Assembly: GCA_963696285.1 (NCBI GenBank)
Contig: CAVOJP010000004.1
Location: 305,578 to 369,577, forward strand
DNA from: an uncultured Acidobacteriaceae bacterium
GTDB lineage: Bacteria > Acidobacteriota > Terriglobia > Terriglobales > Acidobacteriaceae
Reading direction: 5' to 3'
DNA length: 64,000 nucleotides
Below the pieces are notes generated by a model, which was given only the letters and a program-made list of their open reading frames with translations, had not been told where the DNA came from and ran no database searches. Shown here in pieces: positions 1 through 64,000 of the stretch; the first letter of the stretch is position 1; the number at the start of each line of letters is the position of its first letter. A program made the position numbers and the translations under genes.

Positions 1-8689: not shown

Positions 8690-11182
8690 CTATTTCGCTG
8701 CGCTCGCCACCTTCACACCCTTAGAGCCCGCCGCGTACCGCGCGATGCCTCGATACAGCGCTTCGGCAATCTGCTCGCGGTATCCGTCACTGCGCAGCTT
8801 CTGTTCGTCGGTGGGACTGCTGACGAATGAAACTTCTGCCAAAATTCCGGGCATCGCCGTTTCGGTAAGAACCACGTAAGACGCTTCTTTCACGCCCCGG
8901 TCGCGCAGGCCGGGATTCTCCGCGGACAAAGTTCCGTAGAGCGAGCGCTGCACGCTGGCTGCGAGGCGCCGAGACTGCTCAATCCTGTCATGCAAATCGG
9001 CGGCAGAGAGCGTCGCGACGATCGGGTTCTTGCTGCTGGACGCACCGGTCCGCGTTTCCAGATCTTTCGCATTGGGCGCGGAAAAAGAGTTGGTGTAATA
9101 AGTTTCCACGCCGCGCGCCGAAGGCAGATCGCTATAGTTCGCATGTACGGAGACAAATAAATCCGCCTGCGAATGGTTCGCGATCTCGGCGCGTTCGTCG
9201 AGCGGAATGTAATTGTCGTCGTTGCGGGTGAGAATTACCTCCGCACCCAAACGGCTCTCGAGAAGCTTGCCCAATCGCTGAGCGATTTCGAGCACGAGAT
9301 CTTTTTCCAGCAAGCCACGCCGTCCCACAGTTCCCAAATCCCATCCGCCGTGCCCGGCATCCACCACAATGCGCAATTTCGCAACATGCGCGCGCAGTTG
9401 CAAGTCTTCGCGCGTTGGCGGGGGAACGACGATAGCCAGCTTATCCCGCTCACTCGCCCCGGGGAAAAGATTTAGTTGCGATTTGCCGTCCGCGCCCAGC
9501 TTCTTCACCTGCGCTACCAGGCGGTAGGGATTCGGCTCCAGACTCACGGAATAGTTCGAGTTGCCTTTGGTCTCCAACACCACGCGAGTCATGCCCGAAG
9601 CCGGATGTGCCACGCGAACCCGCGCCAGCAGCCCGTCACCGATCTCGATTATTTTCCCTTCGAGTTCCGGAGCCAATGACGTGTCGTGCAGATCAAAATA
9701 AATGCGATCCGGATTCGCCAACCGGTGCGCCTCGTACTGCACCTGGTCCTCCAGATCGATCACCACAGTACTCGAATCAGTGGCCGACCAGTGCCGGATG
9801 CCTGTAATGCGAGTCGGTTTCCCGGGTTCCTGCGGCGTGACGCTGCCGCTTGCGGCTTCAGATTGTGAATCCACATTCGGTGTTATGCCAGCATTGGTGG
9901 CCGAATTCGCCTGACTATCTGGCACGGGGATCGATGGAGCGAGAGCAGATGAATTGCCGGAAGCCCCGGCCGGTTGCTTCGCGATTGCAGTGGGCCTCGT
10001 GCTCATCTTCTGCTCCGGTTGAATCAATACTTGACCGAGCTGCGCCGTTTTCAGCTTCCACCAAATCCCGCCGGCGACCAGCGCGGAAAGCACGATCAGG
10101 ACCAATACCAGAACCATCCCGGGATGATGATCGGCAACCGGCTCCGTGATCGTTTCGGGCGCAGCCGCTTCGGCTGCAGGCGCTACCTCGGAAATGTTCG
10201 CCTGCTCCGTGCTCAATTCTGGAGCCGCTGACGCTCTCTTCACTTCGACGATCTCGGGTTCAACAGCAGCCGGGGCGACCGATGCAGTGGCGATGGACGC
10301 AGAGGCGACAGGAGCAGCGCCAGGTTGCGCGACGGATTCGTCGGCGATCGCAATTTTCTCAGGTGGAATTTCAGCGGGAGAAACTGCTTGAGTTAGTACC
10401 GCGGCCGGCGCGAGTTCAGCCTCCGCCACTTGGGCCGATTCCGCAAAGCGGTCTTCGTCTTCCGGTTTCAGAGCGCCGAGAATCAGCTCGGCGAGCAATT
10501 CCAGGTTGGTAACGTCACTGTCGTTGAATCCGAAAGGTTCACCCGAGAAAGCTTCGAGAACGCCGATCACGCGCCGCCGCCCGCATAGCGGCACGGCGAC
10601 CATGGACCGGGCTCCCAAGCGGCGGCACGCGGCCAGGTTCACGCGCTCGTCCATCTCAGTATCGTCGCAACGGATAATCTGCGCGGTGCGGAAACAGGCT
10701 CCGGAAAAAGCCGAATCCCGCTGGATGCGGGCGCCTACGTCCGGCTTCATTGCCCCCGCTGATGCCCGCAAAACAATTTCATTGTTCTCGGCCAGCGCGA
10801 TTCCTATCCCATCCGCTCCAGTGATGGCAATCGCACGCTCTGCCACAAGCTGCAGAACTTCGTCGAGAACAAATTGCTCGGTCTCTTCGAACTCAGCCGG
10901 GTAGGGAACGCTGTCAAATCCCTTATGCTTAAAAGCCAGCGCCCGCCGCTTCCGCACTTGCTGATGCAGTGCCGAGAATGCCAGCAGCGCCTGCAGGGCG
11001 TCAGCCCCGAACGGCCGTGCCCGCCGCTCATCGGCGGCAAAATGATCCCGGTCGGTGGAGGCGCGATAATAAACGTCTTGCACGGTATCAGCTCCACTGC
11101 GCTCGAGCGGCCATGCGGGCAACCGCGGATCCGCTAGTCGCGCATCCACTTCGATGGTCGGTTTGGTCGGAGTCGTTGCCAT
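8690..11182 (-). CDS. N-acetylmuramoyl-L-alanine amidase with cytoplasmic GAF domain, TM helix and AMIN domain
   Basis: 830 aa. GAF-like region (IIRCDDTEMDERV...MVAVPL...VLEAFS). Ala/Pro-rich linker. TM helix (MVLVLVLIVLSALVAGGIWW). AMIN-like domain (ITGIRHWSATDSSTVVIDL...RVVLE). Amidase_3 (IVVDAGHGGWDLG...ADLFVSVHAN). Confidence 0.85.
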   Translation of the reverse strand: MATTPTKPTIEVDARLADPRLPAWPLERSGADTVQDVYYRASTDRDHFAADERRARPFGADALQALLAFSALHQQVRKRRALAFKHKGFDSVPYPAEFEETEQFVLDEVLQLVAERAIAITGADGIGIALAENNEIVLRASAGAMKPDVGARIQRDSAFSGACFRTAQIIRCDDTEMDERVNLAACRRLGARSMVAVPLCGRRRVIGVLEAFSGEPFGFNDSDVTNLELLAELILGALKPEDEDRFAESAQVAEAELAPAAVLTQAVSPAEIPPEKIAIADESVAQPGAAPVASASIATASVAPAAVEPEIVEVKRASAAPELSTEQANISEVAPAAEAAAPETITEPVADHHPGMVLVLVLIVLSALVAGGIWWKLKTAQLGQVLIQPEQKMSTRPTAIAKQPAGASGNSSALAPSIPVPDSQANSATNAGITPNVDSQSEAASGSVTPQEPGKPTRITGIRHWSATDSSTVVIDLEDQVQYEAHRLANPDRIYFDLHDTSLAPELEGKIIEIGDGLLARVRVAHPASGMTRVVLETKGNSNYSVSLEPNPYRLVAQVKKLGADGKSQLNLFPGASERDKLAIVVPPPTREDLQLRAHVAKLRIVVDAGHGGWDLGTVGRRGLLEKDLVLEIAQRLGKLLESRLGAEVILTRNDDNYIPLDERAEIANHSQADLFVSVHANYSDLPSARGVETYYTNSFSAPNAKDLETRTGASSSKNPIVATLSAADLHDRIEQSRRLAASVQRSLYGTLSAENPGLRDRGVKEASYVVLTETAMPGILAEVSFVSSPTDEQKLRSDGYREQIAEALYRGIARYAAGSKGVKVASAAK

Positions 11183-11590
11183 TACCGTTGCACTGTCTGA
11201 CAGCTAATCCCTTCTCGAAGTTTGGCTACCCCAGCGCAGTTCTTGCCAATTAACCGCTATTAATAATGCTAACGCGACCCTGCAAATACAGGTCATTCAA
11301 AATCCTGTATTTTCGGGCATTAACAGTAAGCTAGCGGGATTTGAGTAGACTTGCAATGATGAGTACATGCCCTTCCGGTCAGAGACTTTCGTAAGTTACC
11401 GGCGATTCTTCCAATTCTGCCAGATTTTCGGAAAGTCCTTTGGCCTCTCAACGACCAAGCTCCGGCCCGGGGTTTACCGCTTGCGCAAGCGATGTCTAAG
11501 GAATCAACTCAGTCACTGTCTACTGCAATCTCCCAAAATTAAAATTAAACGGATTCGCGTCCCGACTTTGCGCATCTTTTGGTAGAACGT

Positions 11591-12445
11591 ATGCAGTTGG
11601 TATCCTTTCCCGCGCGGCAAGCACGCACTCACTACAGGCACGAACTGCGCACCCTGACCTACGTTACCCTGGACGCTGCCAACGGGGGAATCGTTCGCAA
11701 TCTCAACCGGGAAGGCGTGGCGGTGCAAGCCGTGGCTCCACTGCGGCAGGAGCAAAGAGTTCGCTTGCGTTTCGATTTGAGATTTCCCCGCCTCCGCGTG
11801 GAGACCTACGGAAAGGTCACATGGGCGGGACCTTCGGGTCAGTGCGGCATCCGCTTCGTTGATTTACCTTCACAGACCGCACGCCAAATCGACCAGTGGA
11901 TCTTCTCCAATCTTCTCGACGGGATCGAACCCGAGGGAGATCATGGCCGCACGATCTTCGGATCACTTCCGCCTTCGCTGCTGGCTGGAAGAGAAGATGT
12001 TGTCGAGCAAAACGACGGCCTTACCGTATCCGCTGCGTGTCGCCCAGCAATCCGGGTCGAACCTCAGTATGCTGCGAGAGATCAGGCGATATTCCCTGGC
12101 CGGCATTGCGAACAAAATCTGATCGAGGAGCCCGACCAAGCTGACGCGCACCTGAATTGGCTGTCCCGCCCGATCTCTGGGCAGACCCTGGCGTGGTTAG
12201 TGGATAGCCTAGTAATGATCGCGGGATTGCTATTGTTTGCCTTGATCTTTCTCTCGATCACCCACGAACTCCCACCATGGCCGCTAGCAGCGGGAGCTAT
12301 TTCTTCCGCTGCAGTATTGGTGGGTGGAGCGTACTGGAGTTTGTTCGCGCTGTTTGGAGGAGCCAGCTTAGGCGCCCGCTTGGCCGGTTCAGCATCCGTT
12401 TTCAAACAAGAAGAGGAACCGGAAGAGGCGCGACGCTTTCGCTAA
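11591..12445 (+). CDS. PilZ-domain protein with C-terminal RDD-like membrane domain
   Basis: RHELR ... NLNREG PilZ-type motifs. Two C-terminal TM helices. ATG at 11591; a TTG at 11579 is also possible. Confidence 0.7.
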   Translation: MQLVSFPARQARTHYRHELRTLTYVTLDAANGGIVRNLNREGVAVQAVAPLRQEQRVRLRFDLRFPRLRVETYGKVTWAGPSGQCGIRFVDLPSQTARQIDQWIFSNLLDGIEPEGDHGRTIFGSLPPSLLAGREDVVEQNDGLTVSAACRPAIRVEPQYAARDQAIFPGRHCEQNLIEEPDQADAHLNWLSRPISGQTLAWLVDSLVMIAGLLLFALIFLSITHELPPWPLAAGAISSAAVLVGGAYWSLFALFGGASLGARLAGSASVFKQEEEPEEARRFR

Positions 12446-12491
12446 GCTGCTGCAACTGGAACTGGACGCTGAGTACCGAGGACTTTTCCGC

Positions 12492-13169
12492 CTAGCTCGC
12501 GAAATACTTCTGCGCAAGCCAGAGCCGCAGGTTCTGTTGTGTTTGCGCGGCAATCTTCACGAAGCGAATCCCGATATTTCCCCGGTCATCGGACCAGGCT
12601 ACTTCCACGTCGGCCTTTACTCCGCAGTTCGCTCCGGGCAGAGCAAAAGACGCACGGACCAAATCGTTGACATTAAATCGATCGTCGACTCGAACCTGCA
12701 GACCGCCCTGGCTAAGGTTGATGAGTTCCGCTTCCACTCGTTTCTGATTGCGTCCGGTGAGCGTGACCGGCAGCTCCAGCCCGGTTCGGTGGTAGCGCAA
12801 GCGGCCGTCGAGGATCATGTTGCGCGCAGCGGAAAGCGTGCGCACCGCCTGTTCCACGGAAATTGGTTTATCGAACGCAAACATCGCTCCAGTAGTCTGC
12901 ATATCGGGCCGGCCCTGCGATTTGCCCATGATTACCAGGGGCACGGTATTCGTGCGCGGAACGTCGCGCCGCAGTTCGCGAAAAAATTGTCCGGACCCAT
13001 TCAGGTCGCAATCAACAATCAGCGCGTCGATTTTTGATTTTGTGAGCCGCGCCAAAGCTCGTTGCGGTTCGCTTTCGACGGCGACATCCATGTGCAAGCC
13101 GCCGAGTATACATTCCAGAACGCTAACTTCCTGCCAGTCGCGCGAAACTACCATCGACGAGAGTGTCAT
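12492..13169 (-). CDS. receiver-like domain fused to PilZ domain
   Basis: N-terminal REC-like fold (IDALIVDCDL, FDKPI). C-terminal PilZ (NLSQGGLQVRV). The usual N-terminal acidic pair is reduced to SRD. Confidence 0.7.
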   Translation of the reverse strand: MTLSSMVVSRDWQEVSVLECILGGLHMDVAVESEPQRALARLTKSKIDALIVDCDLNGSGQFFRELRRDVPRTNTVPLVIMGKSQGRPDMQTTGAMFAFDKPISVEQAVRTLSAARNMILDGRLRYHRTGLELPVTLTGRNQKRVEAELINLSQGGLQVRVDDRFNVNDLVRASFALPGANCGVKADVEVAWSDDRGNIGIRFVKIAAQTQQNLRLWLAQKYFAS

Positions 13170-13276
13170 GTCTCCACTCTACTCACCCCAGTAATCGGGA
13201 CGTAGATCACTAACGTAATGACCGGTTTCCGACTTCCGCTTTTTGCGCTTCTGTATGCGACGCACGGAAACCGGAT

Positions 13277-14233
13277 CTACGCGCCAGCAGCTTTGTTCTG
13301 GCTCCGATACCAGTCGACGGTTCGCCGCAGACCTTCTTCGAAATCCACTTTAGGTTTGTAGCCAAGATGCTTTTCAGCGAGTGAGATGTCAGCCAGCGAA
13401 TGCTTGATATCGCCGCCGCGTTCCTTGTCATGCCGAGCGGAACCGGAGAATGAAGTGAGTTCTTGAAGTAGTTTGAAAGTCTCATTCAAAGTCACGCGGC
13501 GGCCGGTGGCCACGTTGAATACTTTTCCAGCCACTTCTCCCGCAGGCGCTTTGCAGGCCAGCAGGTTAGCTTCGACCGCGTTATCGATGTAGGTGAAATC
13601 CCGGCTCTGCTCGCCATCACCAAACATGGTAGGCTGCTGGCCGCCCAACATCTGCGTAATGAACTTCGCCAGCACGCCCGAGTAGGGTGACGATGGATCC
13701 TGACGCGGCCCAAAAATATTGAAATAACGCAGCGACACCGTCTCCAATCCATAACAGCGGTAAAACGAAACCATGTAGTGCTCACTGGCCAGCTTGGCTA
13801 CGGCATAGGGAGATATCGGATCGGGCGTCATGCGTTCGTGTTTCGGAAGTGTGGGAGTATCGCCGTAAGCGGAGGATGACGCAGCATAAACTACTCGCTT
13901 CACCTTTGCGTCGCGCGCCGCGACTAATACATTCACGGTTCCATCTACGTTTGCCCGGTTGCTTCCAATCGGATCCAGAACTGATTTCGGTACCGATGGA
14001 ATTGCAGCCTGATGCAGAACGTAATCCACGCCCGTGCAGGCGAACTTCAGGGCATCGAGATCGAGAATGTCAGCCTCCCGAAAATCGATCTGACCTAGTA
14101 TGTCGGCAAGATTTTCCCGCTTGCCGGTTGAAAAATTATCCACGCCGCGAACTTTTTCTCCGCGCCGCAACAGTTCCCGCGCCAAAGACGATCCAATGAA
14201 GCCGCCAATCCCCGTGATCAGATAAAGTGCCAT
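13277..14233 (-). CDS. NAD-dependent nucleotide-sugar 4-epimerase (WbpP/TviC-like extended SDR)
   Basis: GIGGFIGSSL Rossmann motif, DNFSTGKRENL, catalytic YAVAK. Confidence 0.85.
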   Translation of the reverse strand: MALYLITGIGGFIGSSLARELLRRGEKVRGVDNFSTGKRENLADILGQIDFREADILDLDALKFACTGVDYVLHQAAIPSVPKSVLDPIGSNRANVDGTVNVLVAARDAKVKRVVYAASSSAYGDTPTLPKHERMTPDPISPYAVAKLASEHYMVSFYRCYGLETVSLRYFNIFGPRQDPSSPYSGVLAKFITQMLGGQQPTMFGDGEQSRDFTYIDNAVEANLLACKAPAGEVAGKVFNVATGRRVTLNETFKLLQELTSFSGSARHDKERGGDIKHSLADISLAEKHLGYKPKVDFEEGLRRTVDWYRSQNKAAGA

Positions 14234-14346
14234 AGGTTTTCATGATAACGAATCGGCCCGATTGCGTGCGTGAGCAAATCACCGCACGGACGGAAACCAA
14301 AGTAATGCAAGAGAGTGCTATGGGAGGAGAATAAGAACTGGCTTGC

Positions 14347-15039
14347 TTATCTTCCGGAGCTCTGGCTCTTTCGCAGGATGCGAAAAAACTCTTCCCGGCT
14401 CAAAATATGGCGTTCGTCAAAAAAGTTCATGACCGCCTGCAGAGCGGCGGCCGGATTCGTAACCGGAGTTGGCGAGTTCGCAGGCATCGATAGCCCCTCG
14501 GCTTCAGGGACCAGCGCAGCGTTTATTTCCGGGCGCGCCCCCAGAATTACTGAAGGTCGAGATAAGGAGCGTAACAGCTCGCGCAAACGCTCGCGATCCG
14601 CATCTGACATCGTGGTGAAAGAAATCCCCATGCCAAGGTTGGGATATACCACTCTTGCTTCGCCATTGCATTCGACCCGAAAACCGTTTACTTCCATGGT
14701 CAACCCGAGCTTTGCGCCCACGCGGAACGTTGCCATGGCTTCCACATAACATCCGTGCAAACTGATGTCCGTGAAGGTTGCCCAGGTCGATACACCGCTG
14801 ACGATTTCGCGCAAGCGGGCGCTTCCCTGGCAGCGGTATCTTGGGCTTTTCCGTTTTTCGTCGACCGGGGAAATCGTGTTTGCCGGAGCGCCAATCCCCT
14901 TGTTCAGGGAGGGGGAGGGAAGAATGGGCGCGCGCGCTGTCGCCGCTGCGGCGGCCTGTGGCGTGGATTTTTTCAAAGCGGCCAGATAGGCCGCACCAGC
15001 GTTTGCTTCGTCCGACATAAATTGCGGACGCGCCTTCAC
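14347..15039 (-). CDS. PilZ-domain protein
   Basis: RKSPR ... DISLHG canonical c-di-GMP-binding motifs in the middle of a 230-aa ORF. Confidence 0.75.
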   Translation of the reverse strand: MKARPQFMSDEANAGAAYLAALKKSTPQAAAAATARAPILPSPSLNKGIGAPANTISPVDEKRKSPRYRCQGSARLREIVSGVSTWATFTDISLHGCYVEAMATFRVGAKLGLTMEVNGFRVECNGEARVVYPNLGMGISFTTMSDADRERLRELLRSLSRPSVILGARPEINAALVPEAEGLSMPANSPTPVTNPAAALQAVMNFFDERHILSREEFFRILRKSQSSGR

Positions 15040-15181
15040 CGCTTTCCGCTGATCTTGAAGCGGCTCCCAGGTTCAGGACGCATGTCCCTGCTAGACTCTA
15101 TCGGAACTTTTGCCGGGAACACTTAACCGAGAGTATGGGCTTCACGCGAAGGGACACAGGCGCTTCCGCAAAGGGAAAAAT

Positions 15182-15796
15182 TCAAGACTGGAACTCCGCG
15201 AGAGGAAATTCTTCCACCGATTGCCGAATCTTCTTCCATACTTCGTCGCGCCCCACTCGCGTTTTTGCCGAGAAGGGGATCACGGTCGCTGTTGGATACG
15301 CCTTAGCCAGCCCCTGCAGAGCCTTGCCCAACTGGTTATTCGAGAGCCGGTCGCTTTTGGTTGCGATCAAAAGAAAGTCACGTCCCGAGGCATTTAGAAA
15401 ATCTAATAATTGGCGGTCGCTGTCCTGAGGAGGAACATTCACATCCACCAACGCCAAACATAACGCCAGCGTAGGGCGTTCGTTCAAGTAAGGCTCGATG
15501 AACTTGGGCCACTCCTGCGAGATTTCCCTCGACAGCTTGGCGTATCCGTAGCCCGGCAAGTCGGCGAAAATTACTTCCGGCGCGGGCTTTCCCGGCCAGC
15601 GCACTTCGAAAAAATTAATACTGCGCGTGCGCCCCGGTGTCGAACTGGTGCGGGCCAGTTTCGTTTCCACCAGAGTATTGATCACGCTCGACTTGCCCAC
15701 GTTGGACCGACCTAAAAACGCAACCTCAGGAAGGCTGGGGGCAGGGAAGTGCGCGGCATCTGTAGCCGCCGCCATGAATCGAGCCATCACCCTCAT
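15182..15796 (-). CDS. engB: ribosome-biogenesis GTPase YsxC/EngB
   Basis: G1 GRSNVGKSS, G3 DLPGYG, G4 TKSD. Length about 200 aa. Confidence 0.9.
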   Translation of the reverse strand: MRVMARFMAAATDAAHFPAPSLPEVAFLGRSNVGKSSVINTLVETKLARTSSTPGRTRSINFFEVRWPGKPAPEVIFADLPGYGYAKLSREISQEWPKFIEPYLNERPTLALCLALVDVNVPPQDSDRQLLDFLNASGRDFLLIATKSDRLSNNQLGKALQGLAKAYPTATVIPFSAKTRVGRDEVWKKIRQSVEEFPLAEFQS

Positions 15797-15854
15797 GCTT
15801 CAGTTTGCAATGAGTCGGGGAAAATTGGCAAGGGCTCGGCGAGGCCGGTTCCGG

Positions 15855-17036
15855 CTAGCGCACTGTTTTGCGGAACTGCTTGCTCAAGGTGAGCGCTTGA
15901 TGTTGATACGAAGATCCTATGTTTGTTCCGTATATCTTCTCCGGCCTGCTCAACAGAGGCATATAGTTCAGGCGCCCAACCAGCTGTCCGTGTTCCATCA
16001 GAAACGGAACCTCGTGGGCCCGAACCTCAAGCACAGCACGGGTTCCCTTGATATCGTTCGAGCCGTAACCAAAGCCGGGATCAAAGAACCCGGCATAGTG
16101 GATGCGGAACTCACCGTCTCCTTGATCAAGCGGCACCATCTCTGCTGCAAAGTCTGGGGGAACGCGAACCCTTTCCCGGGACGCGAGAATGTAAAAATCG
16201 CCAGGCTCGAGAATCAGGTTTTTATTGGCGTTCTGGTGGATGGATTCCCAGAACTCCTCGGTTGGATAGAAGTCGATCTTGTCGAGAGCGATTGCTGGAG
16301 CATACTTTTTGGCCCGATAGGCAATGATTTCGCCCTCGTCGGCGCCCTCCAGATTGACGGTAATTCTGAGCCCGCGCTCAACCAATGGCCTGACTGGACC
16401 GTCCTCATTCACGTAGACCAGAGGCTCTTCCTTGTCCAGGTTTCGAATGGTCTGATCGCCGGAACGCGGGCTGCCGTGAACGAACCGCAATTGGCTTAGC
16501 CTCATCCCGGCTCGAATCGCAACCGTGAAGGTACGGGAGACGACCTCCGCATAAAGCTTGCCTTTGTACCCCGCTACGACTCGGTCAAATTCCGTACTGT
16601 AGTCGGTAATGAGGCGGGTGAAAATATCAAGCCGCCCGGTGGTGCTCTTGGGGTTGGCTTTCCCGGAGATATTTTCCGGCAGATTCAGTTCCTCAACCAA
16701 GGGGATGATGTAGATGCAATCTCTTTCCAGAACCGGCGCACCCGTGAGATCGACGCGCGTCATCCGGAGTTGTTTGATTTTTGCGTCCACTGTGTTATTC
16801 GGCCCAGGCAGGAAACTGGCGCGTACGCGATAGGCGACGTCCCCCAAGCGCAGATCAAGACTTGCCGGCTGGATGTGTTCCGGGTTGATTGCGGGAGTGG
16901 CGCTAATATTTCCGCGAGCGATTAGGCCTTGGATCTCTTGCGAGGGGAGTATTCCGGTAGTGCGAGCTTGCACTTCTTCGGCTGGCGACGCCAGCCCATT
17001 TTCAAAAGCGATATGACCTTGATTCGATGTGGACAT
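15855..17036 (-). CDS. 2'-deoxycytidine 5'-triphosphate deaminase, long (DCD, about 390 aa) family
   Basis: Matches my recollection of the long DCD family (QPASLDLRLG, ANPKSTTGRLDIFTR). Two dUTPase-like halves. Confidence 0.7.
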   Translation of the reverse strand: MSTSNQGHIAFENGLASPAEEVQARTTGILPSQEIQGLIARGNISATPAINPEHIQPASLDLRLGDVAYRVRASFLPGPNNTVDAKIKQLRMTRVDLTGAPVLERDCIYIIPLVEELNLPENISGKANPKSTTGRLDIFTRLITDYSTEFDRVVAGYKGKLYAEVVSRTFTVAIRAGMRLSQLRFVHGSPRSGDQTIRNLDKEEPLVYVNEDGPVRPLVERGLRITVNLEGADEGEIIAYRAKKYAPAIALDKIDFYPTEEFWESIHQNANKNLILEPGDFYILASRERVRVPPDFAAEMVPLDQGDGEFRIHYAGFFDPGFGYGSNDIKGTRAVLEVRAHEVPFLMEHGQLVGRLNYMPLLSRPEKIYGTNIGSSYQHQALTLSKQFRKTVR

Positions 17037-17256
17037 TTCAAAATTCCCCGCGCCTTACTTCAGATACCGCGTGGCTGGCTCACTCTAGCAGTCTATTCGA
17101 AAACGTCAACGGAGGTTTATCTACGCGGCCGGAAAGTGATTTCACTGTACGGAGGGAATTAAAACGTGTCAAGCCCAGCCATTCGATGGAGGGACGACTT
17201 GGTCAGCGCCGAATAGGAGCCCGGACTCCAAGGAAACTGGAGATTAAGAATGTTTT

Positions 17257-19668
17257 CTACTGATGCGCTGTTGGACTGTCTTCCGTGCCTGAGGTCAGAG
17301 GCGCGATTGGCCGCGCAGTCTCTTCCTCGCTGATCGAAGGCAACGGCGATTCCAGCGCGATTTGCAACACCTGATCCATCGTATCGACGAAATGCAATTT
17401 CATCGCGTTGCGCAGATTTTCAGGGACTTCCGCGAGGTCTTTTTCGTTGTCACGGGGCAGAATCACTTCGAAAAGTCCGGCGCGATGCGCCGCCAGCAGC
17501 TTTTCCTTGAGACCGCCGATGGGAAGAACTTTACCGCGCAGCGTGATCTCTCCTGTCATGGCAAGGTCGCGCCGCACCGGAATCTTGCTCAGCGCGCTGG
17601 CAATCGCGGTGGCGATGGTAATCCCTGCCGATGGTCCATCTTTCGGAATCGCGCCTTCGGGAACATGCACGTGCAGATCGAGCGTGCGGTAGAAGTCGCG
17701 AGTCAATCCGAGCCGATGCGCGCGTGAGCGAACATAGGACAGAGCCGCCTGCGCGGATTCCTGCATCACGTCGCCGAGTTTACCGGTCAGCGTCAACTTG
17801 CCTTTGCCGTCGACTACCGTAGCTTCAGTGCTGAGGATCGAGCCGCCGACTTCAGTCCAGGCCAGGCCCGTGACCAATCCCACTTCACTCTTCTCGTGAG
17901 CCAGCGTGTCGCGGAACTTGATTACACCGAGGAAGTCGGTGACATTCTCGCCGGTGACAGCGATGGTATAGTTCTCGCCTTCCTTCACTACCCTGCGGGC
18001 AACCTTGCGACAAACATTTCCGATTTCGCGCTCCAGATTACGAACCCCAGCTTCGCGAGTGTAGGCGCGAATCAGCGTGGTGATCGCATCGTCGGAGAAT
18101 CTCACGTTCTTCTCTGATAATCCGGCCTGCAGCATCTGCTTCTTCACCAGGAACTGCTTGGCGATCTCGACCTTTTCCTGCTCGGTGTAGCCGTGCAGAC
18201 GAAGCACTTCCATGCGGTCCTGCAGCGCGGGAGGAATGGTGTGCATTACGTTGGCGGTGGCCACAAAGAAAACCTGTGACAGGTCATATTCCACATCGAG
18301 GTAGTGGTCTACGAACATGAAATTCTGCTCGGGATCGAGCACTTCGAGCAGAGCCGCCGACGGATCGCCGCGGAAATCCATCGACATCTTGTCGACTTCG
18401 TCCAGCATGAAGACTGGGTTTTTCGTGCCGGCCTTCTTCATCATCTGAATGATCTGGCCGGGCAATGCACCGATATAAGTGCGCCGGTGGCCGCGGATTT
18501 CGGCTTCGTCGCGCACTCCGCCGAGCGACATCCGGACGAACTTGCGTCCGGTAGCCTTGGCAATCGACATGCCCAGCGAAGTCTTGCCTACGCCAGGGGG
18601 TCCAACGAAACAAAGAATCGAGCCTTTCGGATTCTTTACCAGCTGGCGCACCGCGAGGAATTCGAGAATGCGCTCCTTGATCTTTTCCAGGCCGTAATGA
18701 TCTTCGTTGAGAACTTTTTCCGCGCGCGAAATATTGCGGATTTCCTTCGAGCGCTTCTTCCAGGGTACGGCCAGCAGCCAATCGAGGTAGTTGCGCGAAA
18801 CCGTCGATTCCGCTGACATCGGCGGCATCGCTTCCAGCTTTTTCAGTTCCTGCAAGGCCTTGTCTTTGACTTCTTTCGGCATGCCGGCGGCTTCGACTTT
18901 TTTCTTCAGTTCGTCGAACTCGCTCTTTTCGCCGCGGCCCAGTTCCTTCTGAATGGCCTTGATCTTTTCGTTGAGGTAATACTCTTTTTGCGCCTTCTCC
19001 ATCTGGCGCTTGACGCGCGACTGGATGGTGCGATCGACGTTCAGTTTTTCGATTTCCACATCGAGCACATCGGCAATGCGGTTCAAGCGCTCTGAAGGAT
19101 CGAAGATCTCCAGCAGTTCCTGCTTTTCTTCAATGGAAAGCTGCAGGTTGGCGGCAATGATGTCGGTCAGCTTGGCCGGGTCTTCCATGCGCACCGCTGA
19201 AATCATGGTTTCGTAATTGAGTGCCTGGCAAAGCTTCACGTACTGTTCGAACAGCGTGGTCACGCGCTGCATGCCCGCTTCGATTTGCGCGTTCATCTCG
19301 ACGGGATATCGCGCCACGCGCACCGACGCCTGCATGTAGCCATCAGAGTCGGTGGCCTGCAGAAGTCTTCCGCGCTCAATGCCTTCGACCAGAACCTTAA
19401 TGTTTCCGTCGGGCAGCTTCAGGCTCTGCACGATGTTGACGATGGTTCCGACCTGGTAAATCTCGTTCGACTTGGGCTCGTCAATCGAAGCGTCGTGCTG
19501 CGTCGCCAGGAAGATTTTCTTATCCGCGGCGAGCGCCTCTTCGAGGGCGCGCACGCTGGACTCGCGCCCCACCACGAACGGCGTCATCATATAGGGGAAG
19601 ATGACCACGTCGCGAATGGGCATCATCGGCAGCTTTTTAGTTTCGAATTTTTCTTTGGATGTGGTCAC
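17257..19668 (-). CDS. lon: ATP-dependent Lon protease
   Basis: 803 aa. Walker [10 protein letters not shown]. Protease Ser region [12 protein letters not shown]. Confidence 0.97.
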
Positions 19669-19765
19669 TCAATCTCCCCGGGTTAGTGCTGAATGACGAT
19701 CGCGGCGCGAAGACCCTTACCTACCGTTCGTGTGTCCAGTGTACTACTCTTCTGTGGCCCGTTGG

Positions 19766-21049
19766 CTATCCGGCTTTTTCCATCATCGAAAGAGACGCGT
19801 TGCGCTTCTCCACCATCTCCCTGGTGACCTCGAACTCTTTTAGTTTCTTTTGGCTAGGCAGATGGAACATCAAATCAAGCATCAACTCTTCAAGAATCAT
19901 GCGCAAGCCTCGGGCTCCCACTTTGCGAGCCATGGCTTGGCGGGCGATCGCGCGTAGAGCCTCGTCGCTAAACTTCAAGCGCACATTCTCGAATTCAAAC
20001 AGCCGCTGATACTGCTTGACGATGGCGTTCTTGGGACGGGTCAGAATTTCGATCAGCGCGAATTCGTCCAGATCTTCAAGCATGCCCATGACCGGCAGGC
20101 GGCCAACAAATTCCGGGATCAGGCCGAACTTGATCAAATCTTCCGGCTGCATCTCGCTGAGCAATTCGAAGTTGCGCTTGCTGCGCGCGACGACTGCCTC
20201 TTCTTTTTCCGCTTCTTCACCCGCACGGAAGCCCAGGGATTTTTTCCCAACTCGCCGCCCGATAATTTTCTCCAGCCCAACAAAAGCTCCTCCACATATA
20301 AAGAGGATATTTGTCGTATCCACTGGAGTGAATTCCTGGTGAGGATGCTTGCGTCCACCCTGCGGCGGAACGTTCGCGATGGTCCCTTCCAGAATCTTTA
20401 GCAGAGCTTGCTGCACACCTTCGCCGGAAACATCGCGAGTGATCGAAGGATTTTCATCTTTGCGGCCGATCTTATCGATTTCATCAATGTAGATAATGCC
20501 GGTCTGGGCGCGGCTTACATCGCCCTCGGCCGCTTGCAGCAGCTTGAGAATAATATTCTCGACATCTTCGCCCACATACCCGGCTTCGGTCAGCGTAGTG
20601 GCATCGACGATGGCGAAAGGAACATCCAGCATGCGCGCCAGCGTCTGCGCCAAGAGAGTTTTGCCGGTTCCGGTTGGACCGATGAGCAGAATGTTGCTCT
20701 TGCTCAATTCAATGCCATCGCCCGCCGTCTTCTGGCGGTTCATGAAGATGCGCTTGTAATGGTTATAGACCGCAACCGCCAGCTTTTTCTTTGTCTGCTC
20801 CTGCCCGATCACATACTCATCCAGGAAGGTCTTGACCTCCTGAGGCTTGGGCAGTTGATTGGGTGTCGTGGCTTGCGGAGTCGCGGTGCGATCATCTTCC
20901 AGGATCGAGTTGCAAACTGCGACGCACTCGTCGCAGATATAGGCCCGCGGATAGTCGCTGGGCGACGAGATCAGTTTGGCTACGGCATCCTGCGACTTAT
21001 GGCAGAACGAGCAACGCAAAATCTCGTCGGAGCCTGACTTGGTTTTCAC
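19766..21049 (-). CDS. clpX: ATP-dependent Clp protease ATP-binding subunit ClpX
   Basis: Zinc ribbon CSFC...CDEC. Walker [12 protein letters not shown] start preceded by AAGGAG. Confidence 0.97.
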
Positions 21050-21156
21050 TCGGCTCTACTCCTTCTAGTTTCGATATGACGCTGGGTCCCGCCTCTTTCG
21101 ACCCCTACAGGCTTCCGCGCTAAATCCCGCAATGCGGAATCAAGCGCGAAGGCCGA

Positions 21157-21774
21157 TCATACCGCTTTTACGGTCTTATAGATGATATCGTCTATGATTC
21201 CGTATTCCTTAGCCTGCTGCGCATTCATAATGAAGTCGCGCTCCACGTCTTTCTCCACTTTGTCCAGCTTCTGGCCGGTGTGTTTGGAGAGTAACTGGTT
21301 TGTAATCTCGCGCATACGCAGGATTTCACGGGCGTGAATGTCGATGTCAGTGGCCTGGCCCGACAATCCTCCCATGGATGGTTGGTGAATTAAAATGCGG
21401 GAATTCGGCAGCGCGAGTCTTTTCTTGGGCTCGCCCGCCGCCAGCAACAACGCCGCCATGGAAGCCGCCTGTCCGACGCACAACGTCATGACATCATTCT
21501 TCACGTACTGCATGGTGTCGTAGATCGCCATGCCGGCGGTGATCGAACCGCCTGGCGAGTTCACGTAAAGCTGAATATCTTTTTCAGGATCTTCCTGAGC
21601 CAGAAACAACATCTGGGCGATCACCAGATTGGCGATGTTGTCGTCAATCGGCGTGCCGATGAAAATAATGTTATCTCTGAGCAGGCGGGAATAGATATCG
21701 TAGGCGCGTTCGCCCCGCCCGGTCTGCTCAATTACCATCGGTACCAGCATCATTTGCGGATCATTTGGTTTCAT
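21157..21774 (-). CDS. clpP: ATP-dependent Clp protease proteolytic subunit
   Basis: 205 aa. GQAASMAA catalytic Ser and IHQP His region. Confidence 0.97.
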
Positions 21775-21780
21775 TTTTCA

Positions 21781-21802
21781 ACCGGACCTGTCACCGGACC
21801 TG
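21781..21802 (-). promoter_or_regulatory. Perfect 10-bp direct repeat (accggacctg x2, 2-bp spacer) in the clpP leader
   Basis: Read directly. Lies 7-28 nt upstream of the clpP ATG, where a Shine-Dalgarno sequence would be expected. Confidence 0.4.
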
Positions 21803-21874
21803 CCACACTCCGCCCCGAAGAAACGTTTACGTTACCAGGGGAGGGTCGAAAGTGGTCCGCGCTTTACTCAATCA

Positions 21875-23200
21875 CTACGCGGACTGGTGATAAAGAAAAT
21901 CGAGGGTCTTCTCGCTGCGGATTCTCATTCGGATTCTATCGAGGCCCCCATCCTCTGTCAAACGCGCGCGCACTGCTTCTGAGGTTTGTTTTGACTGTTT
22001 CGCCAGCGAATCAATTTCCCGGTTTACCTCTTCGTCGCTGACGTCGATTTTTTCCAAATCCGCGACACGTTCGAGCAGCAAGGAAGACTTCACGTCGCCC
22101 ACTGCCTGTTCGCGCTGACCGGCTCGGAGGCGCGGAAGATCCATCTTCTTCAGATCTTCCATCTTCATGCCTTGCGCTGCCAGCGCCCGCAGGCCGCGCT
22201 CCAGGCGCAAATCGATCTGGCGATCGATCAAAGATTCCGGTACTTCAAAATCGTTGCGTTTCACCAGTTCGGCCACCAGCTTGTCTTTGGCCGCATGCTC
22301 CGCCGCATGACGCTTTTCAGCTTCCATGTTCTCGCGGATCTGCTTCCGCACCTGATCGAGACTGGTGAACTCACCCAACTCCTTGGCGAATTCGTCGTTG
22401 AGTTCGGGAAGGCTCTTCTGCTTGATGCCATTCACCTTCACCGTATAAATAAAAGTCTTGCCCGCCAAACGCTTGTCGGCGATATCTTCCGGATAGCTTA
22501 CGTCGAAGGTGCGCTCGTCGCCGGCAGAAGCGCCGGTGAGGTTCTGGGTAAACTCTGCAACCGTGTTCTTGCCGCCGATCTCGATCAGCACATCGTCCAT
22601 GTGCACCGGATTGGCGCTGGCTTCTTTAACGTCTTTCCCATCTTTAGGCCGCCCGTCCATGGAGGCCTGCGCAAAATCACCTTGGGCAAGCGGGCGTCCC
22701 TCCACATCGGTATACGTGGCTCGCTGTTCCAGCACATTGGCGAGTGCCTGTTCGATTTCCTCGTCGGTGATCGCAACGTCCGGCTTGTCGGCGCGAAGTT
22801 CTTTGTAGCCCTCGACCTGAATCTCGGGCAGGACTTCGAAACTCGCCTTGAAACGTAAGGGCTCGCCGTCGTGGAAATGCAGGTCGGTGATGCGAGGCTG
22901 CGAAACTGGAATGAGTCCCTGCTTCTCCGCTTCTTTACGGAAGTAGCGCGGAGCCAAAGCCTCGATCACGTCGTTTTTCAGGCCATCGCCGAAGCGCTGG
23001 CGAATAATCGAAGCTGGCACATGCCCGGCGCGAAACCCCGGCAATCGCGCGCTTTTCTGGTAGCGCTGGATCTGCGACTCAGTCTCGCGGGCAACTTCCG
23101 CGGCGGGAATCTCCACTGAAATTTCCCGCCTAATGTCCTTTTTATTATCGGGCGTGTTTGTGTCCGTTTTTGCGGCGTCTGTAGTCTCTGTGGGGCTCAC
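21875..23200 (-). CDS. tig: trigger factor
   Basis: 441 aa. Ribosome-binding region GFRAGHVP, PPIase and C-terminal domains. GTG start with a short N-terminal extension. Confidence 0.95.
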   Translation of the reverse strand: MSPTETTDAAKTDTNTPDNKKDIRREISVEIPAAEVARETESQIQRYQKSARLPGFRAGHVPASIIRQRFGDGLKNDVIEALAPRYFRKEAEKQGLIPVSQPRITDLHFHDGEPLRFKASFEVLPEIQVEGYKELRADKPDVAITDEEIEQALANVLEQRATYTDVEGRPLAQGDFAQASMDGRPKDGKDVKEASANPVHMDDVLIEIGGKNTVAEFTQNLTGASAGDERTFDVSYPEDIADKRLAGKTFIYTVKVNGIKQKSLPELNDEFAKELGEFTSLDQVRKQIRENMEAEKRHAAEHAAKDKLVAELVKRNDFEVPESLIDRQIDLRLERGLRALAAQGMKMEDLKKMDLPRLRAGQREQAVGDVKSSLLLERVADLEKIDVSDEEVNREIDSLAKQSKQTSEAVRARLTEDGGLDRIRMRIRSEKTLDFLYHQSA

Positions 23201-23342
23201 GTTTTGCCTTTCACCAACCGCTGCATCCGGGACCAGGACGCTGGACCGAACTCATACGGCACTCACTTGAGTGTAAAGATAGAAGCAGAGCACCGTCAAA
23301 CGGACGAACCGACCCCGGGGAGCCTCCCGGCAGAAAAGTCGT

Positions 23343-23510
23343 TTATTCGGTGTGGTGCGGATCGGGCGGGTCTTGCCGCGATGAGACCAGGCGCGCAATG
23401 TAACACCGCTCGTGAACCACAAGTCCCTCCTCATCCGTGTACCTGTCCCGTTGCAAGTCCACCGGCCGGTTGCAAATGGGGCAAATGTAAGGAGTATCCG
23501 GGTACGCCAT
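23343..23510 (-). CDS. small (55 aa) CxxC...HxxC zinc-ribbon-like protein; below the ORF-track size cutoff
   Basis: My own translation: MAYPDTPYICPICNRPVDLQRDRYTDEEGLVVHERCYIARLVSSRQDPPDPHHTE. ATG preceded by GAGGTG. Sits between the CheY-like gene and tig on the same strand. Confidence 0.4.
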   Translation of the reverse strand: MAYPDTPYICPICNRPVDLQRDRYTDEEGLVVHERCYIARLVSSRQDPPDPHHTE

Positions 23511-23609
23511 AGGAACACCTCAAGGAGGGCCAGCTCTTTTATTATTATGTCACAAAAGCTACGTTAGTATGTGCGATACCGAACACTTAACTATGCTGGA
23601 GTTTGTCAT

Positions 23610-23993
23610 TTATACCGCAGAATCGGGGACACAAATCTGCCGCAGTGCGATCAGCAGCGAGTCGGAGAGTTGATCCGTCTTCGAAACCACATCTTTTACG
23701 CCGACGGCGCGCGCGGCTCTCAACAGTTCTCCAGAAGGATGCAGAGTGAACATCACCATAGCTGTGTTCGGGGCGAGTTGACTGATATGGCGTGCGGCGT
23801 CGAGTCCATTCATGACCGGCATCTGCAAGTCAAGTATGACGATGTCCGGGTGCAGTTCTTCCACCTTCGCGATCGCCACTTCGCCGTTCTCGGCTTCACC
23901 GCATACATGGAAATCAGCATTAGTCTCAATCCACGATCGCAGGGAAGATCGAACCGTGGAACTATCATCCACGATGAGAATTGTATGAGTCAT
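23610..23993 (-). CDS. single-domain response regulator (CheY-like)
   Basis: ILIVDDSSTVR, phosphoacceptor region IVILDLQMPVMNG, conserved T and K positions. Confidence 0.9.
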   Translation of the reverse strand: MTHTILIVDDSSTVRSSLRSWIETNADFHVCGEAENGEVAIAKVEELHPDIVILDLQMPVMNGLDAARHISQLAPNTAMVMFTLHPSGELLRAARAVGVKDVVSKTDQLSDSLLIALRQICVPDSAV

Positions 23994-24226
23994 GCGCCAC
24001 TACTCCGTCTGCCCTCGGCAGGGCTGCTGTGCGGGGCATGTTCTCGACTCCGGCAGACGGCTATGAGGAAGGTAATTTGAGCTTATTCGCATGAGCGGCC
24101 ATACTGCCATACCGCTGATACTGTACTCTAGCGCACATAAGTGTGTCGCTTATCGACTATCGCTCTGCTGGGGCATTTTCTGGCTTTGTCGAGTTTCGAT
24201 AGACTCAAGAGCCGAGGAAAGCCTGC

Positions 24227-24955
24227 CTGACACAGAAAACTAACCCGCCGCCCAGCCCGCACTGGCTCGCAGTTCTCAATCGTGAGGTCGTCGCCTGCAC
24301 GCGTTGTCCCCGGCTGGTCGAATACCGCGAGCAGATCGCCCGCGAAAAGCGCCGCGCTTACCGCGACTGCGAATACTGGGGCAAACCTGTGCCGGGTTTC
24401 GGCGATCCCAACGCTCGCGTCCTTATTATGGGTTTAGCCCCCGGCGCGCATGGCTCCAACCGCACCGGACGCCCCTTCACCGGCGATGCTTCGGGAAAGT
24501 TCATGTTCCCCGTTTTGTATGAAACCGGATTCGCCAACCAACCCAACGCCACGGATCGCAACGATGGCCTTGAGCTAAGAGATCTGTATATCACCGCCGC
24601 GGTTCGCTGCGCTCCGCCCGCCAACAAACCAACCCCGCAGGAACTCTCCGAGTGTTCGCGATTTCTCGACCGCGAAATCGCAGGATTAGAAAAAGTGAAG
24701 GTGGTAGTAGCTCTGGGAAAGATTGGATTCGACGCTTATTTGAATTACTTGAAACGTCGAGGTCCGCTGCTCGACCAACAGCGCTCTCTCTTCAGGACTT
24801 ATCTCTTCAAACATGGCGCCAGTTACCGGTTACCCGATGGTAAGGTGTTACTCGCCTCCTACCATCCCTCGAACCAGAACACGCAGACCGGCAAGTTGAC
24901 GCGCGAAATGTTTGTCGAGATATTTAAGCAGGCGGCAAAACTTGCCGATGACTAG
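24227..24955 (+). CDS. uracil-DNA glycosylase, Fe-S family 4/5 type; start codon uncertain (possible CTG)
   Basis: GLAPGAHGSNRTGRPFTGDASG motif, HPSNQN motif. The conserved N-terminal CTRCPRLVEYRE...YWGKPVPGFGD lies upstream of the first canonical start (GTG 24389). The frame is open from 24203 with no ATG/GTG/TTG. CTG at 24227 is preceded by GAGGA at an 8-nt spacing. Confidence 0.75.
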   Translation: MTQKTNPPPSPHWLAVLNREVVACTRCPRLVEYREQIAREKRRAYRDCEYWGKPVPGFGDPNARVLIMGLAPGAHGSNRTGRPFTGDASGKFMFPVLYETGFANQPNATDRNDGLELRDLYITAAVRCAPPANKPTPQELSECSRFLDREIAGLEKVKVVVALGKIGFDAYLNYLKRRGPLLDQQRSLFRTYLFKHGASYRLPDGKVLLASYHPSNQNTQTGKLTREMFVEIFKQAAKLADD

Positions 24956-25052
24956 TTCGAGGCGCCGTCGGGGCCGGATCGCTGCACCCGCACCCAAAAG
25001 CGGGGTCATAGTTCCCAAAGCCGGGTCGCGATCCGGGGCGGCGCCTTTCGCC

Positions 25053-25652
25053 CTATTCAGGGTCCCCGGGAAGCCGAACGACCCCGTGGATCGGCGCCAG
25101 TCCGAAATGATTTGTCGCCTGTGATGGGCCAGTCGAGAGATTGGAAAACACCAGCGTGATGTTCGAAATCTCAAGATCTGGGCCGCCGCCGAGGCAGACC
25201 TGTAGCGGCACTGGCCCGGTAAAGGGAGATCCCCCATTTCCCGCTACATCCGCCATTCCGTTCACCTCCAGAACCCAGGTATAGGTAGGGAAGGGAGTGA
25301 TGCCGGGTGGGCAATCGGTTTGAGGCGGGTTCCAAATTAGCGTCGCGCCCTTCATCGTTATGTGGTGCGTGTGCTGGTGTCGGGAGTCGGTGGTGTAGCC
25401 AATGCCGGATCCTAAATCGGAAAACTCCATCGTCAGAGCTGCCGAAAAATCTGCACTTCCGAACGGTCGCAGCCTCAAGGACCACGGGCCGCGAAGTTCC
25501 CACGGACCGGCTGTCGGGTTGGCTGATAATGGATAGTCATTGATCACACCACTGTAGTGCCAGCTTGGCCAATCTTGCGCCGCCGCACTTGTCGCTAGCG
25601 CGAGCACGAGGACCCACGCCCCTACCGAGCAGAAGAAAGTTTTGCTGTACAT
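25053..25652 (-). CDS. secreted hypothetical protein
   Basis: 199 aa. Signal peptide (VLVLALATSAAAQD). No recognisable domain. Confidence 0.6.
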   Translation of the reverse strand: MYSKTFFCSVGAWVLVLALATSAAAQDWPSWHYSGVINDYPLSANPTAGPWELRGPWSLRLRPFGSADFSAALTMEFSDLGSGIGYTTDSRHQHTHHITMKGATLIWNPPQTDCPPGITPFPTYTWVLEVNGMADVAGNGGSPFTGPVPLQVCLGGGPDLEISNITLVFSNLSTGPSQATNHFGLAPIHGVVRLPGDPE

Positions 25653-25927
25653 AGTCGCCTCCAGAGTTTTTTTGGAACATTCATTTTGTTCAGCGAATCA
25701 TCGCCCCCGCGCCGAAAGCCCTCACCCGAGATCAAAGGCGGAGTGGCTGGTGCAGTTGCATCTCGGCGAGTCGTATCCGACACGTGCACAGGCTGTATGA
25801 GGTCGAGGATTTAGGCAAACAGCAATAGGCGGAACGGCCCATTTGCGGCCAAATGCCGTGCTTTGCCGTTCTCATCCAAGGCATTACAATCGGGGCGATC
25901 GTCTCCTGACCGCCCAGGGGAGGGCGA

Positions 25928-27727
25928 ATGGGCGAACCGTTCTCTAACAAAACGCTGTCCGAGACACCGTCCCACATAGTGCCCGAGCATCGCTTAGATT
26001 CCTGGAAAGAGATTGCCACGTACCTGGGCCGGGACGTGACGACCGTCCAGCGATGGGAGAAGCAGGAGGGGATGCCTGTCCACCGACACCTACACCAGAA
26101 GCGAGGCTCCGTCTATGTCTTGAGTTCCGAGCTCGATGCTTGGCGGCAAAACCGCAAAATCCGTTTCGAGGAGGAACAAGAGCCAGCCCTGGAAGCGCCA
26201 ACCGAAGCGGAAAATCGGCAAACGACAGTTCCGCGAAAACGTCGCTGGCTTGCCCTGAGCTTCGCAGCGGCGGTACTCGCCGCTCTTCTTACGCTTGTCT
26301 ACGTCGCTGCACGGAGCCGCGCGCGGGATGCAAGCCGACCCAAAATTGAATCTTTGGCGGTGCTTCCATTGCAGAATTTGAGTGGAGATTCCTCGCAAGA
26401 CTACGTCGCCGACGGCATGACCGAGGAACTCATCGGGCGGCTTTCCAGAATTCACGGATTACGGGTTATATCCCGTACTTCGACCATGCACTTCAAGAAC
26501 ACCCAGCTTTCAGTGCCAGAGATTGCCAGGATGCTTGCCGTCGATGCGATTATGGAAGGGTCGCTGGTGCGAGAAGGAAACGAGATCCGTGTTCACGCCC
26601 AATTGATTCGTGCCGCGACGGACGAGCACATTTGGGCGGGAGAATACCAACGAGAGTATCAAAGCATTCTCGAAGTGCAGGAGGAAGTCGCTCGGAATAT
26701 CGTTGAGCAGATCGAACTGAATCTCACGCCTGAGGAGCGGGCGCGTCTGGCGTCTACGTCTCCCGTCGACCCCCAATCTTACGAGAATTACCTGAAGGGC
26801 CGTTACTACTTCAGCCAGCGGACCGAGGATGCGCTGCACAAAAGCATCGCATCGTTTCAGCAGGCGATCGCGAGCGACCCGGGCTACGCCCCGGCCTATA
26901 GCGGGCTTGCGGAGGCCTATGCAATGCTCGGATTCCGCGGCGGTCTCCCATCGAAAGATGCTTTGTCAGCTGCGAGGAAAGCAGCTTTGAAGGCGATCGA
27001 ACTGGACAACTCATTGGCGGAGCCTCATGCCTCTTTAGCTTTCATCGAGGAGACCTATGATTGGAACTGGCCCGCCGCCGAGAGAGAATACAAGCAGGCT
27101 TTGGAATTGAATCCAGGTTACGCCCAAGCTCACAACTGGTATGCCGGTTATCTGACCTACACAGGGCGATTCAATGAAGCGATCGCTGAGGCCATTCGTG
27201 CCCGGGAACTCGACCCCTTGTCCCTGCCTCTGAATAACGCACTGGCGGGAAGGTTGTTGGTGGCAGGGCGCTACGATGAAGCGCTCCGGCAGGTCCAGAC
27301 AACCTTGGAACTCGATGGGCACTTTGCACCGGCTCACCAGACTCTGGGCTGGGTCTACCTGCGCGGCGGAAAGCAGGATGATGCTATTCGAGAGTTTCAA
27401 AACGCCCTGGAACTCGCCGGAGCCGCAGACACGGACATTCAGTTGGACTTGGGCTTCGCCTATGCCGTGTCGGGACGCACGGCTGAGGCAAGAAGAATAC
27501 TCGTGAAACTCCAGAAACTGCACCAGCAAGGCATCGTTCCGGCCGCTTCACTGGCGACCCTATATGGAGCGTTGGGCGAATCGAACGAAGCTTTTGTCTG
27601 GTTGGAAAAGGCCTGTCAGGAGAGGGATCCTCAACTCACATATCTCAAAACGGGACGAAGATTCGAGCCACTGCATGGAGACCCGCGCTTCGGACAATTC
27701 GTACGCCGGGTTGGGTTCCCCGACTAA
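25928..27727 (+). CDS. HTH - TM - TolB-N-like - TPR repeat protein
   Basis: N-terminal HTH (SWKEIATYLGRDVTTVQRWEK). TM helix. LAVLPLQNLSGD...DGMTEELI module. Multiple TPR repeats. Confidence 0.75.
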   Translation: MGEPFSNKTLSETPSHIVPEHRLDSWKEIATYLGRDVTTVQRWEKQEGMPVHRHLHQKRGSVYVLSSELDAWRQNRKIRFEEEQEPALEAPTEAENRQTTVPRKRRWLALSFAAAVLAALLTLVYVAARSRARDASRPKIESLAVLPLQNLSGDSSQDYVADGMTEELIGRLSRIHGLRVISRTSTMHFKNTQLSVPEIARMLAVDAIMEGSLVREGNEIRVHAQLIRAATDEHIWAGEYQREYQSILEVQEEVARNIVEQIELNLTPEERARLASTSPVDPQSYENYLKGRYYFSQRTEDALHKSIASFQQAIASDPGYAPAYSGLAEAYAMLGFRGGLPSKDALSAARKAALKAIELDNSLAEPHASLAFIEETYDWNWPAAEREYKQALELNPGYAQAHNWYAGYLTYTGRFNEAIAEAIRARELDPLSLPLNNALAGRLLVAGRYDEALRQVQTTLELDGHFAPAHQTLGWVYLRGGKQDDAIREFQNALELAGAADTDIQLDLGFAYAVSGRTAEARRILVKLQKLHQQGIVPAASLATLYGALGESNEAFVWLEKACQERDPQLTYLKTGRRFEPLHGDPRFGQFVRRVGFPD

Positions 27728-27795
27728 CCCACCCACAAAGAATCCTGCTTAGTTGAGCGCTTCTTGGGCGCGCCCTCGGATTCCATCCAAGAAAC

Positions 27796-28854
27796 CTAGA
27801 AGCCCACCATTACCGGTTCGGGTTCGAGACGGATGCCCCAGATTTCTTCCACGCGATGTTGAATCTGCTCTTTGAGAGCGATGATCTCCGCCGCGGTCGC
27901 TCCGCCCCGATTCACGATTGCCAATGCGTGTTTGCTTGAGATGGCGGCTCGGCCGTAACCATAACCCCTGGTGAATCCGGAACGCTCCACCAGCCACGCC
28001 GCGGAAACTTTTTTATGAGTTACCAGCGCGGGATAGCTGGGCACGGCTAACCCTCGTGCTGCCGCCCGCTGCTTTAAATCTTCATGCTGGCTTTCGGAGA
28101 GTACAGGATTTTTGAAGAACGAACCCGCACTCTGGCAATCTGCATCTCCGGCCACAATCAGCATTCCTTTTAAAGCACGGATATGCCGCACCGCTTCGCG
28201 CGTCTCGGCCAAATCGGGCGCTGTTTCTCGTCCGGCGAAGTGGCGCTGCAGGTCGGCATAGGCCAGACGCGGCTTGCCATTGGGCGTGAGCGCATAACTC
28301 ACACGCAGAACAATGAAGCGTCCGCTTTCAGTCGTATTGAAAATACTGGAGCGGTAGCCAAACCCGCAGGCTTCACCGCATAATTCCCGCACCTGGCCAT
28401 CTTTTAAATCGAGCACCTGCACCGACGCAATGGTCTCGGAGACTTCCTGCCCGTAGGCGCCAACATTCTGCACCGGCGTGCCGCCAACGCTGCCGGGAAT
28501 GCCGCTCAGGCACTCGACCCCAGCACAACGCGCCATCACCGAACGGGAAACGAACTTGTCCCAGGATTCGCCCGCACCGGCTTGGAAAATAACATTACCA
28601 TTTTCATCGTGCCCGGCACTCTGCTCGATGCCCTCGATAGCGATCTTGAGTACCAGGCCGGGCCAACCCGCATCCGCTAACTACCAGATTGCTGCCGCCG
28701 CCCAGAACGAACAAAGGCAGATCAAGTGCCGCGCAGAAAATACGGCTGCCTCCTGCGCCTCTCCAACATCTTTGGCTTCGACGAAATACCGCGCCGGACC
28801 TCCGACTCTAAGGGTGGTAAGCGGCGCCAGCGGAATATTTTCGAGTAGCTGCAC
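27796..28854 (-). pseudogene. murB: UDP-N-acetylmuramate dehydrogenase disrupted by two compensating frameshifts
   Basis: GTG 28854 opens VQLLENIPLAPLTTLRVGGPARYFVEAKD. The conserved LDLPLFVLGGGSNLVV is encoded in another frame (about 28726-28679). The original frame hits TAG at 28683-28681, then resumes as ADAGWPGLVLKIAIEG...GIPGSVGG through to 27796. Confidence 0.7.
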
Positions 28855-28944
28855 TGACTTCCAATATTACACAGCGCTCGGGAGATGAAGCAGTGCAAGC
28901 CGGGTAACTTTGGTCTGCATGGTCGGCGATGATCCGGCCGCGGC

Positions 28945-29910
28945 TCAGTTCGGCGGGTCTCCGCTGATGTTGTCAAGAAACGTTGACGAAGGCACAAAAT
29001 ATAAACTCCCACTAACCGGCTTGCTGAAATCGAGCAGACGGTCGTAATTGCCAGGGGGACGGCCCACGAACATGTTCTGAAGCATGGTTTCAGTGACGCG
29101 CGGAGTGCGGCTATAGCCGATGAAGTAGGTCCCGAACTCGCCGTGGCCTGGCCGCCCGAAAGGCATGTTGTCTCTCAGAATCTTAACTTCCTTTCCGTTT
29201 TCTTCGATCGAAGTGAGCGCATTGTGCGCGAAAGGCGGCTTCTCGGCGTCTTTCAGTTCGATGTCTGAGAGCTTCTTGCGGCCAATAATGCGCTCCTGCG
29301 TCTCAACCGGCAGGGCATTCCATCCCTTCATATCGTGAAGATACTTCTGGACGATGACGTAGCTGCCGCCTGCAAAGGCTGGATCTTCGTCACCGACAAT
29401 GGCAGCCTCGTGCGCTGCACCGCCTCGCGGATTTTCTGTCCCGTCGACGAACCCGATCACATCGCGATCATCGAAATAGCGAAAGCCATGAACCTCGTCG
29501 GCAACTGAAACTACATCGCCGATGTTATCCATAATCTGTGCGGCCAATTCAAAACACAGGTCGTGGCGTTTGGCTCGAATGTGAAAGAGGATGTCTCCAG
29601 GAGTGGAGACGGCGTGGCGGCCGTCTGAGCGAATCTCTCGAAACGGATGGAGTTCGGCGGGACGCGGTGATCCGAAGAGCTTGTCCCATGCCTCCGACCC
29701 GAATCCAACCACACATGTGAGACCGGCTTCCGCGTCCCGAAATTCAACTGCGCGCACCAGTCCTGAAAGGTCCGCGCAGAATGATCGTACCGACGCATAG
29801 TCTTCCCGCCCGGGGCGAATGCAGACGACTAGAAAAATCGCCGCGCGTGTGAGTGGGCCGACAACAGTCTGCGGAAGAACGACCTCGTTTAACTCCCTGG
29901 GCGTATCCAT
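28945..29910 (-). CDS. DyP-type peroxidase (YfeX-like, no signal peptide)
   Basis: 321 aa. GFVDGTENP hallmark motif. Confidence 0.9.
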   Translation of the reverse strand: MDTPRELNEVVLPQTVVGPLTRAAIFLVVCIRPGREDYASVRSFCADLSGLVRAVEFRDAEAGLTCVVGFGSEAWDKLFGSPRPAELHPFREIRSDGRHAVSTPGDILFHIRAKRHDLCFELAAQIMDNIGDVVSVADEVHGFRYFDDRDVIGFVDGTENPRGGAAHEAAIVGDEDPAFAGGSYVIVQKYLHDMKGWNALPVETQERIIGRKKLSDIELKDAEKPPFAHNALTSIEENGKEVKILRDNMPFGRPGHGEFGTYFIGYSRTPRVTETMLQNMFVGRPPGNYDRLLDFSKPVSGSLYFVPSSTFLDNISGDPPN

Positions 29911-30055
29911 TATCGCAATCTCAAACCACGATGATTCCTATCCAGGCTCACTACGATCGCACAGAGTATACCAATCTCGTTCGGATAATCATCACGCTCA
30001 GCTGTCGCAGAACCGGTTTCGCTCAGCTCCCGCAAGTACTCAACGAGTCACTCGT

Positions 30056-31312
30056 TCAGCGCGTGGAATGTGTTCGAACCGCGATGAACGAGACTTGCTC
30101 CAGCCCGGGGAAGTGACCTTCTTGATCGGCTTCGCGTTTGGTGGGCGCGATTTGCTGAACGGTGGTTCGCGCCGGCAGCGTAGCGCCAAAATATTGCGCG
30201 TACACATCGTCAAAGGCTTGCAGGTCAGACAAATCGTCCAGGTAAACATTTGTGGCTACAACCTGATTGAAATTCATGTCGGCTTCTTCAAGGTTGTCGA
30301 GGAGATTGCGCATCGTCTGCCGCAGCTGATGTTGCGTTGTAGACGCATAAATGCCGCCGTGCGCACCTGGAATGAAGCCGTCTTTGGCGGAACAATATAA
30401 AGTGTCGCCGGCAAAAACACAAGGACTGGCCGTCGGACTTGGCGGCATGTTCTTGGGACGAACCGCTTTTCTCTGCCGGAGGTCGCGAACTGCCACGCCG
30501 GTGTACTCGATGTGAGCGCCGCCGGGCAAACTCGATACTTCAATTGTGGCGCGCGCAGGAGTATTGCCAAACTCAAAGCGCCGTGCGTAACGCTCATTCA
30601 TCACCCGCCCTGGGATATCCGAAGTCAGGTAAGGATTGACGAAAACCATGTTGCTCAGTTCGAGACCGGCTGCTTTCACGACTGCCTGAACGCGGTCAAG
30701 CGCTAAGTCGACTTGCGCTGCGGGATCGTCTGGAATTTTTCCGTTCACAGGATCGCTACCAGACATGCTCGATACGAAGAGCCGATCCTGAGTAAGAATG
30801 CCGGGCGAAGCCGAATCGCCTTGATTGTAGTTTGGCGGATAGACCGCCCGCCGATCAGTTAGGCTGCGCACGGCGACCGCGCTAATCTCAATGGGCGGAT
30901 CCGGAATGCGAGCAACGCCCAGCACGGCACGAGCCGGCGGAGTTTTTGCGAAGTACTCCCCAAACGCTCGATTCATTTCGCCATACTTGCTGACGTCCTC
31001 GAGATAAACCTGGGTGTAGACAACGTGCTCCATGGTCAAACCGGCAGACTCGACAATTGCTTTAACGTTATCGAGAGCCTGGCGGACTTGAGCATCAAAA
31101 GTCGTTGGTAAACTTCCGTCGGAACGGCGCGGTCCTTGACCCGAGATGTAAACGTAGTCTCCTGCGTCCACACCTGGCGAGTAGAAACGATTCACGCGAG
31201 CCGAAGTCGCCGCAGGAACGACGGCCCGAACCTGCCCCTCTGCTACGAGCGCTGGCGAAAGCATAAAAATAATCAATAGAAACCGCAATTGGACTATCTG
31301 ATTTCTTCGCAA
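30056..31312 (-). CDS. secreted protein made of three tandem RidA/YjgF-like domains
   Basis: Signal peptide. Three roughly 125-aa repeats, each with a YxSGQ-like segment (VYISGQGP / LFVSSMSGSDP / LYCSAKDG) and a PAR motif (PARAVLGV / PARATIEV / PARTTVQQ). Confidence 0.8.
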   Translation of the reverse strand: MRRNQIVQLRFLLIIFMLSPALVAEGQVRAVVPAATSARVNRFYSPGVDAGDYVYISGQGPRRSDGSLPTTFDAQVRQALDNVKAIVESAGLTMEHVVYTQVYLEDVSKYGEMNRAFGEYFAKTPPARAVLGVARIPDPPIEISAVAVRSLTDRRAVYPPNYNQGDSASPGILTQDRLFVSSMSGSDPVNGKIPDDPAAQVDLALDRVQAVVKAAGLELSNMVFVNPYLTSDIPGRVMNERYARRFEFGNTPARATIEVSSLPGGAHIEYTGVAVRDLRQRKAVRPKNMPPSPTASPCVFAGDTLYCSAKDGFIPGAHGGIYASTTQHQLRQTMRNLLDNLEEADMNFNQVVATNVYLDDLSDLQAFDDVYAQYFGATLPARTTVQQIAPTKREADQEGHFPGLEQVSFIAVRTHSTR

Positions 31313-31330
31313 GTAAATTTCCTTCCAGCT

Positions 31331-32614
31331 CTAAGCGGCAGATTTTTTCTGGGCCGCGCGCAGAACTGCGCGCAATCTTTGTCCCACAATGATTTCCTCA
31401 CCCGGCTTGATAGTCATCGAAATCAGTTCGATGTGGTCGGGTTCCTTGCGCTCTTTCCGGTTCGGGTTACCCTCGCGCACCGCTGTCACCAGGCTGGGAT
31501 TATCCGGTCCCAGCACTTCGATGACCGGATCACCCGCACGCAGTTCCTGAACGCAATCGATAATGCTGAATCCCCACGCATGCGTATCCCAGGAGACCCT
31601 GAGCGTTGGATAGCGGTTCCCATCGTCGGGAATATAGATGTCGGTTTTTACGCCGGGCACTGTGTCCACCAACTTCCGGATTCGATCCACCCGGCCATTC
31701 CATTCGGCGTAGAGTTTTTTCTCGTCCATCTTCAGCCAGGTCTCAAGCGATACAAGGCAACCAATAATTTCTTCTTTGCCAACTTTCATCGGACGGCAAA
31801 TGGCTCCCTCCCGCGGATTGCAATTCATGAGCGCGGATTCGATCAGGTCTTTTCGTCCCAGAAGCAAACCGCTGCACTGCGGCCCGGACAGCCCCTTTCC
31901 ACCCGAAAAGCAGTAAAGGTCGATGCCCATCTTCGCGTAAAGCTTGGCGTTGTCGGCGGGTGGTATGCCTGCGGCGTCATCCAGCAGGAGAGGAATTTTA
32001 TGGGCCTTCGCAATCGCGACTTCTTGCCGCAGTTTTTCACCCAGATCGGTGGTGTAGATCATCGCGGTATTTTCGTTGATCGCGTTGGCGAGTTCGTCGG
32101 AGGAATATACGAGAACCAGTTTGGCGCCGGTAAGCCGGATGGCACTATCGAAGGCGCTTCGGCCGCCCACCATGATCACTTCGTGCTTCAGCCCGGTGGT
32201 ATCGGGCAGTTGCCAAATATATTTATCGTCGCTGCCGGCCATGCATGCGGCGGTCGCCGCCGACATTGCGCCCGCTGAGCCTGAAGTGACGATGCCAGAT
32301 TCTGCTCCCGTCAATTCTGCCAAACGCCGCCCCACCCCACGCTGCAGATCGAACATGTTCACGAAGTAACGGGACGCTTCCAACTGCGCCTGCCGAACTT
32401 CGGGAAATTCAAGCGATCCACTCAGATAAGTCCAGGTCCCGCGGCAGTTGATGACTGTCTTTACTCCCAGCTGGGTATATACATTCTGCCGAGGATCCTT
32501 GCCCATGGCGGTGGCCGCTTGCGCGTAGAGTTCACGAGCGCCAATCTGGGTGAGCAGTGGCGCGGCCGCCAATAGCTTAACGAATGATCGCCGGCTGGAA
32601 TTCTGGATATGCAT
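31331..32614 (-). CDS. Tat-exported SelA/DgaE-like PLP-dependent enzyme
   Basis: Twin-arginine signal SRRSFVKLLAAAPLL. PLP-lysine region CFSGGKGLSGPQCSGLLLGRKDLI resembles SelA FSGDKLLGGPQAG. Confidence 0.75.
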   Translation of the reverse strand: MHIQNSSRRSFVKLLAAAPLLTQIGARELYAQAATAMGKDPRQNVYTQLGVKTVINCRGTWTYLSGSLEFPEVRQAQLEASRYFVNMFDLQRGVGRRLAELTGAESGIVTSGSAGAMSAATAACMAGSDDKYIWQLPDTTGLKHEVIMVGGRSAFDSAIRLTGAKLVLVYSSDELANAINENTAMIYTTDLGEKLRQEVAIAKAHKIPLLLDDAAGIPPADNAKLYAKMGIDLYCFSGGKGLSGPQCSGLLLGRKDLIESALMNCNPREGAICRPMKVGKEEIIGCLVSLETWLKMDEKKLYAEWNGRVDRIRKLVDTVPGVKTDIYIPDDGNRYPTLRVSWDTHAWGFSIIDCVQELRAGDPVIEVLGPDNPSLVTAVREGNPNRKERKEPDHIELISMTIKPGEEIIVGQRLRAVLRAAQKKSAA

Positions 32615-32705
32615 TAAGAAATCTCCTCATTAACCGTTTGCAAAAAATGCGCAGATGACTCCGCGCGAATATTCGTGATGTTGGAACAAGCTAAAAATTG
32701 GCAAT

Positions 32706-33584
32706 TTAATCCTCATCTTCGGGCAGCGGAATCTTCGACCGCACCGCCAGGATGAACGCCTTGGCTCCCGGTTTATTCTGGTTGTAGAACCCCACCGTGC
32801 AGTTGGGGCGAAAGTAGTACGCGTCTCCAGCTTTGGCTGGATAGCGCCCTGCAATGCCATCCATTCCACTACCAGCTACCATTTCGCCGTCCCCGTCAAG
32901 GACGAGATAAATTTCTTCCGCGGTTTCATGATGGTGCGGAAAATTTGTGCCGCCCGGCGCAAAGTTCATCCAGAAAAAACTGGTCACAACATACGCATCA
33001 TCGATGGCGTCGCGCTTGCCATTCCGTGGACCGAGGAGAAGCTTGTACAAAACCGATGTGGGATGACCTTCAACCGTCTCTTCCTTCACGTTATCAAGAT
33101 TCACAATCTTGGGCTGGGGCGATGGCGCGTTGATTGGAATTCTCGCAGGCACTTTGAAACTCATCACTAAAACTTGCGCCGGTTGATCGGAGCTATTCGC
33201 AATCGAGTGCTTCAGGCCCGGAGCCAGGTAGGTGAAATCATTCGGGCGCATCGCATACGTTTGATTGCCATAGTGGAGATCGGTTTTGCCTTGCAGAACG
33301 AAATAGATCTCTTCTACACGATCGTAGAGCACAGTCTGGCAACTCCCGTGGGCATCGAGCGTGACTTCAGCGAAACGGTCAACACTCTGCAATGTTCGAT
33401 CGTCCGCATCGCCTTTTCCGAAAATTGCTTTAAAGTGGCAAGTAGGGGATGCAAGATCAGCTCTTGTTTCGTTCAATTGCGGAACGTAACGATGCAACCA
33501 CGTAGGATCGATTTTCCGGTCGATTTTCCGGTCCTGGGCTAGCAAATTGAGCGAGAGCAACAGGAATACCAGCAGAGTCTTCAA
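32706..33584 (-). CDS. secreted bicupin protein
   Basis: Sec signal (LLLSLNLLAQD). C-terminal cupin metal motif FPHHHETAEEIYLVLDGDG. The N-terminal cupin half is degenerate. Confidence 0.75.
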   Translation of the reverse strand: MKTLLVFLLLSLNLLAQDRKIDRKIDPTWLHRYVPQLNETRADLASPTCHFKAIFGKGDADDRTLQSVDRFAEVTLDAHGSCQTVLYDRVEEIYFVLQGKTDLHYGNQTYAMRPNDFTYLAPGLKHSIANSSDQPAQVLVMSFKVPARIPINAPSPQPKIVNLDNVKEETVEGHPTSVLYKLLLGPRNGKRDAIDDAYVVTSFFWMNFAPGGTNFPHHHETAEEIYLVLDGDGEMVAGSGMDGIAGRYPAKAGDAYYFRPNCTVGFYNQNKPGAKAFILAVRSKIPLPEDED

Positions 33585-33644
33585 CTTTGTTCCCAGAGAG
33601 GCGTACTCATTTTATTTTCCCCCTCGGTATATCACAGAATTCGC

Positions 33645-33700
33645 TTGACGCAAATCGAAATATTTCGTTTGATTGCATTTTGTTTCGTTTTGTTGACGCA
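33645..33700. promoter_or_regulatory. Divergent promoter region with duplicated TTGACGCA boxes and a CGAAATATTTCG palindrome
   Basis: TTGACGCA at 33645-33652 and 33693-33700. Near-perfect 21-bp palindrome caaatcgaaatatttcgtttg at 33651-33671. Lies between the cupin operon and the 33767 operon. Confidence 0.45.
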
Positions 33701-33766
33701 GCCCCAGGTTTCAAAAACTGCGTGCATGCTACTCTCATCTCCGGCGCTTTCTGAAAAGGTGCACTT

Positions 33767-35170
33767 ATGACAACGCAATTCCCATTGGCGAGTCGTATGC
33801 GACGACGAGCGGTGGTTTTTCTCGCGGTCTCCTGCGGCTTGTCAGCGGCCGCTCAGACTGCGAGTCAAGCAACTTCCCCAGCCCCTGCGGGCTGCCGCGT
33901 CGAAGCCGTCGACTATAAGGGGTGGAGTGCAGAGCAAATTTCCAATCGCTGGATACAGTTGACCCTGGTGCCGCAAAATGGTGGCCGGTTAATGCAGGTG
34001 AATTTCGCGGGGCATCCCTTCCTGTTCGTAAATCCAAAACTTGCAGGGACGCACAAGCCGCCAACTCTGGGTCAGTGGTTCAACTACGGAGGCGACAAGC
34101 TGTGGCTCCTGCCCGAGGGGAATGACGACGAACAACATTGGGTAGGCGACTCCGATCTGTTGGACGACGGCCCTTTCGCGTTTCGAAAGCTTTCAGAAGG
34201 TCAGCAGTGCGAAATAGAACTTACCGGCCCGGCCGACCCTCAGACCGGGATCCAGTTTCTGCGCACAATTCACCTAGATGAGGACTCTCCGCGTATTCGC
34301 TTTCACGCGTCCATGAAGAATGTGAGCGGGCATACCGTGGAATGGTCGATGCAATCGGTTTCGCAGTACAGCACCGCCGATCCATCCTCGACCTCCGGCT
34401 TCAACCACGATTTCTGGACCTTCACTCCAGTGAACCCGTCCAGCAGTTATCTGAACCGCTATCATGTCCGCTTCGGTCCGGCGCAGAATTCCGCCGTGTC
34501 GGTGAGAAACGACGGATTCTTCGCGGTGCATTACGTGCACATGGCGGCTGAGTTGTGGTTGGACTCGACAGAAGGCTGGCTGGCAGTAGTCGATGGCGGC
34601 AGTAAGTATGCCATGGTGGAACGGTTTCAGTTCGACGAAAGCAAATCCTATCCCGGCAAGGCTTCTGTCATCTTCTGGACGAACGGACCGGAAATGCGGT
34701 TGAGTGCTGACGGAATTCCTTCCCTCAGCGACGACCCGGATGCATCCCCTTACTATCTTGAAGCGGAGCTTAACAGTCCGATGTGCCGTTTGCGGCCGGG
34801 AGACTCTTGTGATTTCGACACGGAATGGTTTCCGACGCGGGCCGGAAAAGAATTTCACGGAGTGAAAGACGCTGGCATCGTGATACGCCCGCTGCAAAGC
34901 GTTCATCTCGACAACGGGAAGATCCGGCTTTCCGGTTCGTTTGGAGTTTTCGCCGCCGGGCATCTCGTGGCTCACTTCTACGACGAACATGGTTCGAGTC
35001 TCGGAACTATGGCAATTGCGACCGTCACTCCCGCCGAACCGGTGCAGCTTGAGGCAGAAGTTGCCGCGCCTGGAAAACCCGCGCGAGTCTCCCTTCACCT
35101 GGAAGATGACCACGGGGTGGACTGGGGTTCGCTTCAGGAAATCCAAGTGAGTAGTGCCGACAATCGCTGA
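33767..35170 (+). CDS. secreted hypothetical protein (possibly DUF4380 / mutarotase-like)
   Basis: Signal peptide. GGRLMQVNF...WFNYGGDKLWLLPEG segment. The stop is followed after 1 nt by the next ATG. Confidence 0.6.
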   Translation: MTTQFPLASRMRRRAVVFLAVSCGLSAAAQTASQATSPAPAGCRVEAVDYKGWSAEQISNRWIQLTLVPQNGGRLMQVNFAGHPFLFVNPKLAGTHKPPTLGQWFNYGGDKLWLLPEGNDDEQHWVGDSDLLDDGPFAFRKLSEGQQCEIELTGPADPQTGIQFLRTIHLDEDSPRIRFHASMKNVSGHTVEWSMQSVSQYSTADPSSTSGFNHDFWTFTPVNPSSSYLNRYHVRFGPAQNSAVSVRNDGFFAVHYVHMAAELWLDSTEGWLAVVDGGSKYAMVERFQFDESKSYPGKASVIFWTNGPEMRLSADGIPSLSDDPDASPYYLEAELNSPMCRLRPGDSCDFDTEWFPTRAGKEFHGVKDAGIVIRPLQSVHLDNGKIRLSGSFGVFAAGHLVAHFYDEHGSSLGTMAIATVTPAEPVQLEAEVAAPGKPARVSLHLEDDHGVDWGSLQEIQVSSADNR

Positions 35171-35171
35171 C

Positions 35172-36815
35172 ATGAAACGGCCCGCGGGAGCGCTCATTCT
35201 CTTATTGCTGGCGGCGCTCTGTGCTGGAGTGCCTGCGGCCGGGCAGCAGCAGACGCAATCTCCTATCGCTGCTGTCGCGGATGTGAACGCGCAGGATCTT
35301 CTGGCGCGGCCGGTGGGAGCGAACTGGACCTCTTATAACGGCGATTACACCGGGCGCCGCTATAGCAATCTGCGTGAAATCAACGTTGCAAACGCGGCAC
35401 AACTTCGTGCAGCGTGGGTGTTTCATCCCGGCAACTCCCAGAATCTGGAGGTCACTCCTGTAGTGGCCGACGGAGTGATGTACATAACTTCGGCCAATGA
35501 TGTATTCGCCCTGGACGCGCGAACCGGACGGATGGTGTGGCACTACCAAAGGCCGCTGAGCTCGGGGCTGCTCGACGACGCTGCGGCTCACAAAAATCGC
35601 GGCGTGGCGCTGTGGCAGCATTTTGTTTACGTGGAAACCGACGATGCCCACTTGCTTTGTCTCGATGCCCGTTCCGGGGGGTTGCGATGGGATATTGAAT
35701 ATGCTGATAAAACCAAACACTACGGCGCGACCAGCGCCCCGCTCGTGGTGAAAGGAACAGTAATCGTTGGTACCTCTGGCGGTGACTCCGGGGTGCGAGG
35801 ATTTTTAGCTGCCTACGATGCTGAGACCGGAAAGCTGAAGTGGCGCTTCTGGACAATTCCCGGTCCCGGTGAATTCGGCTCCTCAAGTTGGCCCGGAGAC
35901 GCCTATCTCCACGGCGGCGGCACCACCTGGATGCCGGGCACCTATGATCCGGAACTCAACACTCTGTATTGGACAACCAGCAATCCTGCACCTGACTTTG
36001 TGGGAGATTCCCGCCCCGGCGATGACCTCTATACGGATTGCGTTCTTGCGCTCAATCCAGATACGGGCGAGTTGAAATGGTACTTCCAGTTCACACCTCA
36101 CGATCTCTTTGACTACGACGCGAATGAAACTCCTGTGCTGGCAGATGTAGAGCAGGGCGGCGGTACGGTCCAGCGATTGCTCATTCAGGCGAACCGCAAT
36201 GGCTTTTTCTATCTGCTCGACCGGGTCACCGGCAAATTCATCCAAGCCACTCCGTATGTGGAGAAATTGAATTGGGCCAAGGCCATCGATAAGTCCGGCC
36301 GGCCCGTTGTCTCTGGCCTAATCCCGACCGCGGAAGGCGCTCTTATCTGTCCTGGCATCAATGGAGCCACGAATTGGTTTTCGCCTTCTTACAATCCCGA
36401 GACGAAGTTGTTCTTTGTAATGGCTCTCGAAACTTGCAATCAATATTTCGCAAATCCGAAGCCGTTTGCACAAGGACAGACATACTACGGCACAGGCACG
36501 AAGCTTCCGCCCGATGAGCATGCGCAGAAAATTCTGCTGGCACTTTCCGTCGCGGATGGAAAGCCGGTGTGGCGTTATCCGCAAATAGGCCAGGGACGAT
36601 CGTGGGGTGGAACATTAATCACCGCCGGTGGATTGGTATTTTTTGGAGATGACAGCGGATCGCTTGAAGCAGTGGATGCCGCGACTGGGCGCGCTCTCTG
36701 GCATTTCAATACGGGCCAGGAAATGCGGGCTTCTCCGATGACCTATGCAGTGGACGGAGTTCAATACGTGGCAGTCGCAGCGGGCAGCGACATTTTTAGC
36801 TTCGTGCTGCCTTGA
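35172..36815 (+). CDS. PQQ-dependent dehydrogenase, methanol/ethanol family homologue
   Basis: Signal peptide. Propeller W-motifs. NRGVALW, GTSGGDSGVRGFLAAYD and HDLFDYDANE segments align to quinoprotein alcohol dehydrogenases. Confidence 0.85.
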   Translation: MKRPAGALILLLLAALCAGVPAAGQQQTQSPIAAVADVNAQDLLARPVGANWTSYNGDYTGRRYSNLREINVANAAQLRAAWVFHPGNSQNLEVTPVVADGVMYITSANDVFALDARTGRMVWHYQRPLSSGLLDDAAAHKNRGVALWQHFVYVETDDAHLLCLDARSGGLRWDIEYADKTKHYGATSAPLVVKGTVIVGTSGGDSGVRGFLAAYDAETGKLKWRFWTIPGPGEFGSSSWPGDAYLHGGGTTWMPGTYDPELNTLYWTTSNPAPDFVGDSRPGDDLYTDCVLALNPDTGELKWYFQFTPHDLFDYDANETPVLADVEQGGGTVQRLLIQANRNGFFYLLDRVTGKFIQATPYVEKLNWAKAIDKSGRPVVSGLIPTAEGALICPGINGATNWFSPSYNPETKLFFVMALETCNQYFANPKPFAQGQTYYGTGTKLPPDEHAQKILLALSVADGKPVWRYPQIGQGRSWGGTLITAGGLVFFGDDSGSLEAVDAATGRALWHFNTGQEMRASPMTYAVDGVQYVAVAAGSDIFSFVLP

Positions 36816-36895
36816 GAAATGCGTTACAGAACCGGGCCCGTAAAGTTTTATGAGGCCAGTCGACAATATTCTGATCTAACTCTTCGAGGCACGCC

Positions 36896-38035
36896 ATGAG
36901 ATTGAAACCCTTCCTGCTCGACATGTGGCTCGACACTTACGAGCACGATGTCGAATTCAACCTGGCGGCGAGCGAAGGACCTCGCTGGACCCTGAATGAG
37001 ATCTTAGAACTCGCCGGTGAGGAGGAGCGAGAGCGCTTCCTGAATCACAAGTTGCGCTACAGTCGCCCGGCGGGCGCTGAGGGGTTACGCGCAGCAATCG
37101 CCGAAATGCAGGATGTGGATGTCGAAACTGTCCAGGTCGTAACCGGCGCCTCTGAGGCGCTGCTCATTCTATTCTGGCTGGCCGCTGAGCCTCGAGCCAA
37201 CGTCGTCCTGCCTCAACCTGGCTATCCGCCATTTTCCGCTTTGCCCGAATCGCTTGGGATCGAGATTCGCAGCTACGCGGTTCGCAAGGAGAACGACTTC
37301 CGCTTCGATCTCGATGAGATCAAGCAACTGGTGGATCGAAATACCAAGCTGGTCCTGATCAACAGCCCGCACAATCCTACTGGCGCAACCATCAGCGACG
37401 CGGAACTCGGCGATTTGCACGAGTTTACTGCGTCTCGCGAAATTCAACTTGTCAGCGATGAGGTCTACCACCCGATCTATCATCCAGTGAACGGCGGACA
37501 GGCGGCAAGATCCGCCTCCCGTTTGCCGCATGCGACGGTCATCCATGATTTCTCGAAAGCTTTCCCGTTATCCGGGGTGCGGACCGGTTGGATGATCGAG
37601 CACGATGCCAAGCGCCGCGAGCGCTACTGGAATGCGCGTACGATTTTTTCCATTTCGAATAATACCGCCGGAGAAATGCTGGCGGAGATTGCGATGCGCC
37701 ACCGGAACATCGTTCTCGGGAAAACGCAGGAGACCGCAACTCGAAATCTTCGGCAGCTTGCTTCTTTCATGTCCGAACATCGCGAGACGGTTGGCTGGAT
37801 TCCTCCTCGTGGCGGAGTGACCGCTTTTCCATGGCTCATCAGTGGAGAGAACAGCCGCGCTTTTTGCCAGGCGGCTGCGGAACAGGGCATCCTGCTCGCC
37901 CCCGGAGATTGCTGGGATGCGCCCGCGCATTTTCGCCTTGGGTTCGCGGCGATAACCGACAGATTTCCCGACGCGCTGAACCGGCTGGGAGAATTTGTTG
38001 GGAGTTGGTCAGCCGCGAACGTCACAAAGGCATAG
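36896..38035 (+). CDS. class I/II PLP-dependent aminotransferase
   Basis: 379 aa. NSPHNPTG. PLP lysine in DFSKAFPLSGVRTGW. Confidence 0.85.
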   Translation: MRLKPFLLDMWLDTYEHDVEFNLAASEGPRWTLNEILELAGEEERERFLNHKLRYSRPAGAEGLRAAIAEMQDVDVETVQVVTGASEALLILFWLAAEPRANVVLPQPGYPPFSALPESLGIEIRSYAVRKENDFRFDLDEIKQLVDRNTKLVLINSPHNPTGATISDAELGDLHEFTASREIQLVSDEVYHPIYHPVNGGQAARSASRLPHATVIHDFSKAFPLSGVRTGWMIEHDAKRRERYWNARTIFSISNNTAGEMLAEIAMRHRNIVLGKTQETATRNLRQLASFMSEHRETVGWIPPRGGVTAFPWLISGENSRAFCQAAAEQGILLAPGDCWDAPAHFRLGFAAITDRFPDALNRLGEFVGSWSAANVTKA

Positions 38036-38096
38036 CGAAATCGAAGTTCGCAGCTTCGGTGTTCGCAATCTGCGGAACCCATGATACGATTCGCGT

Positions 38097-38885
38097 GTGA
38101 GCGATTCCGCTTGCATTCCAGGTGCTGCATCGGATCTCCCATCGACCGTCGCGACTACGATGGTGACTTCGCGCCACTCTGCGCTCGTCCGTGTGACTCA
38201 CTGGATTACCACCCTATGCTTCTTTGCCCTGCTCGTCAGCGGAGTTGAAATTGTAATTTCTCACCCGCGATTCTATTGGGGCGAGACGGGCAACGATTTG
38301 ACTACACCATTGTTTAAACTGCCGATCCCGGCCTCCAGAGCCTTGGTGCCCACCGGCTACGGATACGTGTTGCCCGACCAGAATGGCTGGAGCCGGTATC
38401 TCCACTTTCAAGCGGCATGGGTCGTGCTGTTGACCGGATTGTTGTATCTAATCTCCGGGTGGTTTACCGGGCACTTCGCGAAAACTTTGTTCCCGCAACG
38501 GACCGATCTTTCGTGGCGCGCGTTCTCGAGGGCAATCGCTGACCGTTTGCACTTCAAGCGGGCTGGTGAGGAGGAAGTCTGGTCCTATAACCTGCTGCAG
38601 CGGCTTACCTACTTGTTCGTAATCTTCGTTCTGTTTCCCTTGGTGATCTGGACGGGCCTGGCCATGTCTCCCGCGTTTGTTTCCGCGTTTCCGGCGGCCG
38701 TCAATCTGTTGGGTGGACAACAATCCGCGCGCACGCTTCACTTCTTCGTCTCGCTGGCGCTTGTAGTTTTTCTGCTGGTTCACATTATGATGGTTTGGCT
38801 TGCTGGATTTCGCAGCCGCGTACGAGCGATGATCTCTGGCCGAGTTGATACAGGCCGCGCTCGTACAGATATGGAGCGAAGATGA
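38097..38885 (+). CDS. membrane cytochrome b (b561 / Ni-Fe hydrogenase b-subunit-like)
   Basis: RVTHWITTLCFFALL His motif and four TM helices. GTG 38097 or ATG 38160 as start. Confidence 0.75.
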   Translation: MSDSACIPGAASDLPSTVATTMVTSRHSALVRVTHWITTLCFFALLVSGVEIVISHPRFYWGETGNDLTTPLFKLPIPASRALVPTGYGYVLPDQNGWSRYLHFQAAWVVLLTGLLYLISGWFTGHFAKTLFPQRTDLSWRAFSRAIADRLHFKRAGEEEVWSYNLLQRLTYLFVIFVLFPLVIWTGLAMSPAFVSAFPAAVNLLGGQQSARTLHFFVSLALVVFLLVHIMMVWLAGFRSRVRAMISGRVDTGRARTDMERR

Positions 38886-39655
38886 GTAAACCGTCAGCCG
38901 GAAAAATTTCACGCCGCAAACTGATCACGACCGGGCTGGCGGCCACGGCGGGGGTGTCGGCTTTGGGAGTGGCTGCCGGGTTGGCGCACAAGTATGGACT
39001 AATCCCGCCCGATCACGCCGGAATCTGGGGCCTTGGCGAAACGCTGACTTATGCTTCGCAACGCCTGCTGACGCGGCATTCGCTGGCGCGTGAGTTTTCC
39101 CGAAGCCAGATTTCGCAGCGTCCGTTTCCCAATGAACTGGCGCCGCTGGGTGATTCGTTCAAGCGCCTGCAGAGCGGAGGATTCGCCGACTGGCGACTGG
39201 TTATCGACGGCATGGTCGCGCGGCCTGCCTCGTTTTCGCTCGACCAGCTTAAAAGCTATCCTTCGCGCAGCCAGATCACGATGATCCAGTGCGAGGAGGG
39301 CTGGTCCTATATCGCTGAGTGGATCGGTGTGCCTCTTTCTCAGGTTCTGGAAGCGGTGGAAGTGCTGCCACACGCTCGGTACGTTGTTTACCGCTCGATC
39401 GAGCCCCAGTGGTGGGACAGCATCGACATGGGCGATGCGATACATCCCCAGACTTTTCTCACTTATGGAATGAATGGTAATGAACTGCCGGTGGGTAACG
39501 GCGGTCCGCTTCGTCTGCGAGTCGCTCGCCAACTCGGCTACAAGAATGTGAAATTCATCACCCATATGACCGTCACCGATAGCCTGAAAAGTTTTGGTAA
39601 GGGACTGGGCTCTGCCTCTCCAGAGTCAGGCTACGCCTGGTACGCCGGCATCTGA
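38882..39655 (+). CDS. Tat-exported molybdopterin oxidoreductase (sulfite-oxidase fold, YedY/MsrP-like)
   Basis: RRKLITTGLAATAG Tat signal. QCEEGWS Mo-ligand Cys region. GGPLRLRVARQLGYKNVKFI. ATGA overlap with the cytochrome b gene. Confidence 0.85.
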   Translation: MSKPSAGKISRRKLITTGLAATAGVSALGVAAGLAHKYGLIPPDHAGIWGLGETLTYASQRLLTRHSLAREFSRSQISQRPFPNELAPLGDSFKRLQSGGFADWRLVIDGMVARPASFSLDQLKSYPSRSQITMIQCEEGWSYIAEWIGVPLSQVLEAVEVLPHARYVVYRSIEPQWWDSIDMGDAIHPQTFLTYGMNGNELPVGNGGPLRLRVARQLGYKNVKFITHMTVTDSLKSFGKGLGSASPESGYAWYAGI

Positions 39656-39671
39656 TCGGTTCCTTTTTCAG

Positions 39672-41102
39672 CTAGGCAGTCTTGAGCGCACGTCCCGGCC
39701 GAGAGTTGCCCCTCTCGAAAGTTACTGCAAGATGTTCCGCCAGAGCGGCAGCCTGGACGCGAATTTCCGGGACGGCAGTGGTTTCCCAGAAGCAGCCTTT
39801 GCGTACAGGGCCGATTGCATACAGCCGATGCGACGGCGTTCCCTTGTAATCAATCAGTGCTCCGTGTTCGTTGACATCTACGCCAAGAAAGAGACGGTCG
39901 GGACGTGCGAATCCCTGTACGACCAGGCTGGTAATGAACGATTCATCGATGCGTCGGCAATCGGTTTCTGAACCGGAGCAATTGATCACACGATCCACCG
40001 GCAACCTCTTCTGGGATCGAGTTTCCCGATCCCAGTAATGCACATGGGCCTTGTTATCAACCTCGCAATATCGGGTGGCCGTTCCCGTATGCAACCGTAC
40101 CGCGCCATCGCTCTTCATGTCGTCCAGCAAGTCAGCAATTTCCGGCGCGACCCGGTGACGATGCACATCCCAATAAGCGCGGAGATGGCGCACGAATCGC
40201 TTCTGTTCTTCAATCGGTAAAGAACGCCAGATTTCCTGCGTCGCCGGCCGAAGGCTATCAATCACCGCGCGCCAGTTGATGCCCTTGGCGGCAGCGGCCC
40301 GTACCTGATTGCGGACCAGTCGAAGTAAACCGCGCATGGTTCGAGGAGAGGTTTCATCCCAGAATAAGGGCCAAGGCTCGTCTGGGCGTTGTTGGCGACG
40401 CGGCCGCGGAAACAGTCCCTTGTGGGAAAGGACGTGAATCACTCCACGGAAGCCTTTGGATTTGAGTGCCATGATGAGGTCGACGCTGGTGAGCCCCGAA
40501 CCGAGCAGCAAAATGCTGCCGGTGGTTGGAAGGTCTTCCAGCACATTCTTGGCCCACGCAAACTGAAAATACAACGAGGCGGAAGCTTTAAGCCCGGGAA
40601 GTCTAGGATTGGCAGGCGGGAAATTTCCTGTTGCCAGCACTACGACGCTGGCCAGCAGTTCGGCGCCCAGGTTGGTTTGAACCCCAAGTCTGCCGTCCTG
40701 GCGGTGAAGTGAACGTGCTTCATCTCGAATCCACTGAAAACGCTCTCTGCCCAACTTATTCAGAGTCGCTTCCAGCACGCTCCCCACGTAAGCGCCGTAG
40801 ATGGATCGTGGTGGGAAACTCCGTGCCTGCAACGAGGTATCGAAGTGGATTCTCGCCCAGCTCAGAAAATCGTCAGGTGCATCGGACCACGCGCTCATCT
40901 CTCCCGCAGGCACATTGAGGAGATGAAATCGATGCGGGCTGCCGTAAGCGACGCCCCGCCCGGGCAAAGTCCCGCGGTCCACGACGGCGATAGACAAGTC
41001 TGTGTGACGCAGCAGATGCACAGCGAGCATCGTCCCGCTGAATCCGCCGCCGATGATCAAAATGTCCACTTGCGAGTCACTCACGGGCGAAGGCTCCATC
41101 AA
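39672..41102 (-). CDS. FAD/NAD(P)-binding protein (YdhS-like)
   Basis: ILIIGGGFSG dinucleotide motif and a second LLLGSGLTSVD motif. 476 aa. Confidence 0.8.
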   Translation of the reverse strand: MMEPSPVSDSQVDILIIGGGFSGTMLAVHLLRHTDLSIAVVDRGTLPGRGVAYGSPHRFHLLNVPAGEMSAWSDAPDDFLSWARIHFDTSLQARSFPPRSIYGAYVGSVLEATLNKLGRERFQWIRDEARSLHRQDGRLGVQTNLGAELLASVVVLATGNFPPANPRLPGLKASASLYFQFAWAKNVLEDLPTTGSILLLGSGLTSVDLIMALKSKGFRGVIHVLSHKGLFPRPRRQQRPDEPWPLFWDETSPRTMRGLLRLVRNQVRAAAAKGINWRAVIDSLRPATQEIWRSLPIEEQKRFVRHLRAYWDVHRHRVAPEIADLLDDMKSDGAVRLHTGTATRYCEVDNKAHVHYWDRETRSQKRLPVDRVINCSGSETDCRRIDESFITSLVVQGFARPDRLFLGVDVNEHGALIDYKGTPSHRLYAIGPVRKGCFWETTAVPEIRVQAAALAEHLAVTFERGNSRPGRALKTA

Positions 41103-41616
41103 TGCCTAGTACTATAATAGACATTGTTGTTTTGCGCTAGCCTTTCGCAACTGGGTATCCTTGTTGAGCGTGCTCGATGCCGGTCATGGAAAAGGACAGC
41201 AAGAGATTTCCGAAAACCGGCGGGTGGGGATAACTGTGCCTCCGTGCTCTTCTTGGGCTTCCACTGCAGCTTGACGATCCTGGAGCCATCCGGGAAAGGC
41301 TGGCCGTTGACCGGAACTCCGGCCTTATACGCCGTAATCATGGATGGATTGGCCACGATGACCTTGAGTATTTCGTTGGTTGCAGCGGAAGAGGCCACCG
41401 CCCAGTCCTCGTATCCCCTGAAGTCGGAGAATGCGATTCCGCTTGGTGATTTCAGCGAGTACTTGTCCTTGCCTTGGGCTTGCGCGAAAAGCGCCGCGAC
41501 GCTGAGGAAGGCGAAACTACGCCCGCTGCCGCAAAGATAGCGATACGGTCCACTGTGCTGTATTTTTCCAGCTTCTGTTGTTCTTCGGCCACAGATTTCG
41601 TCACAAGTTTCGGCAC
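41099..41616 (-). pseudogene. cytochrome P460 family remnant (frameshifted N-terminus, C-terminal heme-binding half missing)
   Basis: GTG 41616 after AAGGAG opens MPKLVTKSV...IAIFAAAG. A second frame continues with the signal-like FAFLSVAALFAQAQG and then ...ITAYKAGVPVNGQPFPDGSRIVKLQWKPKKSTEA, homologous to 58045 and 59051. No CxxCH motif before the ORF runs into the FAD gene. Confidence 0.5.
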
Positions 41617-41709
41617 GGTGTGTTCTCCTTCGTAAAAGAGATTGGTAAGCTCAACCAGTGTGATCTCGAACGATTGCGATTAGGTTAGGCCAGAGGCGAG
41701 GTAGCAAAA

Positions 41710-41736
41710 CAATTGGACCTTAGTATCGGCGACACC
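41710..41736 (-). promoter_or_regulatory. GTCCAATTG-box motif, site a (upstream of P460 remnant)
   Basis: caattggaccttagtatcggcgacacc on the + strand. About 94 nt from the GTG at 41616. Confidence 0.5.
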
Positions 41737-41823
41737 TTCATCTCCGGCGTGCGGCGGAAAGTTCCTCGACTTCGATCGATTTTCAAGACTGGACGCAGGC
41801 GGATTGATTGCGCTACCGCACTT

Positions 41824-41858
41824 GATACAAAAGTATCGGCGATACTATCGTCCAATTG
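41824..41858 (+). promoter_or_regulatory. GTCCAATTG-box motif, site b (upstream of SnoaL-DoxX)
   Basis: gatacaaaagtatcggcgatactatcgtccaattg. 69 nt from the ATG at 41927. Confidence 0.55.
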
Positions 41859-41926
41859 CGGGGCGTAATTTGTTCTGGCTGAATGCCGCTAGAGCATTCA
41901 GCTTCTGTCAAATTGGAGGGCTCAAG

Positions 41927-42361
41927 ATGAATGCTCAAGCAAAGACCGATCAGCAAAAGACAGAGCAGGATCCTGGAGCGCGAGATCTAGAGATCCGCAC
42001 GGCACTGGATCAGCATTGGGCAGCGTCCGATGCCAACGATTTTGAAACGGAGCACCTCATCTATCAAGAGGACGCGGTGCTCGATTATCCGCAGTCAGGC
42101 GAGCGAACCCGCGGTCGTAGCAACATACAGGGCCAACGCGCGAGTCAGCCGAACAAAAAGCGGTTTACTGTCCAACGAATCATCGGCAGCGGTGATCTCT
42201 GGGTCACTGAACTCATCTTGACATATGACGGCAAGCCGTCCTACACCGTGAGTATTATGGAGTTCGTCGGCGACAAGGTTGCGCGGGAAACCCAGTACTT
42301 CGCGGATCCATTTGTGGCTCCTACATTTCGCGCTCAATGGGTCGAACGAATGGAAACATAA
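41927..42361 (+). CDS. SnoaL-like / NTF2-fold protein
   Basis: ATG 41927 preceded by GGAGGG. WAASDANDFETEHLIYQEDAVLDYPQSGE is typical of SnoaL_2-like proteins. Confidence 0.7.
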   Translation: MNAQAKTDQQKTEQDPGARDLEIRTALDQHWAASDANDFETEHLIYQEDAVLDYPQSGERTRGRSNIQGQRASQPNKKRFTVQRIIGSGDLWVTELILTYDGKPSYTVSIMEFVGDKVARETQYFADPFVAPTFRAQWVERMET

Positions 42362-42409
42362 TCTCGAGGCGCCAGAATTCGCTAACAACTTCCGATGGAG
42401 GGATGAGAC

Positions 42410-42883
42410 ATGGATTGGAAGCGGTTGGTCCAGTTTGCGCTGCAGGGCAGCGGTGATTGGGAACAATTTGCCATCCTGCTGGTTCGGGTTTCGATCGGGC
42501 TGTTCTTCGCCATCTCCGGGGGAAACAAATTGTTTGTCGCCGGCGGCACGAAGCCTGTTTACGAAACGCTGGTGCAGGCGAAAGTCCCATTTCCCCGGCA
42601 GACGGCTTATTTCGTGGCCGGTGTCGAGTTTGTTGGCGGATCCTTGGTGACCGTGGGGCTTCTTTCGAGCCCGGCCTCGGTGGCTTTATTGATCGACATG
42701 GTTGTCGCCACCCTGACCAGCGCGGTTTCCACCTTGCCGAAAGGACTTTCGCCACTCAGCTGGCTCGACGATTTCCTCTACTTTCCGGAAGTCCTCTACG
42801 TGCTCTTTTTTGTATGGCTGATCTGCTCTGGTCCGGGAAGGTTCAGTATTGATTACTGGCTCGCCGGCAAGTTAGTGGGGTGA
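42410..42883 (+). CDS. DoxX family membrane protein
   Basis: LLVRVSIGLFFAISGGNKLF and four TM helices. Confidence 0.8.
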   Translation: MDWKRLVQFALQGSGDWEQFAILLVRVSIGLFFAISGGNKLFVAGGTKPVYETLVQAKVPFPRQTAYFVAGVEFVGGSLVTVGLLSSPASVALLIDMVVATLTSAVSTLPKGLSPLSWLDDFLYFPEVLYVLFFVWLICSGPGRFSIDYWLAGKLVG

Positions 42884-42946
42884 TCCACCGTAGCAAATCG
42901 ATTCGGCAGCTGCAGAAAACCGATTGAGACGCGCGGTGGAAGGCCC

Positions 42947-43447
42947 TTAAGGCAGCGGCTGCCAGAGCTCAATCTTATTGCCGTCCGAGTCATAGATCCA
43001 GGCAAAGCGACCGTAGGATTCATCCATTCGTTTGGCGTCTATCTTTACTCCCTCTTGTCTTAAGCGGTCGAGCAAAGCATCCATATCGTCCACGATGTAA
43101 TTGATCATGAACGGTTGGCTGGCGGGGAAATAATTCGAGGAGGAGGCAAAGACAGTCCAAACTGTAACGCGTTCTTTTTGCGGGTCGTCGTGTTCGCGCC
43201 AGGGAAGCATCGCTCCCTGGCCCTTGTCAGCGAGTCCAAGATGCTTCGAATACCATTCGCGCGCCTGATCACGGTTCGCGGATTTGAAGAAGACACCGCC
43301 GATTCCAAGGATGCGTCCTCGCTGCTCCACTTTGACGGGCGGCTTCGACTTTTCAGCTTGCGGAGATTTCACGTCCTGTCCTCCCTTTGAGGCCGAGATG
43401 AGCAACAGCGATCCGAGCGCAATTGTGCTCCACGGTATGCCTTGCAT
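42947..43447 (-). CDS. secreted VOC (glyoxalase/bleomycin-resistance fold) protein
   Basis: Signal peptide. ILGIGGVFFKSANRDQAREWYSKHLGL and a C-terminal FAWIYDSDGNKIELWQ. Confidence 0.75.
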   Translation of the reverse strand: MQGIPWSTIALGSLLLISASKGGQDVKSPQAEKSKPPVKVEQRGRILGIGGVFFKSANRDQAREWYSKHLGLADKGQGAMLPWREHDDPQKERVTVWTVFASSSNYFPASQPFMINYIVDDMDALLDRLRQEGVKIDAKRMDESYGRFAWIYDSDGNKIELWQPLP

Positions 43448-43581
43448 GCGCGGGATTATACATCGGGCAATTCGAATCTAGAAAATCGCCTCGCCACCCT
43501 ACGCTTTTTCGAGACGCGATGCTCCATCGAACGCGAGCGCAGATAGTTGAGATTAAATCCGCACCACGTCCGGGCCCAGCG

Positions 43582-44040
43582 CTAACCGTAGGTGACGGTC
43601 GTACTCTGTCCGACTTCGATGATGTAACCGTCAGGATCGCGGATGTAGCAGCGAATCTCGCCGTACTTGGGGATCGGCTCCGTGATGAACTCGGCTCCTC
43701 GACTTTTCCACAATTTGTAGCACGCTTGAATATCTGCAACGCGGAAATTCATGAAGCTGTTGATGTGATTCGGGTCGGGAACGCTGAGCGTTACCGTTGG
43801 CTTATCCGGGGTCGGGCCGCCGCCAACGTTCAGAATCATCCAGATATTCGCCAACTGGAGGTACGGGGGCGCGTTTCCATCCCCCATGGTCAAAATGCGA
43901 GCGCCGAAGACCTTTTCGTAGTAATGAGCCGATCGGTTGACGTCGGCGACGGTGAGAAAATGCGCAATGCTCATCCCTTCTTTCGGGGGCATCTCATAGC
44001 TCTTCTGGTCGATTTGTACGACGTTGGTTGCGGCATCCAT
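43582..44040 (-). CDS. VOC family protein
   Basis: ATG 44040 preceded by GGAG. The track's GTG at 44124 is less likely. C-terminal CYIRDPDGYIIEVGQ. Confidence 0.75.
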   Translation of the reverse strand: MDAATNVVQIDQKSYEMPPKEGMSIAHFLTVADVNRSAHYYEKVFGARILTMGDGNAPPYLQLANIWMILNVGGGPTPDKPTVTLSVPDPNHINSFMNFRVADIQACYKLWKSRGAEFITEPIPKYGEIRCYIRDPDGYIIEVGQSTTVTYG

Positions 44041-44104
44041 TGCTGACTCCAATGTCGATTCGGTGTCCCGCCGAATACGAGGCGCCGTGATCGCAGTGCT
44101 CACG

Positions 44105-44187
44105 ATTACTCTTATCAGCGGCACTTCGATTAAGCCAGAAGTGCAACGTCGAGTCTATTGGACGAACGTATCGGTAACACCAAAGTA
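44105..44187 (-). repeat. Copy A of a roughly 83-bp duplicated upstream region (contains motif site g, 44155-44181)
   Basis: attactcttatcagcggcacttcgattaagccagaagtgcaacgtcgagtctattggacgaacgtatcggtaacaccaaagta. Near-identical to 45377-45460. Confidence 0.8.
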
Positions 44188-44224
44188 GGATTGGAACACA
44201 TGTGGGGGATGGGCGGGTGGCGCA

Positions 44225-44262
44225 GTTTTTTGATCTCGCTGGCATCATCAACACGGTGGGTG
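44225..44262. repeat. 38-bp direct repeat, copy 1
   Basis: gttttttgatctcgctggcatcatcaacacggtgggtg. Second copy at 44357-44394 with 3 mismatches. Confidence 0.8.
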
Positions 44263-44356
44263 GGAGGAGAAAATTCGACAGAGCGCGAGTTGAAGATTAG
44301 TAGGGTGTCAGCGAAGACCCCCACTTCTCGCAAAGAACGCGAGAAATGGGGCGCCC

Positions 44357-44394
44357 GGTTTTTGATGTCGCTGGCATGATCAACACGGTGGGTG
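44357..44394. repeat. 38-bp direct repeat, copy 2
   Basis: ggtttttgatgtcgctggcatgatcaacacggtgggtg. Preceded by the hairpin ttctcgcaaagaacgcgagaa. Confidence 0.8.
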
Positions 44395-44524
44395 CCCCGC
44401 GCCCTTCGGCTTCACTACGGGCCTTGGGGACGGACCGACGTTCACTAATTTCCATTGTCGAAAAATGGAAAATGTCCCGTCTATCTTTCTCCCGTTTCCC
44501 CCGTCCCCGGTTTCCCTCCGATTC

Positions 44525-45338
44525 TTATGCCGCTGAAGCCACCTTCTTCTTCTCACTGAGTGCCGGCAGAAGAAGTTTCACAAGCGCTTCATCAGAGAAC
44601 GGGTTCTGACCCGAGATCAGCTCGCGATCTTGAAGAACGTAACTCGACCACGGAGCGAGCACACTTACGTCACCGCCCGCCGTACGCAGGGCGAAGTCCG
44701 GGTAGAAGAGAACCTTACCGCCAATCTCCAACGGTTCCCGCTGCTGCTCTTCCGCTGTCGAGAAGATCGTCATCTTATACCCAGCATAGATCCAACCCTT
44801 CGCTTTTTCGTGCGCTCCAGCGGCATCGCCCGCCGCTAGCGCCGCGACCACTTCCCACGAATTCGGAAGCGCCGAGAGCAATGAAATCGGGCCATGGCAG
44901 AGCACTGCCGTAGGCTTCGATGTTTCATGAAAGTGCCTCATCACGATGCCCGCATCGGGATCATCGAGCAGATCCATCCATCGGGCCATGGCCGCCGGGG
45001 ACAAAAACAGCGTCATATTGATCCAGGCCCGATGCGATGACATCCGCGATGCGCATTGGATCTCTGAGCCCCTTCAGGCCGTCGCGGAATAGCATATAGT
45101 CCTCAAGCTTGGCCGCGTCCCCGCCGAAGAAATCGGGGACCTCTGAATGCACATCCACTTGCGGCGTGTTGCCTTTGGGGTTGGCGAAGGTGATTTCGTA
45201 GCCCTCCTTCATCAGGGCGCGAACCGGAACCGTCAGTTCGTTGAGGTAATAGCCCGCGCCGGTGTAAACCTTGCCATCTTTCAAGGGCAAACCGCGACCG
45301 CTCGAGACTAGAACTAAGACTTTTCCTTTAGTTGTCAT
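44525..45338 (-). pseudogene. DJ-1/PfpI (type 1 glutamine amidotransferase-like) gene split by a frameshift
   Basis: ORFs 44961-45338 (...VFVPGGHGPM) and 44525-45043 (MDLLDDPDAG...AVLCHGP) are the two halves of one protein. The junction reads ATGGATGG (+ strand ccatccat, 44974-44981). Confidence 0.75.
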
Positions 45339-45376
45339 TTTGTTCTCCTTTTTGAAATGGAATTCTGTTTTCCTGA

Positions 45377-45460
45377 ATTGCTCTTATCAGTGACACGTCA
45401 ATTAAGCCAGAAGCGCAACGTCGAGTCTATTGGACGAACGTATCGACAACACCAAAAGTA
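45377..45460 (-). repeat. Copy B of the roughly 83-bp duplicated upstream region (contains motif site h, 45427-45453)
   Basis: attgctcttatcagtgacacgtcaattaagccagaagcgcaacgtcgagtctattggacgaacgtatcgacaacaccaaaagta. Confidence 0.8.
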
Positions 45461-45539
45461 CGGGACGGGGAGATATGGGCAGCTAGTGGTGTGGCTGGCC
45501 GATCTCTTCTGCTGCCCGGAAAAGCCAACAGCTTTCTGT

Positions 45540-45563
45540 TATAATGTAGGTACGTTGCTACAT
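45540..45563 (+). promoter_or_regulatory. TATAAT box overlapping the ATGTAG-N8-CTACAT palindrome upstream of the antitoxin gene
   Basis: tataat at 45540-45545. atgtaggtacgttgctacat at 45544-45563. About 20 nt before the ATG at 45584. Confidence 0.5.
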
Positions 45564-45583
45564 CGAGGTGCTGGAGACCAGGC

Positions 45584-45841
45584 ATGGCGATTACAAAACT
45601 GTCGAGTCGAGACTTTAATCAGGATACAAGCAGGGCAAAGAGAGCCGCCAAGCGAGGTCCCGTTTTCATCACGGATCGAGGCCGCCCATCCCACGTGTTG
45701 CTCACGGTTGAGGAGTATCAAAGAATCACGGGGGGGCAAAAGAGCATTATGGACTTGTTGGCGATGCCCGCTGCCGCCGAGATTGAATTCGAGCCGCCTC
45801 GCCTGCGGGGAAACCTGCACGAGTCGGTGGACCTGACTTAA
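45584..45841 (+). CDS. Phd/YefM-family antitoxin
   Basis: MAITKLSSRDFNQDTSRAKRAAKRGPVFITDRGRPSHVLLTVEEYQRI. TAATG overlap with the toxin gene. Confidence 0.8.
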   Translation: MAITKLSSRDFNQDTSRAKRAAKRGPVFITDRGRPSHVLLTVEEYQRITGGQKSIMDLLAMPAAAEIEFEPPRLRGNLHESVDLT

Positions 45842-46267
45842 TGTACATCCTTGATACCAATGTAATTTCAGAATTAAGAAAAGCGAAGAAGACGCATCCA
45901 AACGTAAAGAAATGGGCCGAACGCGTACCCTCGGCGAGTCTCTACATCTCTGTCATTTCGGTGCTCGAATTGGAGATCGGAATTCTTTCCTCGATCGACC
46001 GGATAAGACCGTCGCGACAACCAGCAAGGCGCGATCCTTCGTGCGTGGATGGATCTTCACGTGTTGCCTACATTCTCAGGCCGGATCCTTGCGATTGACA
46101 CAGATGTTGCCCGGCGATGCGCGACGCTTCACGTACCGAACCCTCGCTCCGATCGTGACGCCCTCATCGCAGCCACGGCCCTCGTGCACGGCCTGACCGT
46201 CGTGACCAGAAACGTAGCCGACTTTGAGCGTACGGGAGTCGGTGTGGTCAATCCTTGGGGGGCTTGA
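45841..46267 (+). pseudogene. vapC: PIN-domain (VapC/FitB-like) toxin, disrupted
   Basis: N-half MYILDTNVISELRK...LELEIGIL is in frame 1. C-half DRRDNQQGAILRAWMDLHVLPTFSGRILAIDTDVARRCA...VTRNVADFE is in frame +1. The frames switch at gaccggataaGACCG (45997-46011). Confidence 0.7.
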
Positions 46268-46306
46268 GCAGGTTTTTTGTTGACCCCTTGCACTCTGTTA
46301 TGCGAG

Positions 46307-47212
46307 TTACGCCCCCGGGAATCCAAACATCAACCATGACTGATTGGCCACCCAGTGCGGGTATAGCTCCGTCATCTGATCGAACAGCTCCTGGTCAGAC
46401 TTGGCGGTTTTCTGCAGCCGATCGAAGTCCTCGAGGTAACGCTTGGTGTCCTGGATCGTCGAGGGAGAGTCGGGCGCGCCAGGCTTCTTGTGACCGGCGA
46501 CAACCATCGTCGGGTTCAGCGCTGCTAACCGGTCCAGGTCCGCGATCCAATTCTTTCGGCTCTCGGGGGTGGTGTCGCCGACGTACATGCGGCATTGGTT
46601 GTATACAACGTCGCCGGCGACGATCAGGCCGATCGATGGAACGTAGAGAGACGTGGAATCGGGACTATCGGTGCGGCCCTGCTTGATGATGCGTAATTCC
46701 TGGCCTTCGAGAGTGAACGTGTCTTGCTCATAGGGCTCCGGTGGAACCAGCTTGGTGGGCACTTGCCCAGGAAACATCCCGCGGGCTAGCCGCTCCACTA
46801 CGGGAGTGAAAGACGGTTGCATGGCGTTCACAGCCTCAGGCGTTGCTATGGCCCGCGCACTCGGGAAATGGTCGAGCAGAATGCTCAGACCGTAGAAGTG
46901 GTCGAAATGGGCGTGCGTTATATAGATAGTCTCCAGGTTGCGGTTGTGCAGAGCGATCCAAGCCGCGAGAGCCTCGGCCTCAGCCACCGTCCCCATTGCG
47001 TCCACCAGCACCGCGTCATACTCGCCGAAGATTAAAGTCGACGTGATTGGGTCAAAGCCGAGTGCTTCGCCGAAGGGCTTGGGCCGCTCGCCGACCATAG
47101 CCTTTCCCGGCGCGGTAAAAATGTTCACACTCAGCGTGTTCGACTCAGGCTTGGTCGACCCGACAGGCGCGGTTGCGCGCGTTGTCTCCTTCGGTCCATT
47201 TTTGCTGGCCAT
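46307..47212 (-). CDS. MBL-fold metallo-hydrolase
   Basis: ITHAHFDHF motif. 301 aa. Confidence 0.85.
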   Translation of the reverse strand: MASKNGPKETTRATAPVGSTKPESNTLSVNIFTAPGKAMVGERPKPFGEALGFDPITSTLIFGEYDAVLVDAMGTVAEAEALAAWIALHNRNLETIYITHAHFDHFYGLSILLDHFPSARAIATPEAVNAMQPSFTPVVERLARGMFPGQVPTKLVPPEPYEQDTFTLEGQELRIIKQGRTDSPDSTSLYVPSIGLIVAGDVVYNQCRMYVGDTTPESRKNWIADLDRLAALNPTMVVAGHKKPGAPDSPSTIQDTKRYLEDFDRLQKTAKSDQELFDQMTELYPHWVANQSWLMFGFPGA

Positions 47213-47297
47213 TGATACCCTTTCGATTGCTTCCGAAAAGCAGATTCTGATTGAACCCGCAGCGTGACGTTATAAAAGCAGAAGAGTGGGCTTTGAA

Positions 47298-47317
47298 CAA
47301 TTGGACGATGGTATCGG
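47298..47317 (-). promoter_or_regulatory. GTCCAATTG-box motif, site c (upstream of the MBL hydrolase gene)
   Basis: caattggacgatggtatcgg. 86 nt from the ATG at 47212. The distal part of the motif is not conserved. Confidence 0.45.
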
Positions 47318-47346
47318 TTGTGTTTTTGTGCGGACGGTGCTCGAAA

Positions 47347-47442
47347 TTAACTGTGGTTGTTGAACCAGTCGAAGGCAACTAGAGTGTATTGGCCGACCTC
47401 GATGAGGCAGCCGTCGGGATCACGCGCATGTAGCAGCGCCAT
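47347..47442 (-). other. C-terminal fragment of a VOC-family gene
   Basis: My translation: MALLHARDPDGCLIEVGQYT... Compare CYIRDPDGYIIEVGQST at the end of 43582-44040. A stop codon lies just upstream, so only about 30 codons remain. Confidence 0.35.
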
Positions 47443-47581
47443 TCCAGCCGTGATTGTTTAATGGCTCGGTAAGAAGGAACGCTCCTTTGTCGCCCCATTG
47501 CAGCGTTGGCGAGTTTCTACGTATCGGACACAGGTTGGTATTCGATTGGGGGATTTGAGTGCAATCGGGATTTATCGCCAA

Positions 47582-48496
47582 CTACGTACGGGTCAGCGTG
47601 TCGACTGGTTTGTCCAGAGTCGGTCGATGTGGAGGCGATAAAGTGCTGCTCGCCTTTGGGAGTCTTCTGCAATAAAGGAGGAAGGTGATTGCCCCAACAG
47701 GAGCGCATATGATGATTTGCCAAGGGCCATAGGCCGCGACGGCCACACTGACCGGTGGGAACTGAACGTTTAGAGGTGTGAATGTCCACTGCCCAGTAGT
47801 CCAGTTCACGGTGACGCGGAGCACGCCAACCAACATCGCGAGCAACCAGAACCACTTCTTCTTGCCGATCTTGGAGCGGATGCAAAGCACGAAGGCATAT
47901 AAAGTAATTCCGACCACCACAAGGGCAAGCGATAATCCGGCATACTGAGAAACGCCTTTGTCCGCAAGGGAGAATTCGTTCATCTCTTCGAAGGACCTCG
48001 AAGTCGGGGTGACGGCGAGCCCGCGAATAGTCCTGGCACCATCACTCCTCAGGATCACAACCCGCGCTAGCAGCCAGCTTCGGGGTTCCAACTCTGTGCG
48101 CCCGCTCATTGGCATTATCTGCGGTGCGAACTCGTATTCCAAAGTAATGTGGGTTGTAAAGTCATTGCGGCCACGGACAGTCCCCGCCTCCATAGTTTTG
48201 ATCGAAGCTGGTTGAGCACTGGGGAACATGTCGTGCATTCTGGCCAGTTCGTCACGTATTTGAGCATTTCTGATGCTGGGATCGAGCTGATCTTCAAGCT
48301 GGTCGAGTCGACCCTGCCGAAGCAGATCGACTGAGTGTAGGGCAAACACCTCGTCCTCTCGCGGCATGGTTCCATACAAGAGGTCGTCTCGAGTATAGCC
48401 GTACAATTTGAAGTAGCTCTCTCGGTCGCACCCCACAAGAGGCAAGAGCAGAAATAAAATCAGGGCTGACAGCAGGGCTATGGAAATCCTTCTCAC
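47582..48496 (-). CDS. hypothetical membrane lipoprotein
   Basis: Lipobox LLPLVGC. A soluble domain of about 170 aa, then 3-4 TM helices. No family recognised. Confidence 0.6.
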   Translation of the reverse strand: MRRISIALLSALILFLLLPLVGCDRESYFKLYGYTRDDLLYGTMPREDEVFALHSVDLLRQGRLDQLEDQLDPSIRNAQIRDELARMHDMFPSAQPASIKTMEAGTVRGRNDFTTHITLEYEFAPQIMPMSGRTELEPRSWLLARVVILRSDGARTIRGLAVTPTSRSFEEMNEFSLADKGVSQYAGLSLALVVVGITLYAFVLCIRSKIGKKKWFWLLAMLVGVLRVTVNWTTGQWTFTPLNVQFPPVSVAVAAYGPWQIIICAPVGAITFLLYCRRLPKASSTLSPPHRPTLDKPVDTLTRT

Positions 48497-48747
48497 GTGG
48501 ACAGGACCTTACTCCAAATCCCACAAAAATTCCATGTCAGTTGTTGTAAACAGGCGATTACACTCAGAACCCACGCCTTGCGGTTAATAAGTGCAGCGGG
48601 GATTTTGCAACAGTTATAACTCATTGCATAGCCTACCAGATGGGTGTACAGTGTGACCCTCTCAGGGAAACATCAACGGGGACCGCGGAAAAAAGAAAAA
48701 ACCCAGGTGATCTGATTCAGTTCATCTTCAGTAATGGAGGCGAGGAG

Positions 48748-49725
48748 ATGGCCAGTAATAAGAGTCGGGCGCAATCGGAAGTGCCGCAGTTTTTTGTCGT
48801 CAATGAAGCCGCGCGGGCGAATTTGGCGCGCCGCTTTCTGGAGTTCCAGCAGAAGAAACAAAAGCAGATCCAGGAAAGGAATGCGACCTTGCTGCAGATG
48901 GCAAAGTATCTGGGCGAGGTTCAAGGAGAGGCAAAACCTTCATCCCGTGATCCGAAAACGGCGAAGGCTCTGAAGGGCCTTCTGGGAATCCATGAAAAGC
49001 TCGCGAATCAAAAACTTGCACCACCAAGGGCCGCGCTCGGAATCGGCGGTGTCAACTATACCGTCACTGTTTCGCCGCCCTACGACTACTACCCGAAACC
49101 CATTCTCTCGACCGATCCCGAGGTATCTCAACAACCTATTCTGACGGGCTCCGCCGACCCAACCGCTGGACAACTGAGCACCAGCGCCGTCACATCTTCG
49201 CAGCCGGGCTATAGCGGCGGTGACACGTATGTCACTCTGGGGATCTATTTTCCATTCGTCCCGCCGATGCCCGGCACATTGACGGCTTACGCGAACCCCG
49301 TATATTCATTTGAGTGCTGGACCGAATCCTATTTCCCTCCCAATTCCAATGCGCCCTTAGCCCGCGCGCGTTCTTTCCTGTCGGGATCACTTAACATCTA
49401 CGGTACAATCCCCGGCAACCCTCCACCGACCTATGAAACCGTCGCGGGGCAGCAGTTCTTCTCTCTTAATCAGCAAACGCCAAGCGTGCAAGCTCCAGGC
49501 CCCCTCCTCTTAGAAGACGGCTTTAACTTGCAGACGTCTGTGTCCGTTTCAACACCTGTAGATCCGAGCCAGGCGTACATGATATTCGTCTCTGTGGAGA
49601 CTCTAGCGAACGGCTATGGCTCGCTCGGCAGCATCGCAGGTGCGATGTTGTCCGTGACCGTTCCTTCGATAACCTACAACTTCGTATCGCCTGCGGGGCC
49701 TGGTTTCCCGCTGCCAGGACGATGA
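48748..49725 (+). CDS. hypothetical protein (orphan)
   Basis: ATG 48748 preceded by GGAGGCGAGGAG. Helical, charged N-terminus, then a Pro/Ser/Thr/Gly-rich beta-type region. No signal peptide. Confidence 0.55.
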   Translation: MASNKSRAQSEVPQFFVVNEAARANLARRFLEFQQKKQKQIQERNATLLQMAKYLGEVQGEAKPSSRDPKTAKALKGLLGIHEKLANQKLAPPRAALGIGGVNYTVTVSPPYDYYPKPILSTDPEVSQQPILTGSADPTAGQLSTSAVTSSQPGYSGGDTYVTLGIYFPFVPPMPGTLTAYANPVYSFECWTESYFPPNSNAPLARARSFLSGSLNIYGTIPGNPPPTYETVAGQQFFSLNQQTPSVQAPGPLLLEDGFNLQTSVSVSTPVDPSQAYMIFVSVETLANGYGSLGSIAGAMLSVTVPSITYNFVSPAGPGFPLPGR

Positions 49726-49877
49726 GTCTAGATGCATGGTGCGCGGGATGGCTGATGCTATCAGGCGATTGCACGAGCTTGAGCCGTTTCTTCGCCCTCT
49801 CAGGATAAAATGCGAGGACGGACGCGAAATTTCGCCGCTAAATCTGGCCCTCCAGGGCGGTACCCTGTAACGGGCAA

Positions 49878-50237
49878 CTAGTTCAGCAGCGATTCCCAAT
49901 TGGCTGGCACCCTTCCTGCGGGTCCAGGAGTGGGCTGATTTTTCGGGTGCGAATGCGGCGGAAGCAATTCCACACCTTTGATCTTAATCATGCTCTGCGT
50001 CTCGTAATCGTAGAACCAGTCCTCACCCGGCTCGAAGCTGGCAATGATCGGATGCCCGGTTTCTGCCGCATGCTTGGATGCGTGCTGGCTTGGAGAACTG
50101 TCGCAGCATCCGATGTGCCCGCACTCCGCACACCGGCGCAGATGAAACCACCAACCTGTCGGTGAGGCCAGGCACTCCACACACCCATCGCCACTCGGTT
50201 TCGAAGCCGGGTTAATTCCGCGGTGATCTTTCTTCAT
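49878..50237 (-). CDS. UBP-type zinc-finger protein
   Basis: CVEC...HLRRCAECGHIGCCDSSPSQHASKHAAETGHP matches the zf-UBP pattern. ATG at 50237. Confidence 0.75.
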   Translation of the reverse strand: MKKDHRGINPASKPSGDGCVECLASPTGWWFHLRRCAECGHIGCCDSSPSQHASKHAAETGHPIIASFEPGEDWFYDYETQSMIKIKGVELLPPHSHPKNQPTPGPAGRVPANWESLLN

Positions 50238-50306
50238 TTTTCGATTTCCCTTTCGCGTCCACTGTTCGCCAAAATAATGTCCACAAAATGATGTTTGCAA
50301 ATAATG

Positions 50307-51212
50307 TCAAGCCACCAGCAATATCTTGCCGCTACCACCCTTTTCTGCCGCGGCTTGAGCCTCGGCGGCTTCGCGCAGAGGCAGTTTCTGGCTGATCGGA
50401 ATCACCAGCTTGCCATCTCGCACCGCTTCGGCCATGAACTCGAGAGTTTTCCGGTCGAATTTCGAGAACACGTGCTCCACTTTTACAGATGGGTAATATG
50501 CGGCACTCTGCGGCGGCGCAACAACCGTCGCAAACACTCCTCCCGGCTTCACCTTGGCGATCAGCTTCTCGGCGGTTCTTCCTCCGACTGTATCCGCCAC
50601 CGCATCGAGAGGAGGAAGATTTACAATCGCGGTGTCGTCGTCGGTTGCAAGCACCTGATCCGCGCCCACAGTTTTCGCCTCATCAAACTGCCTTTTCAAA
50701 ACTCCTGCGATCACAGTTGCCCCGCGTTGCTTTGCAGTGAATACCGCGGAACGCCCGACGTTTCCGGCAGCACCTACCACGAGCACCGTCTGGCCCGCCT
50801 TTACTCCCGTAGCGGCCATGAGTTGGTTGCCGGTCGTTGTCACCAGCGGCAGCGCCGCCGCCTGGATCAAATCGAGTCCCTTGGGAACTTTCGCCAGGAC
50901 TGCGGCTTTCACGACACAAAGTTCAGCGTAAGTATTATCCGCCATCGCGAATACCTGGTCGCCGGCGGAAAAGCCATCCACTCCCGGCCCGACCTTGACC
51001 ACAGTGCCCGCAATGTCGACTCCGATGAGGCCCGGGAACTGGAGAGGATAAAAATCCTTCGTTAATCCGGCGCGCCGCTTGTAATCGATCGGATTCACGC
51101 TGGTGGCAGCGACCCGCACCAGCACTTCGCCCGGACCCGGAACCGGGTCAGGGTAGTCTTCGAACTTGAGTACTTCGGGACCGCCGTACTGGTGGACAAC
51201 AATTGCTTTCAT
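50307..51212 (-). CDS. NADPH:quinone oxidoreductase-type MDR (zinc-independent)
   Basis: 301 aa. VLVVGAAGNVG cofactor motif, GKILLV C-terminus. Confidence 0.85.
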   Translation of the reverse strand: MKAIVVHQYGGPEVLKFEDYPDPVPGPGEVLVRVAATSVNPIDYKRRAGLTKDFYPLQFPGLIGVDIAGTVVKVGPGVDGFSAGDQVFAMADNTYAELCVVKAAVLAKVPKGLDLIQAAALPLVTTTGNQLMAATGVKAGQTVLVVGAAGNVGRSAVFTAKQRGATVIAGVLKRQFDEAKTVGADQVLATDDDTAIVNLPPLDAVADTVGGRTAEKLIAKVKPGGVFATVVAPPQSAAYYPSVKVEHVFSKFDRKTLEFMAEAVRDGKLVIPISQKLPLREAAEAQAAAEKGGSGKILLVA

Positions 51213-51404
51213 ACGTCATCTCCTCAAAGAAGGTAGGGAACAGCCGCACACGAAACTTAGATGAACGAACCTGGAATTGGTCGCCGGGTCGATGGAATCC
51301 CGAAATTCTAAACTGGAAAACCTGCGACAGGGACGGCGGATCATTGAGTAAGAAACAATCCATCGATTTGTTGCGCTCAACATTGCTGCTCAACATTGCC
51401 GCGC

Positions 51405-51938
51405 TTAGCAATGGCTCGTCTTCGCCGAAGTTCGGTATTTCGCCCACTTCAGTACGTCCCAGATCTCGCACTGCAGGTAAAAACCTGACGAAATAGAGGG
51501 CGCTATTACCCCTTCGCTAACCGCATCCTGAACGACTTCATGTACTGCTTCGTAACCCGGAATCTGGACTCGCTTGGCGAGTTCGATCACTTCTCGTGCT
51601 GGAAGTGCGTGTTCAGCAATCATCGAAAGCAGTAACATCAGGCCGTCGGGACCCGCGAACCGGTCCAGCGCTAATCCTTCTACGATGGCACGGTTCTTTC
51701 TGAACTCGGCTCGCGGATTATATTGACAGCCGTGTGGCTTTCGCCCGCTTGGGCTTATGTTCCGACGGTGCACTAACCGCAAACCACTTACTTTCGGTTT
51801 TCCCCTGGCGTCCTCTGCCGCAAGCCACTCCACCCAGCCTGCCTGGAAATCTGATATAAGTTCGCCACAACTATCACATCGCCAACCGGATCGAATGGAT
51901 TTTTCTCGAGACATAATATTCACCAACATCAGAGACAA
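51405..51938 (-). CDS. hypothetical protein (orphan)
   Basis: 177-aa ORF (or 169 aa from MSREKS at 51914). CDSC near the N-terminus. No family recognised. Confidence 0.5.
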   Translation of the reverse strand: MSLMLVNIMSREKSIRSGWRCDSCGELISDFQAGWVEWLAAEDARGKPKVSGLRLVHRRNISPSGRKPHGCQYNPRAEFRKNRAIVEGLALDRFAGPDGLMLLLSMIAEHALPAREVIELAKRVQIPGYEAVHEVVQDAVSEGVIAPSISSGFYLQCEIWDVLKWAKYRTSAKTSHC

Positions 51939-52011
51939 TCGTAGGATTCTTCCATCCGAAGTAACGTGAGGTGGGGATCTGCAAAAGGCCCGATCTCACC
52001 TCACGATACGT

Positions 52012-52554
52012 TCAACGGCTCACCGCTTGCATTTCAGGTTCGAGAACATGATCGGTCACCTGGGTTGGCTTCGACGTGCTCAAAATATTTTTGGCCTTCG
52101 CTACCTCAGCGGAAGTTCCATGAGCAACCACCAGGTACTGGCCGGCTTTTATGGCGGTCTCGTAGGTCACGATGCTGTCTTTGGGTATGCCTATGCTGTA
52201 CAGGCCGGCACCAATAGCGCTCAAACCGCCGACCGCCACCGCTCCTTCCAGGCCTGCAACGATCCATGCCACCAGCGGACCGCCCACCAGCACTGGACCG
52301 ATCCCGGGTACCCAGAAGAATGCGGCACCGACTAGCAAGCCCCAGAATCCACCCCAGAAAGCGCCCCACTTTCCCCAATACTTCATGCGGTCTCCCGCGT
52401 TGTAGTAGCCAACGACTTGCTCGTCGGTGTGATAATCCTTCCCCACAACTGACAACTTCTTCATGTCGAAACCTGACTTCTGAAGTTCCTTCACGGCATC
52501 TTCCGCTGCCGTGTGACTGTCATACACTGCAATCACTGCATTTGTGTCCGTCAT
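52012..52554 (-). CDS. general-stress-type membrane protein (YflT-like N-domain + glycine-zipper TM, DUF1269-like)
   Basis: AVYDSHTAAEDAVKELQKSGFDMKKLSVVGKDYH, then a Gly-rich TM segment. Confidence 0.7.
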   Translation of the reverse strand: MTDTNAVIAVYDSHTAAEDAVKELQKSGFDMKKLSVVGKDYHTDEQVVGYYNAGDRMKYWGKWGAFWGGFWGLLVGAAFFWVPGIGPVLVGGPLVAWIVAGLEGAVAVGGLSAIGAGLYSIGIPKDSIVTYETAIKAGQYLVVAHGTSAEVAKAKNILSTSKPTQVTDHVLEPEMQAVSR

Positions 52555-52650
52555 ATTGCGTCTCCTCCTTTAAGCTTGGTTTTGTTTGGTTGAGATTTGA
52601 CTTAACTGTGATTAATTCTTCTGTCGGCCGGTTGCCTCAGCGGTGGTTTC

Positions 52651-52986
52651 TTAACCCTGCGCCCGGTGTTCGCGCGTGGCAACGCCTTTGGCGGCAGCCT
52701 CTCTTCTATTCTTTTGCGGATGAATGCCCAGGTCGTGCCATGACGTTTCTGCGAGGTTGACGCCGTAGTAGTTTGCCGCTTTCTCGATGTTCGCGAACGC
52801 CAAAGCGCGATCGGCATCCGAGACGTCGATGACTTGATCAAACCGCGCCACGGCGTTACGCACATGTTCTGCATCGGTGAGTGGTTCTTTACGCTGCTTC
52901 GGAAATGCGTAGACGCTGTCGGGCAAGTCGCTCTGCGTCGTCAGCCGTCCGTGTTTTTCGTGAGGTTTCCAGGTAGCTTCCTGCAT
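52651..52986 (-). CDS. DUF6582-like small protein
   Basis: LPDSVYAFPKQRKEPLTDAEHVRNAVARFDQV matches my recollection of that family. Confidence 0.6.
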   Translation of the reverse strand: MQEATWKPHEKHGRLTTQSDLPDSVYAFPKQRKEPLTDAEHVRNAVARFDQVIDVSDADRALAFANIEKAANYYGVNLAETSWHDLGIHPQKNRREAAAKGVATREHRAQG

Positions 52987-53051
52987 GTCTTTACCATCCT
53001 TTCTGCAAGTAGTTAGATGGATGTGATTACACGCGAGGTGCTCCGGCGAAT

Positions 53052-53086
53052 CAATTGGACGATGGTATTGGCGATACCTTGGTATC
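53052..53086 (-). promoter_or_regulatory. GTCCAATTG-box motif, site d (upstream of DUF6582 / DUF1269 genes)
   Basis: caattggacgatggtattggcgataccttggtatc. 66 nt from the ATG at 52986. Confidence 0.55.
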
Positions 53087-53192
53087 AGCGAGGATGAGCT
53101 GTGAATTAATGCCGCGACTCAGAACGCCGGATTAAAGAAAACGCGACGCGGAGAGACAAAAGCGGCCAGGAGCGTATCAGGGTGCCGATGGC

Positions 53193-53567
53193 TCAATTCA
53201 CTCGGAGTGCGGTATTGAGAGCGTCAAGCAGAGCCGTATCGCTGAACGGCTTGAACAAGCACTCCACCGCCCCCTGCTCGAGAAGTCGCGGGCGAACAGT
53301 CTTATCGGTGCTGGCGGTGATAAAGATAATCGGAATCTCCTGCCCGCGACGCTTCAATTCCCGCTGAAGGTCGGGTCCGCTCATTCCCGGCATGGCGATG
53401 TCGAGCAGCAGGCATTTGGTTTGGGGGGCGCAACCGGACGCGAGAAACTCTTCCGGCGACGAGAAGGCGCGGGCTGCAAAGCCGAACTCGTTTAGCAAGT
53501 CTGGTAGCGACTCGCGGACAGATTCGTCGTCATCCACCACCGATACAAGCGAACGCGTGACTGTCAT
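53193..53567 (-). CDS. single-domain response regulator (FixJ-type receiver, no output domain)
   Basis: VSVVDDDESVRESL, LLLDIAMPGMSG, IIFITA, FKP. Confidence 0.9.
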   Translation of the reverse strand: MTVTRSLVSVVDDDESVRESLPDLLNEFGFAARAFSSPEEFLASGCAPQTKCLLLDIAMPGMSGPDLQRELKRRGQEIPIIFITASTDKTVRPRLLEQGAVECLFKPFSDTALLDALNTALRVN

Positions 53568-53780
53568 AGATGCTTCATGCCGCGCCCACAGCCGCAGGCT
53601 TCGGCAACGCTAAACGTGGTGCATTCGCACTGGCATTGGTCGGGAAGGTCCATGCCCGTCAGGCGAGCCGCCCATGCAATGAGGGGAGCGCATTGACGAC
53701 GGGGCTGAACTCGTCTTCGAAAAGACACTTTCCTGATTCTCCGCCACAACAGGAGGGTGCGCCACTCCAGGAGGCACTGT

Positions 53781-53807
53781 CTATTACACCTTAGTATTGG
53801 TATTAGC
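53781..53807 (-). promoter_or_regulatory. GTCCAATTG-box motif, site i (degenerate; upstream of the single-domain RR)
   Basis: ctattacaccttagtattggtattagc aligns with site a (caattggaccttagtatcggcgacacc). 214 nt from the ATG at 53567. Confidence 0.35.
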
Positions 53808-53911
53808 TGCCCCGGTCGGGGGCGAAGAACTCATGGTAAACGCCAACTCACCCCGCGCGAACGCGGAACTCCTAAGTAAGTGGGGTGACGGCTCGTACGG
53901 GAGTCAGATCC

Positions 53912-56107
53912 TCACGCCGCGTCTGTTACGTCAGGCGTCCGAAAGGCTCGATTACTTTCGGCGTCCGTCGCGCCTTCGGATGCGCGAGGAATTGAGAATG
54001 AAAACGTTGCCCCCGGACCTTTATTCAGTGTTGCACGTAGATGACCGTGATGACCCTCGATAATGGAGCGACTGACGGAGAGTCCGATTCCCATACCGTC
54101 ATTCTTGGTGGTGTAGAACGATTCAAAAAGTCTTTCCACGGCTCGCGGGTCGAAACCGGTTCCTGCGTCCTGTACGGTGAGGCTTACGCGATCGCCTTCG
54201 TCTCGTTCTGTTCTGATCAGCAACTGCCTCGGACGATCGTCGACGCTGCTCATCGCGTCTGATCCATTCCGGATCAGGTTCAGGATGACTTGCTGCAACT
54301 GGACGCGATCTCCTGTAACCGGAGGGAGGTCGTCGGCAAGTTCCGGCCGCAGGATCACCCGGTTTCGCTGAAGTTCGCTCACTGACAGCGCAATTACCTC
54401 TCTGGTGGCCTCGTTCAGGTCTACGGATTCGATCGTGTGCTCTTTTTTGCCATACAGTGCTCGCAATCGAGTGATCACCTCAGAGGCTCGGTTGCCATCG
54501 CGAATCGTGCGCCGGGCGGTCTCGCGGGCGCCGTCCACGTTGGGAGGATTGGCGGCCAACATTCGCAAACACGTACTGGCGTTGGTGACGATGCCCGAAA
54601 GCGGCTGGTTGACCTCGTGTGCGATCGACGCCGTCAATACTCCAAGGCTCGTCACCCTGGCCACGTGCGACAGCTGTGATCGGGCTTTGCTCAGTGCCTC
54701 TTCGGAGAATCGGCGTTCAGTTACGTCCTGAACTGCGCCGATGTACTCCAGCTTGCCTTGGTCGCCACGGCTGTGAGCTACGACGTCTACATACTTAACA
54801 GTGCCGTCGGGCATCTGCAGGCGGAGCTCGAGTTGCACGTCGCCGCCGTCCCGCCGAGCTCGCTCAATATGTTCCCGGAATACTGATAAATCTTCCGGGT
54901 GGATTCGAGTGCCGATCAGTTCAAAGGTCACCTGCGCATCCCGGTGAATCTGGAAAATACGATAAAGCTGCTCTGACCATGTGATGTCGTCGGTCGCTAC
55001 ACGCCAGGAGAAACTGCCGATTCGACTGAGATACTGGGCTTCCGCGAGAAACGCCTCGCTGCGCTGCAGTTCCTGCTCTGCCCGTTTGCGTTTCGTAATG
55101 TCGCGCAGATAGCCGGTGAAGGAGGGCGGCCCTTCCAGCGGAATGCGTGTAACTGCAAGCTCGACAGGGAATTCGCTTCCGTCAGCACGCACTGCCGTCA
55201 TCTCGATGCGTCTCCCGAGCACTCGCGCTTCGCCCGTAGCCAGGTAGCGGGCGAAGCCCAGCCGATGCTTCTCCCGAAGTGACGGCGGGATGATGACCTC
55301 GGCCAGTTGCTTGCCCACGACGGCATCCCGAAGGTGCCCGAAGGTCCGCTCTGCAGCCGGATTGAACTCGGTGATGCGACCTTCGTGATCGATCGTCACA
55401 ATGCAGTCGAGAGCCGATTCCACGATCGCTGCCTTGAGGACCTCACTTCGCTTCAGTTCCTTCTCTTCTTCCCCCAGCCTCTCTTCCATGAGTCTGCGTT
55501 CGGCCAATTCCTTTTTAAGCTCATTGTTGGCGGCGGCAAGTTCGGCAGTCCGTTGCATGATCCGTTGATCAAGTTCGTTGGCGACCCGCTTCTGCTGGCT
55601 CAGGAGCCGTGCCTCCTGTAGCCCGATCGATGCCTGATTCGCCGCCACGCTCAGAAGAAGTGCCTCGGTTTGCAGCGGAAAATCCGGTCGCTCGGCCGCC
55701 GCCACGATTGTGCCGAGTTCACCCTGTAACCCCAGTGGCAGAGGCACGATCGAAACGTCTCCCTCGCCCATAAGGCTGCGCAGCAGCGGAGGCCATTTCC
55801 CTGAGTCGTTTTTGGAATACTGGCTGAGCGCTTCGCAGATCTCGTGCGCCGGGAGCATCGGTCGTTGTCTTTGCAGCTTGGCCAGCCGGACGATCTCAAC
55901 CGCCGCGTCGCCCACCGGATCTGTCAGCCTTACGGAGACCAGGTCCAGGCGCAGCATCCGCAGGAGCGCATCGAGCAGGGTTTCGAGAACCTGGGATGGA
56001 TTGCCCCCACTCCAGATGGCGGGAAGAGCAAGCAGGCTGACAAGATCGTTTATGCACCGTTGCAGGTGCTTGACTTCGCCAGCAGCGAGTTCGGGTTGGA
56101 CTTTCAT
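53912..56107 (-). CDS. GAF-PAS-PAS sensor histidine kinase
   Basis: ATG 56107 lies 1 nt after the MEDS gene stop. H-box SIAHEVNQPL. N/G boxes IRNGSDAM and GMGIGLSVSRSI. Coiled coil plus two PAS-like segments. Confidence 0.9.
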   Translation of the reverse strand: MKVQPELAAGEVKHLQRCINDLVSLLALPAIWSGGNPSQVLETLLDALLRMLRLDLVSVRLTDPVGDAAVEIVRLAKLQRQRPMLPAHEICEALSQYSKNDSGKWPPLLRSLMGEGDVSIVPLPLGLQGELGTIVAAAERPDFPLQTEALLLSVAANQASIGLQEARLLSQQKRVANELDQRIMQRTAELAAANNELKKELAERRLMEERLGEEEKELKRSEVLKAAIVESALDCIVTIDHEGRITEFNPAAERTFGHLRDAVVGKQLAEVIIPPSLREKHRLGFARYLATGEARVLGRRIEMTAVRADGSEFPVELAVTRIPLEGPPSFTGYLRDITKRKRAEQELQRSEAFLAEAQYLSRIGSFSWRVATDDITWSEQLYRIFQIHRDAQVTFELIGTRIHPEDLSVFREHIERARRDGGDVQLELRLQMPDGTVKYVDVVAHSRGDQGKLEYIGAVQDVTERRFSEEALSKARSQLSHVARVTSLGVLTASIAHEVNQPLSGIVTNASTCLRMLAANPPNVDGARETARRTIRDGNRASEVITRLRALYGKKEHTIESVDLNEATREVIALSVSELQRNRVILRPELADDLPPVTGDRVQLQQVILNLIRNGSDAMSSVDDRPRQLLIRTERDEGDRVSLTVQDAGTGFDPRAVERLFESFYTTKNDGMGIGLSVSRSIIEGHHGHLRATLNKGPGATFSFSIPRASEGATDAESNRAFRTPDVTDAA

Positions 56108-56108
56108 A

Positions 56109-56762
56109 TCAGGCAGCCGTGGACACCGAACGCCGCGCAGCCCGACGCTGACGGACCTCGTGCAGAAATTCCTCGGGTGGCACGTAGAACGGATTCCGGT
56201 GCAGGAGGCCACCGATGATGATCATCGGATGCGTCCGCATAATGTCGATCACCGTGTCGCCTCCAAATTTGCTGAGCTGGTAGGTGCAGATCACCGCGTC
56301 GTCGTGGCTACGCCATACACTGTTCACACGCGATTCGAATTCAACGACATCGTCAATATAGGATTGATCTTCAATTGCCCAATCCATGCGGCAGCAGATG
56401 CGGCTCAACGGGAATCCTCCCTTGGCATTGCCGCTCGCCATCTGCTCAAATGCGGCCAGCATTCGATCCTGATCAAAACGGCCGTCCCGAATGTAAGCTT
56501 CGGTGTTGATCCGAACCTCTAATTGGCCGCTCTGCTCAGCAGCTGCTGGGTCGATTCCGACTGCGGTCAACCGTTGAAGATGGTCGCGACGTTGATCCGG
56601 GTTGACCACGTGGACCGCCTTGTCACCGACCTTGAATCCGTCGGTAATGAAGGGAAGCAGCACGCGATACTCTTCGTCGTCGCTATTGAAAAATGCGCAG
56701 ACATGACGTACCTCGCCGAGATGGGAACCGGCTAGGGAAATCGGTGTTGAGTTTTTCTTCAT
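56109..56762 (-). CDS. MEDS-domain protein
   Basis: RHVCAFFNSDDEEYRVLLPFITDGFKVGDKAVHVV is typical of MEDS (DcmR-like sensory) domains. Confidence 0.75.
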   Translation of the reverse strand: MKKNSTPISLAGSHLGEVRHVCAFFNSDDEEYRVLLPFITDGFKVGDKAVHVVNPDQRRDHLQRLTAVGIDPAAAEQSGQLEVRINTEAYIRDGRFDQDRMLAAFEQMASGNAKGGFPLSRICCRMDWAIEDQSYIDDVVEFESRVNSVWRSHDDAVICTYQLSKFGGDTVIDIMRTHPMIIIGGLLHRNPFYVPPEEFLHEVRQRRAARRSVSTAA

Positions 56763-56939
56763 GCTGTTCTCCTACGATAGGGTCGGCCGCAGCGCGGGTT
56801 TCTATGCTGCGCGCTCACTCTGTTTATCTTGTCGGCCCGGTTTCGAGGGCCAGTTGGTCCACTACCCGGCAAAATACTTGAAGGACGGTGTCTGCGAATT
56901 CCGCGTCTCCATGAAGACTACGACCAGAGAATATTTCGG

Positions 56940-57575
56940 TTACGCCGCCGTCGTCGCTGCGGGCACGGGGCGGAGTCTCGCGGCCATTTTCACTAGGTCG
57001 GCAAGAGAGCTGGCCTTCATCTTTTGCATCACCTTGCCGCGGTGCGCCTTCACCGTGATTTCGCTGATACCAAGCTCCCCGCCGACTTGTTTATTCAACA
57101 GTCCGGAAACCACCAACGCCATCACCTGCTGTTCGCGTTGGGAAAGCGACGCGTAACGCTCCCGGAGCACCCGCATCTCGGCATCTTTGCCGAGGGCAGC
57201 ACTGCTGCGCGCGAGAGCTGCCCGAATGGCGGTTAAGAGCACGTCATCATTGAATGGTTTGGTCAAGAATTCGACAGCCCCCGCCTTCATGGCTTGGACC
57301 GTCATGGGCACATCGCCGTGGCCCGTGATGAAGATGATCGGCATATCCGTCCGATCGCCGGCGACGAGCCGCTGGAGGTCTAGCCCGTTGAGACCGGGAA
57401 GAGAAATGTCAAGTACGAGGCAGTTGGGAATAAGGACGCGTGGATAGTCGAGGAATTCCTGGGCGGACGGAAATGTCTCCGGCTGCCAACCTGCACAGCG
57501 AATCAGCAGTTCCAGCGATTCGCGTACGGAGACGTCATCGTCAACAACGAAGACGATTGGCGTGACTTGCAACAT
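56940..57575 (-). CDS. FixJ/LuxR-family response regulator
   Basis: VFVVDDDVSVRESL receiver. LSQREQQVMALVVSGLLNKQVGGELGISEITVKAHRGKVMQKM HTH. Confidence 0.92.
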   Translation of the reverse strand: MLQVTPIVFVVDDDVSVRESLELLIRCAGWQPETFPSAQEFLDYPRVLIPNCLVLDISLPGLNGLDLQRLVAGDRTDMPIIFITGHGDVPMTVQAMKAGAVEFLTKPFNDDVLLTAIRAALARSSAALGKDAEMRVLRERYASLSQREQQVMALVVSGLLNKQVGGELGISEITVKAHRGKVMQKMKASSLADLVKMAARLRPVPAATTAA

Positions 57576-57741
57576 TTGCGGTCACCCCGTTTCATGGCCA
57601 AGTACGCGCACCGCAAGTCATTCTTCGCGCACAATTGACTGACCACGCCCCATCGTTGAGCAAATTCTACCAGAGAGCCCTCCCGTTTGTGCAGGAAGGA
57701 TCTCGACCACCTTTGTGGCCAGGGCTCATCGCAGCGGATCT

Positions 57742-57776
57742 GATACCAAAGTATCGGCGATACCATCGTCCAATTG
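57742..57776 (+). promoter_or_regulatory. GTCCAATTG-box motif, site e (best copy; upstream of cytochrome P460 gene 1)
   Basis: gataccaaagtatcggcgataccatcgtccaattg. Contains the perfect palindrome GTATCGGCGATAC. 269 nt from the ATG at 58045. Confidence 0.55.
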
Positions 57777-58044
57777 TTCGCCCAGCAAACTTCTGATCTG
57801 ATCCGTCTATGTCTTATTACCCGACACCATTTACCGGACACAATCCAGCGTCCTCGACCGCCGCGGCGCAAAACGTTATCAACTCACTCGCCGCACAGAA
57901 AGCCGCTTAGGCTCCGATTTCGATCGCTGCCGGCTCGTCTGGGGCGTCCGTTGCGCCAGCCAGGATTAAACAGGTATCGTCCCGGCCGTTAGGTTCGCTA
58001 TAGATACACGTGACAAATAAGCATCTCGGAACGGGGTACATCGT

Positions 58045-58566
58045 ATGAAAGGATTTGCTTACCTGTTGGTTGCAGTTGTGGCGCTCAACGGCGTGGTCGT
58101 TTACATGGCTCATGCCTCCAGACGCTCCGATGGAGAGGCTGATCCGGTTTTCGGAATCACAATTCCTCCTGGATACCGCGACTGGAAGCTGATCTCTGTG
58201 GCCCACGAAGCAGGCAATCTCAACGATCTTCGCGCCCTTCTCGGCAACGATGTAGCGATCAAGGCATACCGCGAGGGGAAGCTGCCGTTCCCGGACGGCA
58301 CAATCATCGCACGCCTGGCCTGGAGTTATGTTCCGTCCGAGGAAAACAACAAAGTCTTCGGCCGTTCCCAATCTTTCGTAGCCGGACCCGCCACGAACGT
58401 TCAGTTTATGGTCAAGGACTCGATGAAATATGCCGCAACCGGAGGCTGGGGGTTTGCTCAATTCAAAGATGGCAAACCTGCCGACGCGGCGCTGCTGAAA
58501 ACTTGCTTTCCCTGCCACGAGCCTGTCAAAGATCGCGACTTCGTTTTCACCCAGTACGCGCCCTGA
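58045..58566 (+). CDS. cytochrome P460 family protein
   Basis: Signal/TM N-terminus. C-terminal CFPCH heme motif followed by DFVFTQY. 173 aa. Confidence 0.85.
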   Translation: MKGFAYLLVAVVALNGVVVYMAHASRRSDGEADPVFGITIPPGYRDWKLISVAHEAGNLNDLRALLGNDVAIKAYREGKLPFPDGTIIARLAWSYVPSEENNKVFGRSQSFVAGPATNVQFMVKDSMKYAATGGWGFAQFKDGKPADAALLKTCFPCHEPVKDRDFVFTQYAP

Positions 58567-58581
58567 TTACGGGGAGGTCCC

Positions 58582-58917
58582 ATGGATAAGGAAGAAACGG
58601 TTCGCAATTCAACTTGTGAAGAGCAGATCAGTATGGCGGAGCACGAGCTATCGGCCTTCATCCGTGCGGTGACGGAGTTGTTCGATACAGAGCAGGCCAG
58701 GCTTTCGGCAGAGGACTGGCTCGACGAGTTGGAGTTAATGGATAGCCCGCACGGAGCCACGAGGACAGAGTGGCGAGCGGTCACAATAGCAGCCACGGCT
58801 CGATTGGCAAATCGGGCTACTCCAGCCCGGGGTCATCGAGCGCTCACGAAATTGACTGACACGAAAGTTTCACCAATACCATGGTCCAATTGTTTCGTAT
58901 CCGCGCTTCTGCTCTGA
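58582..58917 (+). CDS. hypothetical small acidic protein between the two P460 genes
   Basis: 111-aa ORF (or from MAEHEL at 58633). No family recognised. Its 3' end contains motif site f. Confidence 0.45.
   Translation: MDKEETVRNSTCEEQISMAEHELSAFIRAVTELFDTEQARLSAEDWLDELELMDSPHGATRTEWRAVTIAATARLANRATPARGHRALTKLTDTKVSPIPWSNCFVSALLL
58867..58892 (+). promoter_or_regulatory. GTCCAATTG-box motif, site f (upstream of cytochrome P460 gene 2)
   Basis: gtttcaccaataccatggtccaattg. 159 nt from the ATG at 59051. Confidence 0.5.
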
Positions 58918-59050
58918 TGTGTGGTTGCGGATGATGACCGGTCTACGCGCAAACCGCTCAAGGGGGCCACGCCGATGAAGAGGCATCGACGTCGGCTCTA
59001 GAACAAAAACTGATTTCGTTTACCCAGGCACATTGAATGGAGGAACCGTG

Positions 59051-59569
59051 ATGAGACGCTTCACATTCTTTTTGATTGCAGTTGCAACAACGGCTGGCCT
59101 TGCCGCGCTCCTTGGCGCCACCTCCGGTCACGCGGACGAGCAATCCGCCCCCTACGTTACCGACATCCCGCAAGGGTATCGCGACTGGCAGTGGGTCTCC
59201 TCGGCGCATGAAGCTGGCAAGCTCAACAGTCTAGGTGCCGTCCTGGGCAACGATGTAGCGATCAAGGCCTTCCGGGCAGGGACGCTTCCGTTCCCGGACG
59301 GCGCGATCATTGCTGCTTTGCATTACCGTAACGTGCCGTCGGAGGAAAACAACAAAGTCTTTGGCCAGGCTCAATCTTTCGTTCCCGGCGCCCCAACGAA
59401 CATTCAGTTTATGGTCAAGGATTCGAGCAAGTACGCCGCAACCGGTGGCTGGGGGTTCGGTCATTTCGCGAACGGCAAACCTGGCGATGCGGCATTTATG
59501 AAAAGCTGCTTCCCCTGCCACGAGAAGACCAAAGCGACGGACCTTGTCTTTACTCATTACGCCCCTTGA
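59051..59569 (+). CDS. cytochrome P460 family protein (paralogue)
   Basis: MRRFTFFLIAVATTAGLAALLG signal. CFPCH then DLVFTHY. Long identical stretches with 58045-58566 (LGNDVAIKA, LPFPDG, VPSEENNKVFG, KYAATGGWGF). Confidence 0.85.
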   Translation: MRRFTFFLIAVATTAGLAALLGATSGHADEQSAPYVTDIPQGYRDWQWVSSAHEAGKLNSLGAVLGNDVAIKAFRAGTLPFPDGAIIAALHYRNVPSEENNKVFGQAQSFVPGAPTNIQFMVKDSSKYAATGGWGFGHFANGKPGDAAFMKSCFPCHEKTKATDLVFTHYAP

Positions 59570-59638
59570 AAATCGCTGGCTTCGCTTCCGATTGGTTGCA
59601 GGACTTTTCGAAAAAGAGAACAATCCTTGCTGTCTGGT

Positions 59639-59664
59639 GTATCGAGTGTCCTGCCGTCCGCTCG
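59639..59664 (+). promoter_or_regulatory. possible weak GTCCAATTG-box-like site upstream of DUF4331
   Basis: gtatcgagtgtcctgccgtccgctcg keeps GTATCG-N10-CGTCC spacing but loses CAATTG. 83 nt from the ATG at 59747. Confidence 0.2.
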
Positions 59665-59746
59665 CGATGCCAGTCGAGGCCGAAGTGATCTCGAAGTGCT
59701 GAATATGCAAAGAATCTGAATGTCCAAAGAATAAGGAGAAGACAAT

Positions 59747-60745
59747 ATGTCGCACCATTACTCAGGTCCGGACTTTGGTTTTCCTCACGGGGACGCCCGC
59801 CTCGATTTTACTGACTTGTACGCTTTCCCGAAGCCCGGGGATGCAAGCAAGTCGATCCTGATTATGAACGTGCATCCTTCGGCCGGCGTGAATCCGCCGG
59901 GGCCTACGACGGATGAACCCTTCGCCACCGAGGCCATCTATGAACTCAGGATTGATACCAACGGCGATGCCGTCGCCGATATCGCATATCGAGTCCGTTT
60001 CACCTCAGATAAAAGCGGGGTACAGACTGCGACGCTCCGCCGCCTTGAAGGCGCACAGGCCGCTGGGACGGGCGATGAAGGACAGGTCATCGTGCAGGGG
60101 GTGCCGGTCTCGACGGGGTCGGAGACACGGGTGGCCGACGCCGGAGACTACCGCTTCTTCGCTGGCTGGCGCAGCGATCCTTTTTTCTTCGACGTGCAGG
60201 GCGCATTGAACAACCTGCAATTTACCGGTGACGATTATTTCGCCGACAAAGACGTGTGCAGCATTGTGCTGGAAGTGCCCAACTCTGCCCTCGGTTCTAA
60301 AAAATTGGGCCTGTGGGCTCGTACACTGGACGGCGCGAGCGGCAAATGGGTGCAGGCGGATCGCGGTGCGCGGTCGAATCAAACTCCGTTCCTGGCTGGC
60401 GAGCAGAACGCCGCCTATCTGGCTGCGGAGCCGGCGGACGATGCCCGTTTCGTCCCCGTCTTCGCACACGCGCTGGAGCACGCCGGCGGATATACAACGG
60501 CGGAAGCAACGCGGGTCGCCGGGACCCTGCTGCCAGACGTCCTTCACTATGATCCCACGCGGCCGGCATCCTACCCGGAAAATGGGCGGGCACTCACCGA
60601 CGACGTCGTAGATTTCTTTCTTCCTCTCCTTACCAATGGAAAGGTGACGCAAGATAAGGTAGGGCCGCACAAGGACCTGCTCACATCATTCCCTTACGTC
60701 AGCGCGCCGCATAAGGACCGCTCTGCACAACGAGCAGCCGCCTGA
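59747..60745 (+). CDS. DUF4331-family protein
   Basis: MSHHYSGPDFGFPHGDARLDFTDLYAFP N-terminus is typical of DUF4331. AAGGAG precedes the ATG. Confidence 0.7.
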   Translation: MSHHYSGPDFGFPHGDARLDFTDLYAFPKPGDASKSILIMNVHPSAGVNPPGPTTDEPFATEAIYELRIDTNGDAVADIAYRVRFTSDKSGVQTATLRRLEGAQAAGTGDEGQVIVQGVPVSTGSETRVADAGDYRFFAGWRSDPFFFDVQGALNNLQFTGDDYFADKDVCSIVLEVPNSALGSKKLGLWARTLDGASGKWVQADRGARSNQTPFLAGEQNAAYLAAEPADDARFVPVFAHALEHAGGYTTAEATRVAGTLLPDVLHYDPTRPASYPENGRALTDDVVDFFLPLLTNGKVTQDKVGPHKDLLTSFPYVSAPHKDRSAQRAAA

Positions 60746-60765
60746 GCCAACGAAAGGAACATCCC

Positions 60766-61656
60766 ATGAAATATCCGACTTTTTATCGCACAATCCAGAT
60801 TGACGGCCTCTCGATTTTCTATCGAGAGGCCGGCCCCGCAGACGCGCCGACCATTCTCCTGCTCCACGGACTGCCCTCTTCATCGCGAATGTTCGAGCCG
60901 TTATTCACCCGTCTTTCCGATCGCTATCACCTGGTCGCGCCCGATTATCCAGGCTTCGGCCACAGCGACTGGCCGGACCCGAAAACATTCGCGTACACCT
61001 TCGATCACATCGCCGAGATCATGAATCATTTCACCGAGTCGCTGGGGCTCTCGCACTACACCCTCTACATGCAGGATTACGGTGGCCCCGTCGGCTTTCG
61101 CATGATCCTGGCTCACCCGGAGCGCGTGGAGGCCCTCATCGTTCAAGACGCGGTCGCACACAACACCGGTCTCGGCGAGAACTGGAAAACACGGCGCGCC
61201 TTTTGGGCCGATCGCGCGCCGAACGAAAGCGCGCTGCGCACAAATCTCCTGTCGCTTGCAACCACGAAGGCCCGCCACGCGGGGAACGATCCCAACGTAG
61301 AGCGCCATGACCCCGATCTCTGGACCGACGAATTTTATTTTCTAAATCAACCCGGCCAGGCTGACATTCAAAGTGACCTCTTCTACGACTACCGCACCAA
61401 CGTCGATTCCTATCCGAAATGGCAAGCATGGATGCGCGAGAACCAGCCGCGTCTGCTGGTGATCTGGGGTAAGTATGAGTCTTCGTTCGACCCCTCCGAG
61501 CCCGAGTCTTATCGCCGCGATGTCCCCCAAGCCGAAGTCCACATCGTCGATGGCGGCCACTTCGCCTTGGACACCGCCGCAGACGAAATCGCCGCACTCG
61601 TCCAAGGATTCGTCGGTTCTTCACGCCAGGGCTTCCCGGCGCGGCGAGCAGGATGA
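60766..61656 (+). CDS. alpha/beta hydrolase with Asp nucleophile (epoxide hydrolase / haloalkane dehalogenase-like)
   Basis: HGLPSSS oxyanion region. Nucleophile elbow MQDYGGPVG. C-terminal GGHFAL His. Confidence 0.8.
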   Translation: MKYPTFYRTIQIDGLSIFYREAGPADAPTILLLHGLPSSSRMFEPLFTRLSDRYHLVAPDYPGFGHSDWPDPKTFAYTFDHIAEIMNHFTESLGLSHYTLYMQDYGGPVGFRMILAHPERVEALIVQDAVAHNTGLGENWKTRRAFWADRAPNESALRTNLLSLATTKARHAGNDPNVERHDPDLWTDEFYFLNQPGQADIQSDLFYDYRTNVDSYPKWQAWMRENQPRLLVIWGKYESSFDPSEPESYRRDVPQAEVHIVDGGHFALDTAADEIAALVQGFVGSSRQGFPARRAG

Positions 61657-61734
61657 AGCCGCTCTTGAGAGGGACGGTAGAGGGACGGTGCCCCGCGCTG
61701 ATTGGATTCGAACCTTTATACCGAAAGGTTGTTT

Positions 61735-62445
61735 ATGTCTGGCAAGAGAACAGCAATCATCACCGGAGCATCGGGAGGTATTGGCTCCGGTTTAGTCGAA
61801 GGGTTTCTGGGAGAAGGTTATAACGTCGTTGCGACGTCTCGTCACGCCAGTCGGGAGTTGACCGCTTCGGGCACCCTGGTTCTCGTCGATGGCGATATCG
61901 GCAAGCAGCAAACCGCTAACCAGGCTGTCGAAGCAGCCATCAACAACTTCGGAAGCATCGATGTTCTGGTGAACAACGCTGGCATCTTCTTAAACAAGCC
62001 ATTCACTGATTTCACTACCGAAGACTTCGACGCCCTTGTCTCCACCAATCTGCTTGGATTTTTTTACATCACGCAGCGCACTGTGAAAGAAATGCTGAAA
62101 CAGAAATCGGGTTGCGTTGTGAGCATCACGGCGGCGCTGGCCGATCGGCCAATCGCCGGCGAAAATGGCTCGGTCTCGATGATCACGAAGGGTGGGTTGA
62201 ATTCGGCCACCCAGAATCTTGCAATCGAATATGCCAAAGACGGCATCCGCTTTAATGCGGTAGCCCCCGGCGAAGTGGATACACCCATGCATGGCAATGA
62301 TCCCAAAGACTCGACATCACAGCCGATTATCAAAAGGGCGACGGTAAAGGACGTTGTCGATGCCGTTCTTTACCTGGTACAGGCGAGTCATGTGAACGGA
62401 GAGATTCTCCACGTCGATGGTGCCGCTCCCGCTCGTCGTTGGTAA
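61735..62445 (+). CDS. SDR family oxidoreductase (atypical active site)
   Basis: TGASGGIGSG and NNAG motifs. The expected YxxxK reads SMITK. Confidence 0.8.
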   Translation: MSGKRTAIITGASGGIGSGLVEGFLGEGYNVVATSRHASRELTASGTLVLVDGDIGKQQTANQAVEAAINNFGSIDVLVNNAGIFLNKPFTDFTTEDFDALVSTNLLGFFYITQRTVKEMLKQKSGCVVSITAALADRPIAGENGSVSMITKGGLNSATQNLAIEYAKDGIRFNAVAPGEVDTPMHGNDPKDSTSQPIIKRATVKDVVDAVLYLVQASHVNGEILHVDGAAPARRW

Positions 62446-62686
62446 AAAATAGGTAAAAGAATAAAAGGATGCTAACCGGACGCTGAGCTCGCATGCAGAA
62501 ACTCAGGAAGCGCGGCTCGTACAAAAAGAAAACCGGGATGTCTTAAGAGTTAGACGACGGCCCAACCAAATCGTTCAGGTTGGCGGCTGGATTTTCACCT
62601 GCATTCACTCCCGGCACTCGACATTGTACGAAATTAAAATTCAGGCTGAGGCACTACTATTTAGGAGAAACGGAAGGAGCCCAATC

Positions 62687-63292
62687 ATGCGTTCTGATAT
62701 TGTGCCCGGAGGCATTTTCCCCAACTACGAACTGCCCGATCACGAGGGCAAGCTGCGCAAGCTCAGCGAACTGCAGGGCGATGATCCGCTGATCCTCACG
62801 CTCGCCCGCGGCCACTACTGCCCAAAGGAGCACCAACAGCATTTGGAGCTCGCCGCGTTCTATCCCAAGATTGCGGTCGCGTACACCCAGATCGCCACGA
62901 TCGCCACCGACGATCACCATACTCTGCAGGAATTCCGTGCGTCAGTCGGAGCCCAGTGGCCTTTCCTTTCGGACCCTGGCCGAACGATTCAGAAGGATCT
63001 CGACATCGCGGAATATACCGACCCCGAGAATAATCCGATGATCCCGCATACGCTCGTGCTCAAGCCGGGCCTCGTGATTTACAGCATCTATAACGGCTAC
63101 TGGTTCTGGGGGCGTCCATCGGTCATCGATCTTTGGCACGACCTGCGCATTGTGACCAGTGAAATCCGCCCAGACTGGGATCTGAGTACTCCTGGACTCC
63201 GCGAGGCATGGAATGCGGGTGACTTCTCGCGCTTCCATGGCTGGAATAAGCAGGCCAGCGGAGAAGCAGGCCCGATTGCACGGAAGAAATAG
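62687..63292 (+). CDS. redoxin / AhpC-TSA-like thioredoxin-fold protein
   Basis: ATG 62687 preceded by [29 protein letters not shown]...ARGHYCPKE is peroxiredoxin-like, with a single Cys. Confidence 0.7.
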
Positions 63293-63390
63293 TTCATCCA
63301 CTAAAGAAAAGCAGCACCCTGAAGGCCGTCAGTAATATCAAAGAATATGAAGAGACTCTTGAGAGTGAGAAGCGCGAATACAAAAGGAGT

Positions 63391-64000
63391 ATGCATATGG
63401 CAGCACAGGTCCAACCACTGACGAAGCCGCCGAGGACCAGACAGGCAGCGTGGCGCGCACTGGCGTCACATTACAAAACAATTTCAAAGCTGCATCTGCG
63501 GCAGCTTTTTGCGGATGATCCGAAGCGCGGGGAGCGTTTGGTGGTCGAGGCTGTTGGTCTTTACCTGGATTACTCCAAGAACCGCATCACCGATGAAACC
63601 CTGCGACTCCTTCTGGAACTGGCGGAAGAGTCTGGCCTGCGAGCACGCATCGATGCCATGTTCCGCGGCGAGAAAATCAACGTCACCGAGAAGCGCGCAG
63701 TCTTGCACGTTGCTCTGCGCGCGCCGCGAGACGAATCCATTGTGGTTGACGGAAAGAACGTGGTGCCTGAAGTCCATGCCGTGCTCGACCGGATGGCGGA
63801 CTTTTCCAACCGCGTGAGAAGTGGTGATTGGAAGGGATACACCGGCAAGCGCATCCGCAATGTGATTAACGTCGGCATCGGCGGCTCTGACCTCGGTCCG
63901 GTCATGGCCTACGAGGCGCTCAAGCACTACAGCGATCGAGCCATGACTTTCCGTTTTGTCTCCAACGTTGATGGCACCGATTTTGCCGAAGCGGTCCGTG
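63391..64000 (+). CDS. pgi: glucose-6-phosphate isomerase, 5' part (runs off the window; absent from the ORF track)
   Basis: My translation: M(HM)[10 protein letters not shown]...[15 protein letters not shown]...[12 protein letters not shown]...[14 protein letters not shown]...FVSNVDG. AAAGGAG precedes the ATG at 63391; an ATG at 63397 is also possible. Confidence 0.9.

Follow-up and report, generated by a model that had tools for sequence, protein, structure and literature searches.

A PLP enzyme of SelA/DgaE-like fold and a protein of three fused RidA domains (3xRidA), both bearing predicted export signals, are encoded side by side in a soil acidobacterium. The pair points to an undescribed extracytoplasmic deamination of amino compounds, probably oxidised amino sugars. 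The gene arrangement recurs, far above chance, in the 160 loci from other genomes and metagenomes that made up our neighbourhood survey. We consider it somewhat better than an even bet that the two proteins form an extracytoplasmic deaminating PLP-lyase/3xRidA couple within a periplasmic oxidation module; its reaction type, RidA coupling, and substrate are what we infer below. No description of an exported PLP lyase paired with 3xRidA was found in the literature searched.

A conserved gene pair and its companions

How is the pair arranged, and how widely is the arrangement kept? In the window (the whole 64-kb stretch of DNA that was analysed), three consecutive minus-strand genes encode a bicupin, the PLP enzyme, and 3xRidA, with gaps of 91 nt (bicupin/PLP gene) and 18 nt (PLP gene/3xRidA), exactly as in the original prediction (Table 1). 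The RidA-type protein named there is a RidA protein, although it carries three tandem domains (three Pfam stretches) rather than one.

Table 1. Features of the locus (positions are those of the window; a slash marks a predicted cleavage site)
Feature	Position	Strand	Details
Bicupin gene	32706-33584	-	292 aa; Pfam Cupin_2 7e-22, two stretches
Bicupin Sec-type signal peptide (predicted)	33537..33584	-	residues 1-16, MKTLLVFLLLSLNLLA/QD; h-region KD10 = 2.83
SelA/DgaE-like fold-type I PLP enzyme gene	31331-32614	-	427 aa; Pfam SelA 1.4e-6
PLP enzyme Tat signal peptide (predicted)	32516..32614	-	residues 1-33, SRRSFVK ... AQA/A
Codon of Lys240	31895..31897	-	predicted PLP Schiff-base lysine, FSGGK; aligns with DgaE SGAK lysine
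3xRidA gene	30056-31312	-	418 aa; Pfam Ribonuc_L-PSP 3.5e-60, three stretches
3xRidA Sec-type signal peptide (predicted)	31241..31312	-	residues 1-24, ...SPALVA/EG
RidA domain 1	30857..31237	-	residues ~26-152; equivalents of E. coli RidA Tyr17, Arg105, Glu120 present
RidA domain 2	30473..30856	-	residues ~153-280; Arg105, Glu120 equivalents present
RidA domain 3	30059..30472	-	residues ~281-418; Arg105, Glu120 equivalents present
Terminator-like hairpin and T-run	32649..32666	-	in the 91-nt bicupin-PLP gene gap
DUF4380-like (mutarotase-like?) gene	33767..35170	+	divergent from PLP/RidA genes; predicted exported
PQQ-type (PedH/ExaF-like) dehydrogenase gene	35154..36815	+	divergent; predicted exported

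In every close locus above 75% identity (31/31), the gene next downstream of the PLP gene is 3xRidA; at 65-75% this holds for 12/16. In the reciprocal test, which started from RidA, 48/49 loci have the PLP gene immediately upstream. The two genes overlap by 4 nt in several loci, and a SelA-like::RidA fusion protein exists (P0241). Other Tat-SelA-like paralogues adjoin single-domain RidAs that bear Tat signals. The conserved module also includes the divergent DUF4380-like gene (accompanying the pair in 19/20 and 31/32 close loci) and PQQ-type dehydrogenase gene (18/20), whose co-localisation survives divergent, downstream, and interleaved gene orders. Cytochrome c, an SGL (gluconolactonase-like) lactonase, an amidohydrolase, an exported RraA-like aldolase, MFS, a CBM9-like protein, and TonB-type outer-membrane proteins recur in related loci; the module's lactonase, cytochrome c, aldolase, and transporter have no counterpart within the window. 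At one independent locus (L083), an sGDH-cytochrome c fusion, an amidohydrolase, RidA, a SelA-like enzyme, and GntP occur together, every enzyme with an export signal, while another (L086) has a PIG-L deacetylase gene upstream.

Of the triad originally described, the PLP-enzyme/RidA pair is tightly conserved and the bicupin only partly: its gene is upstream of the pair in 17/29 and 28/41 close loci (about 60-70%), which makes it a frequent companion only, not a fixed part of the pair. Does it belong to the pathway at all? It may be independently transcribed and often adjacent, the triad being a pair plus a neighbour, a reading that we regard as possible rather than probable. The bicupin gene is missing from about 30-40% of close loci, in five more (L033, L055, L064, L067, L073) it has a different position or the opposite orientation, and no specific functional homology was found for its product. 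The terminator-like hairpin would fit a separate, optional transcription unit, although it is weak evidence, as the count of such sites does not exceed that in shuffled sequence. Where present, however, the gene is almost always immediately upstream of the PLP gene, on the same strand and with an export signal, and it accompanies the pair into the rearranged loci L055 and L073. In addition, the nearest folds to the bicupin's AF2 model (pLDDT 67.8, moderate)—UGlyAH, BacB, and AerE—are bicupins that release ammonia or bind 2-oxo acids.

The closest structures to that model are bicupins of the (S)-ureidoglycine aminohydrolase (UGlyAH) type (1sef, 1sfn, 1sq4, 1rc6, 4e2q); AllE/YlbA (1rc6), At UGlyAH (4e2q), DR1152 (1sfn), and EF2996 (1sef) give TMq of 0.56-0.68. 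UGlyAH frees ammonia from an alpha-amino acid derivative, and its NCBIfam family matches the bicupin weakly (7.7e-9; 35 bits, cut-off 200). Unlike those proteins, the bicupin is predicted to be exported and has no purine-catabolism neighbours, and identity is 13-18%. Its C-terminal cupin contains G-x5-HxH-x4-E-x6-G, with H217/H218/H219/E223/E224 invariant in orthologues, and the HxH...E of this barrel reads as the canonical metal-binding motif. The bicupin may be an optional accessory, possibly acting on a metal-bound 2-oxo or imino acid.

Predicted chemistry of the PLP enzyme and 3xRidA

What reaction might the PLP enzyme catalyse? Its closest characterised relative is DgaE (PDB 7lc0, E = 1.7e-32 over ~320 residues, ~30% identity), which, like PDB 8t7j (3.6e-34), matches residues 43-365. 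The two share the fold-type I SelA-like scaffold and the PLP Lys/Asp, and Lys240 and D212 are invariant in A1 and A2. The enzyme matches DgaE-family TIGR01437 (E = 6e-45), yet it falls below every curated family cut-off, scoring 153.6 bits against the DgaE-family subfamily (cut-off 385) and 139 bits against the DgaE equivalog (cut-off 600). His162/His163 and Arg301, strictly conserved in DgaE, have no equivalents in the alignment, and with those scores we rejected its identification as DgaE. It also differs in its Tat signal and in having neither PTS nor DgaF partners, and the predicted periplasmic site together with these absences makes a phosphorylated substrate implausible. SelA shares its core fold (Pfam SelA, 28 bits); however, TIGR00474 gives 26.8 bits (cut-off 267.9), PDB SelA matches cover core residues 95-325 only, and Ser-tRNA(Sec) is out of reach of an exported protein. 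DgaE and SelA, the sole characterised relatives, both carry out beta-hydroxyl elimination via aminoacrylate-type intermediates (PMC9529869), although reaction specificity is not safely transferable across PLP fold type I. If DgaE is a guide, a 2-amino sugar acid would be expected to lose its beta-hydroxyl by elimination and pass through an enamine/imine to a 2-keto-3-deoxy acid. DgaE itself avoids enamine release—the still-bound enamine is protonated by His163, and it escapes from the H163A mutant (PMC9529869)—whereas the enzyme here is paired with a dedicated RidA.

The 3xRidA protein scores 195 bits against NCBIfam TIGR00004 (cut-off 106), and each of its three domains keeps the catalytic Arg in an alignment to E. 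coli RidA. Such Arg105-type domains make up the enamine/imine-deaminase class, hydrolysing enamines and imines released by PLP dehydratases (PMC4433059). Among orthologues of 55-85% identity, a linker RPKNMPPSPTASPCVFAG...C in domain 3 is invariant, as are C298 and C307. The tandem fusion has already been named 3x-RidA and read as a covalent trimer, as in EF_0115 (Niehaus et al. 2015, PMC4433059); that survey makes no mention of signal peptides or the periplasm. The protein here differs in its predicted Sec signal and its obligate Tat-signal PLP partner, and the Tat signals of single-domain paralogues in related loci likewise depart from the RidA paradigm.

What of the divergent neighbours? 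Pfam DUF4380 matches 10/10 orthologues of the first, each below the gathering score, and NCBIfam TTE1925 mutarotase matches at E = 7.8e-10; on these sub-threshold matches the protein may be mutarotase-like. The second scores 502 bits against NCBIfam PQQ_enz_alc_DH (cut-off 480), is of alcohol-dehydrogenase type, and resembles a family named 'acido-empty-quinoprotein'. Aligned to its best PDB match (6zcv, 7e-102), it has DYD opposite DFD and no vicinal Cys pair.

Together, these parts suggest a route from amino sugar to amino-aldonate and on to 2-keto-3-deoxy acid plus ammonium. The PLP enzyme would acquire its cofactor and fold before leaving the cytoplasm through Tat, and would then catalyse alpha,beta-elimination on a 2-amino-3-hydroxy acid in the periplasm, releasing an enamine/imine. 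The Sec-exported 3xRidA, a single-chain pseudo-trimer with three Arg-containing sites, would hydrolyse this intermediate to a 2-oxo acid and ammonium. The most likely substrate would be a 2-amino-2-deoxy-aldonate such as D-glucosaminate. The mutarotase-like DUF4380 protein and the PQQ-type dehydrogenase would generate it from an amino sugar within the periplasm, with related loci contributing cytochrome c, a lactonase, and, when deacetylation is required, an amidohydrolase to perform it. The reaction would yield a 2-keto-3-deoxy-aldonate, which in related loci may be cleaved by the exported RraA-like aldolase or imported via MFS/GntP transporters.

By analogy, the combination of lyase and imine deaminase appears coherent and has a precedent. 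In the Ong pathway for oxidised chitin (Pseudoalteromonas), an amidohydrolase (OngB), a PLP deaminase (OngC), and a RidA (OngD) deacetylate and deaminate GlcNAc1A in the cytoplasm, and the RidA is essential in vivo (PMC9537276). As proposed here, an amino-aldonate (GlcN1A) is converted to KDG and ammonium by a PLP enzyme encoded beside a RidA, and the cluster's amidohydrolase deacetylase and sugar-acid transporter match the components of L083 and other related loci. The Ong enzymes are cytoplasmic, however, whereas all parts here bear export signals; OngC is of fold type III rather than fold-type I SelA-like; and the aldonate comes from an LPMO rather than, as it would here, a periplasmic quinoprotein. 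PLP chemistry outside the cytoplasm does exist, since BsrV/Alr-type broad-spectrum amino-acid racemases are PLP dependent and work in the periplasm (PMC7890096). Unlike the enzyme here, they are of fold type III, do not catalyse eliminations, and are not paired with a RidA. Their export is of Sec type. Several points count against the proposal: the periplasm holds few PLP enzymes for an imine deaminase to protect, identity to DgaE is low, parts of the module are missing from the window, the PQQ enzyme is of alcohol-dehydrogenase type with the features given above, the DUF4380 matches are sub-threshold, and many Tat-SelA-like paralogues stand without a RidA neighbour.

Might the couple instead act on free beta-substituted amino acids (L-/D-Ser, Thr, Cys, cystine, or similar), scavenging extracellular N or S by yielding pyruvate or 2-oxobutyrate plus ammonium (and H2S), with the PQQ/DUF4380 genes merely co-located? 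SelA dehydrates a seryl moiety, the enzymes with which RidA classically works are Ser/Thr dehydratases and C-S lyases (PMC4433059; PMC9529869), and OngC also deaminates D-Ser and D-Thr (PMC9537276). Moreover, peptidases rather than sugar enzymes stand at the paralogue loci L085 (Peptidase_S15) and L084 (Peptidase_M3), and neither a lactonase nor an aldolase is encoded in the window. We nonetheless think this unlikely: co-localisation of the DUF4380-like and PQQ-dehydrogenase genes through rearrangements argues for function, not accident, and the recurring lactonase, amidohydrolase, GntP/MFS, and CBM9-like protein also speak for a sugar substrate.

More doubtful still is a non-eliminating PLP reaction (transamination, racemisation/epimerisation, retro-aldol, or decarboxylation), with 3xRidA otherwise employed, for example in hydrolysing an oxidoreductase-made imine or binding a metabolite. 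The sub-cut-off family scores and the missing His pair and Arg301 would accommodate it, as would the diverse activities among Rid family members (PMC4433059) and the many Tat-SelA-like paralogues that have no RidA neighbour. Since these paralogues also lack the DgaE His pair, the rule 'no His, hence needs RidA' is not general. The Arg105-type domains nevertheless belong to the deaminase class, and tight pairing, translational overlaps, and fusion P0241 are expected of a producer-consumer pair with an unstable intermediate; a periplasmic transaminase would presumably be without an amino-donor/acceptor pool.

Export signals and gene starts

Are the proteins exported? Judged from motif, composition, and conservation, we infer that the bicupin, the PLP enzyme, and 3xRidA all leave the cytoplasm. 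A simple hydrophobicity scan found an early hydrophobic h-region and a net-positive n-region in these three and in both divergent neighbours, including a signal-like N-terminus on the DUF4380-like protein, and the pattern was absent from the window's housekeeping proteins. The N-terminus of the PLP enzyme (MHIQNSSRRSFVKLLAAAPLLTQIGARELYAQA/AT) combines an SRRxFxK motif with a mild h-region, a basic c-region, and AxA. The near-consensus Tat motif originally noted, SRRSFVK, proved canonical: among 24 homologues of 31-61% identity R8 never varies and conservation of R9 is at least 90%, and RRxF occurs in 118/120 best profile matches. The N-termini of cytoplasmic relatives align at query residue 44, 10 residues past the predicted cleavage (AQA33/A34). 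Against the earlier caveat that the enzyme might cluster with cytoplasmic families through a mis-called N-terminus, sequence comparison places it in a large Tat-bearing clade. The Sec-like signals suggested for the other two proteins are likewise borne out by orthologues: those of the bicupin (43-86% identity) have signal peptides of like design, and the 3xRidA N-terminus (MRRNQIVQLRFLLIIFMLSPALVA/EG) keeps its hydrophobic segment and an AQ/x-type site in ~55, including Planctomycetota and Pyrinomonadaceae. The orthologue alignments of both the bicupin and 3xRidA contain invariant Cys pairs, which fits an oxidising compartment.

An ordinary DgaE-like pathway of cytoplasmic proteins, whose N-termini are mis-called starts or membrane anchors, is highly improbable: TTG starts in two of the three minus-strand genes and an internal Met37 just before the PLP enzyme's mature domain would favour it, yet a strong Shine-Dalgarno (GAGGAG) stands 8 nt 5' of that gene's upstream ATG, a mis-called start is unlikely because none is evident before Met37 and Met37 varies among homologues (RRxFxK, in contrast, persists down to 31% identity), orthologues starting with ATG encode equivalent signals, independent public gene calls give identical starts, and the cluster has no PTS or kinase genes and no phosphate-binding Arg301. 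An MsrP-like protein bearing a Tat motif is also encoded within the window.

Gene arrangement, conservation and export signals

ORF calling returned the three consecutive minus-strand genes that the original prediction had described as an exported cupin/SelA-like PLP enzyme/RidA triad, at the predicted positions and with the predicted intergenic gaps of 91 and 18 nt. The last of them does belong to the RidA family, with a triple architecture (three Pfam stretches) that the original prediction did not note; we call the protein 3xRidA. Divergent from the triad run a DUF4380-like gene and a PQQ-type dehydrogenase gene, the start of the second overlapping the stop of the first by 17 nt. Within the 91 nt that separate the bicupin and PLP-enzyme genes lies a GC-rich hairpin followed by ATTTTTT, possibly a terminator or attenuator; a promoter/terminator scan gave site counts not above those of shuffled sequences, this hairpin included, and as evidence it is weak. 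The source is a Candidatus Sulfotelmatobacter-like acidobacterium, identical or near-identical NCBI proteins carrying that name, and database labels read “hypothetical,” “aminotransferase class V-fold PLP-dependent enzyme,” “L-seryl-tRNA selenium transferase” and “cupin domain-containing protein.”

Coordinates of features in the window and in related loci fetched from other genomes (L-numbers)
Feature	Sequence	Coordinates	Strand	Details
Bicupin	window	32706-33584	-	292 aa; Pfam Cupin_2 7e-22 with two stretches, Cupin_1 1e-10
Hairpin and T-run	window	32649-32666	-	
PLP enzyme	window	31331-32614	-	427 aa; Pfam SelA 1.4e-6; NCBIfam TIGR01437 6e-45, DgaE equivalog 1.5e-40
3xRidA	window	30056-31312	-	418 aa; Pfam Ribonuc_L-PSP 3.5e-60, three stretches
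DUF4380-like gene	window	33767-35170	+	module member
PQQ-type dehydrogenase	window	35154-36815	+	module member
MsrQ-like/MsrP-like pair	window	38097-39655	+	
DyP-type peroxidase	window	28945-29910	-	
MurB-like ORF	window	27796-28539	-	
Single-domain Tat-motif RidA paralogue beside Tat-SelA-like paralogue	L027	12215-12718		
Same	L028	13110-13610		
Same	L034	10537-11043		
Same	L061	12314-12817		
Same	L083	6524-6997		
Same	L085	528-1016		
Same	L001	822-1334		
RraA-like protein with signal/anchor N-terminus	L007	41-829		
Same	L013	34-819		
Same	L041	2615-3379		
Same	L001	1420-2199		
Gene string	L083	3497-11744		amidohydrolase to GntP

How well is this arrangement kept in other genomes? With the PLP enzyme (seven-sequence alignment A2 as query) we fetched 80 loci from one-genome-per-species contigs, mapped the window proteins onto them and binned the results by identity. 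The 3xRidA gene lies directly downstream on the same strand in 31/31 loci above 75% identity, 12/16 at 65-75%, 4/20 at 50-65% and 0/7 below 50%, and in several loci the two genes overlap by 4 nt. The bicupin gene is immediately upstream in 17/29 loci above 75% identity and 4/16 at 65-75%, and in none of either lower bin; in a few loci it is found downstream or on the opposite strand. Among the 20 closest loci, the DUF4380-like gene is co-localised in 19 and the PQQ dehydrogenase gene in 18, and they accompany the pair through varied orders (divergent, downstream, interleaved), a retention that favours a functional link to it. A reciprocal test, in which the 3xRidA profile fetched 80 metagenomic loci, placed a SelA-like gene directly upstream of 3xRidA in 48/49 loci that hold enough sequence, the bicupin upstream in 28/41 and the DUF4380-like gene in 31/32. 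The triad is thus conserved in part: the PLP-enzyme/3xRidA pairing is robust, and the bicupin is frequent yet dispensable. From the locus counts in both directions, therefore, the robust unit is the pair within a five-gene module.

Are these proteins exported? We judged export by motif, composition, start-site evidence and conservation. In Tat substrates, S/T-R-R-x-F-L-K precedes an h-region of moderate hydrophobicity, after which come a basic c-region and an AxA site. The N-terminus of the PLP enzyme, MHIQNSSRRSFVKLLAAAPLLTQIGARELYAQA/ATAMG (slash, apparent cleavage point), has this layout (SRRxFxK, an h-region of mild hydrophobicity, a basic residue in the c-region and an AxA site), in the order SRRSFVK, LLAAAPLLTQIGA, R27 and AQA/A, and a GAGGAG Shine-Dalgarno sequence lies 8 nt upstream of its ATG. 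The N-termini of 3xRidA (MRRNQIVQLRFLLIIFMLSPALVA/EG) and the bicupin (MKTLLVFLLLSLNLLA/QD) are short, strongly hydrophobic and of Sec type, both divergent neighbours are also signal-bearing, and no such N-terminal signals were seen in the window's housekeeping proteins. When 1.84 billion cluster representatives were searched exhaustively, the PLP enzyme proved to have 4379 relatives; among the 113 full-length relatives within the top 150, 37 have an RR motif followed by a hydrophobic stretch and 62 begin at the mature domain (M-x-I/V-Y-x-x-L-G-V), equivalent to query residue 44. Across 24 aligned Tat-bearing homologues (31-61% identity), R8 never varies and R9 is at least 90% conserved, and the profile of this alignment recovered 120 further proteins, 118 of them with the motif. 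The proposed Tat motif is therefore conserved among homologues and absent from cytoplasmic relatives. Hydrophobic N-termini with AQ/x-type sites are likewise kept in 3xRidA and bicupin orthologues across 80 species-level genomes, and the conservation extends to distant 3xRidAs of Singulisphaera and Pyrinomonadaceae.

A mis-called N-terminus, one of the refutations named with the original prediction, was rejected for the PLP enzyme. The sole alternative start that deletes the Tat signal, Met37, is not conserved and has no Shine-Dalgarno sequence evident upstream; the conservation of RRxFxK and the public gene calls, which agree on starts giving 427, 418 and 292 aa, also rule against it. These sequence features strongly indicate export of the proteins, and for the PLP-enzyme/3xRidA pair we consider it highly probable. 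The window also encodes an MsrQ-like cytochrome b561 paired with an MsrP/YedY-like molybdopterin oxidoreductase; the latter bears the SRRKLI twin-arginine motif of a typical Tat substrate, which suggests a working Tat pathway. Both Sec-type proteins have invariant Cys pairs (C49/C82 in the bicupin, C298/C307 in 3xRidA), and no variation is seen at 55-85% identity in the segment RPKNMPPSPTASPCVFAG..C, which lies between RidA domains 2 and 3. Periplasmic disulfides or a functional site may account for this conservation.

Relationships of the encoded proteins

What kind of enzyme is the PLP protein? Its best solved relatives, matched over residues 43-365, are 8t7j (“putative selenocysteine synthase”; 3.6e-34), for which a literature search found no paper, and DgaE (7lc0; 1.7e-32), whereas true SelA structures match at merely ~1e-5 and over core residues 95-325 only. 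K240, in FSGGK, aligns with the Schiff-base lysine of the DgaE SGAK motif and is invariant in the clade, D212 is conserved among the 24 Tat-bearing homologues, and identity to DgaE is ~30%. By sequence, the protein is a member of the SelA/DgaE superfamily, as first proposed.

It is, however, neither a bona fide SelA nor a DgaE. The SelA equivalog cut-off is missed (TIGR00474, 26.8 versus 267.9 bits), as are those for DgaE (NF047797, 139.3 versus 600 bits; TIGR01437, 153.6 versus 385 bits), and there is the export signal. DgaE is cytoplasmic, and its operon partners are the mannose-type PTS DgaABCD and DgaF, a KDPG-type aldolase; neither PTS- nor DgaF-like genes were found among the annotated window ORFs (17257-42361) or the conserved neighbour clusters. 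DgaE expels the 3-hydroxyl of its substrate, D-glucosaminate-6-phosphate; the strictly conserved His163 acts as proton donor to C-3, so that the enamine is protonated on the enzyme, and the H163A variant releases free enamine, while Arg301, Arg332 and Arg346 are proposed to hold the 6-phosphate (PMC9529869). We compared these positions as far as Arg301 in a MAFFT alignment of the DgaE sequence, rebuilt from the PDB match, with 20 Tat-clade sequences. Neither the window protein nor any of the 20 sequences has the segment with the His162/His163 pair, and Arg301 aligns with Thr337, where the clade has mostly His, Thr or Pro. Because the His pair and Arg301 are missing, the enzyme is not assigned as DgaE and binding of a phosphorylated substrate is not expected; what the two share is the SelA-like scaffold and the S-G-x-K lysine. 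That the missing His pair explains the RidA partner we keep as a suggestion only, because several Tat-SelA-like paralogues without a RidA neighbour likewise lack the pair, as do cytoplasmic relatives.

The 3xRidA protein scores 201.8 bits on PF01042, in three stretches, and 195.1 bits on TIGR00004 (“Rid family detoxifying hydrolase”; cut-off 106.25). Equivalents of Arg105 and Glu120, the residues that define the enamine/imine-deaminase class of Rid proteins, are present in all three domains; numbering follows the E. coli RidA sequence, in which R105, Y17, E120 and C107 stand at the expected positions. RidA is a homotrimer with active sites at the subunit interfaces, and by analogy 3xRidA would be a covalent pseudo-trimer. 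The same triple architecture was named “3x-RidA” and read as a covalent trimer by Niehaus et al., in whose survey neither signal peptides nor the periplasm are mentioned (PMC4433059); the Sec-type signal is a feature of the window protein.

In related loci, a second Tat-SelA-like paralogue adjoins a single-domain RidA with a Tat motif of its own (e.g., MISSTRRNFASRIASLF). Signal type thus differs, with Sec in the triple fusions and Tat in the single-domain proteins. The latter could be exported as assembled trimers, and because of this split the fusion may be a way to pass a “trimer” through Sec, replacing cytoplasmic assembly. One protein of 620 aa, P0241, is a natural fusion of a SelA-like PLP domain to a C-terminal RidA, with no signal peptide; it is Rosetta-stone support for a functional link between PLP enzyme and RidA.

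The C-terminal barrel of the bicupin carries a canonical HxH...E metal motif, and the protein also has the invariant Cys pair. Sequence searches, and a profile search against the PDB, gave generic cupin similarity only. The closest folds to its AlphaFold model (moderate confidence, pLDDT 67.8) are 1sef, 1sfn, 1sq4, 1rc6 and 4e2q; the top six Foldseek matches are ureidoglycine-aminohydrolase-type bicupins, with pirin, BacB and AerE next and scoring nearly as well, so that the fold search on this model does not confidently separate the types. The equivalog cut-off of (S)-ureidoglycine aminohydrolases is missed (TIGR03214, 35.4 versus 200 bits).

The DUF4380-like protein may be mutarotase-like, judged by sub-threshold matches; its single-sequence AlphaFold model, with a pLDDT of 40, was set aside, and a profile of its orthologues found no relative in the PDB. 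The PQQ dehydrogenase is of the PedH/ExaF alcohol-dehydrogenase type, with a lanthanide-type DYD motif that aligns with the DFD of PedH-like 6zcv (the extra Asp of lanthanide-dependent enzymes) and with Ala-Ala in place of the vicinal Cys-Cys of alcohol and methanol dehydrogenases. It scores 502 bits on PQQ_enz_alc_DH (cut-off 480) and 546 on the NCBIfam “acido-empty-quinoprotein group A” (cut-off 650). A paper on acidobacterial lanthanide quinoproteins mentions neither RidA, cupin nor PLP.

A candidate periplasmic route and its substrate

What might the module act on? We clustered all ORFs of the 80 genomic loci and scanned the representatives with Pfam. Recurrent neighbours are a TonB-dependent-type outer-membrane protein (26 loci), a cytochrome c (22), an SMP-30/gluconolactonase-like protein (14), a TPR protein and a CBM9-like protein (11 each), an RraA-like class II aldolase with an N-terminal signal (8), an MFS transporter (7) and an amidohydrolase (5); the cytochrome c, lactonase, RraA-like aldolase, MFS and TonB-type genes were searched for in the window and are absent there. 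Predicted extracytoplasmic-type N-termini are unusual for the RraA-like (class II pyruvate-aldolase) family, whose chemistry would suit cleavage of 4-hydroxy-2-oxo acids, KDG for example. One locus from an unrelated 5.8-Mb genome (L083) holds a string in the order LacI, amidohydrolase, soluble-glucose-dehydrogenase-type PQQ enzyme fused to cytochrome c, RidA (Tat), SelA-like (Tat), TIM-barrel AP_endonuc_2 protein, BNR protein and GntP permease, all of its enzymes bearing signal or lipoprotein-like N-termini. In another (L086), a PIG-L-type deacetylase is encoded directly upstream.

As a predicted component list, this reads as oxidation of an aldose to a lactone, ring opening, optional de-N-acetylation, deamination and cleavage or import of a 2-keto-3-deoxy acid. 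It corresponds step for step to the Ong pathway for oxidised chitin, itself cytoplasmic, in which the amidohydrolase OngB, the PLP deaminase OngC (fold type III) and the essential RidA OngD convert GlcNAc1A to KDG and ammonium (PMC9537276).

We propose that the PLP enzyme folds with PLP in the cytoplasm and, as its motif implies, is exported by Tat. It would then form an external aldimine with a 2-amino-3-hydroxy acid, abstract the alpha-proton, expel the 3-hydroxyl and release an enamine/imine—elimination chemistry suggested by its homology to DgaE and SelA. The Sec-exported, single-chain 3xRidA would hydrolyse this product to a 2-oxo acid and ammonium, a role proposed because of its Arg105-type domains and obligate adjacency. 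We hold this lyase/deaminase coupling with moderate confidence. Synteny would make the substrate a 2-amino-aldonate that the DUF4380-like protein and the PQQ enzyme generate in the periplasm; we put an amino-aldonate forward tentatively, at somewhat less than an even chance. The full route would run from TonB-type uptake through a quinoprotein dehydrogenase with cytochrome c, a lactonase (and deacetylase if needed), the Tat-exported PLP ammonia-lyase and the exported RidA to an exported aldolase or a sugar-acid importer; such complete periplasmic oxidation and deamination of amino sugars in soil Acidobacteria, some Planctomycetota and others is a further proposal, which we consider less likely than not.

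Pairing of a PLP dehydratase or ammonia-lyase with RidA is already known, as is the 3x-RidA architecture. Literature searches for an exported or periplasmic RidA, a Tat-exported PLP enzyme or the present gene module found no description in the literature covered, in line with the original prediction, whose author knew of none, and a search on amino-aldonate, PQQ and RidA found no such system. The only periplasmic PLP enzymes to surface in the literature searched were broad-spectrum racemases (PMC7890096). Should the full route hold, these enzymes would form the first PLP family exported by Tat, and the RidAs would be the first to work outside the cytoplasm. The Tat-bearing clade is sizeable (besides the 37 of 113 nearest full-length cluster representatives, thousands of metagenomic sequences); it would put PLP among the cofactors that justify Tat export and answer how periplasmic PLP enzymes get their cofactor. 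RidA proteins are understood to protect PLP enzymes of the cytoplasm (or of organelles) from enamines of the 2-aminoacrylate type; a dedicated, signal-bearing RidA would make imine hydrolysis a true catalytic step of extracytoplasmic catabolism. The advantage of a periplasmic imine deaminase is not obvious. Ammonium would be freed from chitin- or peptidoglycan-derived sugars before any cell entry and, because the module genes are abundant in peat and soil Acidobacteria, the route if true would be direct microbial mineralisation of organic nitrogen from chitin or cell-wall sugars. Three large “hypothetical” families would also gain a testable function: the Tat-SelA-like proteins, the exported 3xRidAs and the DUF4380-like proteins with a quinoprotein neighbour.

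Genes around the module

The genes flanking the module are unrelated to it. One flank encodes a DyP peroxidase, a truncated-looking MurB, an HTH-TPR regulator, trigger factor, ClpP, ClpX and Lon; the other, beyond the divergent genes, a class I/II aminotransferase, the MsrQ/MsrP-like pair and an FAD oxidoreductase. The DyP-type peroxidase gene lies 145 nt downstream of 3xRidA on the same strand and its product has no signal peptide; since only one further fetched locus (L006) has it next to the module, it probably does not belong there. The MurB-like ORF begins within FAD_binding_4 (profile positions 87-137 only), suggesting a frameshift, a pseudogene or an upstream sequencing error. In L003, a 99% identical locus from a same-species MAG, tblastn found the PQQ, DUF4380-like, bicupin and aminotransferase genes split over several frames, which probably reflects long-read assembly indels rather than biology.

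Follow-up and report, generated by a model that had tools for sequence, protein, structure and literature searches.

A conserved 64-nucleotide promoter-like module beside a FixL/FixJ-like two-component system in Terriglobia

Eight genes or operons preceded by a shared module

Eight genes or operons in the window (the whole 64-kb stretch of DNA analyzed here, from a Candidatus Sulfotelmatobacter, a soil member of the Acidobacteriota) are preceded by the same oriented element, a 64-nt module of the form GATAC-N4-GTATC-N3/4-CRATAC-N4-GTCCAATWG-N15-TCTG-N3-TRAT. All eight copies lie between 41.7 and 58.9 kb. The element exceeds the motif given in a preliminary description of this DNA, which stops short of a further 26 nt on the 3' side that include the conserved TCTG and TRAT; counted from the G of GTCC, these blocks stand at +24 and +31. 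We distinguish two classes of module, named CAATTG and CAATAG after the end of the box.

The first two copies are divergent. Copy 1 (41683..41746, minus strand, CAATTG class, 71 bits in the weight matrix described below) is assigned to a decayed type-2 cytochrome P460 gene, represented by an N-terminal remnant about 68 nt downstream and a P460 domain fragment at 41099-41398 (Pfam); the N terminus of the remnant, VPKLVTKSVAEEQQ, agrees with those of intact orthologues. Copy 2 (41822..41885, plus strand, 69 bits) precedes SnoaL (41927-42361) and DoxX (42410-42883) genes (Pfam), and its orthologous promoter is near-identical in many relatives. Copy 3 (44128..44191, minus strand, CAATAG class, 75 bits) precedes a VOC/glyoxalase-fold gene (43582-44040, Pfam) and probably also serves a second VOC gene (42947-43447). 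Copy 4 (45400..45463, minus strand, CAATAG class, 67 bits), which aligns as a duplicate of copy 3 across about 110 nt, leader included, stands before a split DJ-1/ThiJ gene (44961-45338 and 44525-45043, Pfam). Copy 5 (47271..47334, minus strand, 61 bits) has degenerate distal half-sites and is followed by a metallo-beta-lactamase-fold (MBL) hydrolase gene (46307-47212, Pfam).

Copy 6 (53025..53088, minus strand, 80 bits) heads a string of genes that is found again in a relative (locus L126), encoding DUF6582 (52651-52986), YflT/DUF1269 (52012-52554), a 177-amino-acid open reading frame (ORF), Zn-ADH (50307-51212), and zf-UBP (49878-50300) proteins (Pfam). Copy 7 (57740..57803, plus strand, 79 bits) is divergent from the regulator gene and precedes cytochrome P460-1 (58045-58566, Pfam); its upstream elements are GATAC (57742-46), GTATC (57751-55), and GATAC (57759-63), and its core comprises GTCCAATTG (57768-76), TCTG (57792-95), and TGAT (57799-802). 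Copy 8 (58856..58919, plus strand, 79 bits) precedes P460-2 (59051-59569), DUF4331 (59747-60745), alpha/beta hydrolase (60766-61656), and SDR (61702-62445) genes (Pfam) and has a homologue in the DUF4331 promoter of two loci from relatives (L032 and L034).

A count of the pattern ATAC-N4-GTCCAATWG gives 8 in the window and 0 in each of 100 dinucleotide-preserving shuffles. With a 64-column weight matrix, the eight sites score 61 to 80 bits and the next-best position on either strand of the 64 kb scores −14 bits; since the matrix was trained on these same sites, it is the gap that counts and not the absolute score. All eight copies point toward their gene, with 40 to 243 nt between TRAT and the gene start. 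The fixed orientation and the interval of about 66 to 270 nt separating the last base of GTCCAATWG from the start codon, both noted earlier, hold for every copy, and the matrix scan agrees with the earlier impression that the motif is absent from the first 41 kb.

Eight of the ten sites initially listed are thus real, and two are not copies. The minus-strand site at 53781..53807, taken for a degenerate copy, is a partial core look-alike (CCAATAC-TAAG-GTGTAATAG, at 53781..53800) that scores 16 bits with a core-only matrix and −29 bits with the full module; it lacks a TCTG/TRAT (−10) block as well as a counterpart in relatives, and it does not look functional. The supposed relic at 59639-59664 (plus strand) scores −25 to −35 bits with the full matrix. 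We rejected it as a decayed module: it belongs to the conserved 5' leader of the DUF4331 gene and aligns with the leader 3' of the module in loci L032 and L034.

Association with a two-component system across Terriglobia

Between copies 6 and 7 lie four minus-strand genes. The first encodes a FixJ/StyR-type response regulator (56940..57575) with REC and GerE helix-turn-helix domains (Pfam). Its closest solved relative in the PDB is StyR (1yio, 6e-58), followed by FixJ (1e-46), and its best NCBIfam match is FixJ, at 215 against an equivalog cutoff of 255. Next is a MEDS-domain protein (56109..56762; Pfam MEDS, 2e-41, with a weak NCBIfam RsbA-like match), the stop codon of which is 1 nt from the start codon of a FixL-like sensor histidine kinase (53912..56107), an arrangement repeated in locus L001. 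The kinase consists of an N-terminal region, a heme-type PAS, a second PAS, HisKA, and HATPase domains (Pfam); it matches the DHp/CA domains of FixL (3e-48) and the FixL heme-PAS (1e-17 to 1e-19, with the proximal His aligned) in the PDB, and its best NCBIfam match is FixL, at 275 against an equivalog cutoff of 850. The fourth gene encodes a receiver-only response regulator (53193..53567, Pfam) that is closest to the FixJ receiver domain (NCBIfam, 93 bits). Its position is conserved in relatives, and it is a possible feedback or phosphate-sink partner. Pfam searches revealed no other DNA-binding regulator in the second half of the window.

A motif-based genome scan showed that Terriglobia genomes share the module, with at least 181 distinct sites in at least 119 loci; one cultured carrier is Tunturiibacter psychrotolerans X4BP1. 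Among the matches listed from these motif-found loci, 151 of 174 sites share the orientation of the gene that follows, and a coding ORF lies downstream in 163 of 192 cases versus 103 of 192 on the opposite side; the distance from the −10 block to the start codon peaks at 50 to 75 nt. In loci L001 and L004, all 8 distinct sites are aimed at independently called genes. The same downstream families recur among the matches listed (P460, 23; VOC, 12; DJ-1, 11; DUF6582, 10; MBL, 9; OEP, 9; SDR, 7; ECH, 6; and others, including DoxX), and orthologous copies stay upstream of orthologous genes across genera. Orientation and position, fixed there as in the window, bear out the view of the element as a promoter/operator signature of a regulon rather than a REP sequence.

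The two-component genes travel with the module. Among the matches listed, a regulator orthologue (at least 70% identity) is present in 19 of 119 loci of 8 kb each, retrieved by DNA motif alone, where about 0.2 would be expected by chance; the MEDS gene is present in 15 and the kinase gene in 10. The module is about 100-fold enriched beside orthologues of the FixJ-like regulator and its partners among the matches listed. Every regulator-centered locus from relatives keeps the synteny, with the module in the divergent intergenic region. This co-location shows association, and the adjacent FixJ/LuxR-type regulator, singled out at the outset, stands as the best candidate for the protein that binds the GATAC boxes.

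Module architecture and the proposed mode of activation

Conservation is stronger in the GTCCAATWG box than in the GATAC half-sites, in a logo in which many columns are dictated by the search pattern itself. The CRATAC-N4 immediately 5' of the box is as invariant as the box in all classes, and three GATAC half-sites are kept in 118 CAATTG-class promoters among the matches listed. The case for GTCCAATWG as a fourth half-site is weak, because only 2 of 5 positions agree with GTATC. Measured against the proximal half-site, the distal and middle ones move as a pair by 1 nt in the CAATAG subclass. This favors a tandem arrangement of two units, GATAC-N4-GTATC and GATAC-N4-GTCCA; the "perfect palindrome" GTATCGGCGATAC of the preliminary description thus probably does not constitute the binding unit.

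Another conserved block follows 24 to 34 nt downstream, at a promoter-like spacing, and so GTCCAATWG is predicted to occupy the −35 position; the suggestion that CGTCC serves as the −10 of an extracytoplasmic function (ECF)-type promoter falls with this placement. TCTG and TRAT move jointly by 1 nt against GTCCAATWG, as a −10 block does when its spacer is flexible. Only 9 of 181 sites among the matches listed have A where −11 would fall, and a −10 block without the A needed by the housekeeping sigma factor points to a nonhousekeeping core. A sigma-70 scan called 0 modules, and the same scan returned TTGACA-17-TAGAAT-type sites 5' of clpP, dcd, and tig.

We consider it probable that the module is a shared promoter cassette marking the direct regulon of the neighboring FixL/FixJ-like system. 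Dimers of the phosphorylated regulator would occupy a pair of 14-bp inverted repeats arranged in tandem. The proximal repeat, GATAC-N4-GTCCA, is invariant and would overlap the −35 region, centered near −42 if transcription starts about 7 nt past TRAT, a position we assume; on the same assumption the distal repeat, GATAC-N4-GTATC, which is strong in CAATTG-class and weak in CAATAG-class modules, would be centered near −60. Bound regulator would then recruit RNA polymerase to a core made of CCAATWG, a 15- to 16-nt gap, and the rigid TCTG-N3-TRAT block. The sigma factor is most likely of an alternative type, the prime candidate being a conserved ECF sigma factor whose gene always bears the module, which would create a feed-forward loop. 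The system probably responds to a heme ligand, O2 or NO, and the output would comprise periplasmic cytochromes P460 and glyoxalase-fold, DJ-1, MBL, DoxX, and reductase/hydrolase genes. The module thus most likely flags a gene set turned on by the adjacent oxygen-sensor-like system.

Of the alternatives, the strongest, which we nevertheless regard as unlikely, is that an autoregulating ECF sigma factor alone reads the module, with GTCCAAT as −35 and TCTG as −10. The FixJ-like regulator would then only activate the sigma gene or be a mere neighbor, and the GATAC boxes would be accessory or bound by another factor. One ECF subfamily is indeed encoded directly behind the module, in 5 motif-found loci and in 4 of 4 loci fetched by protein similarity, and no classic anti-sigma gene adjoins it, which suits transcriptional control; the core, with its AAy −35, 15- to 17-nt gap, TCTG, and missing A at the would-be −11 position, resembles RpoE/AlgU-type promoters. 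Against this, the invariant CRATAC-N4 exceeds the length of a sigma region 4 contact, three half-sites are retained in the CAATTG class, and an ECF-type −10 does not account for the conservation of TRAT (about 90%). ECF copies of different genera are only 38 to 52% identical, odd for a sigma factor that reads an invariant box, versus 70 to 90% for the regulator. No ECF gene was found in the window or within 10 kb of the regulator in loci L001 to L006.

Class II activation of the housekeeping holoenzyme, without an alternative sigma factor, is improbable and ranks next. Here, a weak extended −10 promoter rescued by the regulator would consist of TTG (+6 to +8), a spacer of 17 nt, TG (+26/+27), and a hexamer (29-34) that ends in AAT. 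All three sigma-70 elements fit this geometry exactly, with spacers of 17 to 18 nt only, and rhizobial FixJ and StyR use sigma-70-type polymerase (PMC2442086, PMC4999443). The A at hexamer position 2, however, is so rare (9 of 181 sites among the matches listed) that the position avoids it and is not simply degenerate, A(−11) and T(−7) coincide in no register, and canonical sigma-70-like sites do occur near housekeeping genes of the same window.

We give little credence to GATAC/GTCCAATWG as a repressor operator, at which a regulator on the −35 region would silence the genes in the absence of a signal. The most conserved block does overlap the −35 position, and in Rhodopseudomonas palustris repression of nifH by unphosphorylated FixJ has been reported (PMC13327599), but the core is noncanonical and identical in all copies, as is typical of activator- or sigma-dependent promoters, whereas repressed promoters usually retain individual strong cores; upstream sites near the assumed −60 also better fit activation. 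A REP/MITE-like mobile element or recent local duplication without regulatory meaning is scarcely credible: copies 3 and 4 are duplicated and the copies cluster inside 17 kb, but the others have only the boxes in common, with different spacers and flanks, their orientation strictly follows the downstream gene, orthologous copies persist across genera, and no Rfam family matches.

Comparison with known systems

In its proteins, the system proposed here to activate the module resembles FixL-FixJ. As in FixL of rhizobia and Caulobacter, the kinase has a PAS homologous to the heme domain with an aligned proximal His, and its DHp/CA domains are closest to those of FixL; the regulator likewise has FixJ as its best NCBIfam match and strongly matches the solved FixJ. 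In Caulobacter, the FixT receiver gene is located after the kinase gene, as is the receiver-only gene of the window. Both window proteins nonetheless score under the NCBI equivalog cutoffs, and the system has an extra, translationally coupled MEDS protein. FixJ footprints on fixK span −69 to −44 and −57 to −31, and fixK promoters have in common an AAT-containing box, CSNAATWT, at −33 (PMC4999443); the geometry of the module would be similar. Unlike the FixJ operator TAAGTAATTTCCCTTA, that of the window is GATAC based. No FixK/CRP-type relay gene was found nearby in the window or in relatives' loci, and the regulator appears to govern dozens of promoters directly, with P460, glyoxalase-fold, DJ-1, and DoxX targets instead of cbb3 oxidase or nif genes.

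In the StyR/TodT box, ATAAAC-CATG-GTTTAT, two inverted halves enclose a spacer of 4 bp, and this layout is that of GATAC-N4-GTATC, with a different half-site. Among solved proteins, StyR is nearest to the regulator. StyR-P dimers use a high-affinity site near −40 for activation and cooperate as a tetramer with an upstream site (PMC2442086). StyS-StyR and TodS-TodT of Pseudomonas control one catabolic operon through double-kinase sensors for aromatics, whereas the window system has many promoters and a heme-PAS kinase.

RpoE/AlgU-type promoters have the form GAACTT-N16-TCTGA, and response regulators assist at some of them, such as algD. The module shares their −35 AAy core, 15- to 17-nt gap, and −10 TCTG, as well as an ECF sigma gene placed behind its own promoter type. 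It differs in the invariant and much longer block 5' of the −35, in the additional conserved TRAT, and in that no anti-sigma partner was seen beside the ECF gene in relatives' loci.

In Mycobacterium tuberculosis, the heme sensor kinases DosS and DosT signal to the LuxR/NarL-type regulator DosR, which directly drives some tens of genes via a palindromic box, often in two copies immediately 5' of the −35. The sensors differ (heme-GAF in DosS/DosT, heme-PAS here), as do the box, TTSGGGACTWWAGTCCCSAA in the case of DosR, and the gene content, and homology is no closer than family membership. We propose that the window system works in a manner like that of the DosS/DosT-DosR dormancy regulon.

Promoter modules in the window and in related genomes

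The module, an oriented 64-nt element whose positions we count from the G of GTCC, is a real regulon signature. Searched alone with one mismatch allowed, the exact string GTCCAATTG is not enriched in the window (17 matches versus 14.6 expected). The composite ATAC-N4-GTCCAATWG occurs eight times in the window and zero times in each of 100 shuffles. Aligned in the direction of the downstream gene, these eight sites have the consensus ctGAtAC-N4-GTaTCgcCgATAC-N2-TcGTCCAATtG-N15-TTCTG-N3-TaAT. The preliminary description had therefore located eight real sites and drawn the element too short, since the alignment extends it by the conserved TTCTG-N3-TaAT. A 64-column matrix scores the eight sites at 61 to 80 bits and the rest of the 64 kb at -14 bits or below; because the matrix was trained on the same eight sites, only the gap between these scores is meaningful. 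That gap bears out the earlier impression, gained by eye, that the motif does not occur in the first 41 kb. Two other sites drop out: the one at 53781, listed as degenerate, retains a partial core only (16 bits with a core matrix, -29 bits with the full matrix), and the supposed relic at 59639 scores below -25 bits as a full module.

The eight direct-looking promoters fall within 17 kb of the window. The gene labels proposed by eye agree with Pfam, which places the modules before a P460 fragment, SnoaL-DoxX, two VOC proteins, a split DJ-1, and MBL; a DUF6582-YflT-ADH-zf-UBP string; and two P460 genes followed by DUF4331, a hydrolase, and SDR. The bacterial zf-UBP (ubiquitin-hydrolase-type zinc finger) protein at 49878-50300 (-) ends the DUF6582 operon, a position kept in a relative (L126, 1-329). 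Three sizeable ORFs of the regulon region are without a match in Pfam and NCBIfam: 47582-48496 (-, 304 amino acids), 48640-49725 (+, 361 amino acids), and 51405-51938 (-, 177 amino acids). The first 41 kb carries housekeeping genes (tig-clpP-clpX-lon, dcd, several for PilZ proteins, and others), with no sigma factor gene among the ORFs scanned there. PilZ-domain proteins are unusually dense at 1953-15039, with five in 13 kb, two of them fused with GAF or Sel1, and this cluster lies near a GAF-AMIN-amidase gene.

In six loci fetched through regulator orthologues (L001-L006), the gene order regulator, (MEDS), kinase, receiver-only protein, DUF6582, and so on is preserved, and the divergent region beside the regulator always holds one module. 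Modules in these loci precede P460, VOC, ECH, HbpS-like, hydrolase, and OsmC-EHN genes, and each site is aimed at an independently called gene. We also scanned one genome per species with the pattern RATAC-N4-GTCCAATWG-N15-TCTG, which returned at least 119 stretches; at 34 bits, about 70 chance matches are expected in the whole 596-Gb collection. Among the matches listed, 78 of 80 belong to Acidobacteriota (Sulfotelmatobacter, Terracidiphilus, Acidoferrales, one Solibacter, and the isolate Tunturiibacter psychrotolerans). The other two are bona fide sites of 29 and 48 bits in MAGs labeled "Dormibacteraeota" (L051) and "Binatia" (L065), contigs whose modules could reflect mis-binning or horizontal transfer. 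The 64-column matrix, applied to these 119 loci, gives 212 sites, 181 of them distinct at 25 bits or more. Several columns that the search pattern does not set are conserved in these 181 sites: C at -10 (177 of 181), T at -2 (173), C at -1 (151), TT at +10/+11, T at +31 (149), A at +33 (166), and T at +34 (166).

Predicted core promoter and candidate sigma factor

By its placement, the module looks like a promoter. Genes in the 119 motif-found loci were called by a crude longest-ORF or codon-score method; with the longest-ORF caller, the next gene is co-oriented for 151 of 174 sites, and the remaining 23 cases are mostly short ORFs on the opposite strand. Scored by codon usage, 163 of 192 sites have a coding ORF that begins at most 450 nt downstream; on the other side, the figure is 103 of 192. 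Start codons most often follow the TRAT block at 50 to 75 nt (the mode; the median is 83 nt), with a range of 40 to 243 nt in the window. Most anchors (159) have TCTG at +24, with 7 at +25 and 6 at +23, and in all seven cases at +25, TRAT shifts along with it. Because the two move together, TCTG-N3-TRAT is one rigid, -10-like block behind a spacer that varies by one base, which puts GTCCAATWG at the -35 position. CGTCC had been suggested as the -10 element of an ECF promoter, a role incompatible with this arrangement. The leader between the module and P460-1, the first of the two P460 genes (57804-58044), is unusually long at 243 nt and measures 198 to 221 nt in two orthologous loci (L010 and L032). 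We rejected a REP- or MITE-type repeat, given an orientation tied to the downstream gene and spacers and flanks unshared except in one duplicate pair, and an RNA element, given the lack of an Rfam match and conservation that ends at +34, upstream of any likely start. Rfam 15 gave no match at gathering score in the whole window, and the window holds no tRNA genes.

In its geometry, the module fits a sigma-70 promoter: TTG occupies +6 to +8, the spacer is 17 nt long (18 nt in some sites), TG occurs at +26/+27, and the hexamer, ending in AAT, spans +29 to +34. The position of the essential A(-11), hexamer position 2, is A in just 9 of 181 sites; no other register gives both A(-11) and T(-7), and a sigma-70 consensus scan requiring A(-11) called none of the eight modules. 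The same scan returned TTGACA-17-TAGAAT, TTGACA-17-TACAGT, and TTGACG-18-TACACT, consensus matches only, just upstream of clpP, dcd, and tig. These patterns suggest that the housekeeping sigma is conventional here and that the module core is of another type, and we favor an alternative sigma factor. RpoE/AlgU-type ECF promoters follow GAACTT-N16-TCTGA, which the module core loosely resembles: CCAAT, 17 nt, and TCTG make a loose fit to the -35/-10 pattern, in blocks far longer than those of known ECF promoters. Two other classes fail. CTGGC is like a -24 box of sigma-54, but it lacks a conserved GC at the proper distance, and the regulator does not belong to the AAA+ activators; GCCGATAC is like the GCCGATAA of FliA (sigma-28), but without TAAA at -35 spacing.

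A candidate dedicated sigma factor comes from the related loci. One ECF sigma subfamily lies directly behind a module in five of the 119 motif-found loci; the module is directly upstream of the gene in L055, L075, L083, and L124. In four loci fetched by protein similarity alone (L126, L128, L129, and L130), a module of the CAATAG class ends about 70 nt before the ECF start codon in all four, within the same gene neighborhood. The protein is 75 to 80% identical across many Sulfotelmatobacter/Terriglobales assemblies. No anti-sigma Pfam family lies beside the gene in the protein-fetched loci, where the next genes are HSP70-like, DUF2934, or on the opposite strand. A module before an ECF gene is a hallmark of ECF autoregulation, and a core regulon member would look equally so. 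Against a dedicated role, copies in different genera are just 38 to 52% identical, the gene is absent from the window and from the 10 kb around the regulator in L001-L006, and TRAT is left unexplained.

Predicted operator and neighboring two-component system

Two classes of sites differ in their upstream boxes. The CAATTG class (118 sites) has three clear half-sites, GATAC at -26, GTATC at -17, and RATAC at -9; in the CAATAG class (61 sites), CGATAC at -9 is invariant, and the distal and middle half-sites are less pronounced, each displaced by one base (-27 and -18). As these two shift in concert, the simplest units are GATAC-N4-GTATC and GATAC-N4-GTCCA, and the operator would be two tandem 14-bp inverted repeats, 17 to 18 bp from center to center. 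A transcription start about 7 nt past TRAT would put the repeat centers near -60 and -42. GTCCA agrees with GTATC at just two of five positions, and a double duty at -35 is the probable reason for its extreme conservation. GATAC-N4-GTATC presumably also resembles the TodT/StyR box in layout.

Phosphorylated StyR dimers use a high-affinity site some 40 bp before the start for activation and join into tetramers with a site farther upstream (PMC2442086), and FixJ protects -69 to -44 and -57 to -31 on fixK (PMC4999443). The layout of the module matches this geometry, published for the closest relatives of the window regulator, which is a candidate to bind these repeats. The box sequences differ: that of rhizobial FixJ is a TAAGTAATTTCCCTTA-like palindrome of 16 to 18 bp, in contrast to the module consensus GATAC-N4-GTATC / GATAC-N4-GTCCAATWG. 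The CSNAATWT common to fixK promoters at -33 (PMC4999443) is resembled solely by the AAT-containing -35 box of the module.

The regulator genes of the window lie at 53.2 to 57.6 kb, all on the minus strand: a FixJ/LuxR-type regulator (56940-57575), a MEDS protein (56109-56762), a PAS-PAS histidine kinase (53912-56107), and a receiver-only protein (53193-53567). The preliminary description had named this FixJ/LuxR protein as the obvious candidate, and genomic association agrees. Orthologues with at least 70% identity occur in 19 of the 119 8-kb loci that the DNA pattern alone had picked out; MEDS occurs in 15 and the kinase in 10. With one gene copy per genome of about 5.5 Mb, chance would give about 0.2 loci. 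The window protein is identical (100%) to one from a Candidatus Sulfotelmatobacter MAG and about 90% identical to very many Terriglobales proteins.

By Pfam, the regulator combines Response_reg with GerE, the receiver and GerE/LuxR helix-turn-helix of the FixJ subfamily. Its nearest solved structures are StyR (6e-58) and Bradyrhizobium japonicum FixJ (5xso; 1e-46), and its best NCBIfam match, NF006900 FixJ, scores 215 bits, below the equivalog cutoff of 255. The kinase likewise scores 275 bits against a FixL equivalog cutoff of 850. Its PAS residues ~250 to 387 match FixL heme domains (1d06, 1dp6, and 8js5; 1e-17 to 1e-19), the proximal His of FixL has its aligned counterpart in the His of ..SLREKH-RLGFARY, and the DHp/CA region is nearest FixL (3e-48); judged by sequence, this PAS domain is a predicted heme-binding domain of the FixL sensor type. 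The receiver-only protein is nearest the FixJ receiver in NCBIfam. A single nucleotide separates the MEDS stop codon from the kinase start (56105-56111), suggesting that the two may be translationally coupled. MEDS shows a weak similarity (50 bits; cutoff, 210) to the N-terminal region of RsbA-type anti-sigma factors.

In 7 of the 19 regulator loci, in the window, and in L001-L006, the regulator gene has a module 114 to 349 nt upstream, on the other strand. In no case do the two share an orientation, and the regulator is therefore not transcribed from the module, whose boxes are nevertheless close enough for autoregulation. A sigma-70-like site, TGCACA-18-TG-n-TAGAAT, at 57664-57693 (-), about 90 nt upstream of the regulator start, is a plausible regulator promoter, some 50 to 80 nt from the GATAC boxes of the P460-1 module.

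Further signaling proteins occur in relatives. The module divergent from the regulator in L004-L006 (8428-9763) and in L128 (863-1657) drives small ORFs and a HisKA_3-type kinase. Because kinases of this type are usually paired with LuxR-family regulators, this one may be a second input under regulon control. A second FixJ-like paralogue, 52 to 54% identical, lies near the main regulator in L034, L038, L067, and L106 and might serve the CAATAG promoter class. In Acidobacterium capsulatum, the sensor histidine kinase ACP_1638, a possible lead to this system, is reported to be up 84-fold at 0.1 µM O2 (PMC11636273).

Regulon content and comparison with known systems

Downstream of the modules in motif-found loci, P460 is the most frequent family (23 sites), followed by DJ-1 (11), DUF6582 (10), MBL and outer-membrane efflux protein (OEP) (9 each), VOC (7 + 5), SDR (7), enoyl-CoA hydratase (ECH) (6), beta-carbonic anhydrase and HbpS-like proteins (5 each), and DUF4331, Zn-ADH, and EgtB-like proteins (4 each). 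Among the smaller groups are hydrolases, epoxide hydrolase, cupin, YceI, a sigma-54 activator, and the ECF sigma. For some families the class is fixed: it is always CAATAG for OEP and one VOC type, and always CAATTG for DUF6582, ECH, HbpS, DUF4331, and EgtB-like genes. As far as family names go, this content suggests defense against reactive nitrogen, carbonyl, or oxidative stress.

The window copies also point to how the regulon grew. The modules of VOC and DJ-1 are duplicates across about 110 nt, including about 25 nt of leader. The promoter of P460-2, the second of the two P460 genes, is homologous to the DUF4331 promoter of L032 and L034; the region upstream of DUF4331 in the window matches the leader part only, and P460-2 thus sits between an old promoter and its leader. 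Growth therefore seems to have involved both promoter copying and gene insertion behind an existing promoter. The DUF4331 5' leader is itself conserved (..CCAGTSGAG..GAAGYGATYTTCGAAGTRCTGARTATGCARAGAA..AAGGAGAAG) and contains a short inverted repeat (window, 59570-59746; L032, 1802-1906; and L034); it has no match in Rfam and could be an RNA-level control element. Two target genes are damaged. The first module precedes a decayed type-2 cytochrome P460 (41099-41660, -), whose N terminus (VPKLVTKSVAEEQQ) lies at the normal distance from the module and whose domain fragment is in another ORF (41099-41398). The DJ-1/ThiJ gene (44525-45338, -), a single gene of about 270 amino acids in relatives, is split into two overlapping ORFs of 125 and 172 amino acids in different frames behind an intact module; it is either a frameshift pseudogene or a MAG assembly error.

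Literature searches found no paper describing the motif (motif strings returned unrelated primers only) and nothing relevant on Acidobacteria with FixL or P460. The module appears best filed as a two-component-controlled promoter set with its own operator, an unusual core promoter, and a candidate dedicated ECF sigma. A bolder reading, which we consider unlikely, is an AND gate, a promoter active only when the phosphorylated FixJ-like regulator and the dedicated ECF sigma are both present. The regulator boxes would reach into the -35 element, and the module before the ECF gene itself would close a coherent feed-forward loop; a heme-PAS kinase modulated by MEDS would then switch on a class-wide, O2/NO-responsive detoxification regulon that includes cytochromes P460, glyoxalase-type enzymes, and DoxX.

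Terriglobia, the dominant soil Acidobacteria, are among the most abundant bacteria of soil and peat, and to our knowledge almost nothing is known of their gene regulation. Because the module is long, nearly invariant, and easily scanned, it defines a regulon together with a candidate sensor, a candidate regulator, and possibly a sigma factor, a definition usable for cultured strains and for thousands of metagenome-assembled genomes. It also offers a candidate link between an O2- or NO-type heme sensor and periplasmic cytochromes P460 and glyoxalase-fold, DJ-1, and MBL enzymes, which bears on how these bacteria cope with fluctuating redox, reactive nitrogen, or carbonyl stress.

As a two-component-controlled promoter set, the module system is like FixLJ in its proteins and layout. 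Rhizobial FixLJ works through a FixK relay and few direct targets; here, neither the scanned ORFs of the window nor the Pfam lists for genes up to 10 kb from the regulator in L001-L006 include a CRP/FNR-type gene, and the window has eight direct-looking promoters. In contrast to the textbook cascade, a FixJ-type regulator appears to control many promoters directly, by way of a well-defined operator, and in this the system is like DosR.
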